Source: Lepidodermella squamata
Lineage: Eukaryota; Animalia; Gastrotricha
Direction of reading: 5' to 3'
NCBI GenBank assembly: GCA_047495785.1
Contig: JBLDXI010000017.1
Span: forward strand, 2,480,001-2,544,000
Length of the DNA stretch: 64,000 nucleotides
The notes beneath the pieces are model-generated. The model worked only from the letters and a program-made list of their open reading frames with translations. It was not told the origin of the DNA and searched no databases. Within the stretch, counting starts at the first letter, position 1, and every line of letters starts with the position of its first letter. The position numbers were made by a program, and so were the translations under genes. Shown piece by piece: positions 1 to 64,000 of this stretch.

Positions 1-1789
1 CAATATTTTGGCCATTATGCTGTCGAGTTGTACAAAACCCTGGCTGAAATCGGCATCAAGCTCGTCGTTGTAGCTAATGCGGGCCGCTGCACTTCAACCG
101 GGCAAATGGAGTTCAAACACGCCCGCTGGCTTCAGACGGACATTCGTGATATGAACAAAGTCAATGAAATGCTGAACATGTTGGAAGAGCCTGAAGATTC
201 CGATCTGCTGAAACCAGCTCGCGAGACCAAGTCACCGAATTTACTTCCGCTTGAAGTATTGGACCGTCTTCGCCATGCCGGTTGCGAAATTTTGTGCAGT
301 TTAGATGGCGAAGCTGATCCTTACATGGCTAAACTACGCTGCGAGCGTCGCGCTTTCGCAATTTTGAGCAACGATTCGGATTATCTGCTGTTCGATAATT
401 GCCAGTACATCAACCTGGACGAGCATTTCGATGTCAGCGGCCGTTTAGCTGCATACTTATCAGCAGGCCGAGAAAATGCGACGGGAAAGCTTGATCAATT
501 GATGGTTAAATGCGTCTTCTCAAAAGACGTCTACGCTGCCCTTGATTTGCCGAACGTTGACGCTGCTTGCGATTTATCGTTTGTCCTAGGCAATGACGTG
601 TCAAAACAATACCCAGACTTGTATAAACGGCTGAATTTGTTGCGATTCAGCGTTAAGGGAGTGGCTTCTCGTTTGATTAAATACGGTCCGCTGACTCGTA
701 ATCCGATTTTCAGAGGTCTGTTCAACGATAAAGACATCAGGGAAGCTTACCGTTTGACACATGAGCTGTACAAAATGGAGCTGACGATGAATTCGGCCGA
801 GGATGGCCAGGGCGACATGAGCGATGCTGACAAAACGGCTCGAAAAATCTTGAACGAAGCAGTTCAAAACTGCCGGGTAGCTGGGCAGTGTTTGCCGATG
901 AGTCGCGGATTTTACTGGCAAGACGCGAAAGTTGTCGAGGCGAATGATGACCTATCATCACTGTACTCGTCTGAACAGGCGTGCTTACCGATCAGAATGG
1001 CTATCTACAAAATGTTGCTCAGTGATCAGAAGGATGAGATTAAAGAGTATCGCCCACTGCGGACCAGCCAAATCACAGAGTGCATGACCATTTCGATGAG
1101 CCATGCCGTCAGTGAAAATCGCATGTTGGCCGATCTACCGAAATTCCACCAGATCGCCGATTTGCCGCGCCAGGCTCGCCTCAACCTGTTCGATCGTATC
1201 GTCAATAATTGCTATCAGGTGAAATATTCAAGAATTTTAAGGAGGATTTTTCATAATTTTTTTATGTTGTGAAATGTTTGAATTTCGAATTTTATTCTAG
1301 GATCAGACCGACAAAACTCCGGCAGAGCGTATTTACGAGCGCTTTGACAGCTGGCCAATCGCATTCCGAGTCTACGTGTGCCGGCTGATCTGGCTCGCGA
1401 ACCAGGACAACAAAAACGTGCGTTTGACACGTTCTGAAATGGAGTCGATCATCGCTTCAATCTTTACTACCGCCCTACGCCCCGACGCCTCCGACCTCGG
1501 CATTGCTGCGGGATGCCGACCAACCCGCCGCTCCCTCACTGTTGGCACCTTTGTCCAGGTTGCCTATCGTTACGTGTACAACTTCCTCGCAAAAATGCTC
1601 ATTCTGGCTGAAGTTAGCGACGGATTGCCGCTCCCGTCAGCATTCTTCTCCGGCTCCCTGTTCACCGCTATGTTCTGCCGCCAGCAGGATGACAAGAGCG
1701 AAAGCGACGCCATGGCTCAGGTGCGGCGAGTGCGCAACGAGATTCTCGACAAGTATGCTCAAGTCGTCGACGCTGTCTTCGCCCATTGA
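1..1789 (+). CDS. ASTE1/FAM120-like PIN (XPG/FEN1-fold) domain protein, paralog A; 5' end lies outside the window; intron 1219-1300
   Basis: Motifs GEADPY and ILSNDSDYL. The GT..AG intron joins ORF 28-1272 in frame to ORF 1376-1789. Colinear similarity to 28269-30149 (RSLT-G/A..Q.YRY, FFSGS.FTA). Confidence 0.75.
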
Positions 1790-2252
1790 ATTTGCTCAAC
1801 CAATCCAGCTCTTTTCGCGATGATTCAGAAAAATATTCACAACGAGTACCTATTATAGTGGCTCTCTGTTCTGTTTTTGTTTATAATTTTCAAGAGAAGT
1901 GGCGATGGCTGATTATATGATATAATAATTATTTTCCGAGCTGTAAGCATGACTGTCCGGAATCACCTGTAATTATCAGATGAATTTATGAAATAAAATG
2001 CACTATTTACCTAAAAATCAGTTGTCCCAATAAAAAACAACAAAAAATCTTTGGAAAAACCTGTGATGGCGCATTGAGTCATTTTTTTTATCAAGTTTTG
2101 ATGCTTACCAACCAACCAACCAAGATTGTTGAATCTAGCTTTAAGTAACAGCCAGAAATGCGATTGTAACAACCTCTTGACCCCTACCCAATACAGAGCT
2201 GGGATTTCGAACCTTTATTTTATTTGATAAGCTAAATGTTAATTGACAAGAG

Positions 2253-3181
2253 TCATTTTTTATTTCCAGGATTAGCCGGTTTTCCCCTACCAACGCCTGC
2301 TCGGTTTGCAGCTGCCCTCGCCGTTTGAAAGGCTATTTGACTGATGCTATCGACCAAAGAGTGAATACTCGGCGCTGGTACGTCATCTGACACACTACTA
2401 GCAAGCGAGTCACTGCTAGCTGATGAGGTGGGAGTAGAAGCTTGCCGCTGTCCTTCCATACCATTTATCATCGCCAGAGACAGAGTCATGAAAAATTTGT
2501 CCCAGACAGCGGCAGATTGCTTTCGAGCAATCGATGCCATTTCCTCCTCACTTGAACTCTGCTCTTCGACAAGACCCGAAGTTGAACTCACCGAACCAGA
2601 TTTCCTGTGACATCCTTGATAGATGACAACCCATTTTGCGTCAGGAATCGTATCGTTGACGTCGTAGATGGCGCGGCGAAAGCAACTCATCAATGCCAAG
2701 ATGTGATTAGGCTTCGCACCGTTCGTGGCGTGCCTTGCCGAGAGAGGGGTGATGAACTCGAGAAAGGCCGTTTGATCGTCGATTCTATTGACGCATTTTT
2801 CTATGGCCGATAAAACTCGACGAGAGTGATTTTTCGTTTCCCAACTATAACGGACCTTAATTAGGTATGCTCGCAATAAAACCAAAATTAGACTCTGTAT
2901 GAATGTCTTACTTCCTCCTTAGTTTTCGGCATCACCTTTTGCTCGACAAAGACTTGAAAAGCATCCTTATGTGCGTCGAATAAACTTAGGGAAATGACGA
3001 ATGCAGCAAGTTTTTTTAATGTTTCTGTTCAAACATACCTGGTGAATGCCAAAACCCCAACAAGTTCCAACTCGGGGATCAAGAGCTCGAAACTTCGTCG
3101 CAGTAGGCCGCATTCCTGCGGGGAGTAGCTATCGAAAAACCAACCATGCTCGCGACGTTCTTTCGGTCTCTGTGCCGCCAT
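2253..3181 (-). CDS. Globin g1 (exons 3181-3039, 2984-2912, 2855-2253)
   Basis: Spliced translation MAAQ..GWFFDSYSPQE..LAFTS|LFDAHKDAFQVF..KEE|VRYSWETKNHSRRVL..SARH..AVWDKFF. CD1 Phe, E7 His and F8 His present; B12.2 intron. Confidence 0.85.
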
Positions 3182-3590
3182 TGTTGTCGGGATGATGAAA
3201 GCTCAATATCTTTGGAGATTTTTGAAAACCACAGAGCTGATGTACCAGCTTATATTTTTATTGATGTGCGACTCTATATTACCAATTATTTTCGCTGCGT
3301 TGTATTTGCTAGTTATTTTAATAAAGAATTGTCAGTGTTTTATGATAATATTCTTTTAGCTAGTGAATATTTGCGCATTGAAGCACGGAAATCATCAAAT
3401 CCGCCGGTCAGTCAGCCGGAAGACTTAGTTTGACAATAAAGAAATGATTCCTGCACTCAAGTAAATCGAAATATCTTCCTACTTCAAAAGAAACCATACA
3501 GCGTTTTTGTCAGAAAATAGGTGAACAACTGGGAAATAATCCTCGGTAAAACGAAACAAAATTCTGGCCGGACGGTCACGCCTTATGCTT

Positions 3591-4335
3591 TCATTTTTCG
3601 ATTGAGTTCCGGGGTGCCTCATCTTGTGGTAAAGCTTGATCGCAACTGCTTTCTTGTGAAACATTGTCCCTGGGGAAGTTTTTCGCCGCCTTTCCTCCGT
3701 TAAAGTTAATCATCAATAAAGACAGCGATGAGAAAAATTTGTCCCAGACGGCAAAGCATTTAGGCAGCAAATTCGTTTCGTCTGTCAGTTTTTTCGCATT
3801 GAGGCTTGCGAATTCTTCATATAGCGCCTGCCTCAGGCAGCTAACCAGAACTAGCACGTCACATGGATATTCGATGAATGGTTCGTGCCGAAGAGTTAGC
3901 CCTGCGACGTATTCCAAGAGGGCTGCTCTGTCGTCCAGCCGGTTGATGCACTTTTGCAAGCCACTCCAAACTTTCAGGCCGTGCTGCCTAGTCTCCCACG
4001 AATAAAGTACCTAGATCATTTTGTCCGGTTTATTAAATGAGGAATAATTGAGAATGTTATACTTCATCACGAGTCTTCGGCAGAACAGCGTTGGAAATGA
4101 AGACAGAAAAGGCATGGCTATGAGAGTCGAACAACCTGTTGGTTAGGAAAGTGAGAGCGGATCCACTTTCATTAAATTAAGGAGGATGATTATCGATATA
4201 CCGAGTAAAAGCCGCAACGCCAACGTCGGACAGGTTGTTCATGACCTCCTGAAAGCTCTGCCGAATAATGCCGATTTCTGCGCTAGAAAACTCAGCAAGG
4301 TACCAATGTTCATCGGCAGGCACTAGCGAGGTCAT
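3591..4335 (-). CDS. Globin g2 (exons 4335-4202, 4135-4063, 4010-3591)
   Basis: MTSLVPADEHWYLAEFS..AAFTR|LFDSHSHAFSVF..RDE|VLYSWETRQHG..LTLRH..AVWDKFF. Same two intron positions as g1. Confidence 0.85.
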
Positions 4336-4975
4336 TTGTTGGATGTAGATTGGTCCGTGACGAGATGGCGAGTTAAGTAGCTTTTTTGAATTTATCGAGT
4401 CGCCCCAAATGTTTTACTTTGCAATTGACGCCCTTCAAGTGATATCTAAATCGCGATAGCCGAAGCCTTACACCTATGCTACGTTTATTTGGAAAATGAG
4501 AAGCCTAGATTTCTACCCACATAGTTTTTTCTAAGAGGTGTTTCATAAGTGTCCCTGCTTCTGTCAATGATCAAGTGCTAATTATAAATTACAGTCGATT
4601 TGTCCTGGATGCAATAGGAACAATATCGAGAGACGACGCCCGTTTCGAGCTTAGCTAGGTACCCATTATACCCATGAATAAAAAAATAAAACGATGTCTA
4701 TAATAAGGATATTTTTATTACAAAATAAAAACGCTGATAATGAAAAACGAATGAAACATAGGCACATCAGTAGGGTTTCACCTGGTATTAACTGCTAATA
4801 GCTAACATCGGTTATACTTGAAAAAAAGAAAAAAAACCTGGTCTAATCACTGGAACAACATTCGTAAGTATCTACAGCCTAACTAATAAAGTTTTCACAG
4901 CGCTAGAAATTTTACGAGTCATCACATTGACTATCAGACTCTTATTAGCTTGATAAGCAGCTGGGCTGCAAATCT

Positions 4976-7497
4976 TTAGGCGGTTGTATCTTTGAACCCG
5001 CGAACAGTGTCTTGAATCCAGCGGCCGACGAAGCAAGGCCGTGAATAGACGACATAGGTGCCCTCGTAGGTGCAGCCTCGCTGCGTATAAGACGCGATTC
5101 CATGTAGGAAATAGTTGTCCTCTCTCGCCATTTTACACATCAGAGGACCACCAGCGTCCACCTGGCACGCAGGCCGGCCACCGTTGTTCAAACCCCGAGC
5201 GCAGAGCTTACGATCAGTGTATTCGACATCTCCTAACCCAGCCTTACATGTCTGTTCGCTGGTCACATTGACTGAGACAACTTCGAGGGGGTTACGAGCG
5301 GGGTCATTGCGACGATTGCCGATCGTACGCCAGCCGATTGTCAAACAATCGGTCGGCTTGTCGTCTTCTGGTTTATCGTCGCAATCGACTAGCAGGCAAA
5401 TCGGTCGAACAGAGTCCGAGAATCTCACGCGCTCTGGGAAATATTGGTTCAAATTTTGGATGAAAGCTGAATACTGATTATCTCTCACCTCCAAGCCTAA
5501 GAAGGGCGAAGTCGTAGTCGAAATTAGTGCCGTCATAATCAGGATGGATGAAGGAAGTGTTAACAGTTACACTTCGCTCATTTCCCGTAGGTTTCGTTAG
5601 ATCGTATTCGCCAAAATGGGCCGTAATCGTAGTCAATCTAAAGATGAGAGAAAGCTTCAAATTTTACGGCGAAATGAACCGCTCACTTTTCTTGTTCGGC
5701 GGTTTTGATGCACCGAGCAGACGTGAGGATCCAATAGTCCTCGATAAGGGTAGCGCTACATGTGAAGGGCTGGATGCTTTCAAAGCTGCTCAGTTGAAGC
5801 CTGACTTGCCATGGATACTCTAGGATAAGAGCGGGCCTTGGCTGGGGAACGCGGCCAGCCGCCATCATGTTGTACTTGTTCTGACCACACTGCGAATTCT
5901 CAGCATCAGAGCTCAGCAACAAACGCGGAACCTTTTTCGGCAGTCTGATAATTGAATATTGACATTATAGCACACAATGATCAAGCTGAAGGAGCTTACG
6001 CTGCTGAAATCGGAGAGGGCAAATCCGAACCATCCGAACCGTCGGGGTTCGTGATGTAGTTATTGCCATTTGCAGCGGGGCGGCTGTTGGCGCCATTGGC
6101 GTTGACGGTGTCAATTATTACCGGTCTGACGGTTGTCCTTCGGGTCGTCCGCGGGCTGGCTCTCGTCTGCGAGTCACTCGGATTTGTAGGCCTTGCAGTA
6201 GTAGTCTCGCTTTGTTGAGTTTGCTGCGTTGTTCGAGTTTCAGCTGGTTTCACAGAGGTCGAAGGAACGCCCTGTCCATTTGTACCAGTCTGTCTCTGAG
6301 TCGTAACTGCCGAGCCACTGGATCTTGTGCTAGATGGAGAAGAATTCGAGGATGGAGCGGACGTAATTTCTCCATTTGGTCTCGGCGGCCCAGGTAGGGT
6401 GGGGTTCGAACCAGCACCTGGTCTCTGTCCGAATCCAGCTTTTTCGTCTCCAGGTAGCTCCACCAAACCCGATGTAATACCCGTAACGTTTCGAATCCAA
6501 GGCATGACATGACAAGGCCTCGAATAGATATGGTAGTAACCAGCTGGTTTGAAACACCCGTAACCGAACGAGTTCATGCCGTGTAAGTAGTACGTATTAT
6601 CAGCAGCGCTGAAACAAGATAGCGGGCCACCCAAATCACCCTTGAAATACGATAGTAATGAAAGAAAATTAAGGGAGACTTGGGAAATTTTACTCTGCAA
6701 TCGTCAACCATGCCTTGAGGATAGCCAGCGCAAGTGCGGTCATCACCGATAACGATGTCACCAGAATCTCGTTTTGAGTCCAGTGAAGTGATACAAGTTT
6801 TCAGATCAACTAGAGGCACGTTGCTTTTACGCAGCTGGTCCCAGATACCAACTGAGCTGTTGAACAAGAGACGATCCGAACCCCAACCAGCAATGGCGCA
6901 AATCGAATTTGGTGGATTCTCATCGAGGCATTCGTCGATCATGCAAATCGGTTGGATATTAGGACCGAATTGGAGGGGCTCTAAAAATACAAAAATAATT
7001 GATTAAGACAGGGACAAAAAGCTGAAAATACCGTAAACGTGAAGTAGGGCAAAGTCGTAGATTGAGGTGATTTCCTCGTACAAAGGATGGATGACGTATT
7101 TGTCGATAACAAGCATTTTTTCGCCAGGATCATTCGAAGACAGCTTAACATCACCAGCATATGCGGTTATGTCGCCGCTGAACACTGGCTCCGAGCTTCG
7201 AAGATTATGGAAAATATTGAGGTTAAAATTGGAATTTTAAATAGTATAATACTTTGAAGTGAACAGGCATGTCGCCGATGAAATTAGCCACTGCTCATTG
7301 ATAATGGAAGCAGTGCAAGATATTTGCTCCGGCGCGACTGATATTCTAACGATCCATGGGAACTCGCCCGAGCTGGCCGGGTAGCTCCCGTCACCTGGCG
7401 GAATCGTTACTGAACTTCTACCGCAAGATTGCAGCTGCGAACCAGTCGCTGAAATTAGCAGGAAGAATCCTACTAATTGGAGGGTGTCTTCCCGCAT
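4976..7497 (-). CDS. Secreted tandem two-domain S1 serine-protease homolog (non-catalytic) with a Ser/Thr-rich linker; multi-exon
   Basis: Signal-like N-terminus. Domain 1: EFPWIV, SSATC, YDFALL, GDLGGP. Domain 2: EYPWQV, TSARC, DYDFALL, VDAGGP. Short GT-AG introns join the ORF pieces in frame (e.g. 5945-5998). Confidence 0.8.
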
Positions 7498-8672
7498 GAC
7501 CTCGTAAAAATCTTGACTAAAATCTAGAGTGATAAATGTTGCAAATAGCGGGCCGATTGATAGCACGTCAAATTTCTGCTCGGTGCAAAATTATTCATAG
7601 CAGCTCTCATACCCATACTCCCGTCAAAGCGTTTGTCTTGTTTTTTTTCGGCGCAAGGGCGACAAACAGCGTGCGGTGAAAAATCGCTATTGGCTACATC
7701 GGCCCGTGCACCTGATAAAGGTGAAATATAGCAATTTCCGCCCGAGCCATTTGTTTCTGAATAGCCGAGATTTTCCGCGCCATTAAGCACGGTCGACAAA
7801 AAAATATAATGAATAAGTCAGCAATTAAAATCACTGCGCGTCAATATAAAGTCGAAGAACAAGTTTTTATTGCGTTGCGGCGATGAGAGGCTTGTGAGAC
7901 AATAAAAAAATGCAACCACGCAAAAACGACGGCTCACCTGACCGTTTTCAACCTTCGAGTGTGACGCGCTCTTCAGGGGCGTTTGTTATTATAATCTTTT
8001 CATAGCCGAAAAAACACAGTCCTCGCAATGAGGCAATAAAAATAACTGACGCACAACGATGTTGATGAAAATATGTGGCTTGTCAACTGCATAAATTCTT
8101 GATAATTAATAGGCTGATGGAGGGAGTGTAAACGACTTTTTGCGGGTCACAGGCCACTGCAATCTCGTCTGTGAAAGGAAAATCGGCGGTATTCAGGAGA
8201 TATTTAACAATTAAAAACGTGAAAAAGGACCTTAGCAACACCTGCGACGAGTTTCTCCCGAAAGTAGAACACAAATTATCTCAATATTTCGGGACACTGG
8301 TATTATTTGCAATTTAATTTCGATTTAATTTCATTTAATAGCTCGAGGTCTCGAGACGTCTCGAGAGCTCCACACGTAAATCAATATTTTCAGGCCATTT
8401 TTAGAATTTCCAGAACTCGTTCAAGATTTACCTCTGAAGAACGAGCGAGGACGGCGTGGGCGAAACCTGAAAACTGTGTTTTTGTCTTTTGCTATGGTGA
8501 ACAAGAGAGCCGTTCATGTTGCGTTACGTGCACGTTTTTATTTCGCCTACCAAGTTTTTCTCCTACACGCATCCCGGTGTTAACTAAATGATGAATAAGC
8601 AGTGGAATATAAAAGTTGCTTCGGGTTTCGCTTCAGTCACTTCAAATTATTAAACATTTTAACCGCGAAAAA

Positions 8673-9035
8673 ATGAACAGTATTATTGTGGTTTTCTCTG
8701 CTTTGCTTTGGGTTGTTAACTGTCTCGAAATCCCGCAATCTTTTGGATCAGTTCTGCAACAGCTTCCAGCAAATATATCGAACGTAATATCAATGCCAAA
8801 CCTAAATGAGCTGCCCATATCTCCATCCCTTATGTCATCTATTCCGCCTGATGTTGTCGAGAGGCTATCCAACGCAGCTTCAACAGAGAGAGTGAACAAT
8901 GGCTACAGCAGCAGACCAGTACAGACCACCCAACGCCCGGTAGCAACGAACAAACAGCCTAGGAATTCAGCAATCAGTCACCTTGGCAGTGGGTTACTAC
9001 TCACACTGTCACTTGTACTCAAACTTGTATGCTAA
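8673..9035 (+). CDS. Small (120 aa) secreted, probably GPI-anchored, S/T/P-rich protein
   Basis: Hydrophobic signal MNSIIVVFSALLWVVNC; C-terminal small residues NSA followed by the hydrophobic tail GLLLTLSLVLKLVC. Confidence 0.6.
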   Translation: MNSIIVVFSALLWVVNCLEIPQSFGSVLQQLPANISNVISMPNLNELPISPSLMSSIPPDVVERLSNAASTERVNNGYSSRPVQTTQRPVATNKQPRNSAISHLGSGLLLTLSLVLKLVC

Positions 9036-9283
9036 AGTTGCGTTAAAAAATGTAAATAATCAAAGCTTTTACTTCAATCGTTCATAAAATGGTGGCAAAT
9101 TCCAGATGAATGATATAGTCACCACTCAATTCGTTCAATGCATTTGAAAACGGAAAGTTACAATAAACTGTCTGAGATAAAGCTGTTATGGAATAATTAT
9201 AGCAAATAATTTCACCGATTTTTCTGCGATTGGAAAACCTTGGATATAGAGCGCTGTCACATTTGATTCTCACAAGTAATATT

Positions 9284-11087
9284 TTACAAGGTTATGTCAT
9301 ACGAAATAGTCACAAAAAAGGTAATGAGTAGGATAAATATATGAAAATTATGACGGCTTACGCCTTGATTAGTTTTCAGCGTTGTTACGCTTGGTTTGGG
9401 TGCGGCAGTGGTGGGGCTAATAATTGGGCCATTTGCTAAAGCCAAGGTTGTGTTATCGTCTTCTTCATCATACTGCAGTCCGTGAGGGATGACTCCTGGT
9501 GTTTTTCTGGTGTTTGATGGACTTGGTGTTTTCCTGACATAAGTTACGGCAGCTGAGACTTGCGCTGTGGTTGGCACAGCTCTGGTGGTGACATGAGACT
9601 TTGTTGTCAAGCCGGGTTTGACAGTTGTAATAGGCTCGGGGGCTTTAACGCCTTCCATTGTATCGTTGATCCAGCTCATAACTGCGCAAGGCCGCGAGTA
9701 AATGTGGTAATAACCAGAAGGCCGAGCGCATCTGAAAGAAATTTTTTGAGAGATGAATCGAACAAGGGGAATTTTATGCCGGATATTTGGCTGGGGAGGT
9801 CACTTCCTAACTAATTTAAAATTTTCTCCAGTTTTTTCCAGAGACATCTTTTTCTGTAAATTCATGTCAATCGATTAATTTTCTAGCTTTAGAATTTTCT
9901 CAAAATCACCGATAAATTTTAAATTCAATAATAATTATATTGCTGGAAAAATTCAAAACCTTAGCTTCCGCTAAATGAAAATATCAAGGAAGACATCTTT
10001 TAGCCATGACGCGAGTGGGATGCAAATTAAGAGTACTTTTCAATTCCAATCTGGGGCTTGAAATTTTTTTTTGAATTTCCTCAATAATTAGTAACCGAAG
10101 TTCCTTAAAATGGAAAATAATCCAGGCCAGTATAATTATTGCCGGCTTACCCGAAGCCGAAAGAATCAATGCCATGAAGGAAATATCTGAAGTTGCCAGC
10201 AATCCTGCAGATGAACGGAGCACCAGGGTCACCTTGGCAATCGTCAAAGCCACCTTAGAAATTTAGAAAGGAATTTTCGTTTATTATTTGTTAGACTCTC
10301 AGAAATACTCACCATCCTGAAAACCGGCACATACCATGTTCTCTGTTATCGGATACTGCCGGGTGTCGTTTTTCTCAGCTAGCCGATCGGCACAAAGCGA
10401 TTGGTCGAAAATCGGCATGATAGTTTTCATTAGTCGGCTATCGGACGGTCTTTTCGCTAATTTAGTACGCATAGAGCCCCATCCGACCGAATAACACAGC
10501 GATCCTTTGGCTTCCAGCGAACAGTCAGGCAGCAAACAAGCGGGCACGACATTTGTATCGTTATACATTTTAAGCGAAGCGTTCAGCCGGACCAACGCAA
10601 AATCAAAGTCGTAGCTTCCTTTTTTGAAATTTGGGTGTTTGATGATAGAATTCGCGGTCATCAACTGCTGATTAGCAGGCCTGGCAGAGAGTATAACTCC
10701 ACCGGATGCAATAACGGTGACATTTCGCTCGCTCTTGAAACTATATTAGGAAGATGTATTTGTCGTTTTTTTTAATTTTATCGACAAACTAACTTGTCAA
10801 AACAACTTGCACTGGTGATCACCCAATCTGCGCTAACGATCGTGCCGACGCAGTATTCGGAGCTTTGGCTGTCATTTAGACGAACAAGCCAAGGGAAGTC
10901 GGTAGGTAAGGCAGGGTAACTGCCGCTAAGCCTGGGCATCATAACCTGCGATCTGCCGCATTCTTGCTCGCTCGATAAATGAGCAAAAAATGCAACTAAT
11001 AAATTATTAAAATAATTAGAGCGGAAATTGTAAGAAAAAAATCAACTCACCTGTTAAAAGCCCCGAAAGACTCAGGGTGAATCCCAT
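9284..11087 (-). CDS. Membrane-anchored S1 serine-protease homolog (non-catalytic) with a Thr-rich stalk; multi-exon
   Basis: MGFTLSLSGLLT|VAFFAH..ECGRS..DFPWLV..ITSASC, DFDFALV, CQGDPGAP, YSRPC, Thr-rich region and hydrophobic C-terminus FHIFILLITFFVTI. Confidence 0.8.
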
Positions 11088-11913
11088 CTCAATGAAAAAC
11101 TAACAAAATTTCAAGCGAATATAATTATTATATTATTAATTATGTCTCGCTTATAATCATAGCGTGGGAAAAGTGTGTGCTATTAAATTTCATTAAGATG
11201 GCCAGATAAAAAGATAACTCGACAGATAATACAGAGGTTGAAATAAATTGCACGTGAAGCGAATCACACGCGCCTCAGTCAAGCACCTTGACGGAAAAAA
11301 GTTTCTCATGCCTCATCTATATTATGGATGATAGATGATGGGCGCGTTTCGCCTCTTGAAAATGCTTGTGAAAATAGCCCATTGAGTATCACTTTGAGCT
11401 GTCATTACTCGACACATTGTAAAGCACTCTGATACGAATAGCTGTAAACGTTAACAAGTGCGACAGAGAGGCCTTACGAGAAAGCACGCATATGCCAAGC
11501 TATACAGCCTGCTTTCCACGTCGTTGTAAAAACATTTTGTTTATTCTGATGAGGTATATAGTGTATGAGTCGTGGGTTCAAGAGCTGCTCGCTTCAAGGC
11601 TACAACATTTCTATTTTAGCTGCGTATATGCTCCTCCCGAGCTTAGTGTCGACAAAAACAGGAAAAAAGTGTTTTTCACAAACAATTTCTTTATCCCTAT
11701 TGTTAGAGCGGACGTTGTTTAGCGGCTCAGAATCAGTTAAATACCTACTTACTTCCGTTGTTTTAATGGAATAAGGGACATTCTCAAACACAATCACGCT
11801 TTTATTTTTTTTTAGAAAATCTGACAAATTAATTTCACGTTATAGGCAATCAGAGGTGGAAACATTTATTATTAAGACTAAATATGAGATTAATATGTTT
11901 TTGCTTTCATTTT

Positions 11914-13163
11914 TCATCGATTTCCTGGTTGTCGAGGAGGCCGGGTTGAGGTCAAAATCCAGTTAGTTATCGCGCAGGGTCTGGAGTAAATCCGAAAATA
12001 ACCGGCAGGCCCTCCACAGCTATAAAACAGCTTAATTTTAACGTTTGATCTTAAAAAATTAGGCCAGTTTACTCACCCGCCAAAACCATACGAAGAAATG
12101 CCGTGCAAATAAAAGCTAGGCTTGGTTCCTCCACGGCAAATTAAAGGAGCGCCTGAGTCTGTTTGGCATTCGTCCACATTAGGCTGCATGTACCCGGCAC
12201 AATTCATCTGAGGGGTCACTTGGAAATCCTGAAGGTTCGGCTTGTTTTGCAACGCAGCCTGGCAGTAAGAGCGTTCGATCGGATAGATGACTTGTTTTTT
12301 CAACCTTTCACTCAGCAAATCCTCATTGCCACCACCGTAAGATACGCGGTCCGAACCCCAACCAGCTATGAGGCAGGTAATGTTTTGACTTGGCTTCAAT
12401 TCAGAGTCACAGTCTTGCAGTAAACAAATTGGCTTCAAGTTTCGACTCCAAGTTAATTGATCTATTAACTCGCAAATATTTCAATAATAAAATTGAGTAA
12501 TAAATCAAACCGGTAAGATGCAAAAGGGCAAAGTCGTAGTCGTAATCGTTAGGATTGTAAAGAGGATGAGGAATGATTCGATCGACAAACATGAGGCGCT
12601 CATTTTGATCGGCATCGCTGATTGATAGGTCGTTGACGTAGACGTAAATGTCATCGGGATTGATCAAAGAAGAACCACGTCTTTAATACGATATGGGTAT
12701 TCATTAGGTACAGTCGAAGAAATTGTATCAGGTAACTAGCTATAGTCCTAACCAATTTAATCGATTACAAAAGAACGGTTTTTCGATCTTTCGAACTTCA
12801 GAAGAATCTAATGAAGGTTTTAATGACTTACGTGAAAAGACAGTGTGCCGCTGTGATAATCCATTGCCGCCCCAAAATTGAGCCCGTACAGCGAACACTA
12901 AGCCGAACCAGCCACGGAAAATCACCGCTTTGAGCATCGACCGGTGCGGTTCCACTCGGAATAAGAACGTCAGTTGTCCCGCAACTCAGTTCGGCCGGTC
13001 CTTGGCCGGCCGTTTGTCCAACAAAATTGATTAAACCGATGATCAAGGGTAAAAACCGAGCGGCTTCAAATGCAAACACATTAACGACCGGTTTTTTTTT
13101 TAGAAAAATTCGCGTTTTTTTATTACCTTTAACGTGCCTCAGCGCCGTATTACCGATGGCCAT
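11914..13163 (-). CDS. S1 trypsin-fold serine protease with intact His/Asp/Ser triad; multi-exon; start codon uncertain
   Basis: DFPWLV, ITAAHC, DYDFALL, CQTDSGAP, YSRPC..W; stop TGA at 11916-11914. Confidence 0.8.
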
Positions 13164-14453
13164 TTTGCAAATATGTTAACGAAACTAATAAAGGCATTTG
13201 CCGCTCATCATTCATCTTTGCAAAAGCTAACTATGGCGATTGACAACGGCTAAAAATTGGCATGCGTGAAAGCAGACAGCAGCCATAAAAGTCAACTTTT
13301 TGTATGACAAAAGAGCGCGCGCTGTTATTTTAATTGAGAGATAAATATAAAGAACGCAGGTTTTTGCGGTGTATCAAAAACGCGAGCAGCGCAAACCGCT
13401 CAATGCTTTCCCGTCTGCGAATAAGATAGATAGCCATTTTTCTCACGATAAGGTGCCTGCGTGGAGATTCTGCAATTTACGGCACTGATAACAAAATATT
13501 GCATTATTAATTTTTTCGGCTAAATGCCTTGTATTTTTATTAATAATTCTTTAAGCAACTTGTTAAAACTGACCGGAGTGCTGGCCATTTAGACTACCCG
13601 CCGGTCTCTCTTCGTGTATAAGCCGGCCGTATGTATATCGCATTCACGCGCTAAAATAAGTGATGGTTAATAATAATATTAGCCAGTTATCTGTCACCGC
13701 GCTCCTAGCCAATAATATTATTACTAAATTTACCCACCACAATAAAAATTATCAAAAAATATCACGCGGCTTCAGTTTTTTGCTATATTATATACATACA
13801 CACACACCTTGTGAACGTTTATTAATGACGTATAATTTTGACAGTTATTATTCGCATTTCTTTTTTTCAACTCAATGTTTATATCGCCAACACGCTCTTT
13901 ATTTATAGCCGAGCGGTGGGAGGTGGCAATCTAAAGAGATGGCAGCATTAGCGCGTGTGAAACAATTTGTCACCTTTGTTATCATCGCCTATTTCACAGT
14001 TAAACTTTACGAAACTTTGAAACAGCAGCAGATATAATGGATTTTCCCGTCACCAAACTGAAATCTGATCGCAATATCAAACTGACTTGTCTCAGGGTCG
14101 AAATAATGCTGAGATTTGTTTTGGGGATTTGACCTGCCGCGCGGAGTATCATTATTTGCGCACTTTTGCGTCAATCAAATATTGCCTCGACGCAATAATC
14201 GATGTGCGCATTCGATTTGGCAAAAGTTCAAGAAATTAACTGCTTGCGATGTGAACCAGTTTTTTTGAAAACTCAATGGCCGATTTGAAACCTTTTTCTG
14301 GTATAATTTTATTACAATTTCAGAAACACGACGTGTCAAATGGATTTAATTTTTAGTGGCCCTAGATAATTACAGTGCAAGGAATAACAACCAATCAAAC
14401 GCAAAGATTTCAAAAATTGTAGTGTCCTAATATTGGAATCATACCACGGGCTG

Positions 14454-15147
14454 TTACTGATATTGAAGCATTTCTGCGATGAAAGTCAGCCCGAAAGTGC
14501 GGAAGAACTTCTTCCAAACATAAGTCAGCTGACTGGCGGTCATATCGCTAGAAATCGCATCACAGTTGGATGCGTAGATGGCCATTTCGCTAATCAAAGC
14601 AGTGTTCATACATCCAAATAGCGCTAGAATATGCATCGGTTTGACTTTGAATCGGACGTGACTGGCCGCCAAATCGCGAACTACGTCAAGAAATCGTTCG
14701 CTTTTGTCCAAGCGATTGAGGCATCGTTCGAAAACGTGCATCACGCGCATGCCGAGGCGGTGAACTTCCCAACTGTAGCGAACATCCTCAGCTGTCTTCA
14801 CTGATACACTTTGCGGGACGAAAAGAGCAAAAGCATCAGGGTGCTCTTGAAATAAGCTGTAATACAGATAACACTGGTTGATGAATGATGAAATCAGCAG
14901 GGATTTACCTCGAAAACGCATTAATTGTGATACTCTCCAAGCGGTGTTGAATTGATACAAAACTTTTACGCAGTAAATTAATTTCTTGTGGGCTAAATGA
15001 GTCCGAGAACCACCAACCACCCGCGTTGATAGATTCGGCGATAATGCTAGCCGAGGCAGCGCTATTCTCGCTATCAGCTCGGCTAGATCGCCCGCATTCG
15101 AATTCGAATTCCGGTGACGTAGGAGGTGTAGCCTCGGAATTTCGCAT
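14454..15147 (-). CDS. Globin g3 (intron 14857-14908; alternative start at 15258)
   Basis: GGWWFSDSFSPQE..NAFSS|LFQEHPDAFALF..YSWEVHRLG..LAASH..VWKKFF; B12.2 intron. Confidence 0.85.
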
Positions 15148-15884
15148 CGTTGAGGCGCAATTTTTATCGGCATAAAAATCGGCGAAAAAACAGGTGCGAT
15201 CTATTGTCCGCCTTCGTTGATGGTACGCCTTGCAATAGGGTGGTGAAGCAGGGCCCATTTCAAGTTTTAAAATAATATATAGTTCTTCTGATTTTAAAAC
15301 ATTTATTTTACCAAAGCTTTCGTCGATGTGTATCTGCTTCTTATAGCTGAAAACCGGCAAGTTCGAAATAATAAGAAATGCCTTGATTCTAAACCTCCGC
15401 GAACTATAGCCGACATCAACAGCAGATTAAAGTTCGGCATCGATAATTGCTTGGCTACTATACATCTGCCATTCAAAGAAGCTTTAATGGCTTTTTTGTA
15501 ATCCGTGATCACTCCTACGTTTTAGATCAATCGAACGCTCTGATTACTTGATCAATTGTAAGACAAAATTCGTGAAATAAAACCGATATTGAATTTATCC
15601 CTTATTTACTTTAGCTTGGAGGCAAAGTTCAAAGGGCAAAGAACAGAGTCGAAAAGGTTGGAAGATTCGAAGATCAAAAGTTCGAAACAGCTCCGTAATT
15701 AATTTGAAAACGCAATGCGAGTGGCGCAATCCCGGCTTGTTTACTTAGTCATATTGCAGTAAGTCTAGTAGAATTACAATATTTGCGATCGTTATTAAAA
15801 TCAACGTCAGCGAAAGTTCCTTTGACGAGCAGAAAAATTCTATAAAAACCCTCGAAAAATCAGACGATTTTATATTCCGTAAAT

Positions 15885-17417
15885 ATGCATCGAAAAATAA
15901 CGGCAACTGCAGTCTATACCTTATTGGTGTGTTGGACCGCGAATGCGGGTTTGCTCCCCGGTCTCGATTCTGTAGCTAACAACGTGATCGGTGGAGTCAG
16001 CGACTTGACCAATACCATAGCAGGCAGCGTGACTGTGGATCCGCGGCTGCCAGGCGCGAATCTGTTCAATGGAGTAATCGGAGGGCTGCAGAACCTCACA
16101 AATGGAGTAATCGGCCTTGTGAACGATACTACAAATGGTCTCAATTCATTCATAAACGCTACTGCTTATGGCTTGACGGATGGGCTAATCAAGTTGGCTG
16201 ATGGTTCAAATCCAAAACCGTCCTTCACCGCAGCGGAATTGAACCAGCAATGCAATGGGATCTTCTCGGCAGACCGAAGATGCCCGGATTTGGTCAATGG
16301 CCAGTCAAATAAAATCGGCCTATCTCTCGTTGTTGGCTCGTTCGATTCTCTCGACGATAAGGAAGAGGTTCTTCAGGTTTCGGCTACTCTAGTCTTCAGT
16401 TGGGAAATAACTAACTGTGTCATGAAAAACTGGACTTTTCGGTATCGAAATCGAGCTAAAGAGCGCGTGATTGTCCCGGAAACCCACCCGATATGGCGAC
16501 CGAAGCTCACCCTTGTAAACTCAGCCGACGATCCTCAGTTGAAGAGCACAACGATAAGCGAATCTTTTGAGGTAATCTATCAACCCAACGGCCCATTGCC
16601 TCCGCCACTCCCTCCGTCCCCAGAGATGGTGTATCCTATTAGCCTCAAGTTTGTACTGATGCGTACGGGAGTTTTCAGGACTGACTGCACTTTGAACCTG
16701 AAATCTTTCCCCTTCGACACTCAAGTTTGCAGCCTGGTTTTCCAGCTGAATGAAATATCAGCATTCACTGTATTCGACAACTCGTCTACTCGAATCTATC
16801 TGCCAGATTCGTTTTCTGACAACGAAGAGTTAGTTCTGATCAGCAACAACACGGAGCTCGTTTCGCAGCAGCCACAGTTGATGAAAAAGCTACTGCAGCT
16901 GGAAAATTACGAGGTCAGCCAAGCTGTTTTCAGCTTCGGGTTCAAGCGTAGGCCCCAATACTACGTCGTCAACCTGGTTTGCCCGTGTTTTGTCCTTGCT
17001 GTACTGGAATTGGCCATTTTCTTGCTTTCGAATGAAACTGCTGAGAGAGCAACCTTTTCAGTCACAATCTTGCTAGCTTTCACCTTCATCCAGTCGGACT
17101 TTATCAAGGAACTGCCTCGAACTCCTCAGGGTGTTCTTATGGCCGATTACATCTTTGTTCTGACAATTTATACGGGAGTTTGTAAGTTTCGCAGCTTGAG
17201 TTGTTTGAATGAAGAATTAAACAATTTATCCTACAAAGGTACCCTGCAATCTATGATAATGTTCTGGCTGCAATCAGTGGTCTTCGCTGAATCCAAGCTA
17301 AGGGTTCAAATGTGTGGCAAGAAAATTCAGCCGATGATCATTCTGGATTTCATCTGCTTTCTGGCAGCTCTTGCAGGATTCGTTTGGATAAACAAGCAGT
17401 GGGTCACTGTGATATAG
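15885..17417 (+). CDS. Cys-loop pentameric ligand-gated ion channel subunit (nAChR/5-HT3-like, divergent); probable in-frame intron 17182-17238
   Basis: Signal peptide; loop A IWRPKLTLVN; Cys-loop CTLNLKSFPFDTQVC; M1 RRPQYYVVNLVCP; M2 ERATFSVTILLA; LP.T after M2; M3 and M4 present. Confidence 0.85.
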   Translation: MHRKITATAVYTLLVCWTANAGLLPGLDSVANNVIGGVSDLTNTIAGSVTVDPRLPGANLFNGVIGGLQNLTNGVIGLVNDTTNGLNSFINATAYGLTDGLIKLADGSNPKPSFTAAELNQQCNGIFSADRRCPDLVNGQSNKIGLSLVVGSFDSLDDKEEVLQVSATLVFSWEITNCVMKNWTFRYRNRAKERVIVPETHPIWRPKLTLVNSADDPQLKSTTISESFEVIYQPNGPLPPPLPPSPEMVYPISLKFVLMRTGVFRTDCTLNLKSFPFDTQVCSLVFQLNEISAFTVFDNSSTRIYLPDSFSDNEELVLISNNTELVSQQPQLMKKLLQLENYEVSQAVFSFGFKRRPQYYVVNLVCPCFVLAVLELAIFLLSNETAERATFSVTILLAFTFIQSDFIKELPRTPQGVLMADYIFVLTIYTGVCKFRSLSCLNEELNNLSYKGTLQSMIMFWLQSVVFAESKLRVQMCGKKIQPMIILDFICFLAALAGFVWINKQWVTVI

Positions 17418-17866
17418 ATCCTATCAACGCAATGCATATGATCCTTTATTCGGTTTAATTTTTTGAAACATTCATCGTGTGTAATTTACGATAATTTATA
17501 TCGAATTTAATTATTGTACTCTATTTATCATTTGCTGACACTTTTATATTGAAAACTGGAACCTTATAATTCTCATTATTAATAAATTAATTATATTTTT
17601 CATTAAATCGGAATAGTGGAAATAGGGTCAAATCTGAAACGAATGGGTGTTTGCTATCAACCTTCAAGATGATCCATTAACGCCGCTTCATTAATGTCGG
17701 GTATCATATGAGATTCCCATCGAAAAATATCGATGATCAAATCTGAAAACATGCTTAATTGCTTACATGCACTCTGACACTCATCGTGATCTAGTTTCTC
17801 AATTCTGACATTTCGCGATCTGCGAAAATATTTTTTTTTATTCATCGCCCATTATATCTAAATACC

Positions 17867-18676
17867 ATGGCTCAAACCAGCCCGACGGATGAGCATGATT
17901 TGCAATCAAAAAGAGCACCCGGAAACGATATGGCTCCAGGCGATGATAAGAAAAACCCGGCAACTTGGTGGTACAGCTGTGACTTATCTTCGGACGAGCT
18001 CTTTATTCTACGCAGCAGCTACGGTGCCGTAAAACCGTATCTAGAAAACGTTGCAATTGCAGCATTCACCAATCTTTTCGATCAGCGACCCGATGCCTTC
18101 GCAGTTTTTGCCGGGAAAAAGGTCATTCCGAGTACGAGGAGCGACGTGGATTACTCGCGAAAGGTGAAGCAACACGGTTTGAGGGTTCTTAGTGTCATCG
18201 AGCGTGGTCTTGATCGAATCGATAATTGGGAGCTGTTCGAAGAGGTTGTTTCGAAAGCAGCTGCCCGCCATTTGCCATACGGCGCAAAGCCAATTCATAT
18301 TCTAGCATTATTTGGCTGTATACGCGAGGCTCTTTTGAAGGAGATTGAGATTGCCCGTGCTATTGAAGACAATGGGGAACGAAATGGACTGCCATCATTG
18401 AATTTCCCGTTCGATACTAATCATTACAAACTGGGCGTCTCTGCCATCAATTCTGCGTGGAATAAATTCTTCAGAACGTTTGGTCTAGCTCTCATCGCCG
18501 AAATGTTGTCCATGCAGGATAAAATGTCCCAAATCGATGCTGGCGAGAAGGATCAGCACATTCAAAAGCGAGTATCCCTTCAGCCCGAAGGTATGCTACA
18601 TAATACCGAGGACAAATCGAACGGCAATGTTGGCGTGGTCAAAGCTATGACTGCGCGGTTCAGCCAAGGGCATTGA
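17867..18676 (+). CDS. Globin g4 (intronless)
   Basis: TWWY..AAFTNLFDQRPDAFAVF..VKQHGLRV..AARHLPYGAKP..AWNKFF. Confidence 0.9.
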   Translation: MAQTSPTDEHDLQSKRAPGNDMAPGDDKKNPATWWYSCDLSSDELFILRSSYGAVKPYLENVAIAAFTNLFDQRPDAFAVFAGKKVIPSTRSDVDYSRKVKQHGLRVLSVIERGLDRIDNWELFEEVVSKAAARHLPYGAKPIHILALFGCIREALLKEIEIARAIEDNGERNGLPSLNFPFDTNHYKLGVSAINSAWNKFFRTFGLALIAEMLSMQDKMSQIDAGEKDQHIQKRVSLQPEGMLHNTEDKSNGNVGVVKAMTARFSQGH

Positions 18677-20282
18677 GCGGAAATATTGAGACAAATTTCA
18701 GGGACTTGAACCAGACACCACGTGATGTTGTATCTAATTTAGCGAAGAGTAGCCAAATGCGAAATAATTGAATTCTTATTCGTAACTAGCTTTATTTGAT
18801 GTCATAAAGCCAATCCGTCGTGATTCTGTCTCGGATTATCTGTTCATTTTTTGAACTTGAAAAAATAAGAAATAGGACAATTAAAATGACGATGAAAGAA
18901 TCTGATTGATTTAAAAGTGCATTCTTTTCTCCCAACCAGCTTGATGTCAAACTGTATAGGCCACAGTTGATGATTTAATCTACATTAAGTAAAATTTTTA
19001 GACCGGACAGGGAATATAGAATACATCCGCTATCACGAAATCCAATCATAAAACGGGCGTTTGAAAATCACGGTCGAGTGCTGCCCGTCTAAGATTTTTC
19101 ACCTGCACATTATTTTCCAAAGGGCTTCATACGAAGTACTGCGGATAACTTCGCCTATTAATAAGGAAATTATTCTATCGAAGTACGAAATGGAAACCCA
19201 TATTATACGAAAGTGCGCTAATAGTTTTTCGCAGACCGGCATGACCGCAGACTCGAAAAAGTGCATAAACGTAACTATTTTATGCGCTTTATTATATTTC
19301 TGAGTATAAGTTTGACATTTCCGCCAGAAAATTAAAGAGCTTGCATGAGCCGGTTGAGAGCTGATTCATTCATTATTCACTCAGCAGTATAGAGTGATAT
19401 GAATCGCTTCTATCCTCATATAGCCATCATATATCATCTCTACATTATTTCTTTTCCGCCGTAAATCAGAAACTTGCAAGTTCAACTCACGACGGCAATT
19501 CCGGATCGACGATCACAAACATCTACTGCTGTCTCTTCAATGTCGTTGTCCTTATAGGAGATGTATCCGTTTGATTTATATTAGAGATCCGATTCAAGAC
19601 ATAGTAGTGTGGTTTATTTCATAGCAGTCCAAAATTCTCAGTTCAGTGGCGAGACGTATCGGTAGCCTAATTATTTTATTATTTTTATCAAAGAGGACAT
19701 TTTCTCTTGGAGAAGAATCGATATTATTATTACGGCGATAATTCATATGAGCGTATGAGCAGCTCATTACCTTGATCCTGTATAGCTTATGGCCACTTGA
19801 TCTTGTGACATTTTCCCTCTCTTCTGCTGTCTTAAATGAGCAACTGGGGATTAACAATTTTTGAAAATTCTAATGATCATGTCAGGTATATGAAATTTTA
19901 TGTAAAAAAATATGTTCCCAAAAAAGCTCATTTTTAGAGGCTCAAATAAGGGAAACACGCCGCACAAATGGGCTCGAAATGAGCTCGGACATGGCCAAGA
20001 TATAACCTTTTTACTGCTTCCTTAAACGTTACATCTTTAAAAATATCTCGGCTGCAGAAAAATCCGAGTGGGAAAAATTTATTCATAGATCTCTCAGAAA
20101 TTCATGGCGCTATGCTTCTTTTAGAATTGCGTGCGGGATATTGCGTGGGTCTTTTCTGTGTATGACTTTTGATCAATCCCATCAGAAATCTAAAAGCTTA
20201 TATTATTCTCTCAATTTTTTTTCTTGGTTTCCGGATGTTATTAGTCGCATTATACTGATTCACCACTACAACGCTTCCAAAA

Positions 20283-21152
20283 ATGTCGCAAGATACCGCG
20301 GCACATCCTGCTTCGACGGCTGAAGATGGTATTTTGTTGAATGGTCACCGATTATCTCAAGGATCTGAATCGAAGACGGCTAGTTCTGGTAAAAATCCCC
20401 AGGCCGCGTGGTGGTTCGTGTGTGACTTCTCCGCCGACGAACTCTCCATTCTTCGCAGCAGCTTTACGGCTGTTAAACACCGCTTGGAAAACGTAGCCGT
20501 CGCTGCTTTCACGAGCCTGTTCGATGAGCGCCCAGATGCATTTGCTGTATTCGTCGGGAAGAAAGTCCTACCCAGCAGCCGCAACGACGTAGCTTACTCT
20601 TGGGAGACGAAGCAGCACGGTCTCCGCGTTCTCAGCATCGTCGAAAAGTGCCTAAATCGAATCGACAAATGGGAGCAATTCGAGGATGTAGTCTCAAGCC
20701 TTGCAAAGCGGCATTTGAATTACGGCGCCAAGCCAGTTTACATTCTTGCATTATTCGGCTGCCTTCGTGAGGCCTTGCTGAAAGAGATGGAGATTAGCCG
20801 AAGTCAATGTTCGACTCCAACTGAGCCGGCTCCTTTTCCTAGCAACGGTAACCCGTTTCAGCTCAGCTTGTCACCGATAAACTCGGCATGGAGCAAGTTT
20901 TTTCGAACCCTAGGTTTAGCGTTGATTGCCGAGATGCTGTCGTTGCAAGAAAGCGGAAAGTTGACTGAAATCTACCAAAGCCCTGAGAAAAATCATGGCA
21001 GCGAGTCGTCATTGAGGAGCGATATTGACTCGCCAGTTGCAGCGAATTCCCCCAAAATCAAAGATGGTGCCAAATCGAAAAAATCTAACGAGACTAACAA
21101 CATTATAAGAGCTGTAACATCCAAATTTAATTTGAACTTGGGGAATTCCTAA
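20283..21152 (+). CDS. Globin g5 (intronless)
   Basis: AWWF..AAFTSLFDERPDAFAVF..YSWETKQHGLRV..LAKRHLNYGAKP..AWSKFF. Confidence 0.9.
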   Translation: MSQDTAAHPASTAEDGILLNGHRLSQGSESKTASSGKNPQAAWWFVCDFSADELSILRSSFTAVKHRLENVAVAAFTSLFDERPDAFAVFVGKKVLPSSRNDVAYSWETKQHGLRVLSIVEKCLNRIDKWEQFEDVVSSLAKRHLNYGAKPVYILALFGCLREALLKEMEISRSQCSTPTEPAPFPSNGNPFQLSLSPINSAWSKFFRTLGLALIAEMLSLQESGKLTEIYQSPEKNHGSESSLRSDIDSPVAANSPKIKDGAKSKKSNETNNIIRAVTSKFNLNLGNS

Positions 21153-21941
21153 AAGAAATAAGCAATATTATACTAATGCAAATTGATGAAATTGCAATGT
21201 AGAATTTTCAAAATTTAGTCTTGATTAGCTTTCACCTGATTGCAAGCTGACAGCCGAAAATTGTTAAAGAAAGATGTTCTCTATTTTATTTAATTAACAA
21301 AAGTAGGTGAGTGAGTGCCGAGAATCAGCTTATAATAAAACAGCGATTAGACGGGACACGAACCCTCGGCTTTTGCCACACATGTGACTTTGCGGTATGC
21401 AAATGTGTAACATTGGGAGAGAGGCTATGCTGTTACGATTGATTACCCGGCAGCCCACACGCATTATCGAGATTGCCTTGCCATCGATTCCTCCATGAGC
21501 TGGTTAAAAGTTGGTAATCTCTTTTAACTTGAATTGCTATTCTCAAGATATATGCTACATGAGGAACTAGAGGTTCGATAGAATCTAGATCGTGTTTCAA
21601 ATCGAGTCAAGTATTCAGTTCTTCGAAATTATTATTAGCAAAATGCATTATCCCGTTCTTCTTTTGAATATAATGGCGATAATGCTCCCACTAGCTCGGA
21701 ATATTATTAAATTTTTCGTCCTATATTAAATTACTGAATTGTATTTTCCGCGTTTGCTTTTATAACGGCTTGCCGCTCGTCAGATCACCCTTCAAAAATT
21801 AATTGTCCGGGAATGTATGAAATAACGTTGCCTCTGACATATACGGAGCATATTGATTCGAATGGCACTATAGCCAGTGAATTTTTACATCTAAACGACT
21901 AGCCGCTAAAGTTATATTATACACATCCTGCAGTCCATATA

Positions 21942-22849
21942 ATGACCTCGCCGGAAACATCAAGCCATCATCAGCGGGCCTGGTGGTTTATTTGCGATTT
22001 CTCCGCAGTCGAGCTTGCTATCCTCCGTAGCAGCTTTATAGCAGTGAAAAATCGGCTGGAGAGCGTTGCGATTGCGGCGTTTACCGAGTAAAAATTATTC
22101 TAAAACGTACTTCAATTTCAATTTCTGGAAAATTTAGCCTGTTTGACGTCCGACCTGACGCCTTCGCTGTATTCGTAGGTGCTAAGGTTCGGCTTATAAT
22201 ATAATTTATTTGGCCGATTTAACAATTTTCAACGCTAGGTTCTACCGAGTACTCGAGACGAAGTTAGGTACTCGTGGGAAACTAGACAGGTAAAACCCGC
22301 TTAATTATTCGAATTAGTTTCTCATCGATTTGCTTCAACGTTAAAAGCACGGTCTTCGAGTGTTGAGTATTGTCGAGAGGTGCCTCAATCGCATTGACAA
22401 ATATGAGCTGTTCCAAGACGTTGTCTCCGGCCTGGCCGCTCGACATTTATCCTACGGCGCAAAGCCGGTTTATCTTCTGGTAAATTTCACAAAGTTGAAT
22501 TTTTTCATTTTATATTTACTTTACTTCCAAAAAGTCTCTGTTTGGTTGTTTAAGGGAAGCGCTGCTGAAAGAAATGTCATCGCCAGATGAAAAAATGTCG
22601 AGTGAATACAGCGCTAATGATATTGCTGTCGCTTGGAATAAATTTTTCCGAACTCTCGGCCTCGCTTTCGTTGCTCAAATGCTTGACCTGGAAGAATCTA
22701 TAGCAGTCAAATTGCAGCAGAGCAACAAATCGGAGGATTCACCATCTAGGAACTCGCCGTCCGAACTGCGAAATAGGCCACTTCACCGGAACAACTCCAC
22801 GCGGAGTACTCGCAGCGATCGTGGCCAGGCAGCGGGGGCGAGGCAATGA
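21942..22849 (+). CDS. Globin g6 (introns 22088-22137, 22187-22238, 22290-22347, 22480-22534)
   Basis: Spliced product closely matches g5: AWWFICDFS..AAFTD|LFDVRPDAFAVFVGAK|VLPSTRDEVRYSWETRQ|HGLRV..LAARHLSYGAKPVYLL|SLFGCLREA. Confidence 0.9.
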
Positions 22850-23410
22850 GGCGGAGAATTGTTGTCTTGAAATCTCTGGCTACCTTTCAACTAATTCGAA
22901 TCTGTCAGTGTTAATTACCGATGAAACTCCAAGTCCGTGTTAAATTATATTACATACACAATATCCGGCAATTAAAATGTTACGCAGTCATCTGCACTCA
23001 GATACCTTTTATTATTAGAGAAAAATTCAAGTCATCAACATTATTACTGAATATAAAAACGGTTTCCTCGATGCGACCAATGTCTTTTTTATTCAAAAGC
23101 ATTGCTTTGTCCAAAAATCAAAATTCAATTAAACACGCTTTCACAAAATATACCTACATCAGGAAATTTTAGACTCCCTAAAATGCCCCGAAATCATTTA
23201 TCGAGTATAGTCGAGAATTCCAAATTCCAACATCCCAGCGGTATAATGTATAATTTATGCTAGTATTTGTGCTCGTTGATCATGAATAATCCCAAGAAGT
23301 GGAAAAATAGCCATCTTACGGGGAGTAATAGTCCCAGAAGCGAACACAATATCAAACAGTTTTAGGAATTTGGTGAAATTTTCAAAGTTTTCAGAAGTTG
23401 AACATAGTGG

Positions 23411-24179
23411 CTACTTCGACCCTGTTTCGCGCGAAGGTGATAGATCAGATATAAGACTAGATTTCGGGTCGTCACTTTCAAGAATCGACGCGCTCGATGG
23501 AACAGTAGGGCATCCATTAGCAACATTTTTTATCCAACGATTCGGCAAAACTTGGATCTGTTTTTTATCCGAACCGCACACTCGCAGGATATCGGCTACG
23601 AATGCCAATCCAAGGATTCGAAAAAACTTGGCCCATACTTCAGTAAAAGTTATCGCATTTGCTTGGGAACAGAATTTTGCAGCAAATGCAGTCTTGAAAC
23701 AGCCCAGCAAAGACTATATTATCATAAATCATAAATAGGAATTTAACTAGAGTTATGAGGCAATCAGGTAGTATTACCAATATGTCCAATGGCTTCACAC
23801 CGTATCGAACGTGAGTTAAAGCTGTTGTGCGAACAATTTCAGCAAATTCAGGTTTCCCCAGCCGGCTGAGACATCTCTCGAAGGCATGTAACACGTGAGT
23901 GCCGTGACGGCGGGTCTCCCATGAATAAGCAACTTCATCTCGCGTCGTCGGCAGGGTGTGATTGCTCGTGAAAACGGCAAATGAATTAGGATGAAGATCG
24001 AAAAGTTGCGTAAATGATGCGACAATTATTTCATCACTGCTGAGTTTAATTATCTCGAAGCTGCTGGTGAGTAGTGCCATCTCGGTCTGACTTACATCTT
24101 CGCAAAGCAGCCACCAATCGTCAAGGTCACTTCTGCGGCTATTACAGCTCAAATCGGCGGAACTCTGTGCTGTTTCCAT
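23411..24179 (-). CDS. Globin g7 (intron 23714-23777, G7.0)
   Basis: DWWLL..ASFTQLFDLHPNSFAVF..YSWETRRHG..ALTHVRYGVKPLDIL|SLLGCFK..VWAKFF. Confidence 0.85.
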
Positions 24180-24646
24180 CGCGTCGACACTTTGATCACT
24201 TGTTAATAATATCTTACTTCGCACTGCGGAAACGGTTAAATATTATCATCAAATTAACTGCTATTAGCCAGTAAAGGTCGACGAAAATTAAGTATATAAA
24301 ATGTCACTGACATCTATTATAATGCTCAGTCTGAGCCTTATTTATATAGGAATCTTTCAGCCTTTTCAAGCCTTATTAGCTAATTTTTTGAACTATAATA
24401 AGTCAGTTCGCCCTTTAACATGCCTCAATCGAAGTTGATCGCTGTGAATCACACCGACGAGAGTGCGAGGGCGGAAGTAAAAGATCGATTAAGGTGGTTG
24501 CTGAGCCGGTCATTTTTGTCAGCAATTAAGCTACCTTGCGACTGTTTGCGCGAAGCCAATCAGGTTTGGCGTATAATACCGCAGCGGTGTATATTGACTA
24601 GATCCATAAATCATAGCTTCGAAATCAAATATTTTCAAGAAGTATT

Positions 24647-25209
24647 TTATTTTAGGGCTTGTTCACATTCCATTTCAGTTATAACAGCCAAAGCCAGCAT
24701 ATTAAAGAATTTTCCCCACTCAGGCGAACTGATTTGCTGAGAATCAAGTCTCGCCGCAATTTCATTCTTGGTGCAGCCGACCAGGTCGAGCACGTGGCGA
24801 GCTCGAACCTTATGCGTCAAGAAATCGGTCGCCAACTCGCGCGAAACGCTTACAAAAGCGTCGCAATGGTGGATTCGGCTGAGCAGCCTTTCGACCGAAT
24901 GCAGCATTTGCTGGCCAACGCGCTGAACCTCCCAACTATAAGCCACGTCGTCGCTCGATGGCGTCAAGTGTGGCGTCTTGACAATGGCCGAATAGGAGTT
25001 TGGGTTCCGGTTCAGTAACCTAAAATTGATAATCATTTTCTGAAGTCTCAAGCTTAATAATTCTTTGATAAAAAATACCTGACAAATATTGAAGTTACCA
25101 AGGGCTGAAAGTACATTTTCAGGCTTCCAAAAGACTGCCGCAGGGATGTCACTTCATCAGGCGTGAAGTCAATGAAAAACCAGTAGTCACGGTCACAATT
25201 ATTAGCCAT
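24647..25209 (-). CDS. Globin-fold protein g8 lacking haem-ligand residues (intron 25020-25078, B12.2)
   Basis: MANNCDRDYWFFIDFTPDE..SIFVR|LLNRNPNSYSAIV..VAYSWEVQRVG..LATDFLTHKV..EWGKFF. ORF intact and colinear with g1-g9. Confidence 0.75.
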
Positions 25210-25736
25210 TTGAAATCTCCAGAACTGCAAATAAAATTCTCTGCGAGTAATACGAACAAAAATTGAAAATATGTTTTTCGAGCCGCCGATATTAGTCCCT
25301 GATTAGTAGCATATTGTCGTCATTTTATATCCTCTCCTCGATGCCGAACTCGTTATAGGCCGATTTGCGCTGCAAATTAAATCAGCTCACAATTAAACGC
25401 ACGCTTTGTCATCCACCGGCTTTATATCGATTTTCCATTACTAAATAGCAGACAGCAGACTAAAAAGTAAGATCATCGAATTTTGCTTTCCCTATTTTGC
25501 TGCGCATTAGACGGAACTTACATGAAAATTATGTGACCTGGGATCAAGCTTATCCGCGGCGAAGCCTAGGCAATATAGATATAAATTTTGAACAAAAAAT
25601 CACGAACCAAATTTAAACAAAAAAGACAATTTTTTACTCATTTAAAAGACAAATTCTATCTAAAAATCAATTAGATCAAGGTAATACTCTCAAGTTCCGA
25701 GTTACTATAAGAATTCCCAACCAGCGAGAATAAAAT

Positions 25737-26703
25737 CTAATGCAGAGTCATCCGACGCAAATGTTCAAGTGACGGTAGAGCAGCTAGTGACATATGACGT
25801 CCGGAATCGTTTGAACCCTTTCTTTCGCTCGATGTTTCGCAATTCGAATATCGATGATTTAGCTGTGCCTTTTGCACATTGGGTGATTCCGCCGCGCTTG
25901 AACTCGAGCTATTCGACCCCAAAGCAGACATAGTAGCTATAAGGCCAAGAGAAAGGGCGGCATAGAATTTATTCCAAGCATTCGCGCAAGCAATTTTAAC
26001 TGCAGCATCATCCGACGTTTTGCTGCCATTTTCATCTCCGTTCGTCTGAGGTAGGGCTTGATGCCGATCTGACCACTGAGCTTCAATTTGCTTCCAGGTT
26101 GCTTCTCTCAAGCAACCAATAAGAGCCTTGAACAGGAAAATAACCCTAAAATGCGTGCTTTAATATTAGGCCATTCTTACCAAAATATGGCTGCAATTGG
26201 CACCATAATTCACATGTCGCGCTCCGAGTTCTTCCACAAAATTCCTATAGGCTTCAGCGTCTTTGATGCGGTTCAACGCCCTGATGAGAAAGATCGTTTT
26301 ACATGAAAAAAAAAGTGGTAAATATTAAAGCAAACTTTTCAATGGAGTGAAAAACTCGTAGACTATGCTGCTTGGTCTCCCACGAGTAGTAAACCTCGTT
26401 TCTAGTTTCCGGCAGGACACTTTTTCCGATGAAGACCTTGAATACATCCGGGTACTCGTCGAACAGCCTTTAAAATTTTAAAAGGAAAGATTGCAAGGAA
26501 AAATGATGAATTCGTCAATTTTACTTGGTGAATGCAGTTGTTCCAACGGTGCTGAGATGCGGTTTAATTAGGGCGAAGGAGTAGCGAAGTAATTTCACAT
26601 CCGCATCCGTGTAGTAACTGGTTCCACAAAACCACCAGCAAACGCTATCCTTCTTCGCATCTGGAGTCGCGTTTTCCGGGGCACATGCGATTTTTTCAGT
26701 CAT
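25737..26703 (-). CDS. Globin g9 (introns 26468-26524, 26281-26335, 26126-26180)
   Basis: CWWF..TAFTK|LFDEYPDVFKVF..YSWETKQHSLRVFHSIEK|ALNRI..LGARHVNYGANCSHIL|ALIGCLRE..AWNKFY. Confidence 0.85.
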
Positions 26704-27335
26704 AACGCAGCAGAATAATTAGTGCCAAAAAAAAACAAAAATCCTGTATATAAAAAAGTAGGTAATAATTGGCAAATGAAAATAATGTCGCTATCCAGGC
26801 TGATGTGAAGCGGACTAATTCGACTATGATAAGCACAAATATCATGACCAATATAGTCCGCATTTCCTAATCCGAGCGTTAGTAAATTACACCCTCGCCA
26901 GGATTTTACGCTCAGATGATCATCATCAGATGGAGAGATCCGTGCACTCAGCAGCATTCGCTTTTCTAATATCGATCTTCGCTGAAAAAAAATAATAAAC
27001 AATAAATTGCACCCTTAAGCTATGGTTCATTGCGATATTTCCGGGACTTGTATAAATGGTCACCAATTGGGCAAAAGTAGGTCATTTCATCTCCCAATAG
27101 AATTGAACGAGAAAAAACAATTTCCACTACATCAAAAACACGCCTTATAACATTATCGTTTTATTTTTCATCCTTTGCAGTTCTTCGCATTAAAGTAGAA
27201 AATCCATTCTAATCATCTGGATTCCGATTAAATTTTTCATCGAATTATATCTGGTAGACACAACAATTTCGCGGAATTCACCGCGAGGTCGATTGAGCTA
27301 TCATTTAGTAGTCGCGTCTCGCTGTTAATGGCACT

Positions 27336-27710
27336 TCATTTTTTGCCTTGAGCTGCCAGAGCGTTCTCATATAAATTCATTTGGTGCTCTTGGAACCGCA
27401 GACCAATTCTTTGGGTTGCTTTGAGGTATTTTTCTATACAAGTCATTGCACAACTTTCCTAAAGAAAAACAAAATTACCAGTTTTTAATCGAAATTATAC
27501 ACTTGTATCAAAATTATACCTCTTCATTGGTGAGAGTTCTTTTCGTAAAATCGTGAATGCAGTCGGTGAAACAATGATCAGCCAATTTGTTATAGGTCGT
27601 CAAAAACTCTCTGAACTGGAATAGAACAGCCATAGCAACTTTGAATTTCAAAATGAAAAAATCCGAACCTGGGCAAGTTCCTCTTCTGATTTCGCAGGTG
27701 GAGCGACCAT
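27336..27710 (-). CDS. TIMM9: Mitochondrial small Tim chaperone Tim9 (3 exons; absent from the ORF track)
   Basis: MVAPPAKSEEELAQ|FREFLTTYNKLADHCFTDCIHDFTKRTLTNEE|ESCAMTCIEKYLKATQRIGLRFQEHQ. Twin CX3C motif with Tim9-typical F.EFL..YN and RI..RFQE. Confidence 0.9.
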
Positions 27711-28268
27711 TTCAATAATGATTCAACTTCTCTACGCAAAAAAGTCGGAAAAATTAAGAAAAACTTTTATTTTCTAGTCAGAAGCACCGAAGATCGAAAC
27801 ATTCATGAGCAATTGGTAATACTATTTTTCACAAGATTTCAACATATTTTTGAACGAAATAGTACAGTACAAATAACAAGACGCGCTTTTTATTCCTATT
27901 TATGAGCCGGCCAGTTTTAAACAGTATTACTTCAATTTTTTGAACGACATTAAGTCTATCGAACATCAACCTTAAAATAACACGGTATCGATCATTTCTT
28001 TTAAAAACCGGTCAGGCTATAAAAAAGGATTGGCAAGTCAAGAAGCGTGGTACACCTCGATGTCAGCAATATCATTTCATAGGTCGGGCCGTGCAACCAT
28101 AACCAAAATAATACGAAAAAACTGTAAATAATCAAGGAATTTATATATATATAATTTGCGATAAAAGATCTTTGTAACGAAGGAACAACAACAAGATAGA
28201 TGATAATAATATTTCACATTCACAGGCCCTTCTCGAATGAAAGAAGGCGATGTAGAAACAAAAAATTC

Positions 28269-30149
28269 TCAGTAACAATGAGCCATGATTAGACCGCAGG
28301 CACGAACTCGCTCTCGAAGAATGGCTGCCTTAATATTGCATAGGCGGCGGATAGTCGGGCTTGAGGTAGCCTCGTCACAGTAGTAAAAAGCGGTGAAGAC
28401 AGATCCGGAGAAGAACTGGTGCGGAGGGGGGAACGGAAGGTTTCGAACTTCGTCCAGCTCCAGCATGCGAGCTAAGAAGCTGCCGGCGTAACGGTAGACG
28501 TTCTGCAGCCAGGCAGCAATTGTCAGCGAACGAGGCGACGGCTTGCACGAGATAGACTGGGCGACGGCGATGTTCGAGGCGTTCGTCCCGAAAACGCTAG
28601 CGATAACAGACAACATCTCCTCGCGACGAATATGCAGATTTCTCTGCTTATTCAGCAGTTGGAAATAGCGGCAGACGTAGACAACGAAAGCAGTAGGCCA
28701 GTCGTTATTGAATTCGACGAAAAAATTCGGCGACTGAATGTGGTACTTCGCCTCCTGGTGAGTCATTATTCGATGAAAAATTTCGATTTTCTCCCGAAGA
28801 CTGAGGCTTGGAACTCGATCTAGCGTAGGCAGCCAGTCGTGCGAAGGTACCTGGACCCTGATTTCTTTCAGCCCAATGCGAGGTAGGAAACCGAACTCGG
28901 TACACATGCCATCAGGCAACTCACGTGAGACGACCATCTGATACAAAAATGCTCGAAATGGGCTCATCGCCATCTCTGAGACCGGGCAAATCGCATTCGG
29001 TTTAATCAGTTCGACAATAACACGATTCCAATGATAGCCACGGGATAGCGACAGCAGATTGGCCGGGAGTTCAAGGCGTGACACCTTGATGCATACGCAT
29101 CGCTCAAGCTCGGGTTTGGAGACCATATCGAAATCTGGAATAGCACCGAATTCCAGCTTATAAAAGCTATGGCACATTTTATAGGCGTCCAGAAAGCCTT
29201 CAGTACTCTCACTCAGCGATCGAATAGTTGGTTCCTTCAGCAGCGGCTGGTTGCGACGGACAAAATCAGAAATCGCCATGAAATTGTTCGGCGAGACCTT
29301 AATGGCACCGTGTATCATATCGGTAAACGGTTTGCTGGCATCATTCCCTCGAACAAAGGCAAAGTCACAGATTTGATCGATTGTCGTGAGGCGAAGGGTG
29401 TTAGCTACGTCGTTGGAACGAACGCAGCGCACGATCAAGCGGTCCAGTTTTGGCTTTTCGATGCCTGCATGCCACGCTCTAGCCAAAGTTTGTCGCAAAT
29501 GCTCGCCGATATCAAAATGTGTGTCGATACAAATCATGCAACAGTTCGGGAAGAGCATAAAATCCGAATCGTTCGACAGGACTGCGAAGCAGCGGCGATC
29601 GCCGAACAGTTTGGCGATAAACATGTCCGCTTCGCCACTGCAGCAACAATGAAGTTCGACGCCAAGTTTGCGAAGGCAAGCTACCATCTCGATTTCGATG
29701 AGAACGGGTCGGACGTATTCACGCCTGTTCATGGAACCCAGAGCCACGTCGCAATTGACCATGTCCAGCATCTTTTTCACTCGGTTGTAGTCGTTTTGAT
29801 CGCGACGTACCCACTCGTTAAATTTAAACTTCGCCTGCGCCGCGGTGCTGAACTTGGCGCCATCCATGACGAATATTGGTTGGATGTTGGCACTTTGAAG
29901 ACTATGAATAAAAGAAGTCATGAGCGCTTCGGCCAAGGCGTACTCTCCGCCGCTCAGCTCAACCCAACGGTTGCTTTCATTGGCAGAAAGGATAAGTGAC
30001 ATTTGCTGAATTATCCAGTATTCGAATGCGTAGAAGTCAACGACGATTTCAACAAGGCCCTGCCTCGCAGCAAGCTCGATCAAATCGTACTGAACAGCCA
30101 CTGCTGAGTGACTGTCTGAAATGAATTTAAACAGGCCTCGGATTCCCAT
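28269..30149 (-). CDS. ASTE1/FAM120-like PIN-domain (XPG/FEN1-fold) putative nuclease, paralog B; single exon
   Basis: MGIRGL start, IVVDF, GGEY, FVMDGA, GEADM, VLSNDSDF: acidic active-site motifs typical of Asteroid/FAM120 PIN domains. Confidence 0.8.
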   Translation of the reverse strand: MGIRGLFKFISDSHSAVAVQYDLIELAARQGLVEIVVDFYAFEYWIIQQMSLILSANESNRWVELSGGEYALAEALMTSFIHSLQSANIQPIFVMDGAKFSTAAQAKFKFNEWVRRDQNDYNRVKKMLDMVNCDVALGSMNRREYVRPVLIEIEMVACLRKLGVELHCCCSGEADMFIAKLFGDRRCFAVLSNDSDFMLFPNCCMICIDTHFDIGEHLRQTLARAWHAGIEKPKLDRLIVRCVRSNDVANTLRLTTIDQICDFAFVRGNDASKPFTDMIHGAIKVSPNNFMAISDFVRRNQPLLKEPTIRSLSESTEGFLDAYKMCHSFYKLEFGAIPDFDMVSKPELERCVCIKVSRLELPANLLSLSRGYHWNRVIVELIKPNAICPVSEMAMSPFRAFLYQMVVSRELPDGMCTEFGFLPRIGLKEIRVQVPSHDWLPTLDRVPSLSLREKIEIFHRIMTHQEAKYHIQSPNFFVEFNNDWPTAFVVYVCRYFQLLNKQRNLHIRREEMLSVIASVFGTNASNIAVAQSISCKPSPRSLTIAAWLQNVYRYAGSFLARMLELDEVRNLPFPPPHQFFSGSVFTAFYYCDEATSSPTIRRLCNIKAAILRERVRACGLIMAHCY

Positions 30150-30538
30150 CTTTTCAAAAAGAGCCAATTAATACTCTAGCAAAATGGAAAGAAAATGTAG
30201 TAAATAGGTGAAAAATTGGAGGACGTGGGCATTTGCATCGAGGATATTCGACGTCTGTAAATACCTATTCCTGCGACGAATGGGAAGTGAGCGGCAAATG
30301 GTGACAGAACGAACCCGGTAACCGGTGATATTGTTGTCCACTGAGGAATGAATAACTACTCTGGTGGTATGCACATTCGCTATTTTACACGATAGAACCT
30401 ACTAAAGAAACTATATCTGGCGCGGCAGCTTTGCGTGTGTGTGGTGCGTGTTACGTAAGAGCTGCTTCACGCATGCCACCCATAGTCCGTGGCGGTGTCA
30501 ACTCCCGACATCTGTCACGCAATCCCCTTTCTTCTTAT

Positions 30539-30737
30539 CGTTAGCGACGCGCCAAAACAACCACTTTGATGACTCATTTGATCGTACTATGACGAGCCGA
30601 ACGTAAAGAGGGAGTACGTTCGGCTTTTTGAGCACTGATCGTACTCATCGTAATTTAAATTTACGTTCAAAAGTCGAACATACTTTCCATAAAAAAGCTA
30701 TAAATAGTAAAGTGGTTGTTTTGGCGCGACGCTAACG
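30539..30737. mobile_element. MITE (non-autonomous DNA transposon) with 29-bp TIRs and a TTAT target-site duplication
   Basis: cgttagcgacgcgccaaaacaaccacttt (30539-30567) matches the reverse complement of 30709-30737 at 28/29 positions. TTAT flanks both sides (30535-38, 30738-41). Confidence 0.75.
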
Positions 30738-31879
30738 TTATTACATGCCTATCATTCCGCTCAAACACCGATATGCCTATTTAGCAATCGCAATCGGTTA
30801 TTGGGCTTGATGGCTACTTGGCCCACCGTAAAAATACAAGGAGCTCTCATTCATACTTTTTAAATGAAATTCTGATCATTCGTGTTACAGCGTGTCCCAA
30901 AAGTAACGCAAACAAAGAAAATACACGGAAAGGGGTTAAGAAACTCTAAAATGAAAAATGAAAGACGAAATCATATCATGGGCAGAAAAATCTTACAAAA
31001 TTCGTAATGGCATGACAATAATAATCAAGTTTGTCATTATCCGGAGGAACTGGGTCCAACCGGGTAAAAAGCGGTAAAAAAATATGAATTCAGACAGCTT
31101 TTTGCTGCGGTTTTAGCGGTGGTTTCAAATTTTAAGCAGAAAAGGCTTTTCAGTCGATCCAATTACATCACCGTAGAGGGCGCCAGTGAATTCAGAATTC
31201 AGAATCCAATAGAAACAGCTCCCACTAACGTAATTGTCTATTTCAACCTTCAATGTAGAGCGGAGAGTGGAGTCCAGCTGATGACCTTCCAACCGGAAGT
31301 CAGACTCCGAACCGTAACTCAAAAAGATCGTCGAAATCGAACCGCAACTGCAACTCCGAAGATCGATATCACAGCAAACTGCGCGCGCCAAAGCCGACTT
31401 TCAAATTGCCGATTTTGTAAAGAAATAAAAAATAACTAAAATAAGTTTTTTAATTATAACTGGGAGCAAAATTTATAACTAGTCAAGATCAAAGTGCGCT
31501 AAATTCAAACAAAATGTGCTGAACATGTAGAATGATTATGACGAGGAACTTTCAGAATCTTTTTTGACATACACCCGATCAAACTATCTTTTAAGCATCA
31601 TTCTAGGTAGATACTACAATATACTTATATCCAGTAGCCAATTAGCTCAGTTTGGTAATGCACAACTTTTCACGGTTCTACCCTGTGATCCCTGATCCCT
31701 GATCCCCAATCCACTGCTCTAGAACTTCTTACCATTAGCATTCTCCTTAGCATGCATTTCATCTTCAATTTGAAAGACACAGTATTTGTATGTTGTTACG
31801 CAACAGCTACCTTTTGTTCCATCGCAAACCACCTATTCTGACCAGGAAGCATTAGTCACGATCCTCTTAGAGTTCTTGT

Positions 31880-32500
31880 CAGTGACCAGGCACAAGTAAT
31901 AAAATTGACTAATTTCAGAGTTCATTTTCTCTCATTTTCTTCTTGGGGATCTGATGTTCAGATTTATATACCATATATGATACCATATTTACGAATTGAA
32001 TCGTCTCATTATCTGAATTATCGTGAGTAACTGAAAGCTTATTGAACATTATTCTTGTAATCAATATAAATGTGGAAACATGCCTATTGCAGTATCGCAG
32101 CGATTTTTGACCCAACGGTCAACGGTTAAAAATGGGCAAGGGCTTCAAATAAGTAGTTTTTTTCAGTGTGCGAATCTCTCTAACAATGCGCTAGACTGCC
32201 TTTATCGTCGAATGTGCTGTGCTGTAAGTGATGATGAGTCATTTTCGATTGCGTTTGTTGTCTGCAATTTCCAGCAGGCCTGTCTGGATCTTGAGCTCGT
32301 ACTTTTTCATTGTTTTCCATCCATTAAAACTCGATTGCTCCTTGTACGATTTACATGATGGATTTACATGATGGAGGTGAGGGATTTTTGTTGTGAGCTA
32401 ACCGCGGAGAAATGTGTTCTGAGATGATGGGACATTTCCACTGTTCATGTTAAGTTGAGATATTGGCGTGCGGCGTCAGTTGTCTTCGGATGCTTTACCT
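31880..32500 (-). mobile_element. Possible decayed Penelope-like retroelement fragment (post-RT region toward GIY-YIG)
   Basis: Broken minus-strand translations HPKTTDAARQYLNL* and KRNRK*LIITYSTAHSTIKAV*RIVREI..L..PLPIFNR resemble PLE 'KPTD.RQYLNF' and 'PLV.TY....I..I...' motifs. Multiple stop codons. Confidence 0.35.
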
Positions 32501-33075
32501 GGTGCATTGCACTTTTTATATCTTTTCCTAGGTCAATATTTACCTTTGCACGAACAGCGCTATACGCAAGCGTGCTAGACGCACTATACGGACGTTATAC
32601 ATAGATGCAGTGGACAAACCTGTTGCATCATATTGACGCGTTTTTCTCGACTCTATGCTATCTCTTTAATTATAGAACTTGATGCATCAATTTATTATAT
32701 TTCGACTTTAACTTTCTACCAGGAAAAGAAGCCAACAGCGGTTAACCCATTTTTTCGTAGAGGTAAAAAATGGAAGTCGTGACTGCGCAATTGCACTGTT
32801 GGAAACTCTATTTTTCTCGCGCATCATCAGTTTTTTATATTCTTGAATATTTACTGGTGTTTTGCCCTGCTCTTGGCATGTAGTTTAGTAACTATTACGG
32901 ACTTGTGTGGCATAATAGCTTGAGCGACAACGGTCCTCGGAAAAACATGAGATGCTGCGTACCCAAGTGCTTTGTGGTTGGCACGTGTTGTCAAAAATTA
33001 GGCGAAGCAATTGCAATCTTCTCATGCATCTAATTTAGTGTTTTATCTTACAAGATGATATGAAACCGTGCTGCA

Positions 33076-36000
33076 ATGAGTAAAAACGAACAAAGTGCGA
33101 CTGAGGTGGAATCAGGCGTCGACGAGCCGAATTTCCCGTCGTCGTCATCAGACGCTCACACTTCTTCTTCTGATAATGTTCATGTAAAATCTTCGAGCGA
33201 AAACTCGCCAAGGAAGTCTACACACGAGGAGCAAGAAGCCTTAGAATTGGCGGAAATCGACATTGGCGATTACCACATTCGACGACAATTTTCTTACGAT
33301 GACATACGACCACCTCCATACCCTGGCAGTCACTTGAACCAGCCACCAACGACTGAAATTGATCAGAAAAAGCAGCAAACGAAGCCAGAAACTGCACCAC
33401 CGAAAATGAGGAAGTACCCTGCTTATATGTTGTTTCGCTATGCTGATTGGATTGACATCTTGCTGATGATCTGCGGGATTTTACTAGCGCTCGGACAAGG
33501 CGCCGCGATTCCCGCTTCGCTTTTCGTTTTCGCAAAAATCATCAATGCAATGATAACAAAAATTTCTTGTTGGGATGGATTGAAAGATCAATTCGCGAAT
33601 TCGACAGCTAACATCAGCCTTTCTCATATCCCTGACCACATTCAAAGCGGTGAAGGCCTTTTCGAAGCTGTTGGGCCTCAGTGCGGCTATTACGCCCTGA
33701 TTGGACTTGGCATTTTCCTCGCCGGTATTTTACACGCATCGGCCTGGACTATAGCTGGCGAGCGTCAGATCTATCGAATCCGCCGGAATTTGTTCCGAGC
33801 AATGCTGAGTAAGGACGCTGCTTGGTACGATGAAAGACGCGTGGGTGCACTAAACCACGTGCTTTTCGAGTAAGTTTGCACTTGACTTAGAGCAGCTGTC
33901 TTAATCTGGTTCATTTCGCGTAGAATGATCCGCGTGATGAGCGATGGTATGACATCGAAAGTCTCTGTTACCGTTTCATGGCTCGGAACAGCAATAACGG
34001 GATTTATTGGTATTAACTCATTAAAATACTACGTAACTATTTAATTTCATTTTATTCATAAAGTTGCCTTTGTATCGGATTGGAAAGTCACAATTGTTGT
34101 CTGCTCACTTGTGCCATTGTTGTTTGTCCTTTCTTTCATCATGATCCGGTTGATTCGCCAATATACAACTAAGCAATCGGAGGCCTATAGCCAAGCGGGC
34201 TCGATTGCTAGTGAAGTCATTAGTAACTGGAGAACTGTCCTAGCGTTCAATAAACAGGAATACGAAGTCAAAAGGTTTGCTTAAATTCCGCGAAATTATT
34301 TCGAAAAATTGAAGAATATTTTCAGATACCAAGACCATTTACAAACTTCGCGTAAAATGGGAATGATTAAAACTGTAGTTTCTGGAGCTTCTCAGGGCGC
34401 GATGTTCCTTGTCATCTATTCGATGGTCGGACTGGCTTTCTGGTGGGGAAACAGTTCAAGCGTTGGGCAGGAAGGCGGCACAATCATGCAAATCGTAAAA
34501 ATATCCCAAGATGAAAAATCTCAGCAACAAATTATTTTTCTGTACAGATTATTTGCATTATGATGGCTACGATGTCGCTCGGTAATGCCTCGCCAAATTT
34601 CGAAAATTTCGCCGCCGCTCTTGGGGCGGCTGATGAAGTTTTCTCGATCATTGACGAAAAATCGCGAATTGATAACTTTGATGATACTGGAACTTGGGTG
34701 GAGAGCTTGAGAGGCGATATTCGCTTTGAGCAGGTTGCTTTCACATACCCAACCCGGCCTGAGCGCCAGGTATTGAAATCAGTCTCGTTATACGTGCCTC
34801 GTGGCAAAACCGTTGCTTTGGTTGGGCCGTCCGGGTGCGGGAAATCGACCCTAGTGCAAATGCTGTTGCGTTACTACGACGTTGGCGGTGGGAAACTGAC
34901 TGTTGATAACGTCGACATTCGCGACCTGAATGTCCGGTGGTTCCGGCAGCAAATCGGACTGGTCAGCCAAGAGCCGGTTCTTTTCAACACTACAATACGA
35001 GACAACATCCGAATGGGCGCTGTAGACCAGGCTGTGATTCCGGATGAGGAAATTGTGAAAGCGTGTCGGCTGGCTAACGCGCATGATTTCATCTCGAAAT
35101 TGCCGCTTGGTTACGATACAATGGTTGGCGAGAGGGGGGCTCAACTCTCCGGCGGGCAGAAGCAGCGCATCGCTATTGCTCGAGCTCTTGTTTCAAACCC
35201 GAGAATTTTAGTCCTAGACGAGGCTACAAGTGCGTTGGACACAAGTAGCGAGGCTGTGGTTCAAGAGGCACTGGACAAGGCTCGTGTTGGTCGAACTACC
35301 TTGGTCATTGCTCATCGCCTATCCACGATTCGAAACGCTGATATGATAGCTGTTGTTGACCAGGGCGAAATTGCTGAACTCGGCACTCACGACCAGTTGA
35401 TTGAAAAAGAAGGGCTCTACTTCCGGCTGGTCGAAAGCCAGCAAAGAGCGGCCGAGGCCGGCAGTGGTTCGCCGTTGAATGGCTCTGAACTTGATTTAAC
35501 CAACGAAATGCTGTATTTGAACGAAGAGGAAACTGGTAAAACGGCGAAAAATAACGAATCTCTACTAGCTGCTAGTTTCGCTAATGGCAATCGACCTCCA
35601 ATACAGCGACTTAATTCCACGAATTCCACGTCGTCCCGCGGTAAAACTAACAAAATTGAGGGGGCAAGACGGCCGTCGATTGGAGTCGCAGCCCTCGAAC
35701 GCGGCGATGCTGTTGATCATTCCGGCCATGGAAATGTGGATAAAGAGCCTAATCGGTTCCAATTAATGGGAACCGTCCTCGGCTGGGGTAGGCAAGAGCT
35801 GGGTTACACCATCATCTGCGCCGTTGTTTCAGTAATAGCCGGCGGGGTTCAGCCAGCTTACGGCATAGTTCTATCTGAATTCATGGCCTCGTTTTGCCCG
35901 GATGGAAATGATGATAAATTCAAAATGTTAATCGGAATTATCATTATGCTGGGCGCTGTTCAGGCCATTCTGTTAACGGCTCAGCATTTTTTGTTTGCGA

Positions 36001-37989
36001 TGATTGGTGAACGATTGACGGTTCGAATGCGGTGTCGAGTTCTCGGCAAAATCTTGCGAATGGACGCGTCCTGGCTTGACCGCGAGGAAAATCAACCGTC
36101 AATTTTAACCACCGTTCTTGCCACGGATTGTATCGATATTCAAGGGGTTAGTTCTTACAAATTTTTCCCACTAAATTGTTGAAAGTAAAAAATTCACAGA
36201 TTTCTGGAATTCGGATTGGTTTGACTCTTTCTGCTCTTGTGATCATGCTTGCTGCCATTATTTACTCTCTAATCTTAGACTATCGAGTTGCTCTTGGTAT
36301 GTGATCAGAAATTGAAAATTTAATGATTTTCATTTCTATTTTTATCTCAGCCCTGATGGGATTGATGCCTTTCATAATCATAGCTGCCGTTTCCTACTCA
36401 AGAGTCTCAGTTGGCGCTGCTCGTTTGGATGACGCGGCTGGCAAGGAGAACGCAATAATTGCGATGGATGCCATTTCCAACATTCGAACTGTAATGTCCC
36501 TAGCTGCCGAGCCGTACTTTCTCGAGCAGTTTTCTCAGCGTTTCCACTCTATCCGCTATCGCAACATAAAAACTGGCATTTTCGCCTCGCCTCTGTTCAG
36601 TTTCACGATGGCGGCGATTTTATGGGCTGGGGCGATCACTTTTTCACTCGGGTCATGGTTGATGGACCGAAACGAAACAAGCTTCCTCGCTGTCATTCGA
36701 ATCTACGTCCTGATCACCTTCAGTGGTAAGATTTTTGTCCCAAAATTGTTTTGAATATCGATTTTTCAATTTCTGAGTTGAAAATTATTTTCCAGCTATG
36801 CCATTTTTTGGTGAGTTTTCATCTGCCGCGTGGGGTGTTTCTTTTCCTATCCTATTCTCTCTTCATTTTCATTTTCCTCAATCCTGCGAATTTTTTACTT
36901 TAAACTGGCTTATATTGTCCTATTTCGTCCTAGGATTTGCCATCGGCCGCCATTCAACAGCAGTTCCCGAGGAGGACAAAGCGCGAAAGGGGGCGATGAA
37001 AATCATGAAAATAATCAATCACGCGAACACGATCGACACCGAAGACCCGACAACTGGCGAGTCGCTAGCCGCTCAGCAGGTGGTTGAGAAAAAACTCTTC
37101 GAAACGAAAAAATGCGCCGGAGCTATCGAATTCCGGAATGTCGCCTTCAGCTACCCGACCCGGCCTGGTGTCCAAGTCCTCGGCGGCATCAGTTTCACCG
37201 CTGACCCTGGGCAATGTGTCGCGTTGTGTGGCCCTAGCGGTGGCGGAAAGTCGACGGTTATTCAACTCATGCAGCGCTTATACGACCCGAAATCAGGCAA
37301 TGTGCTAGTTGATGGCGTTGATTTGCGCGAGGCTAACGTTCGCTGGGTGCGGGGTAACATCGGTTTGGTCAGCCAAGAACCGGTACTCTTCGGCCTAAGC
37401 ATCGGTGAAAATATTGCCTATGGCGCTAGAATGTCGAGCGAAACAACTGGGCAAGAAATTGAGGATGCTTGTAAGTTGGCGAATGCGTTGAGTTTTATCG
37501 AGCGTTTTCCTGAGAAGCTCAACACGCAAGTTGGCGAGCGCGGGGCTCAACTGAGTGGTGGTCAAAAGCAACGTCTTGCGATAGCTAGGTGAGTTTTTTT
37601 CAAAAATTTTATTGCTTCTTATTCTGAATTTTTTGAAGGGCTTTGGTGCGAAACCCGGCAATTTTGTTGTTAGACGAAGCGACCTCAGCTTTGGACACTG
37701 AAAGCGAGAGAATAGTTCAGGTTTCTTGTTTCATCTAATACAATAGGCTAGATTTTGTATTTTTCGATATTTTTTTAAGGAGGCTCTCGATGCAGCTCAA
37801 GAAGGCAGGACGAGCATTGTGATAGCTCACCGGCTTTCAACGATTCAAAACGCGCATAAAATAGTGGTAATCGAGCATGGGCGAGTTGTTGAACAGGGTA
37901 CACACCTTGAGTTGATGCACCAGCGCGGTACTTATTACAAGCTTCAGCAATTTCAGAACAACAAACCCGTGCACGATTCTACTTCTTGA
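33076..37989 (+). CDS. ABCB1: ABCB1-like full transporter (P-glycoprotein) copy 1; about 10 exons
   Basis: TMD-NBD-TMD-NBD layout; LFRYAD; Walker [10 protein letters not shown] and GPSGGGKST; LSGGQKQR twice; LDEATSALD; IAHRLSTI. Confidence 0.93.
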
Positions 37990-39306
37990 TAGCTTTTTTA
38001 AATACGATTTTAGCTTTCTATAAAAAAATGCGCTGCTATTGCTATTACCAGTGTAAAATTATTTGTGGCACCTCGTGTATCGGTTATCGTGTTTATTGTG
38101 CCGTGTTATAAAAAATTGAATTTTCAGACTTTGTTTCTGGCGCTTATTAGGATTTCGTTTTTATTCGCTAAAACAACGTGCCGAATTTTCATTCCGGTTC
38201 TTGCATAAATACTTATTTCGTCTTTCATAAATTTTTAATGCAGTGGCTATAATTAATAATATTATTGTTAATAAGCAGTTATTACGCGAAACCTAGAAAA
38301 TCACAAAATATTGCTGTGCTCAAAATTATTATATTATAATTATTATCTAAGATGGAGAATATTTTGATAAGATTGTCGCGGTTATTATGATTAAGCTGAC
38401 TCACGTTTTCACCGGTTTTAATTTTACCGCAGCTCGGACCAATTTTACTCTTCTGCTTTAAAATACCGGATGCAATATAAGTGCAAGAGCTGCATATATT
38501 TTTGTTGCGCTCCTCTGTTCCAATGTTTGTTTCTTGTATCATACATTTTTAGGTGTCTTTTGAATTGTTTCTTAATTGTAACGAGAAAAGAATAAACGAG
38601 AAAAATGAAATTGAAGCCTCATAACTCAAGTTCAATAATATGCATAAGGCTCGCCCTTAATTATTACCTGGGTTCAATCTCGGAGATTGGACGCATGAAG
38701 GTTTCGCTTAGTAAAAAACCGGCCCCGAGCAAGAGATCAAAAGTTGAGAATGGCAGATCGAATTTGGCTGTGCGTTTCGTGGGATGCGCATCTTTTGAAC
38801 TTGCCCACAAAATCACGGAGAGAAAATTGTAAATTTTAAAGTTTCCTGCATTATTATTCGGAACATTCGGTTCATCAAACTGATGAATGCACTTGAGAAA
38901 TATTCTAAGGAAAAAGTCCAAACAACTTGTCCGCGCAATTCAATATCAGAAATCGTCTGCTTGATCGTATCAAAATGTGTCTTGAATAGCTAATGAGGCG
39001 AAAGTAGCCATGGTTGAATGCTCCCTAGCGCTGTAGTATTAATATGCCGGTGCTATTCATTTTTAATGAGATATAGATTTTTCCGAGACATATAGATCGT
39101 TATTACATCCTGATGATCCGCTGTCACCTGCCTTCGGAAAAACAGCGCCATTAAGTAAAATGGTCAATATATTCTATAACTGGTGAAATTTTGGATCTTA
39201 AAATTTGATGAAAATGATCATGACTAATGCAACTTGGAACACGCTTTTTTTACCCGTGAGAGCTACAACCATAGACGATTACATAAGATTATAAGCTATG
39301 GCATTT

Positions 39307-42300
39307 TTATTGTTTCAGTGTTTGGGCTTGATATAATCCGTAATAGATGCCTTGTTTTTGCATAAGTTCAGAATGAGTTCCCTCCTCGGCTACTCGACCA
39401 TTGGCTAGCACCAAGATCTTGTCAAAATTTTGAATAGTCGACAAGCGATGGGCAATTGCTAGACAAGTGCGGCCGTTAGAAGCTTGTTCCAAGGCCGCCT
39501 GCACTATCCGCTCACTTTCGGTGTCGAGGGCTGACGTAGCTTCATCAAGGAGTAGAATTTCTGGATTCCTTACTAGAGCTCTACAACAGAGGAAAAAGTC
39601 GTTAGAAATTAGGGGAAAATTGTGGCAATCTTTTACCTTGCTATCGCAATTCGTTGTTTCTGGCCGCCACTCATTTGAGCACCTCGCTCACCGACTTGTG
39701 TATTCAGACCGTCAGGGAGGTTCCGGAGAAATTCATGAACATTCGCCTGGCTGCAAGCTTTTTCTACAGTGCAATCCTCCGATTCGGTCTTGTCTGAGCC
39801 ATAGCTGATATTTTCCGCGATGCTTAGCGCAAATAAAGCAGGCTCCTGGGCGACGAGTCCCATTTTGCCTCGAACTGCGCGAACGTTCGATTTCTTAATG
39901 TCAACGCCATCTACCAAGACTGAACCAGAATCTGAGTCATAGAGGCGTTGTACCAACTGCATGATGGTTGATTTTCCTCCGCCACTGGGTCCACATAAGG
40001 CAACTCGCTGGCCAGACTCTATCGTGAAACTGACTCCCTTCAAAACATTTACATCAGGCCGCGTTGGGTAAGAGAATCTGACGTCTTTGAATTCGACCCG
40101 ACCCAAGCCTCTTTTGGATAATGGGTTTGATGACAACTCTTTAGCTGCTACAGATTCGTGAGTCTTCGGATCTTCTCTGTCGATCGATGGCTTTTCCTCG
40201 AAAATGGACCACAACCTTGCCGCGGCTTTTTGAGCTTTCCCAACATCGGGCACAGCAGCCCCACTTCTGCTGATAAACATTCCGCTGAATGTGATCAGGA
40301 TATACACGCGAATTACAGCTGTGAAAGTAACGCCGTCGTTTTCCATAAGCCAAGATCCGAGGCAGAAAGTGATTGCGCCAGCCCAAAGAATCGCTGACAT
40401 GGAGAAGCTGAGCAGAGGCCCGGTGGCGACGCCTTGTCGAATCGCTTTCTGCTTGACAGCTTCATATTGCTTCGAAAATCGATCAAGGAAGTAATGCTCG
40501 GCGGTAAGAGACATCACGGTTCGCATATTGCTGATAGCGTCCATAGCAACGACAGCTTCCTGATTCGACGACGACTTCCCATCATTCGCATCAGTTCCCA
40601 TCGCAATTTTGGCGGAGAAAACTGTTGTCAGGATAATGAGTGGCATAAGACCCATCAGAGCAAGTGCAACTCGGTACTCCAAAACCAGGGAATAGATGAT
40701 CGCAATTCCGATAATAACTATAACAGTGATATTCAGGCTTATCCTAATTCCAGAGAGCTGAAAAAAATAATCATAAAAATCATTGAATTTAGTTCAAGTT
40801 ATGAGTTCTCACCCCCTGAATGTCCAAGCAGTCCGTGGCTAATATTTTCGTCAAAATCGAAGGCTGGTTATCTTGGCGATCCAACCAAGCAGCGTCCATT
40901 CGAAGAAATTTTCCGAAAAGCTGACATCTCACTCGCTTGGAGAGACGTTCGCCGATCAATGCGAATAGCAAATGTTGAATACTTAGCAAAATAGCTTGAA
41001 AAGTTCCCAAGCCCATTATAACACCGATCAAAGTAGCAAATTGGTTGGAGGTGTCACCCGGGCAAAAAGAGGCCAGAAACTCTGAGATTACAATGGCGAA
41101 GGCTGGTTGAACAGCGGCGCAAAGTGCTGAAACAATCGCGCATAGTATCGTGTAAGGAAGTTCAGGCCGATTCCATTTCAGGACAGCGAAAAATAACTTG
41201 AGACGACCAGGTGGTTGTAATTTGGTCAGCTGAGGCGTCGCCTTTTCAACATCGGACTCGAGATCCACCTTAACTGAACCAGTTATTGCGTTGGAATGGA
41301 CTATTTGAACTTTAGGCATAATATTTTGTGCCTCGACAATGGTTTCATCGACGCAACTGAGAACAGCTTTCTCGGTCTCAACAGAATTTTCAGCATTTTG
41401 AGCTTTGACCAGACGGTTATAGATCGAATCGGTTTTCGCCATCAAAGTTGCATGATCCCCGATTTCTGCTACAACGCCGCCGTTAATTACTGCAATCAAA
41501 TCGGCGTTTTGAATTGTTGACAAACGATGAGCGATAACGAGGGTGGTACGGCCGAATCGAGCCTTGTCGAGAGCTTCCTGAACAACTTTTTCACTCGCGG
41601 TATCTAAAGCACTTGTCGCTTCGTCTAAGATCAAAATTTTCGGGTTCGAAATCAGAGCACGGGCGATTGCGATGCGTTGTTTCTGGCCACCAGATAACTG
41701 AGCCCCACGTTCACCGACCATCGTATTGAAGCCATCTGGTAATGCTGAGATGAACCCATGTGCATTAGCCAATTTGCATGCCTTGATTAAATCTTCATCA
41801 GTGACATCGTCCGGGTCCATGGCTCCGAGTCGAATGTTGTCTGCAATTGTTGTGTTGAAAAGAACAGGCTCCTGGCCAACAAGGCCGATCTGTTTGCGCA
41901 GCCATCTAACGTTGAGTTCTCGGATATCAATGCCATCAATTGTTACTTTCCCAGAAATGGCTTCGTAAAACCGGAGAAGCATCTGAACCGTCGTAGACTT
42001 TCCACATCCTGACGGGCCTACCAAGGCGACAGTTTTTCCTTGAGACGCTTTTAAATTGAAGCCCTTCAGAATCTCTCGCTCCGGTCGGCTCGGATAGGTG
42101 AAGGTGATGTCCGAAAATTCAATATCGCCCTGAAGCTTCGAAAGGATTCTACCGTCTTCGGAAAAATTATCCAAGCCAGATTCCTCGTCGATTATAGAGT
42201 AAACCGTATCGGCACCTGAGAGGGCAGCGGCGATGTTTTCAAAATTTGGAGCCGCATTCGCCATTGAAGTTGTCCCCATCATGATACACATAATGATCTG

Positions 42301-43387
42301 CATGATGTTGCCACCTGCTTGCGAGACTTGGGGACTATATAGGAAAATAAACGTAATAAGTTATTAAAATTTCCTCAAATTGGTCCGCCTACCTGCTGCC
42401 CCACCAGAATGCAAGACCTGCGATTGCGTTGATAACCAAAAACGCCAATCCTTGAGCAACTCCCGATGTTACAGTTTTAATCATGCCCATTCGCATGGAT
42501 TGCTGTAAATGTTGGCTGAACCTTGCCACCTCGTACTCCTGCTTGTTGAAAGCTACAACCGTTCTCAGATTGCTCATAACTTCACTTGCGATCGACCCAG
42601 CTTCACCGTAAGCTTCAGACTGTTTCGAACTAAACCGGCGAACCATTCGAATCATCGTGAAGCCAACGCAGAATAGCACAGGGACCAGCGAGACTATGAC
42701 GATAGTTACCAGCCAATCAGTGACGAAAGCTATAACAAAACCAGTGATTGCAACACTCATCCAGTTAGCGGAGTTCGATATTTTTGAAGTCATTCCTATC
42801 TCCATTTTTCGCACGCTGTCAAACAGGACGTTGTTCAAGCCACCAGCTCTTTGTTGATCGAACCAAGTTGCATCTTTGCTTAGGATAGCTCTGAACAATC
42901 GCCTTCGAATTCGCTCAATTTGCCTCTGCCCTGCCACTGTCCACAGGGCGTTGTGTAAACTGCCAGCTAGGAACATTCCGAGACCAACGAGTGCATAGTA
43001 GCCGCAGAGTGGTCCAACTTCTTCGAACAATGAGTAGTTCCCATCCATCTGAAATGACCGGTATTTCCCGATCTGCTTGAACTGACTCGAGTTCATAAAA
43101 GCCAGTGCATTAGCTGATAGGTTTGCCATAGTTCCGAGACGTTTAGCCTGAGCTATTTCTCCCATGTTAGCTCGAACAGTGTCGAAACAAGGCGAATAGG
43201 CGATCATTGCATTGATTATTTCGGAATAGAAAAAGTATAGTGCAAGTGGGATGCCAGCTCCTTGCCCTAGAGCCAGAATGATGCCGAGGAACATGAGCAG
43301 TCTCTCCGGCTTCTCAGCATATCGGAAGAGCTGAAATATCGTTGTTTTGCCTGCCGAGCCTTCGGCTTGCTTTGTTTTACTTGCCAT
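39307..43387 (-). CDS. ABCB1: ABCB1-like P-glycoprotein copy 2; 4 exons
   Basis: Same domain order and motifs on the minus strand; introns near 42335-42392, 40757-40812 and 39581-39636. Confidence 0.93.
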
Positions 43388-44368
43388 GGAAAATTTTTAG
43401 GAAATACAACCGAATTTGCAAATAATTCAAGAAGAAGAAATTTGTTTGTTTGTTTAGCTGACCAGCGCATCTTCGGGGCTTATATTCTGTTTTACAGACG
43501 CTAAAAAATGTCTCCAGCGTAAATCGTGTAAGTGTAAAGCTGCCAAAAGTTGTCTCTAATAGGCAGCAAAAACTGAGCTTCTCGTGTATGCTCTTCAAGA
43601 TTATCTCTTCGCTCGTAGTACTGCATGAGATGATAAGCCAAAACATTTACACCAACGTCGAACGCAGACCTCTTTTTACCTGTAAAAAATATTACCACAT
43701 CCCACGGAATTTCCAGAAAATTGATTTTCATTTTTTGTCTCGAATCGGAAGGGCAAATTATGTTTTTTTGTTCTCAACGTGATAATAAGCGTGGCTAAAA
43801 ATACAGGACGCATGTAGGCCGATTTCATTAATAATTTATCAACGAATTAGTAAAATTTATCGGGAAAAAATGGACGATAAAAAAATCACGCATGTGGCTA
43901 AGTGACAGTCATCCCACATGTAATATGAGCCACAAGTCGACTCGTGTTTTTTTGAATCTCGAATTTCAATAAAAAAACGCGAGGCATGTGAGGAGTTGTG
44001 TCTTGCTCAAAAAACGGAGAGGAGTTGTTCAGATATTAGTTACTTAATCGATCTTATTATATAGACAAGACCAAGCAGCAATCACGCCTCGAAGGCGCGT
44101 GTGTTCAACATAAGAAAGTAGGTCAACTAAAGATTTCTTGCAAAAAGTGCGCTGCGCAGCACGCCATTGACGATAGTTAGTCAAAATTGACACACTTCCC
44201 ACAGCGTTGCATATAAAAAACAGCCAATGACGCCGGATCGACCTATGCATATACCTATAAGTGACCTATGCGGCCGGACTAATCGATCGACGGCGCATAT
44301 AAAGCGCGGCTCAGCGGCGGATAAAATCATTTTGCATTAATCTTGTAATATTTTTGTCATCTGCAAAA

Positions 44369-47300
44369 ATGCCGAATTCTGTGAAAAATAAGGTCATGCC
44401 GGGTGATGAACCTCCGTCTTACGACGATACCTCCAAACCAGCTGACGATGACGAGGCGGCGAAGAAGAAGCAGAAGTATGGATTCATACAAATGATGCGA
44501 TACTCTGACCCTCTCGATCGAATCCTCATGTTCATTGGAGCGTTGTTAGCTTTGGGCCGAGGAGCTGCTCTTCCTGCTAGTTTCCTTTACTACGCCCAAA
44601 TCTTGAACGCAATGATAACCTACTCGCCGTGTTGGGCATCCATACGTGACCAGAAAATCAAAGAAAAAATGGCCGCCATGAACTCGTCAAGGAACTCATC
44701 CATGAATTACAACTATTCCTCGATGACAACGACTGCTAAATCAGCCCAGCATTATGACGATGCGGTTCTTTCTACGCAGACTCTCTTCGACGTGGTTGGA
44801 CCTTTGTGCGGGTACTACGCGTTGATCGGTCTCGGCATGTTTGTCGCTGGCATCATCCACTGCGTATTCTGGACAATTGCAGGGCAGCGGCAAATTCATC
44901 GAGTTCGATCAAAACTTTTCCAAGCCATTGTTAGTAAGCACGCTTCTTGGTTCGATGACCATCGAAGTGGAGCTTTGAACCATGTTCTCTTCGAGTACGT
45001 TCTATTTTTAACGGATATCATGATATATATTATTTGATGATTTTAGGAGCGTCCGTAAGATGGAAGAAGGAATGGCAGAAAATGTATCATTGACTCTTTC
45101 TTGGATCGGTATCGCGATCAGTGGCTACATCATGGCATTCGTCACTGACTGGCTCGTGTCTATCGTTATTTTCTCTCTCGTGCCTGTCATGTTCATCGTG
45201 TCCTTTATTATGATTCGATTGGTTCGATTGTACTCGGGAAAACAGTCGCAAGCTTACGGCGAAGCTGGATCGATAGCCAACGAAGTAATTGCGAGTGTCC
45301 GCACGGTGTTAGCATTCAATCGACAAGAGTACGAAGTCGAAAGATACCGTGGTCATTTGGCAAACTCGAGGAGAATGGGAATGATAAAAACCATCTCCAG
45401 TGGAACAGCTCAGGGCCTCATGTTTTTCGTAATGAACTGCATGGTCGGCCTCGCTTTCTGGTGGGGAAATAAGTAAGGATAACTAATATTCTCATATTCT
45501 TTAATATATTGCTTTTCGGTTTTTAGTCCTCAGGTCGCGCAGGCTGGAGGGAATGTGATGCAAATCATTTTCTCAATAATTATCGCTACGAATGCCCTTG
45601 CTAGTGCAGCTCCCAACTTCGAAATCCTAACTACAGCAATCAACGCTGCTGGCGATGTTCTGTCAGTCATCGACGAAGAGTCCGATATCGATAATTTCTC
45701 CGAGGAAGGTAAAAAGCCGTCGAGTATCACTGGCGACATTGAGTTTCAACATGTTGCCTTCTCCTACCCATCGCGGGCTGACAAGCTGATCCTGAAAGAC
45801 CTCAACTTGAAAGTCGACCATGGCAAAACTGTCGCTCTCGTCGGCCCGTCTGGTTGTGGAAAGTCGACTACAATTCAAATGCTGTTGCGATTTTACGACG
45901 CAGCTGGAGGTAAAGTTCTTCTCGACGGCACGAATATCAAAGATCTGAACATTCGATGGCTCCGCCGTAACATCGGACTTGTCAGTCAGGAGCCGGTGCT
46001 GTTCAACATGAGCCTGAAGGACAATATTCGGCTGGGCGCTCTTGACCAGGAAAGCGTCTCCGATGAGCAAATTATCGAAGCTGCAAAGCTGGCGAATGCG
46101 CATATTTTCATATCTCAATTGCCGAACGGCTACGACACTATGGTTGGCGAGAGGGGCGCTCAACTTTCCGGTGGTCAGAAGCAACGAATCGCCATCGCTC
46201 GAGCTCTCGTTTCTAATCCGAAAATTTTGGTTCTTGACGAGGCAACCAGCGCTTTGGATACAGCCAGCGAGAAGGTTGTGCAAGACGCCCTCGACAAGGC
46301 TAGGATTGGCCGAACTACCCTGGTCATCGCCCATCGTTTGTCAACTATCAAGAACGCCGATGTCATTTGCGTGATTGATGGCGGTGTCGTAGCGGAACTA
46401 GGCGATCATGACAAATTGATGAAACTGGAAGGTTTGTATCACAAGTTGGTCAAAAGCCAGCAAGTTGAGGAGCAAGAGGAGGGAGACGAGATCGCCGGGC
46501 TGATCCACGCCGTGTCTACGACTGAAGTAACTAAGACTCCATCCGTCCTCAAGCGGCAGCAAACCTTTATCGAACCAAAAACTGCAGATGCGGCGGAGAA
46601 GGGCGAAGGGAAGGAAGCCGCTAAGGCTGAAGAGGCTGAAATCGGTGGAATGAAACTGATGAAAACCGTCATTCTCGATTGGGGCCGGCCAGAGTTGCCA
46701 TTCACTGGCGCCTGCATCATTATCGCTCTGTTGGCTGGGGGAGTTCAACCGGCTATGGCGATAATAATGGCCGAATTTCTCGGTTCATTCTGTCCAGGAA
46801 GTAACGAAGATCGCTTTACGTTTCTGATCAGCCTCGTTATCGGCATCGGAGCCTTCCACGCGATATTATTGGCTTTGGAGCACTACGTTTTCGCTGTGAT
46901 CGGTGAACGCTTGACTGAGCGAATGAGGTGCCGCGTTTTGGGTAAGATTCTTCGAATGGACTGTGGCTGGCTCGATAGGCAAGAGAATCAGCCTTCAGTT
47001 CTTACAACCATTCTGGCAACTGATTGCCTTGATATTCAAGGGGTAAGTTCAAAGCTTACATTAATCTTACATTAATACATTTTTTCCTATTCAGATCTCA
47101 GGAGTAAGGATCAATCTCAACCTGACATCCATTGTCATTCTCGGAATAGCTGTCGTTTACTCGCTGATCCTAGAGTATCGAGTGGCACTGGCGATGTTGG
47201 CAATGATGCCACTGATAATAATAACTGGAATCGCGTACACCAGAATGGCAGTTCAGGGCGCGAAGGCCGATGCAGGCACGACAAAAGGCACAGCCATAAT

Positions 47301-48581
47301 TGCCATGGATGCGATAGGCAACATGCGAACTGTCATGTCACTTGGAGCCGAGCCGTATTTCTTGCAGAATTACATCAAACAAAGTGAAATAATCAAAGCC
47401 ACTGCAACGAAAACCGGAATTTTCGGCGCTCCTTTGGTGTGCTTTTCGCTGTCATCCATCATCTGGGCAGCTGCGATTACCTTCAGCTTGGGGTCTTACC
47501 TTATGCAACGAGGTGAAGCCAATTTTGTGGATGTCGTCAAAATTTACACTCTGATCACGTTCTGCGGAATGGCCATCGGCCGGCAAAGCATTGCTGTTCC
47601 AGAGGAAGCAAAGGCGCGCCGAGCAGCTAAGAAATTGCTTAGCATTCTCAACTATGACATTCAAATTGATAAGGATGACCCTGAAACTGGGGGATCAATG
47701 GCAGCTAAGGATTTAGAGAACCGCAAGGCTCTATTGTCACAGCCCAGCAGTGGCCGAATCGAGTTCAAAGATGTCGTCTTCAGTTACCCGACTCGACAAG
47801 GAAGCATGGTCCTTAAAGGTGTCAACTTCACTGTCGAGCCCGGCCAGCGAGTGGCGCTATGTGGACCTAGTGGTGGTGGGAAATCGACCATCATGCAACT
47901 TGTTCAGCGTCTCTACGACCCAGACGCTGGCTCTGTTTTGATAGATGGCGTGGATATCAAACAATCAAACATCCGCTTAGTCAGGAGCAATATCGGCCTC
48001 GTCGCCCAGGAGCCGAGCTTGTTCGCTTTGAGCGTCAAAGAAAACATTTCATATGGCTCGAAAACTCCTACGACCCTCCCGACTGACGATGAAATTTCTC
48101 ACGCCTGTCGCCAAGCTAACGTTGTTGGATTCATTGAAAAATTGTCGGATGGCTTGGATACATTTGTCGGCGAGCGCGGCGGTCAGTTGAGCGGAGGGCA
48201 GAAGCAACGAATTGCGATTGCTAGGTAAAAAATTTTTTATTAATTTTGAGGCATATAATTCAGCTTTCATCTTTCATCAGAGCTTTGGTTCGCAATCCAG
48301 CTGTCTTGTTGCTAGACGAGGCCACTTCGGCGCTCGACACCGAAAGTGAGCGGATAGTCCAGGAGGCCCTTGATACTGCGGCTAAAGGCAGGACGAGTCT
48401 TACGATTGCCCATCGGCTGTCGACCATTCAAAATGCCGACAAAATTCTCGTGTTGGAACATGGCCGAGTGGCAGAGCAAGGCACCCATGCGGAGCTGATG
48501 GCTCTTGGCGGAGTATACTACGGTCTTCAGCAGGCTCAAGGCAACGTGAGGCCAGTCGGCTCAGCCACATTGCTTCTCTGA
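44369..48581 (+). CDS. ABCB1: ABCB1-like P-glycoprotein copy 3; 5 exons
   Basis: Both NBDs carry Walker A, signature, Walker B and H-loop; short GT-AG introns join the ORFs. Confidence 0.93.
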
Positions 48582-50051
48582 AGACTTTTTGTTAGATATC
48601 TCATAACGGCTGTCTGCCAATTTTCAAATAGCTTTTAGTTCATTTTCGTCGTCAGCTTTACTAATTGTCGTTGGCTGCTTTTTCCGGAATCGAATGCAGC
48701 TTTGAATATTGATTGGAATCCCTGCTGAGATGAAGCTTCAAACTCTGATGGAAAGCATATCTCGCTGTCGCTAATCTTGTACATATTTTATGTAATAAAA
48801 TACTTGAAAACACGTTTTGGTCTGGTTAATGCCAGTTTTATTTGGCTTTATATTATTGTTGTAGCTGCATTACATCCAAAGAGAGTAAATTTCAAGCTCA
48901 CACGGAGATCGGGGTCATGCTATTTTAATTGACAAATTTTCGCCCTAATACAGGAGGACAGAATTCCGAAATAACAGGATACGGATTTATTTCCACAACT
49001 TTTTGGCTTCATACATTTATTTGTGTCGACAATGATATGTCCTCAGATTCACGGCCACAAGATTTCGACCTACTTCTATCCTTAGTTTTTGATCCACCTG
49101 TAGACAGCCGCATAAAACAATGCGGTGACCTTCATTTTTTCCCCTACCGCTCGTTTCTTCCCATTATAAGACGCGAAAGAAGTTGGTAGAATTACGTTGT
49201 TTTTTACTTGTTTTTTACGTTTCACTCCTTGTATTATAAATCTCACGTAAAAACGGCGCTCTGTTGTCTTCGTAAACACCTTGAATGAATTCACCTTCAT
49301 ATAATCATACGTCGCCGCAACGTATTATTCATGTCTAACGGACGAGCGTGAGTGCGACGAAAAAACCGCCCGACCTTAGCGTGTCAACTTATATACCAAA
49401 AAGACTGGCAATTTGGCCATTTTTAATGTCATTATACTAGGTTGTATTCCCCATGAAATCCGCTTTCTACCTAACATCCATTACCTAGCTCATTATTTAC
49501 TACCTATAAAATACCCAAGGCACCAAATGCAATATATTATTATTTTCAATTTTTTTGCCCTAATAATATTTTTTGCGCACTCATCCGACGATAATTTTTG
49601 ACCGACTAGGTAGACGACACGTGGTTGCACTTTCTTGAATTAACACGCCGCAAAAAACAAGGTAGCGCATATATTATTGCACGCTATTTTTTTACGTATC
49701 AAAATGCTACGATCGAGTTCCATAGAGCGCGTCGATATTCATGTCACCTGTGCAGCTATTACTCACCGGCCTATTGATTTTTCGTAAATATATATAAGTC
49801 GCAGGCATCGCGTCCTGCGTGGCAACATTTTGCCCCACTTTGCTAGCCATAAAATATACAGCTAATAAGGTTTTTTTGCCCGATTTCTGTCTCCGGTGTC
49901 CAAAAAAACCGGGTGGCCCTTTCAAATATCAACCTTCTTTGATTCAATTCATTTTTGTCTCGCATTAAAATACATTAATTGCTCTATACTGAAGACACTC
50001 TCCTACTTTATTATAGGCTGCGAGTGATTTATCAGATTTTTTCAATCAATA

Positions 50052-53000
50052 ATGGCAAAAGTTGCCGATGCAAACGGCAAAGGTAGCCCGCCTCCACCCT
50101 ACTCTAAGGAGACATACGGCGTGGAGATGAGTGTATCGAGCGAGGATGGCGAGAAAAAGCCTAGCGACCCAGAGAAAGGCGGCAAACCAAAGGCGGCGAA
50201 AATATCGTTTTTCCAACTATTCCGCTATTCAGATGCGCTCGATAAAGTTCTCATGGTTACGGGTATTATCCTGGCTCTGGCTCAAGGCGCCGGTATTCCT
50301 CTGGCGCTATACTTCTTCTATTCGAAAATCTTGAACGCCATGATATCGTACACGGACTGCTTCAAGCCCATCTTGCAAACCATGCAGCGGATAACCACAG
50401 CAGAGAAATACGGCAATGTTACAGACCTGTCTGAAAAAGAGCTGGGCTTTCGTAATTCGACCCAATATAAGCAACTAAGAGAGTACAGCTCGCTACGAGC
50501 GGGACCCGACTACACTCTATTCGGAGAGGTCGGCCCACTATGCGGCTACTATGCTCTTGTCGGTTAGTTAATTTTTCTCAATCAATTCATTCATTCATTT
50601 TAATTGCAACCATTTTATCAGGATTGGGAATGCTCATCGCGGGTTCGTTGCATATCGCGTTCTGGACGATTGCTGGTCAACGGCAAATCGAGCGTATCCG
50701 CGTCAAATTGTTCCGCGCAATGTTGGCCAAAGATGCTGGATGGTTTGACGCTCGCCGAGTCGGCGCTCTTAACAACGTTCTGTTCGAGAATCTTCGCAAG
50801 ATGGAGGACGGCATGACCTCAAAAGTGTCCAACACAATCGGATGGATCGGCGTTTCTATAGCTGGCTTTATTATTGGTACATGTTTTTATTTGTCTTTTT
50901 GTTTACCTCAAAACGTTTCTATTGAGGCCATAATATGTTTTTGTCGGAAAAACCAGGCTAATTGAATTACTTTTGCGTGAAATCAGGGCTTTAGACACTA
51001 ATCATCTGTCATGGTCTAATTGTTTTAATTATACTATGGGCGGATTTTCTGGGTGTTTTCATTGATTTTTCTGCGGAATATTCTCTAACATTGTTGTTGT
51101 TTTTTATTTATAGCTTTCGTAACAGACTGGCTGGTTACGATCGTCATTTTTTCATTAGTTCCGCTGTTGTTTGTCGTTGGCTTTGTCATGATTCGCCTCG
51201 TGCGCATCTACAGCGCGAAACAAACGGAGGCTTACGGCGCTGCAGGTTCGATCGCCAGTGAAGTTCTAAGCAGCATTAGAACGGTCATCGCGTTCAACAA
51301 GCAAGAGTACGAAGTCACGCGCTACCGCGGCCATCTAGGTGAATCACAGCGGATGGGCATGATCAAAACAGTCGCGTCTGGGCTAGCTCAGGGCCTGACT
51401 TTCCTCATCATCAACGCCCTTGCTGGTTTGGCGTTTTGGTGGGGCAATAAGTGAGTGAGATGAGCGAAAAAACAATAATTAATTTTTTAATAATTCCGCA
51501 AAAATATTAAGGAAGACATTTTATAATTTTACACAATTTTAATTTTTTTTTAATTTTACAGCCCTCAGGTTGCGCAAGCCGGTGGCAATATCATGCAAAT
51601 CATTATTTGCGTGATGTTGGGCACCACTTCGCTCGCCAACGCCGCGCCTAATTTCGAAAACATCGCCGCAGCGCTATCGGGCGCCGACGAAGTTTTTTCG
51701 ATAATCGATGAAGCCTCCCGGATTGATAACTTTTCGGACACGGGCAAGACCATAGCGAATATCAACGGCGAGGTTTCGTTCGAAAACGTCGCCTTTTCGT
51801 ACCCGAGCCGGGCGGAGCGAGTCATATTGAAAGCGCTCAATTTGACCGTTCAACGAGGTCAAACTGTAGCGCTTGTCGGGCCGTCTGGCTGCGGCAAGTC
51901 GACTACAGTTCAAATGCTGCTGCGTTTCTACGACGCCATCTCAGGCAAAGTCGCCATTGATGGCGTGGACGTTCGAGAACTGAACGTTCGCTGGCTACGC
52001 CGCAACATCGGCCTTGTCAGCCAGGAACCTGTCCTGTTCAACGTCAACATTCGCGAGAACATCCGGTTAGGAGCCGTAGATCAAGCTAACGTGACAGATG
52101 AACAAATTATTGAAGCCTGTAAACTAGCTAATGCGCATAATTTCATTTCGGCGTTGCCTGAAGGCTACAACACTATGGTCGGCGAACGAGGGGCCCAATT
52201 GTCAGGTGGCCAAAAGCAACGTATCGCTATCGCAAGAGCTTTGATCTCGAACCCGAGAATCCTTGTTTTGGACGAAGCTACTAGCGCGCTGGATACCACC
52301 AGTGAAAAGGTTGTGCAAGAGGCTCTTGACAACGCTAGAGTTGGCCGAACTACCCTGGTCATCGCCCATCGTTTGTCAACTATTCGAAATGCTGATTTGA
52401 TTGCTGTGATCGATAACGGTGTCGTCGCCGAACTCGGAAACCATGCTGTCCTGATGGCGCAGGGTGGTTTATACCATCGTTTGGTCAAAACTCAAGAGGT
52501 TGAAATGGCTAAGGAAGCTGCGAAGAAATCGCTCAGTCGCCAGACTAGCACTAAAGTTGAACAAATTGATGAGGAACATGAAGACGTTGATGCCGTCGTC
52601 ACCCAACGCCGTCAATCTGAAAGCAGACCCAAATCAGGCGCGAAAAACGTGGTAATCGATGTTGAAAGTGGTAAGGAGATCAAAGGCGCCAAGGCGGAGC
52701 AGCCGCCTGGCCGTATGAAGCTTATGGGTACCGTTTTGGGCTGGGGCCGTCCTGAATTGCACCTGACCATCATTTGTGCTATTGTCTCCATCGTATGTGC
52801 TGCTGTACAACCTGCCTATGCTATCGTGATGTCTGAATTTCTCGGCTCATTCTGCCCAGGCGATACGCAAAATCAATTTACTATGCTCATCGGTGTCATC
52901 GTGGGTCTTGGCGCATTCCAGGCTCTCCTTGTCGCTATTCAGCATTACTTGTTTGCGGAAATTGGTGGTAAATTGACGGACAGAACACGATGCCGCTTGC

Positions 53001-54771
53001 TGGGAAAAATTGCACGCATGGATGCTGGCTGGCTCGACAGACAAGAGAACCAACCCTCGGTTTTGACAACGATACTCGCAACAGATTGTATGGACATTCA
53101 GGGCGTAAGTCGCATTTTTGTAACTTGATTTTCAATTCCTACTCTTCCTATTTGTTGATAGCTTTCTGGTGTTCGAATCAGCATTTATCTAACTGTTGTG
53201 GTCATCATTGGAATTTCAGTGATTTATTCCCTCATTCTTGAGTATCGAGTCGCCCTGGCTCTCATTGGTCTTATGCCTTTCATCGTTATCAGCTCGATTT
53301 TCGCTATGAAAATTGTCATGGGTGCCGAGAAAAAAGAAGATGAAAGTTCCAGCAAAGATCAATGTAAGTTTTCAGCTTTCATCTGTCATCTCATAATTAA
53401 TATAAATTTTTTAGCCATCGTTGCTATGGATGCGCTGGCAAACATGCGAACTGTGATGTCGCTTACAGCTGAGAACTACTTCCTCGACCGTTTTGCAGAC
53501 CAGTTCAGCAAAGAAAAGCGTAATGCCATTCGCCGCGGCATCGCTTCAGGGCCCCTGCTCAGTTTCGTCATGTCTGCCATTCTTTGGGCGGGCGCGATCA
53601 CCTTCTGCCTCGGCTCTTGGCTCATGCAAGAAAAATTATCCACCTTCACGCCAATTATCCGCGTCTACATTCTCATCACCTTCAGCGGTATGTCGATAGG
53701 TAGAACGAGTACGGCAGTGCCTGATGAAGATAAAGCTTCGAAAGCTGTCATAAAGCTGCTGAGTATTTTCGCTGAAAAGCCAACCATCGACAGAGAAGAC
53801 GAGAAAACTGAAGAATCGATAGCTGCTCGGGAGTTATCAGTCAACAAGGCTCTGATTGCAAACCGCGGAACTGGCAGAATCGAGTTCAAAGACGTTCATT
53901 TCTCCTACCCGACTCGTTCTTCGGTCCAGGTCCTAAAAGGCGTCAGCTTCACCGTGGAACCCGGTCAAAGAGTCGCCCTGTGCGGTCCCAGCGGCGGCGG
54001 TAAATCAACCATCATGCAATTAGTCCAACGCCTCTACGACCCTGAATCTGGATCTGTTTTGATTGATGGAGTTGATCTGAAGCAAAGCAACATTCGTGCT
54101 GTTAGAAGTAACATTGGTCTCGTTGCCCAGGAGCCAAGTTTGTTCGCATTGAGTGTTGGCGAAAATATATCTTACGGATCGAAAATCCCGGCTGAAAAGC
54201 CAAATGCTGAAGAAATCGATTCTGCGTGCCGACAGGCTAATGTTCACGAGTTCCTTTCCCGTCTTCCCGAGGGTTTGAACACCCAAGTCGGCGAGCGAGG
54301 CGGCCAAATGAGTGGTGGGCAGAAGCAGCGCATCGCCATAGCCAGGTAAGAATACCTATATGATTTTATTATTTTTTTATTATTTTATTATTTATTTTTA
54401 TTTTTTATTTTTATTTTAAATTAAATGAAAATGAAAAAATCTAAAACAAATAATTTGCAAAAATTTAAAATAAAATTTGAAATTTTTTATTTTTCAGAGC
54501 ACTCGTGAGAAATCCAACGATATTGTTGCTAGATGAGGCGACCTCGGCATTGGACACCCAAAGCGAGCGTGTCGTACAGGAAGCTCTTGATACCGCTTCG
54601 AAGGGCCGAACTAGTCTTGCCATCGCCCATCGCTTGTCAACTATTCAAAATTGTGACAAAATTTTAGTGCTTGCGAATGGCCAAGTCGCGGAACAAGGTA
54701 CTCATGCCGAGCTGATGGCGCAACGAGGTATCTACTACGAATTGCAGCAGGCCCAAAATAACCATCAATGA
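50052..54771 (+). CDS. ABCB1: ABCB1-like P-glycoprotein copy 4; 7 exons
   Basis: Both NBDs intact; sequence closest to copy 2 ([21 protein letters not shown] in NBD2). Confidence 0.93.
54362..54418. repeat. Low-complexity (T)nA simple repeat in the last intron of ABCB copy 4
   Basis: Run of ttttattatttttttattattttattatttattttattttttattttt. Confidence 0.6.
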
Positions 54772-56025
54772 GAGGCATCTCAGCATTGAAAATAATAATA
54801 ATAATAACATCATCAGCTATAATTTGACAAATCCTTATACTTGTGTGTAAAGGTATCACTATCCACTCATCTCTCTTGCCCTGATGACATAATGCGGGTA
54901 GCAAATAAATAACGCGCAGCCCGGTGACATGATACTCGCGCGTAAAGTTTGTATTGATATTCTTAGTTTGCTTATCTCACGGTGATTTATGTGCCACATT
55001 TTATCATCATTGTCATCGCACAGTTTTACATTTTCTTCAACTATCACCTCCGTTATAGCGAGGGACCGCAAAAAAGGGACGCCAAAAAATGTTGATTGTC
55101 TGTTGTTTACTTATAAATATGCACGAATGCTTTCACTTCGCAAAGTTCAAAATATGTGTAAAGTGAGCGTGCTGGAAGACTGCGCGGGTCATATTGCTGA
55201 ACATCGATTTTGAAAAAAAAATAAAAAATATTTTTATATTTGAGTTTTGATTTTTAATTACGAGAGCTTGGAAATTTTCCCTTCTTAACCGGAGGCTCAA
55301 ATAATCAAGTCGAAATCAGGTGGACTTCGAATATAATACTGACAGGGCAGAACTGGTTGGATTTACAGGACTGGCGTTATCCTTTGGCGCAATCTGATAC
55401 ATTTCATCGGTTGTTGTTTTCCCCCTTTTGATTATATGATTGCAAAATAAATGAGAGCAGAGCCTATATTGCGATATGCTGTGGAAAAATAAAAGGCATC
55501 AAAGTAGACATAATGCAAGCTTGCAACAAGCATTGTTTGTTTTTCAACAGTAACTAGACCTGTAATAAATATAATTTACACCTTATCCCACTTTCATCGA
55601 ACGCGAGGCACGTGGTTGTTGTAAGTTGGTTCTGCGGAATAATAGGTAGTAAAATAATAGGGAAATGGCCGGGCACGCCCCATTGCCTGCTGCTATACCG
55701 CTATAGCATCGATGCTGGGATCAGTCATTATGCCGTACACATATCGCTCGCTAATGACTTTTGGCCTCGCCTAGCCTCGCTGTAGGTTAATGATCGACTT
55801 TTACAGAAGCAGTCAAACCATAAAAGCACCCATCGATATGTTCAACTTTAGCCTCGAAGTGTGCCAGAGTAACGAGTTTTCCGCCATTAACCATTCACAA
55901 GCATATGTTCCGTATAAATGTAGCAGCAGCATATGCGTCTGCATATATGAAGCGCGAGATTTTCGACTGCGCGCGCAGCCTGGCACGCTTTTTGCTATAG
56001 CACGTGCGCATGCGCGCGCATCCGA

Positions 56026-56063
56026 CCAATCAGCGAGCGAGGCCACGCGTCAGCCAATCAGCG
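56026..56063 (+). promoter_or_regulatory. Tandem CCAAT (NF-Y-type) boxes in a CG-rich putative Meis promoter
   Basis: CCAATCAGCG at 56026 and 56054 (28 bp apart) inside a CGCG-rich stretch about 650 bp upstream of the Meis coding start. Confidence 0.45.
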
Positions 56064-56689
56064 CGCAGCTAGCGAGCGAGCGCCGTTTCAAGCTATACGC
56101 GCAATACAAGAACAACGAAGCGAACTATTATCGCTCTCATGACACCTTTTTTACGCTTGCTTTATCTAACTCATCAAACGAAAACCAACCGCCTTGCCGC
56201 TGCGAAAATACGTTACTGAAAATTGACTTATTTTAGGTATTTAGAGCCATCAACAAAACTGACCGTCCCATCAGTATTACTTCGATGGTCAGTTGGCTTC
56301 TGTTCAGCGTTTTATGGCATCGTAAATTTACGTGTTATCTTATAGTAGGTCGGCGGGCCACGAGGCTATTATCGTAAATTTAGCCGGGCTAATGATGTGC
56401 CTGCTGCCAAATATCCCACGACGACGCTCGTACATTAAACGCCTCATCCGTTTTATTATCTCCTACCTTTGCCTCGCCCGTAATTTTTCAGAACGCCTAG
56501 GATCAAGGTGGCTTAAGCTGTTTTATTGACAGAAAATTTGCTTGCTTTGATAGACATTTTTGGATTATTTTTTTCGGAATTTATTTTCAACTTCGACGAG
56601 GCGCGGAGTTGCTGTCTGCTGTCGGTCGAGTTGAGATATACCTTGCCATTTTCGTTTTTTATTTCGAATCAAACTGAGAGCAAACAAAG

Positions 56690-59600
56690 CTGGCCGCGGT
56701 TAATAACTATCAGCCTAGCGTGTCTTGGACGTCGGCCTACTCGACGGCTCCTTCGACTACGCCTGGCTCGATGTACGGCCAGCAGTTGGCGACGCCGGAT
56801 CCTAACCAACAGCAGCAGCAACAACAGCAACAGGCGAGTCAGTTTTCAGCTAGCACAGCAGCTCAGAGCGCATCGACATCGGGCGACGCGTCTCAGGGCG
56901 ATTGCAAACGCGAGAAGGATGCCATATACGGGTAAGTCGCACCTTATTAGCTATGATTGACGATAATTTGACGTGACCTGTGTTATTTTTTTTTCTCAGG
57001 CATCCGCTTTTCTCGCTGGTAACGCTGATATTCGAAAAGTGTGAGTTAGCGACGTGCACGCCGCGTGACACGGCATCTAGCGCATCAAACCAGTCACCAG
57101 GCGGCCAGCCCCCCGATATATGTTCATCTCAGTCGCTGATCGACGACATTCAGGCTTTCGCAAAACAGGTTGGCACGCATTTTTCATCTTTATCTCTCGA
57201 GTTTTTTGCGTCTTTTGTTTATTGATGATAATGATTATGATGATGCGATAGTCATAATAAGCTCTCGTCAGCTACCTGAAATGATAGCATCGCCGAGATG
57301 GGTATCATTTGCTGCTTAGTGCGCTTAGACCAGGTAGCAAGCGGCGGCTTAGCTAGCCGGGTATTATCGCGGCTGTGTTGTGTTGCGGCTTTCTCACGCC
57401 GCTGCGCAGGTAGGCAGCGCTGGCTTTGAAAACGCGACGAATTGTGTCGCGGTAGTTAGGCTCGCTCACTTGGGGTCGTCGCTAAGTCGCGCGTTGGTTT
57501 TTGCTCTGCCTTCGACAACGGGCCATTTCTAGCTTTGCGACTTGTGGTGGTGGCTCAAGTGCCCCCGCCGACCCGAGCGCGCGCGGCGCCTTTGCGCCGG
57601 CCAGTTTCCGCCAACCTTCCGTTACTAATCGCCTTCGCAACTCGCGCTTGACCGGTCGCGTTAAATGGGCAACGTGCTTTCTTTAAACTATCTCAACTTC
57701 TTGCGGCCACCATGCGCTGTAACAACGCACTGAGACGATTCGCGCGTAATGATCTCTTTAGTCAAGCGGAATCATCGCCACCGTAATCTTGCAAACACAT
57801 CCAATAACGCAGATGTCTTTGAATAATTCAGAAGAAAAAATTGAAAAATAACGATTTAAAATATATTAATTTTTATTTAGCTACGGTCTGAAAAATCGTC
57901 GTACGTGACTGATGGCGAGGTAGATTCGTTGATGGTGAAAGCTGTCGAAATTTTGCGGATTCACCTGCTCGAGCTTGAAAAGGTCCACGAGCTTTGCGAC
58001 TCATTCTGCAACCGCTACATAACGTGCTTGAAGGGCAAACTGCCGCAAGATTTCGTCGCTGAGGAGAAGGGCGACCTGCTAGGCGGCGGCGGGATCGATA
58101 ATACTAGTGGATCGGGAGGTTCGATGCGAGCCTCTAGTCCCGGGGCGTTCGGGCTAGGCGCGAATGACAGCCAAACGCCCCCGCCTACGGCCAGCGGCGC
58201 CATGGCGTCGTTCCAGGGCTACACAACATCAACCCCGTACCACCTTCCTCAACCTCAACAGCAGCAGCAGCAAGCGTCGTGTTCTTACAACCAGCCAACA
58301 TCGGGTGTTCAAATCGAGGGTGCTTGGTACCCGTCTTGCCAACAACAACAACAGCCAGTTAAACAGCAACAACAGTCTTACGGTTTCAACCCTCAGCAAC
58401 AGCAGCAGCAACAACAACAGCCGTACCAGCAATTCGGCAGTGTATCGGCTGCGAAAAAATCGCGGCACGATGACCAGGTTAGTTATTACGTGTAATAATT
58501 TGTGTCTCGTATTACGCACCCGTGGCGTTAAACTGTCTTTTGGAGGGTGCACATTATCGAATTACGTTTCGCTTAAATTTTCGGTTTGCGGTTGACAGAA
58601 ATCACGCCGATCTAATCACCGGTTAATGGTCGACGATGACAGCGACGAGAACTCGGGCGATGAGGCGGACGACGACGATTGCGGCCCTGGCGGTGCGTCG
58701 CGCGCCTCTTCGTCGCTATCGTCGACCGGGCGCCTGCAACACCGCGCCCCGGCCGGCGCGTCGCGTGCCTACCAGCAGCAAGTGGCGCCCGGGCACCAGC
58801 ACCTCGTGCAGACGCCTCAACAGCGCCAGCAACTCAGCGCGTATTCAATCAACGGCTCGTCCGGCGGTCTGGTCATCGATCATCACGGTAATTACACTAA
58901 TCCACCTCTTATTATATCATTTTCAATCATCATTGGCCATCATCATTGCGCGACTAAATAGAAGAAATTCGTCAAAGCTGCGCGCACCACCTGCGCGCGA
59001 TCATTTCACGCTGGTGAAAGAAATCACCCAAGCGCGTGTTTATTGAGCTGCAATTTTCACCCGCGCCTATTTAGCGCGCGCGCACCTATTTTAATAGGCC
59101 ATCGATATTATATTATATGCGCAGATGAATCGCAACAATAACAACAGCAAATTCCCGCATCGTCGGCCGTATAATCGCGCTCTCGACGGCGACTGCGACG
59201 TCTCGCTGCTAGTATACGTTGAGTTTTTACTTTTATTATTTGGCCATTTAGCGGCGATTACGGCGCTGCTCGCGAGTAAATATTTGCCAAATCGTCGATG
59301 AAGAGAGAGAATACGGAGCTGAAGCTGAAGAAGAAGAAAAGCCAAAAGAGACACAGTTGCAGATTAGGTATTGAATGCGACGGGCAAGACGCGAGCGGCT
59401 ATGCGCCTATGGGGCTCAATAAAGGTGAGCAGGCGCTGCTGCTGTTTGTGTACCAAACTCATTATGCGCTAATGTCGCGATAATACGACGAGGCCGCGTT
59501 CAACTACCTGGGTGTTGACGTTCTAGCAACCAGCAGCAGCAGCAGCAGCAAAGACCGTGCGCGTATCGGCTTTCAGGGCTGCGGATTAGGCTTTATTACC

Positions 59601-62600
59601 GCGTCGTCTTGGTCCCGCTTCCGTGTTTGCCGTAGCAGCCTTAACTATTATTAGCCAAGCAAAACAGCGCGACGACGTGCAATCGGTAACAGTTTCGAGT
59701 GTGGCAGCGAGGCGTGCCACTCGACCGCCGCCGCCGGTAGTAGTAGTAGTAGTAGTCGTCGTAGTCACCGCCAATAAGAACCAGTGGAATTTTTGCATCA
59801 CGACGTGGGTATGTGGGTCAAACGCATGTATACGGGTCAAAACGGTCCCAGTGCATAAAATACCGCGCGGTATATGAATTTTGATTGACGTCAGGATAAA
59901 TAATAACAACAACGCCTATCAAACAATTGTTAGCGCCGGCGGCTTGTCTTGTTGAAAGGCGAATGAGGTGATTTTTGCTGCAGGCAAAAACAACAATCAT
60001 CGCACTGGTACGCGATATGATATACCTGGCCCATAGATGGGTCGATGATGATGATGATGATCGTTGACGCGGATCAGCTGCGCGATTCTTCGTTACCTCC
60101 ATCATCGCTTCCTCGAAGCTTTCCTACGCAGTGTTTACGTAAATTGAGCTCATGGGCCAATCGGCGGCGTTGTCTGTACGAGGCTATGCAGTACGGCGTG
60201 TGGCATCCGCTTACACCTTAATGACAGCTCGCTAGCAAAACGCTGGCTTGTGTTGGAATATATCTACCTAACCTACCTATATAATACCTTAATTGGCGAG
60301 CGCGAGATTCGATGCGAGCGAACGCCGAGCTGTCAGCAAATGACTTATGAATAACAGGCGATCATCATCGTCAGTCCAAATGCATCGAACGCGCCGTTTT
60401 CTAGCATCGCCAGCCACACATCGCGAGCTTCAATAAGGCTAGCCGTGAAATGATATAAGACAGTTATAAGGCGCAATCGATACCTCAAACCTAAATGTAT
60501 CATCTTCCTCATCGTCTGAAACCGCGCGCATCCCCAAAGTTGGGTAGGTATACCTACACCAAGGTAACGTATTGCTGGCTCAAATCGACTCTTGATGGTG
60601 TTTTCGACCTTCAGCCCATTATCTGCGCTTGTTGCCGCGAGCGGTTGCTATTTTTATACCGCCGGAAACACGCATGTTGATCGCGCGCCAGCTATTTTTT
60701 GCTTGTCCGATCATTTAAATGCACTCATCCAATCAGATCAGAAGCGCTCTAAAAAGGATAGAAAAGAAATTGAAGCCAGGTGATAGGCTAGGAAAAAATG
60801 AGGCCCTAATCAACTTAACTGAATGAGATGACAAGGATGTCAATTTGATAATAATCTGAGATGAAATATGTCCCAAAAAGGTGCTATATTTGATTCATGT
60901 TTTTGTTTACTTGTTTTCAATTTCCCAAAATGATTTAAGGCGGATAATTCCACTTTTCTATCTATTTTTCAATTAAATGTTCTTGGTCAATATTTTAATT
61001 TTCTGTTTATTATTAGGTTTAAATGATGCCGGGCGCGGGAGCAGCGGCTCATCTGACGGGCAATCAGGCATGGCGGGTGGGCTCGGCTGCGACGATGATG
61101 ACGGTTCGAAGAACAAAAAGACGAAGCGCGGCGTGTTTCCGAAGTCGGCAACTACAATCATGAGAAACTGGCTCTTCCAACATCTCGCGGTAAGTTTTCA
61201 ATTTTCAACTCGGCGCAACTTCGGGCGTGTTGGGTAATAGGCGCCTAGCTGCCTGCAATCGACACCGCGCGGCGCCAACTCGCAGCAAAGCGCAGTTTGA
61301 AGCTGCAATTATGTTGAGGCGCGGTCTATAATAATCGGTGATTATGACTTTTGCCGCGCGGTTCGTTGAATTAATTTTCACGGCGGCGGTTACGCGTCGC
61401 GCCGCCAAAGCCTAACGACGACGGCAATAATTTGTTTGAAAAAACGGTTGGCGCCGGGTTTTATTACCGCTACCGAAATCTTGATCTCGTGTTACGCAAC
61501 TGATCTTGACGATGATGTTTTTGATTTTTAACAGCACCCGTACCCGTCCGAAGACCAAAAGCGGCAACTTGCGCAAGACACCGGCCTGACAATACTTCAA
61601 GTTAACAATTGGTTCGTTATTATTGCCTTTTTGTAATTAAATATATTATTATCACAGTCGAATTATATCGCTTTGAATTCGGCAGCAGCGGCGGCAGGAA
61701 AGAAAAGTCACGGCCGGCCGCGTCCCGGGCGGGTTGAGATTTATGGCGCCGGAGATGAGTTTTGGCTCCGGCGTTATTACGCTCGCGAAATTTTATTATG
61801 TGAGCCACCACTGGTAGCTAGTTGTTGGCTCTAGGGGCTCTAACGCAATAATCATAAAAACTGTGTGTAATATCATTAGCAGGATTGTGGGCCTAAATAA
61901 TATAATGTGTCGTTGCAGGCGCAGGGTGCAACAAATCTTGATGTTTTGGCTGGCAAACAAACGCCGGCGCAGTTATATTACATTAATAATGTGTTTGGCG
62001 CCGCTGATCTTTGGTCGCGATACGCGCCACTGTGCACTTCCTGCGCCGCGCGCCGGTCTGTGAAATGTGTCCCCGGAGGCGCGAGCGCGCTTGCGTTCCA
62101 CGGCCGCGCACGTTGCCCACTGATAATTTACTATTAAAAGTAGTTGAAATCGAACGTAATTACTTATCGAGCGGAACGCCAGGCCGCTTTTGCTCATGTG
62201 TTATTCTGCTGCTGCGCTTGCATTTCACACGATTTTGACCGCTTGCAGCTGACAGAAAAAGCGCAAAACTACCAGTATTAAGATGGGTAAGTAGCTGGAT
62301 GACTGTATTAGTACGTACTATTACTAGGGCCATCAACCACGGCCGGGGCGCGACTGTAACAGATGCGCGCGCGCGTGAATAAATTACGAGAGCAGCTGCC
62401 GAGATTCGAGATTTGCGACTCACATCAGGGCGCATAAAAATGGGCAGATAATTTTCTTCCATTCCCACACTCGACTTTGCGCCCGAACGGCGCCGCCGCC
62501 AAAAGACCGTGAATCAACTGAAATTACGCACGGATCACCGCTTTATTTGCTACTCATAAAAGACAAAAATGAAGAAAAAATAGAATCCAGGAGTTTAATC

Positions 62601-63173
62601 ACTGCATTTCCTGATTTTAGGTTCATCAATGCTCGCCGTCGCATCGTTCAGCCGATGATAGACCAGTCGAACAGGCAGAACCGAGCTCTTGCCAACGCGT
62701 ACGCCGCAGCCGCAGCCGCTGCTAACGTGTCGTCCACGATGGGCGGTCCGCCTTCCGTCGTCGGCTCAACCCCCGACCCGATGATGACGGCGGCTGGTTC
62801 GGGCCTACTTAGCGCCGGCTACCCGACCGCCTCGAGCCCGTACGGCCAACCTGGCGTCATCTCCAACTCGGCAATGGGCGTCGTTGACCCGTCATCATTC
62901 GCCTCCTACAACCCCTACTTCCCAGCCGCCGCGCAGTCTGTCGACCTGTCGGCGGCCTACGCGTACAACTACGCCGCAGCCGCCGCGATGAGTCTCAGCG
63001 CACGGTCCAACAACGTCTCGAACACAGGCCGCATCGGCGCCTGCGGGTCTTCTATGATCATGCCCTCAGCCGGATCGCTCGGCTTCGCGTCTCCCCAGTC
63101 ACTCGGCGCTGGCTCCGTCGGTCCCAACGTCGGCGACCACCTACAACAGCAAGACATCCACGCCGGCGGTTGA
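56690..63173 (+). CDS. Meis: Meis/homothorax TALE homeobox transcription factor (exons ~56690-56931, 57000-57168, 57881-58477, 58599-58888, 61018-61189, 61534-61611, 62621-63173); start codon uncertain
   Basis: MEIS domain DAIYG|[22 protein letters not shown] and [30 protein letters not shown] homeodomain [22 protein letters not shown]|[26 protein letters not shown]|[14 protein letters not shown]. Confidence 0.95.
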
Positions 63174-64000
63174 GACTCATCCGCCTTTCCGTGTTCCTTC
63201 ATCATGATTATATTAACCGACAAGTCGAGGAAGATAGGAACACAAAATGCGATCATTTTCTTCACTCTAGTCGTTGTAAAATGTCGTCGGTCGTTGAGAA
63301 CAAAAAAATACTACGCTTTTACTGTGTCTTTTCTTCTTCTTCTTCTTCTTCTTCGCGATTGTGAATATTTTGCACCAATTACGCGCGCCTAATGAAATTG
63401 AGACACAACTTTGAAATTGATTCTACCCTACGAAGCATTGTTGATGTAGATTGAACCGAGCGAAAAGCCTGTTACCTCGCGCTCACGGTTGTTCGTCATG
63501 ATGACTCGCTCTATATAATTTTCTACCTTGGAAAATCACTTTGTAAATATCGCCGTTACATCATAGTAGGCATAGCGTTGATGAAAAGAGAGCTTTTTCT
63601 GCAGAAAATCGTACATGACAGTACAAAACGATGAGTTTTTGTTGTAAATAGCCGCAACGGTATCTTTTTACCTTTTACAGCCAAATTAACATGCCAAACA
63701 TTTCAAGCACGTTGTGTGCCCCTTTCCTGATGTTGTTCGGTCGCATAATATCTTTTCTTTTTATGAAAAACCTCGCGATACTGTTAAGTTTATTCACTTA
63801 TTATATCGAATAATAATAGCCACCAATGCATGCTGGGATGAATTATTATATACTATGTAAAGATTTCAGGTTTAAGAAGATGATTAGATGTTCGATCTTT
63901 CATTTTCTTTGTTTTTCCATTTTCATTTCAATCACGCGTTCTTGAATGCGCGCGATCGGTTTCAGAAATTATATAAGCGATGAACCAAAATCCTATTGTT

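Follow-up and report, generated by a model that had tools for sequence, protein, structure and literature searches.

We found nine globin paralogs in the window, the 64,000-nucleotide stretch of Lepidodermella squamata DNA analysed here, and we read them, with a probability of roughly 0.6, as a cytoplasmic offshoot of the membrane-type globins, most of whose members would be bis-histidyl hexacoordinate globins of O2, NO or redox chemistry. With them the membrane-type globins, which are poorly understood, gain a well-defined, undescribed subfamily that appears to have turned cytoplasmic and has fixed a cysteine at G11; we found no globin literature on this animal lineage.

Using three of the globins as tblastn queries, we found exactly nine globin loci in the window, all within positions 2253-26703, as the preliminary description had counted. 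Hand-built gene models gave nine unbroken reading frames encoding 167-289 aa; their introns are 50-66 nt long and of the GT-AG type. The earlier term 'array' holds in that the nine loci are clustered and fails in that the genes are not contiguous, since trypsin-like protease genes and one Cys-loop channel gene lie between them. Ten ORF pieces were submitted to Pfam, and six of these scored above the gathering cut-off of the Globin family (PF00042, 22 bits); they belong to g3 (38.9 bits), g4 (36.8 bits), g5 (36.5 bits), g1 (30.3 bits) and g7 (25.2 bits). The remaining genes, g2, g6, g8 and g9, were assigned to the globins via tblastn and alignment. The protein of g5 served as the reference for homologue searches and for an AlphaFold2 model. 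The genes, with three features of g5, are:

2253..3181, minus strand: g1, 272 aa; exons 3181-3039, 2984-2912 and 2855-2253; gene model
3591..4335, minus strand: g2, 208 aa; exons 4335-4202, 4135-4063 and 4010-3591; gene model
14454..15147, minus strand: g3, 213 aa; exons 15147-14909 and 14856-14454; gene model and Pfam
17867..18676, plus strand: g4, 269 aa; no intron; ORF and Pfam
20283..21152, plus strand: g5, 289 aa; no intron; ORF, Pfam and a 3' cDNA contig
20409..20417, plus strand: pre-A Trp-Trp-Phe of g5, residues 43-45; modelled as a short extra helix
20649..20651, plus strand: Cys E18 codon of g5, residue 123 (His E7 is residue 112); from the residue alignment and the ungapped neuroglobin alignment
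20760..20762, plus strand: Cys G11 codon of g5, residue 160, 16 after His F8 (residue 144)
21942..22849, plus strand: g6, 230 aa; exons 21942-22087, 22138-22186, 22239-22289, 22348-22479 and 22535-22849
23411..24179, minus strand: g7, 234 aa; exons 24179-23778 and 23713-23411; intron at G7.0
24647..25209, minus strand: g8, 167 aa; exons 25209-25079 and 25019-24647
25737..26703, minus strand: g9, 266 aa; exons 26703-26525, 26467-26336, 26280-26181 and 26126-25737

The two canonical globin introns are present: B12.2 (phase 2, in the codon two residues past Phe B10) in g1, g2, g3, g6, g8 and g9, and G7.0 (phase 0, five residues before Cys G11) in g6, g7 and g9. Hence, the helix numbering is fixed independently of the alignment. 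Gene g6 has four introns (B12.2, CD region, E7.0 and G7.0), and additional introns lie in the CD/D region (g1, g2 and g6), at E7.0 (g6 and relA) and at E17.2 (g9 and relC). The central intron at E11.0 is typical of neuroglobin genes, and none was present at that position in the nine gene models.

For residue positions we used a MAFFT alignment with g5 as the index sequence. Phe B10 and Cys G11 are present in all nine proteins, so their earlier description as invariant was correct, and Cys E18 (exactly E7+11) falls in g1, g2, g3, g5, g6 and g7, the same six genes as previously listed; its replacements are Gly in g4, Leu in g8 and Ala in g9. The haem-pocket positions vary little: E7 is His in seven of nine (Leu in g3, Val in g8), F8 is His in eight (Phe in g8) and CD1 is Phe in eight (Ile in g8), so that both histidines occur together in seven genes. 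The paralogs are thus diversified at E7, E18 and F8, as had been noted. In g3, Leu E7 is accompanied by Arg E10; in g8, Val E7, Phe F8, Ile CD1 and Leu E18 occur together with the retained Phe B10 and Cys G11. A pre-A Trp-Trp-Phe motif is conserved in degenerate form in 9/9 genes. The label 'Cys/Trp-rich' fits these conserved Cys and Trp positions and does not fit overall composition, which is 0.7-3.0% Cys and 1.5-2.3% Trp across the nine proteins. Individual features include the longest G-H loop insert of the nine and a Ser-rich tail in g1, and a conserved C-terminal helix motif common to g4 and g5.

All nine proteins would be cytoplasmic, judged by their N-termini, and here too the preliminary description was borne out. 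No signal peptide was found in the nine: the N-termini are hydrophilic, and the maximum 10-residue hydropathy (≤1.7) is reached only in helix A; nor does any stretch of the nine proteins attain the hydropathy of a trans-membrane segment. None of the nine has a Met-Gly N-terminus, the start of an acylation signal such as MG-C, and g3 has an in-frame ATG upstream, yet no usable myristoylation motif begins from it.

The AlphaFold2 model of g5 contains helices A-H, with pLDDT >90 for 154 residues. Foldseek matched this model with probability 1.00 to neuroglobin, cytoglobin, myoglobin and mollusc haemoglobins, and the best solved relatives by both sequence and fold are neuroglobin and cytoglobin (TM-score 0.72-0.82 on the target); solved neuroglobin chains match at E = 1e-4 and 21% identity, which is a measure of similarity alone. 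The window globins and the two vertebrate proteins have the hexacoordinate-type pocket and an intracellular location in common. Unlike neuroglobin, whose cysteines are located at CD7, D5 and G18/19, the window globins put theirs at E18 and G11, and their genes differ from those of neuroglobin at E11.0.

A scan of 1.84 billion representative sequences returned only 98 matches to g5. The near matches (43-67% identity) are metagenome proteins, and the named single-domain homologues, at 22-25% identity, come from molluscs, tardigrades, insects, priapulids and hemichordates. In the tree, which contains hits to g5 only, is unrooted and has no labelled reference clades, the window globins group with their metagenome relatives in one clade (SH-aLRT 98, stem length 0.98) on one side of a 98%-supported split. 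The scan found this clade only in Lepidodermella squamata and the metagenome relatives. Together with the absence of signal peptides, this upholds the earlier view of a lineage-specific intracellular subfamily. Two ortholog pairs with the metagenome relative, g6-relB and g9-relC, were recovered in the tree.

Most likely, given these homologues, the clade is a lineage-restricted offshoot of the membrane-type (globin X-like) globins, with a long stem that permits other placements. Invertebrate globin X-like proteins carry the NCBI label 'neuroglobin-like'. The nearest named single-domain homologues of the window globins are of the globin X and X-like type (clades II-IV of Song et al. 2020, PMC7771090). 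The pocket residues Phe B10, Phe B14, Phe CD1, His E7, Arg E10, Val E11 and His F8 are common to both groups; in both, E18 is often Cys, within Val/Ile-Glu-Lys-Cys, and introns lie at B12.2 and G7.0. N-terminal acylation has been described for globin X and X-like proteins (PMC7771090), and 32/51 outgroup homologues have a Met-Gly start, whereas the window proteins lack Met-Gly(-Cys); the metagenome clade member P0014 still begins with Met-Gly-Lys-Tyr followed by four Cys. The window clade further differs in having Cys for Gln at G11 and the pre-A Trp-Trp-Phe helix; it also carries Tyr-Ser-Trp-Glu ahead of helix E, an extended G-H loop and long tails that are disordered, and its identity to globin X and X-like proteins is no more than 20-25%.

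We found transcripts for at least four of the five genes in the examined stretch (g5-g9), namely g5, g6, g8 and g9, in cDNA run X2. All three introns of g9 are seen as joints in its contigs; for g6, one intron is seen as a joint and three loose ends mark two others; and contigs cover g8 and the 3' part of g5. Among paralogs, pS is 0.77-0.93 and pN is 0.21-0.48, with synonymous sites saturated, and strain differences comprise 14 synonymous and 3 non-synonymous changes. Hence, the window globins are under constraint and their function has been retained. We consider it extremely unlikely that most of the nine genes are decaying, functionless duplicates: g8 has lost its haem ligands and g7 had zero contigs in the one cDNA run (X2), but all nine frames are intact despite the saturated synonymous divergence, strain differences are largely synonymous (5 synonymous and 1 non-synonymous in g7, which is intact in strain X1; 2 and 0 in g8), and g8 itself has cDNA contigs.

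From these data, we propose that the clade lost the N-terminal Met-Gly(-Cys) acylation signal and gained the invariant Cys G11, the short pre-A Trp-Trp-Phe helix, a longer loop between helices G and H, and tails at both ends that are disordered. Seven members carry the full hexacoordinate pocket (Phe B10, Phe CD1, His E7, Arg/Lys E10, Val E11 and His F8), and from this pattern we infer that bis-histidyl haem binding is most likely for them. Their role would be intracellular, in chemistry or sensing of O2, NO, nitrite or reactive-oxygen redox species, in line with proposals made for globin X, neuroglobin and cytoglobin; they may also have a more general redox or hypoxia function. With its Leu E7, g3 probably has an apolar pocket and pentacoordinate haem, and g8 probably binds no haem. 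The standard hexacoordinate-type members, the Leu E7 member and the putatively haem-less member form a natural test series for globin function.

A different role, that of a myoglobin-like O2 store or aid to facilitated diffusion for a small animal in low-oxygen water, with the number of genes reflecting dosage or tissue specialisation, seems to us unlikely. The breadth of transcription would suit it, but the pocket (His E7, Phe B10 and Val E11) is of the hexacoordinate type and not that of a classical store, the nearest solved relatives are hexacoordinate globins, one member is probably without haem, and the paralogs, with their saturated synonymous sites, are old and divergent and are not recent dosage copies. 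The preliminary description had drawn from Cys E18 a role in binding sulfide, by analogy with the A2 chains of annelid haemoglobins. On that reading, Cys E18, with Cys G11, would bind sulfide or form persulfides in an animal of sulfidic sediment, which we consider very improbable. The positional analogy is right, in that a free Cys is conserved in the A2 chains of siboglinids about 11 residues past the distal His (PMC6862839, PMC5117596) and six paralogs have theirs at E7+11. However, the annelid mechanism is itself contested (PMC6862839), and the argument from a free Cys needs an extracellular, oxidising setting, in which selection otherwise disfavours free cysteines in annelid haemoglobins (PMC5117596). 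The A2 chains of annelids (Riftia, Lamellibrachia and Arenicola) carry a signal peptide and an intrachain disulfide and are secreted as parts of giant haemoglobins, whereas the window proteins are single-domain, belong to another clade and would be cytoplasmic, with a Cys unlinked to habitat; no evidence for a sulfidic habitat was found.

The distribution of Cys E18 also goes against the sulfide reading. The residue occurs exactly at E7+11 in 16/51 nearest homologues, acylated globin X-like proteins that come from molluscs (Crassostrea, Nucella, Aplysia, Biomphalaria, the land snail Candidula, Pomacea and the freshwater mussel Potamilus; the snails are of marine, freshwater and land habitats) and tardigrades (Ramazzottius, Hypsibius and Paramacrobiotus). 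We know of no sulfide specialist among these taxa. Since oysters, freshwater and land snails and limno-terrestrial tardigrades of the same family carry it, Cys E18 does not point to a sulfide system, and its occurrence in such non-sulfidic relatives is essentially what the preliminary description itself had held to count against its proposal. By this distribution, Cys E18 is the ancestral state of the clade, and g4, g8 and g9 have lost it; relC, the relative's ortholog of g9, has Cys at E18. Throughout the family, E18 accepts Cys, Ala, Val, Leu, Ser and Ile, as a buried apolar site would, and this pattern, with general globin architecture, indicates that Cys E18 is probably buried; we read it as an old family trait rather than a sulfide adaptation. 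Hence, we see no evidence here for a new sulfide-handling mechanism.

Cys G11 behaves otherwise: it is present in 15/18 clade members and replaced by Gln in most outgroup proteins. Since it is also invariant in the nine, it became fixed when the clade arose, and, judged from the alignment, it is the clade's true signature; by substitution patterns and general globin architecture it would be exposed. We take G11 to be the position of human myoglobin Cys110 and alpha-globin Cys104, which would likewise be the fifth residue past the G7.0 intron; those are isolated species- or chain-specific residues of clade I globins, whereas Cys G11 is invariant through a whole old subfamily, including the member that appears haem-less. 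Its role is probably that of a packing or interface residue or of a reactive thiol. That it is the functional centre, a reactive thiol coupled to haem and working through S-nitrosation, haem-to-thiol electron transfer or oxidative disulfide dimerisation, strikes us as rather unlikely, even though human myoglobin Cys110 is reactive and S-nitrosylatable (PMC9952723) and the conservation in the clade against Gln in relatives would suit such a centre. The retention of Cys G11 in g8, which lacks both haem histidines, argues for a haem-independent structural or interface role. Quite unlikely, too, is a haem-coupled thiol relay of Cys G11 with the ancestral Cys E18, for which this tiny animal would have expanded the family into a dedicated system of redox, sulfide or hypoxia sensing, with g8 as a thiol-only regulatory partner; such a relay in cytoplasmic hexacoordinate globins may act by S-nitrosation, persulfidation or peroxide sensing.

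A large globin clade of C. elegans (mentioned in PMC7771090) offers a parallel, with dozens of divergent intracellular globins bearing N- and C-terminal extensions in a tiny bloodless animal. The C. elegans expansion is of a separate lineage, independent and with other signature residues, and we saw no orthology of the window globins to it. The host of the window globins is itself a small animal with a compact genome, and synteny with the metagenome relative is evident, where a Cys-loop channel gene is likewise followed by globins.

Using tblastn with three globin open reading frames (ORFs), we found nine globin loci (g1-g9), all at 2253-26703 and none elsewhere in the 64 kb, and the larger ORF pieces match the Pfam Globin family (PF00042) above its curated cut-off. 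Gene models were made by reading three frames across every locus and joining the exons by script. None of the nine reading frames, 167-289 residues long, is interrupted, and the introns are all GT-AG and 50-66 nt in length. The preliminary description of these genes as an array holds in that nine globin genes lie within 2253-26703, but not as a strict tandem, as trypsin-like protease genes and a Cys-loop channel gene intervene.

Globin genes and neighboring features (window coordinates)
28-1789, + strand: XPG-nuclease-like gene
2.2-4.3 kb, - strand: globin genes g1-g2
4976-7566, - strand: trypsin-like serine protease genes
8616-9035, + strand: small ORF without Pfam match
9284-9679, - strand: small ORF without Pfam match
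10299-13163, - strand: trypsin-like serine protease genes
14.5-15.1 kb, - strand: globin gene g3
15885-17417, + strand: divergent Cys-loop ligand-gated channel gene, a single 510-codon ORF
17.9-26.7 kb, + strand (g4-g6) and - strand (g7-g9): globin genes g4-g9
About 18640-18670, + strand: C-terminal helix motif at the end of g4, after a long disordered tail
21090-21131, + strand: C-terminal helix motif of g5, after a long disordered tail
28269-30167, - strand: second XPG-nuclease-like gene
33076-54349, both strands: at least four ABCB-type (P-glycoprotein-like) full transporters, arrayed

Among the neighbors, one of the several protease genes (5996-6700) encodes a protease domain followed by a long mucin-like stretch rich in Thr, Ser and Pro. 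Of the two small ORFs, one is hydrophobic at both its N-terminus and its C-terminus, and the other is rich in Thr and Pro; both may encode secreted or anchored proteins. The XPG-nuclease-like paralogs, which match Pfam XPG_N and XPG_I only weakly, bracket the whole globin/protease/channel region in inverted orientation, and each ABCB-type transporter is divided among a few long ORFs in which ABC_membrane and ABC_tran domains alternate.

Contigs from a public cDNA run (X2) skip the 58-nt intron of g6 exactly as predicted, with GT..AG ends, and skip the g9 introns of 54, 55 and 57 nt just as precisely, with the minus-strand equivalent ends. Two further g6 exon junctions are matched by loose ends of X2 contigs; another loose end is recognizable as a SMART cDNA-synthesis oligonucleotide. 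Hence, the gene models are real genes. Along the g5-g9 stretch, X2 covers the 3' part of g5 as well as g6, g8 and g9; contigs of this one cDNA run are absent from g7 and the intergenic stretches, which is no proof that g7 is silent.

In pairwise comparisons, pS was 0.77-0.93 vs. a pN of 0.21-0.48. Because synonymous sites are saturated in every pair, we report pN/pS and strain polymorphisms instead of dN/dS. Hence, these are old duplications, and the proteins have been under constraint. Comparing the window with X1, a DNA run apparently from another strain, gave 14 synonymous and 3 non-synonymous coding differences (including 5:1 in g7 and 2:0 in g8), and indels were found in introns and spacers, along with one net in-frame change in the g7 tail.

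Reading residues from an alignment indexed on g5 (289 aa), we found Phe B10 and Cys G11 in all nine proteins and Cys at E18, 11 residues after the distal E7 position, in g1, g2, g3, g5, g6 and g7 (Gly in g4, Leu in g8, Ala in g9), as first described. The reported variation at E7 and the proximal F8 position was also seen: both are His except for Leu E7 in g3, Val E7 in g8 and Phe F8 in g8. This helix numbering does not depend on the alignment alone, since two canonical globin introns fix the Phe and the Cys: in six genes, a phase-2 intron (B12.2) interrupts the second codon past that of Phe B10, and a phase-0 intron (G7.0) lies five residues before Cys G11 in three genes and in two orthologs from a metagenome relative. 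The HMMER alignment to neuroglobin has a four-residue gap before helix G; aligning without a gap from His F8 onward agrees with the intron as well as with the pattern of hydrophobic residues, and places the Cys at G11.

The label 'Cys/Trp-rich' proved overstated, with a composition of 0.7-3.0% Cys and 1.5-2.3% Trp; what is conserved are positions, namely a pre-A Trp-Trp-Phe, the Tyr-Ser-Trp-Glu motif that precedes helix E, a Trp opening helix H and Cys G11. Cys/His clusters in the G-H loop are absent from the nine genes. The nine proteins do lack an acylation motif and a signal peptide, as had been proposed, since none starts with Met-Gly and the N-termini are hydrophilic; no segment in the nine proteins reaches trans-membrane hydropathy. 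The acylation motif needs Ser/Thr at a set position. The start that an upstream in-frame ATG of g3 would give, Met-Gly-Pro-Ala-Ser, lacks this residue and has Pro after the Gly, and was rejected as an acylation signal for both reasons.

A homologous-protein search with g5 gave no matches at E <= 0.001, and HMMER, run exhaustively against 1.84 billion cluster representatives, found no more than 98. The close matches, at 43-67% identity, come from ENA metagenome assemblies and carry no protein name; their contigs keep the synteny (Cys-loop channel gene, then globins) and have compact, intron-poor genes. We modeled three globin genes of one such relative (relA, relB and relC). The named matches are of two kinds: multidomain globins of echinoderms and a dinoflagellate, and single-domain proteins, mostly annotated 'neuroglobin-like', from Nucella, Priapulus, Crassostrea, Ramazzottius, Paramacrobiotus, Hypsibius, thrips, Ptychodera, Aplysia, Biomphalaria, Candidula, Pomacea and Potamilus. 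Phe B10, Phe B14, Phe CD1, His E7, Val E11 and His F8 are near-universal in these single-domain homologues, and 32/51 start with Met-Gly, many with Met-Gly-Cys, an N-terminus that is the acylation mark of the globin X and X-like proteins (PMC7771090).

A maximum-likelihood tree built from 69 proteins groups the nine window globins with the metagenome proteins in a single clade (SH-aLRT 98) whose stem is long (0.98), with ortholog pairs g6-relB (SH-aLRT 88) and g9-relC (98) and sister paralogs g4-g5; since this tree is unrooted and holds hits to g5 only, it does not assign the clade to one of the bilaterian clades II-IV. A feature search of the ESM Atlas returned generic globin clusters only, and a literature search for gastrotrich globins found no paper. 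In our view, the nine genes represent a cytoplasmic form, specific to this lineage and so far undescribed, of a known globin type, and are of moderate interest for globin evolution.

The metagenome relative has the channel ortholog in the same place upstream of its globins (contig L001, 1162-2481) and a second cluster of three clade members (contig L003, 8087-10624). One of the latter, P0014, still begins with Met-Gly-Lys-Tyr and then has four Cys, so acylation was not lost throughout the clade. CCT5 of the relative is 64-67% identical to almost every full-length bilaterian homologue among those listed, from many phyla, and no close named relative stands out. Intron turnover is seen among close paralogs (window 17867-22849; L001 5162-5937), with no introns in g4 and g5, four in g6, and G7.0 as the sole remaining intron in the relative's ortholog of g6; the non-canonical positions E7.0 and E17.2 are common to both species.

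The preliminary description read globins with Cys E18 and Cys G11 as a candidate sulfide, hypoxia or redox gas-handling system. We found Cys exactly at E7+11 in 16/51 outgroup proteins, within a Val/Ile-Glu-Lys-Cys motif; carriers include oysters, dogwhelk, Aplysia, two freshwater snails, a land snail, a freshwater mussel and three limno-terrestrial tardigrades. The preliminary description had itself named, as a finding that would refute its reading, a known clade with the same Cys in orthologs from non-sulfidic taxa, and the snail, oyster, mussel and tardigrade homologues are essentially such a case; the nine genes give no specific support for a sulfide system. By parsimony, Cys E18 is ancestral in the core clade and was lost in g4, g8 and g9; the relative's ortholog of g9 retains it. 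Position E18 lies on the helical face common to E7, E11 and E14, and its alternatives (Ala, Val, Leu, Ser, Ile, Thr, Gly and Phe) are, as read from the alignment, the spectrum of a buried apolar site. Pairing the two cysteines in an obligatory disulfide is unlikely because each occurs independently, E18 alone in outgroup proteins and G11 alone in g4, g8 and g9. Nor are helices E and G known to pack together in the globin fold. The precedent of the annelid extracellular haemoglobins is not transferable to the window globins; those proteins are otherwise selected against free cysteines, making such cysteines informative there (PMC5117596), and whether cysteines or zinc bind sulfide in annelids is still disputed (PMC6862839).

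Cys G11 is found in 15/18 clade members vs. mostly Gln in the outgroup, and hence is a derived clade signature. We take G11 to be the site of human alpha-globin Cys104 and human myoglobin Cys110. Myoglobin Cys110 is a reactive thiol that can be S-nitrosylated (PMC9952723). Cys G11 persists in g8, which is probably haem-less, and this makes a role in packing, at an interface or as a stand-alone thiol likelier than one that depends on haem chemistry alone.

Among solved structures, the best sequence matches to g5 are neuroglobin (E = 1e-4) and cytoglobin, which also rank top in Foldseek with an AlphaFold2 model of g5 built from a 56-row alignment. This model is confident over the globin domain (154 residues at pLDDT 90 or above) and has a short extra helix (residues 42-46) across the Trp-Trp-Phe motif, a G-H loop of low confidence (177-195), 40 disordered N-terminal residues and a disordered C-terminal tail with a helix at its end (270-283). 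The sequence of this last helix is conserved in g4, g5 and relA, and the helix could serve in docking or membrane binding, in place of the lost acylation.

All functions given here are ones that we infer. Seven of the nine members have a complete hexacoordinate-globin pocket, most likely with bis-His haem coordination. Inside cells, these seven would most likely take part in redox, NO, nitrite or O2-sensing chemistry; for globin X, neuroglobin and cytoglobin, such roles have been put forward but tested only in part (PMC7771090). The pocket of g3, which has Leu E7 and Arg E10, is probably open and apolar. Having lost His E7, His F8 and Phe CD1, yet being transcribed and differing between strains at synonymous sites only, g8 may be a haem-free globin-fold protein.

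Follow-up and report, generated by a model that had tools for sequence, protein, structure and literature searches.

The window analysed here is a stretch of 64,000 nucleotides from the gastrotrich Lepidodermella squamata (contig 17 of a 121-Mb assembly, positions 2,480,001-2,544,000), and it harbours an array of nine globin genes, designated g1 to g9 in order of position. The eighth is the candidate with which this report is concerned.

g1: 2256-3181, minus strand, globin
g2: 3594-4335, minus strand, globin
g3: 14457-15147, minus strand, globin, nearest paralog of g8
g4: 17867-18673, plus strand, globin, intronless
g5: 20283-21149, plus strand, globin, intronless
g6: 21942-22846, plus strand, globin with four introns
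g7: 23414-24179, minus strand, downstream neighbour of g8, canonical at E7, F8 and CD1, without the B12.2 intron
g8 (candidate): 24647..25209 including the stop codon, minus strand, two exons, 167 codons
g9: 25737-26703, minus strand, upstream neighbour of g8, canonical globin with four exons

Gene model of g8 and the introns of the array

On the minus strand, g8 runs from an ATG at 25209 to a TAA codon that is read directly off the sequence and overlaps an AATAAA hexamer (24646..24651). The gene can be partitioned as follows.

Exon 1: 25079..25209, minus strand, from Met1 through the second base of codon 44
Intron: 25020..25078, minus strand, 59 nt, GT..AG, phase 2, splitting the codon of Arg44
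Exon 2: 24650..25019, minus strand, from the last base of codon 44 to Lys167, helices B13 to H
Stop codon TAA: 24647..24649, minus strand

Exon 1 encodes a short N-terminus, helix A, and helix B as far as B12, with Phe42 retained at B10. The splice junction was chosen by testing all in-frame GT..AG pairs, of which a single one reproduces the B-helix pattern of the family. It places the intron at B12.2, in the codon two residues past the B10 Phe, which is a canonical position for globin introns, and an intron of the same place and phase is found in g1, g2, g3, g6, and g9. The original prediction of an intact globin reading frame between 24647 and 25209 is therefore upheld by a minus-strand, two-exon model with an open frame and a B12.2 intron. 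The joined two-exon protein was used for alignment, counting, and tree building, while searches and structure prediction took single exons.

The intron content of the paralogs varies widely, from none in g4 and g5 to four in g6, with B12.2 absent from g7, and the g6 ortholog of a distant relative (L033, 1900-2343) reads as a single open frame spanning helices A to G. The family has thus gained or lost introns recently.

Fold and haem pocket

The exon 2 product of g8 was aligned to the matching parts of its paralogs, and the nine full models were aligned as well; the alignment is gap-free from helix A to mid-helix G. Aligning a profile of the family with myoglobin and cytoglobin fixed the columns that correspond to CD1 Phe, E7 His, and F8 His. 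Read against these columns, the haem site of g8 has the following residues.

F8: Phe110, codon TTC, 24821..24823, minus strand; proximal His in all relatives examined
E7: Val78, codon GTT, 24917..24919, minus strand; distal His in seven of the eight other paralogs, Leu in g3
CD1: Ile56, 24983..24985, minus strand; Phe in all eight other window paralogs
E10 and E11: Gln81 and Met82, 24905..24910, minus strand; in all eight others a basic residue and Val, respectively
F7: Asp109, 24824..24826, minus strand; Arg in six other paralogs, Ser or Thr in two
F8+3, FG corner: His113, 24812..24814, minus strand; candidate alternative ligand

Three replacements had been proposed for g8, namely His to Phe at F8, His to Val at E7, and Phe to Ile at CD1, and all three are borne out by the gap-free alignments and the profile anchored on myoglobin and cytoglobin, so that none of the three canonical residues of this triad is left. 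The proximal His is present in every other family member that was examined, comprising the eight window paralogs, six other loci of the genome, and six genes of a relative, and a return from the TTC codon of Phe110 to a His codon needs two base changes. L029, a related locus at another place on the contig, has Leu at CD1. An apolar residue at E7 is, by itself, known from working globins.

The replacements extend beyond the triad. The Phe of the eight other paralogs gives way to Leu at B14 and to Tyr at C5, and the changes at B14, E10, E11, and F7, which include both basic propionate anchors, are found in g8 alone among the window paralogs. All of the cavity replacements are apolar. At the same time, the features that had been listed as preserved, namely the Trp-Phe-Phe pre-A motif, YSWE, the G-helix Cys, W-x-K-F-F, and the B12.2 intron, are all present in the nine-model alignment. 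With the iron ligand, the CD1 wedge, and the propionate anchors gone and an acidic residue at F7, g8 would not be expected to hold haem in the normal manner, and probably does not hold it at all.

Some of the other paralogs depart from the family pattern in ways of their own. The E7 residue of g3 is Leu, with a His two residues earlier at E5, while its F8 His and CD1 Phe are retained; g3 may reflect an intermediate stage, with an apolar pocket, on the way to g8. In g9, Cys stands in place of the G-helix Pro found in seven of the eight other paralogs, and g2 carries an unusual acidic and aromatic stretch following F8. A zinc-type clasp of Cys and His residues was also considered for g8 and rejected, the protein having no C-x-x-C motif and the shortest GH loop in the array.

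The extent of pocket remodelling was assessed by counting unique states, that is, residues of g8 seen in no other window paralog, per alignment column. Over the B-to-F pocket positions, whose alignment is unambiguous, 9 of 12 states are unique in g8, compared with 51 of 138 elsewhere in the protein (Fisher p = 0.012, g8 alone), and the other eight paralogs, treated likewise and pooled, give 11 of 96 compared with 224 of 1104. When the 18 canonical pocket positions are taken, the g8 counts are 10 of 18 and 50 of 132, a difference that is not significant for g8 alone (Fisher p = 0.12). The pooled counts of the other eight over these positions are 19 of 144 and 216 of 1056, which makes the pocket the slower-evolving part of those proteins, and, given this pooled pattern, at least 10 unique states out of 18 in g8 has P = 0.008. 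Helix G can be placed only to within one residue (with the second intron of the family taken as the canonical G7.0 intron, the conserved Cys falls at G11, as originally stated), and the count was therefore repeated with the alternative register (P = 0.004) and with the B-to-F positions only (P = 0.0002). The g8 pocket is thus specifically remodelled, beyond chance.

The fold that surrounds this pocket appears to be conventional. The AlphaFold2 model of exon 2 has a mean pLDDT of 89.9 and a pTM of 0.81, with helices C to H in the expected order; it was built on an alignment of haem-binding paralogs, omits helices A and B, and does not allow the cavity to be read as open or filled. Helix F of the model ends at exon 2 residue 68, one before His113. 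Foldseek superposes the model on cytoglobin and clam nerve globin with TM scores of 0.79-0.83. In an exhaustive structure comparison haem globins take all of the top 30 places (Z 9.3-12.2 over 105-120 residues), among them Spisula nerve globin (Z 12.2, 118 residues) and cytoglobin (Z 11.5), and the non-haem RsbR domain ranks 31st-32nd (Z 9.0-9.1). The clusters nearest to g8 in a protein language-model search are likewise all globins. The Pfam Globin profile (PF00042), searched with each exon separately, gives no match to g8 even at E up to 10; the same profile scores g3, g4, and g5 at about 36 bits and g7 at 25 bits. On homology, predicted fold, and the B12.2 intron, g8 can nonetheless be assigned to the 3-on-3 globins. 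It lacks the proximal His at F8, the Phe at CD1, and the His- or Gln-type E7 by which haem globins are recognized, and it combines the predicted globin fold with a residue at F8 that does not ligate iron, as is characteristic of non-haem globin folds.

An alternative that retains the cofactor must be weighed against this pattern. In such a scenario g8 would bind haem through a non-canonical ligand, either His113, brought into play if helix F shifts or runs longer, or some other His or Cys in the protein, and would have an unusual coordination, for instance five-coordinate with an apolar distal side. The His three residues past F8 is indeed there, as originally pointed out, and would lie on roughly the same helical face were helix F to run on; moreover, the Pro with which helix G starts in seven of the eight other paralogs is Ala in g8 (G1), a replacement that could let helix F extend. 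The predicted helix F, however, stops one residue short of His113. g8 also keeps B10 Phe, F4 Leu, and the contacts in helix G, its cavity is still apolar, and the five His and four Cys residues that the protein still holds could serve as unusual ligands, but a haem shifted toward His113 would still need the contacts at CD1, B14, and E11, all of which are replaced. The propionate anchors are gone as well, with Gln at E10 and, next to the propionate site, an acidic Asp at F7. Nor would unique states at 9 of the 12 B-to-F pocket positions be expected had haem been kept. The replacement of most haem contacts and of both propionate-anchoring basic residues disfavours the His113 register shift, and we regard haem binding by a non-canonical ligand as unlikely.

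Transcription, constraint, and relatives of g8

Evidence of transcription comes from a public sequencing run of 2015 (X1), which is assigned to RNA by software guess and is cDNA-like by virtue of GT..AG joints at one g6 intron and at all three g9 introns. Contigs of this run cover g8 at 24642..24910, and read depth reaches to about 25150, with zero depth on either side of the gene (23136-24638 and 25307-25640). Depth falls from 11.6-13.5 on exon 2 to 8 in the intron-containing bin, a decrease of the kind that exon-only coverage would give and that is indirectly consistent with intron removal; no spliced joint for the g8 intron itself is listed among the joints of X1. As regards expression, then, the exons of g8 are covered by a cDNA-like run that falls to zero depth in its flanks.

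Two further observations were made in the same run. The neighbouring g7 has zero depth while the genes around it are covered, so that it is either not expressed in that sample or expressed at a very low level. Four joints labelled as lying on opposite strands (22964/23060, 24910/25021, 25898/26007, and 26619/26718) fall within 5 kb, each a fold-back of about 100 bases. A search for an inverted repeat behind the 24910/25021 joint in g8 found none of note, and since g8 holds no matching repeat, these joints are probably artefacts of the library or the assembly.

g8 is a single-copy gene. A genome search gives g3 as its best paralog, with an identity of only about 32%, and the match of exon 2 to g3 has an E-value of 2.5e-13 genome-wide and of 5e-19 when the window is searched. 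Maximum-likelihood trees place g8 as the weakly supported sister of g3, at the end of a branch of 2.9-3.1 changes per site, compared with 0.56-0.78 for g3, which is about four to five times longer and the longest in the family. Only 23 of the 41 columns conserved in the other paralogs are kept in g8; among the 21 columns invariant in the other eight it retains 15, the fold-building ones included.

Such divergence invites the reading that g8 is a decaying or unconstrained copy, still transcribed, whose function was lost with the haem site and whose frame is not yet broken. Its long branch and eroded conserved columns, the failure of Pfam to recognize it, and the lack of a counterpart at the syntenic place of a distant relative (see below) would all fit this account. 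Against it stands the state of the reading frame. The nucleotide distance between g8 and g3 is 0.54, and when neutral drift was simulated from a g3 segment of equal length, the frame stayed open in 5.5e-4 of 20,000 trials, a simulation that counts substitutions only and in which indels would lower the chance further; the 167-codon frame of g8 is nevertheless open. The core alignment is free of gaps, and splice sites and intron phase are retained. Differences from g3 are least frequent at second codon positions (0.409, compared with 0.545 at first and 0.662 at third positions), with pN 0.476 and a saturated pS of 0.765. The fold-building residues are kept and the fold is predicted with confidence, and the cDNA-like run covers g8 but not its canonical neighbour g7. 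Decay of this kind therefore seems rather improbable.

A young pseudogene, which the original prediction had named as the outcome that would overturn it, was rejected on the remoteness of the nearest paralog, on a frame left open at drift odds of about 5e-4, and on the lower divergence of second codon positions. Exon 2 has two variants (24830 and 24833), both synonymous, that X1 shares with a second run (X2), which is DNA-like and about 1.5% diverged. The best-supported reading is that g8 is a fast-evolving yet maintained gene, kept by selection.

The history of g8 can be traced in part through more distant sequences. An exhaustive phmmer search against 1.84 billion representatives returned two proteins, of which P0001 is a true relative and P0002 a spurious repeat protein. 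JGI metagenome contigs, scanned with a single protein and with a three-row alignment, yielded no relative. A word-based search with exon 2 failed to recover even g8, and with a 15-row family alignment it gave no match at E<=0.01 although relatives exist in the material searched; its outcome seems to reflect a limit of the search as opposed to an absence. The contigs of the distant relative were reached via two ENA metagenome proteins, P0001 and P0003. P0001 was considered as a g8 ortholog and rejected: the three globins on its contig all have His at F8, and its place in the tree is not settled. These three genes lie within 3 kb (L007, 7812-10624) and adjoin genes for C-type lectin and Sushi-domain proteins.

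Another contig of the relative (L035, 12.7 kb) carries, in order, a bZIP gene, a ligand-gated channel gene, g5-like, g6-like, and g9-like globins, and then genes for Pelota, SGT1, and a CCT subunit. Its g6-like globin is 82% identical to g6, and its g9-like globin 53% identical to g9; in trees, g6 and g9 pair with these counterparts with good support and at branch lengths of 0.2 and 0.5. The window likewise contains, between g3 and g4, a ligand-gated ion channel-like gene (16011-17207, plus strand), which is 39% identical to 10192-11511 of L035, and the match between the channel genes makes the two globin blocks syntenic. Between the adjacent g6-like and g9-like genes of L035 there is no counterpart of g7 or g8, and no g3 lies beside its channel gene. 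From this arrangement, g7 and g8 were either gained in the lineage studied here or lost in that of the relative. The placement of g8 in trees that include the relative's genes is not settled within a supported clade with g3-g7. In either case, the change in g8 since the two lineages split is 5 to 14 times that of its neighbours. No g8 ortholog was found in the phmmer search, the JGI contig scans, or the contigs of the distant relative.

Haem-free globin folds and the place of g8

Globins are a textbook fold that is defined by its cofactor. Haem-free proteins of the globin fold are established in bacteria and algae; among animals, to our knowledge, only a few sequences hint at globins of this kind and none has been characterized. 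Weighing the evidence above, we consider g8 to be, more probably than not, a real, transcribed gene under selection that encodes a 167-residue globin fold devoid of the canonical haem site and most likely free of haem. The claim that g8 is a maintained non-haem globin accordingly stands in two unequal parts: that the gene is intact, kept, and without a canonical site is carried by the open frame, the splice site, the codon signature, the predicted fold, and the cDNA-like coverage, while the loss of haem is what we infer from the sequence itself. The protein is apparently cytosolic. The roles originally suggested for it, as a scaffold, a regulator, or a hetero-oligomer partner, gain no specific support from these results and are speculative.

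A scheme that would unite these features begins with the haem globins of the local array, from which g8 has descended while keeping the residues that build the fold. The iron ligand, the distal His, the CD1 wedge, B14, E11, and both propionate anchors have been replaced in the process, with an acidic residue installed at F7, and the old pocket would now be filled by apolar side chains or persist as a small hydrophobic cavity. The protein may then act through its fold as opposed to iron chemistry, binding an apolar small molecule or another protein, and its very long branch would fit a release from the constraints of haem followed by retention for a new role. That g8 is a working haem-free animal globin, its pocket rebuilt and the gene kept as a binder of small ligands or as a partner of its haem-bearing paralogs, is an attractive but tentative proposal, to which we would give somewhat less than even weight.

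There are precedents for several of these features. Crustacean globins with a substituted F8, including one in which all three sites are changed, are on record (PMC7457136). The latter, HbL2 of the ostracod Puriana, has Met at CD1, Val at E7, and Val at F8 as well as a deviant position in trees, and its authors suggest an alternative function (PMC7457136). g8 is likewise apolar at each of CD1, E7, and F8, and falls into the same type, in which all three key residues are replaced in an intact gene, a class that is descriptive and denotes no clade. The two differ in phylum and are of independent origin, and both are known from sequence alone, that of HbL2 being a transcript; g8 adds the genomic context, the intron, the paralog array, the acceleration in rate, and a wider remodelling of the pocket. 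Daphnia pulex provides another parallel in its monodomain HbL globins, some of which carry Tyr or Val at F8 (PMC7457136) and in which the proximal His has been lost from intact genes in a tandemly expanded invertebrate family. For these, the F8 change is what has been reported, whereas loss of the full triad and of the propionate anchors is not described.

Outside the animals, non-haem globin folds such as the N-terminal domain of RsbR and the sporulation sensor domains of Bacillus anthracis serve in sensing or bind apolar ligands (PMC7475203, PMC8717448). Their likeness to g8, a globin fold without haem, is one of functional analogy only; the bacterial domains share no close descent with g8, which is a recent offshoot of animal haem globins. 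By this analogy, the role of g8 would rest on the fold, as it does in those domains. The closest comparison is within the array itself, with g3, which has the same intron, the same fold motifs, Val at E4, and an apolar E7 (Leu, where g8 has Val). g3 differs in keeping F8 His, CD1 Phe, E10 Arg, and E11 Val, in its recognition by Pfam Globin at 36 bits, and in a branch that is four to five times shorter.

A "pseudo-globin" of this type thus has animal precedents, and g8 joins a rare kind, documented in more depth than those already on record. As a finding at the level of sequence, with precedents, it carries moderate weight. It offers a clean candidate for testing, being short, having substitutions beyond the classic triad, and having in its sister g3, about 10 kb away, a haem-keeping control. 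Coordination of haem by His113 or a Cys, should g8 prove capable of it, would be a new mode for a 3-on-3 globin; if the protein turns out to function without haem, it would illustrate how a fold that depends on a cofactor can be re-used once the cofactor is gone.
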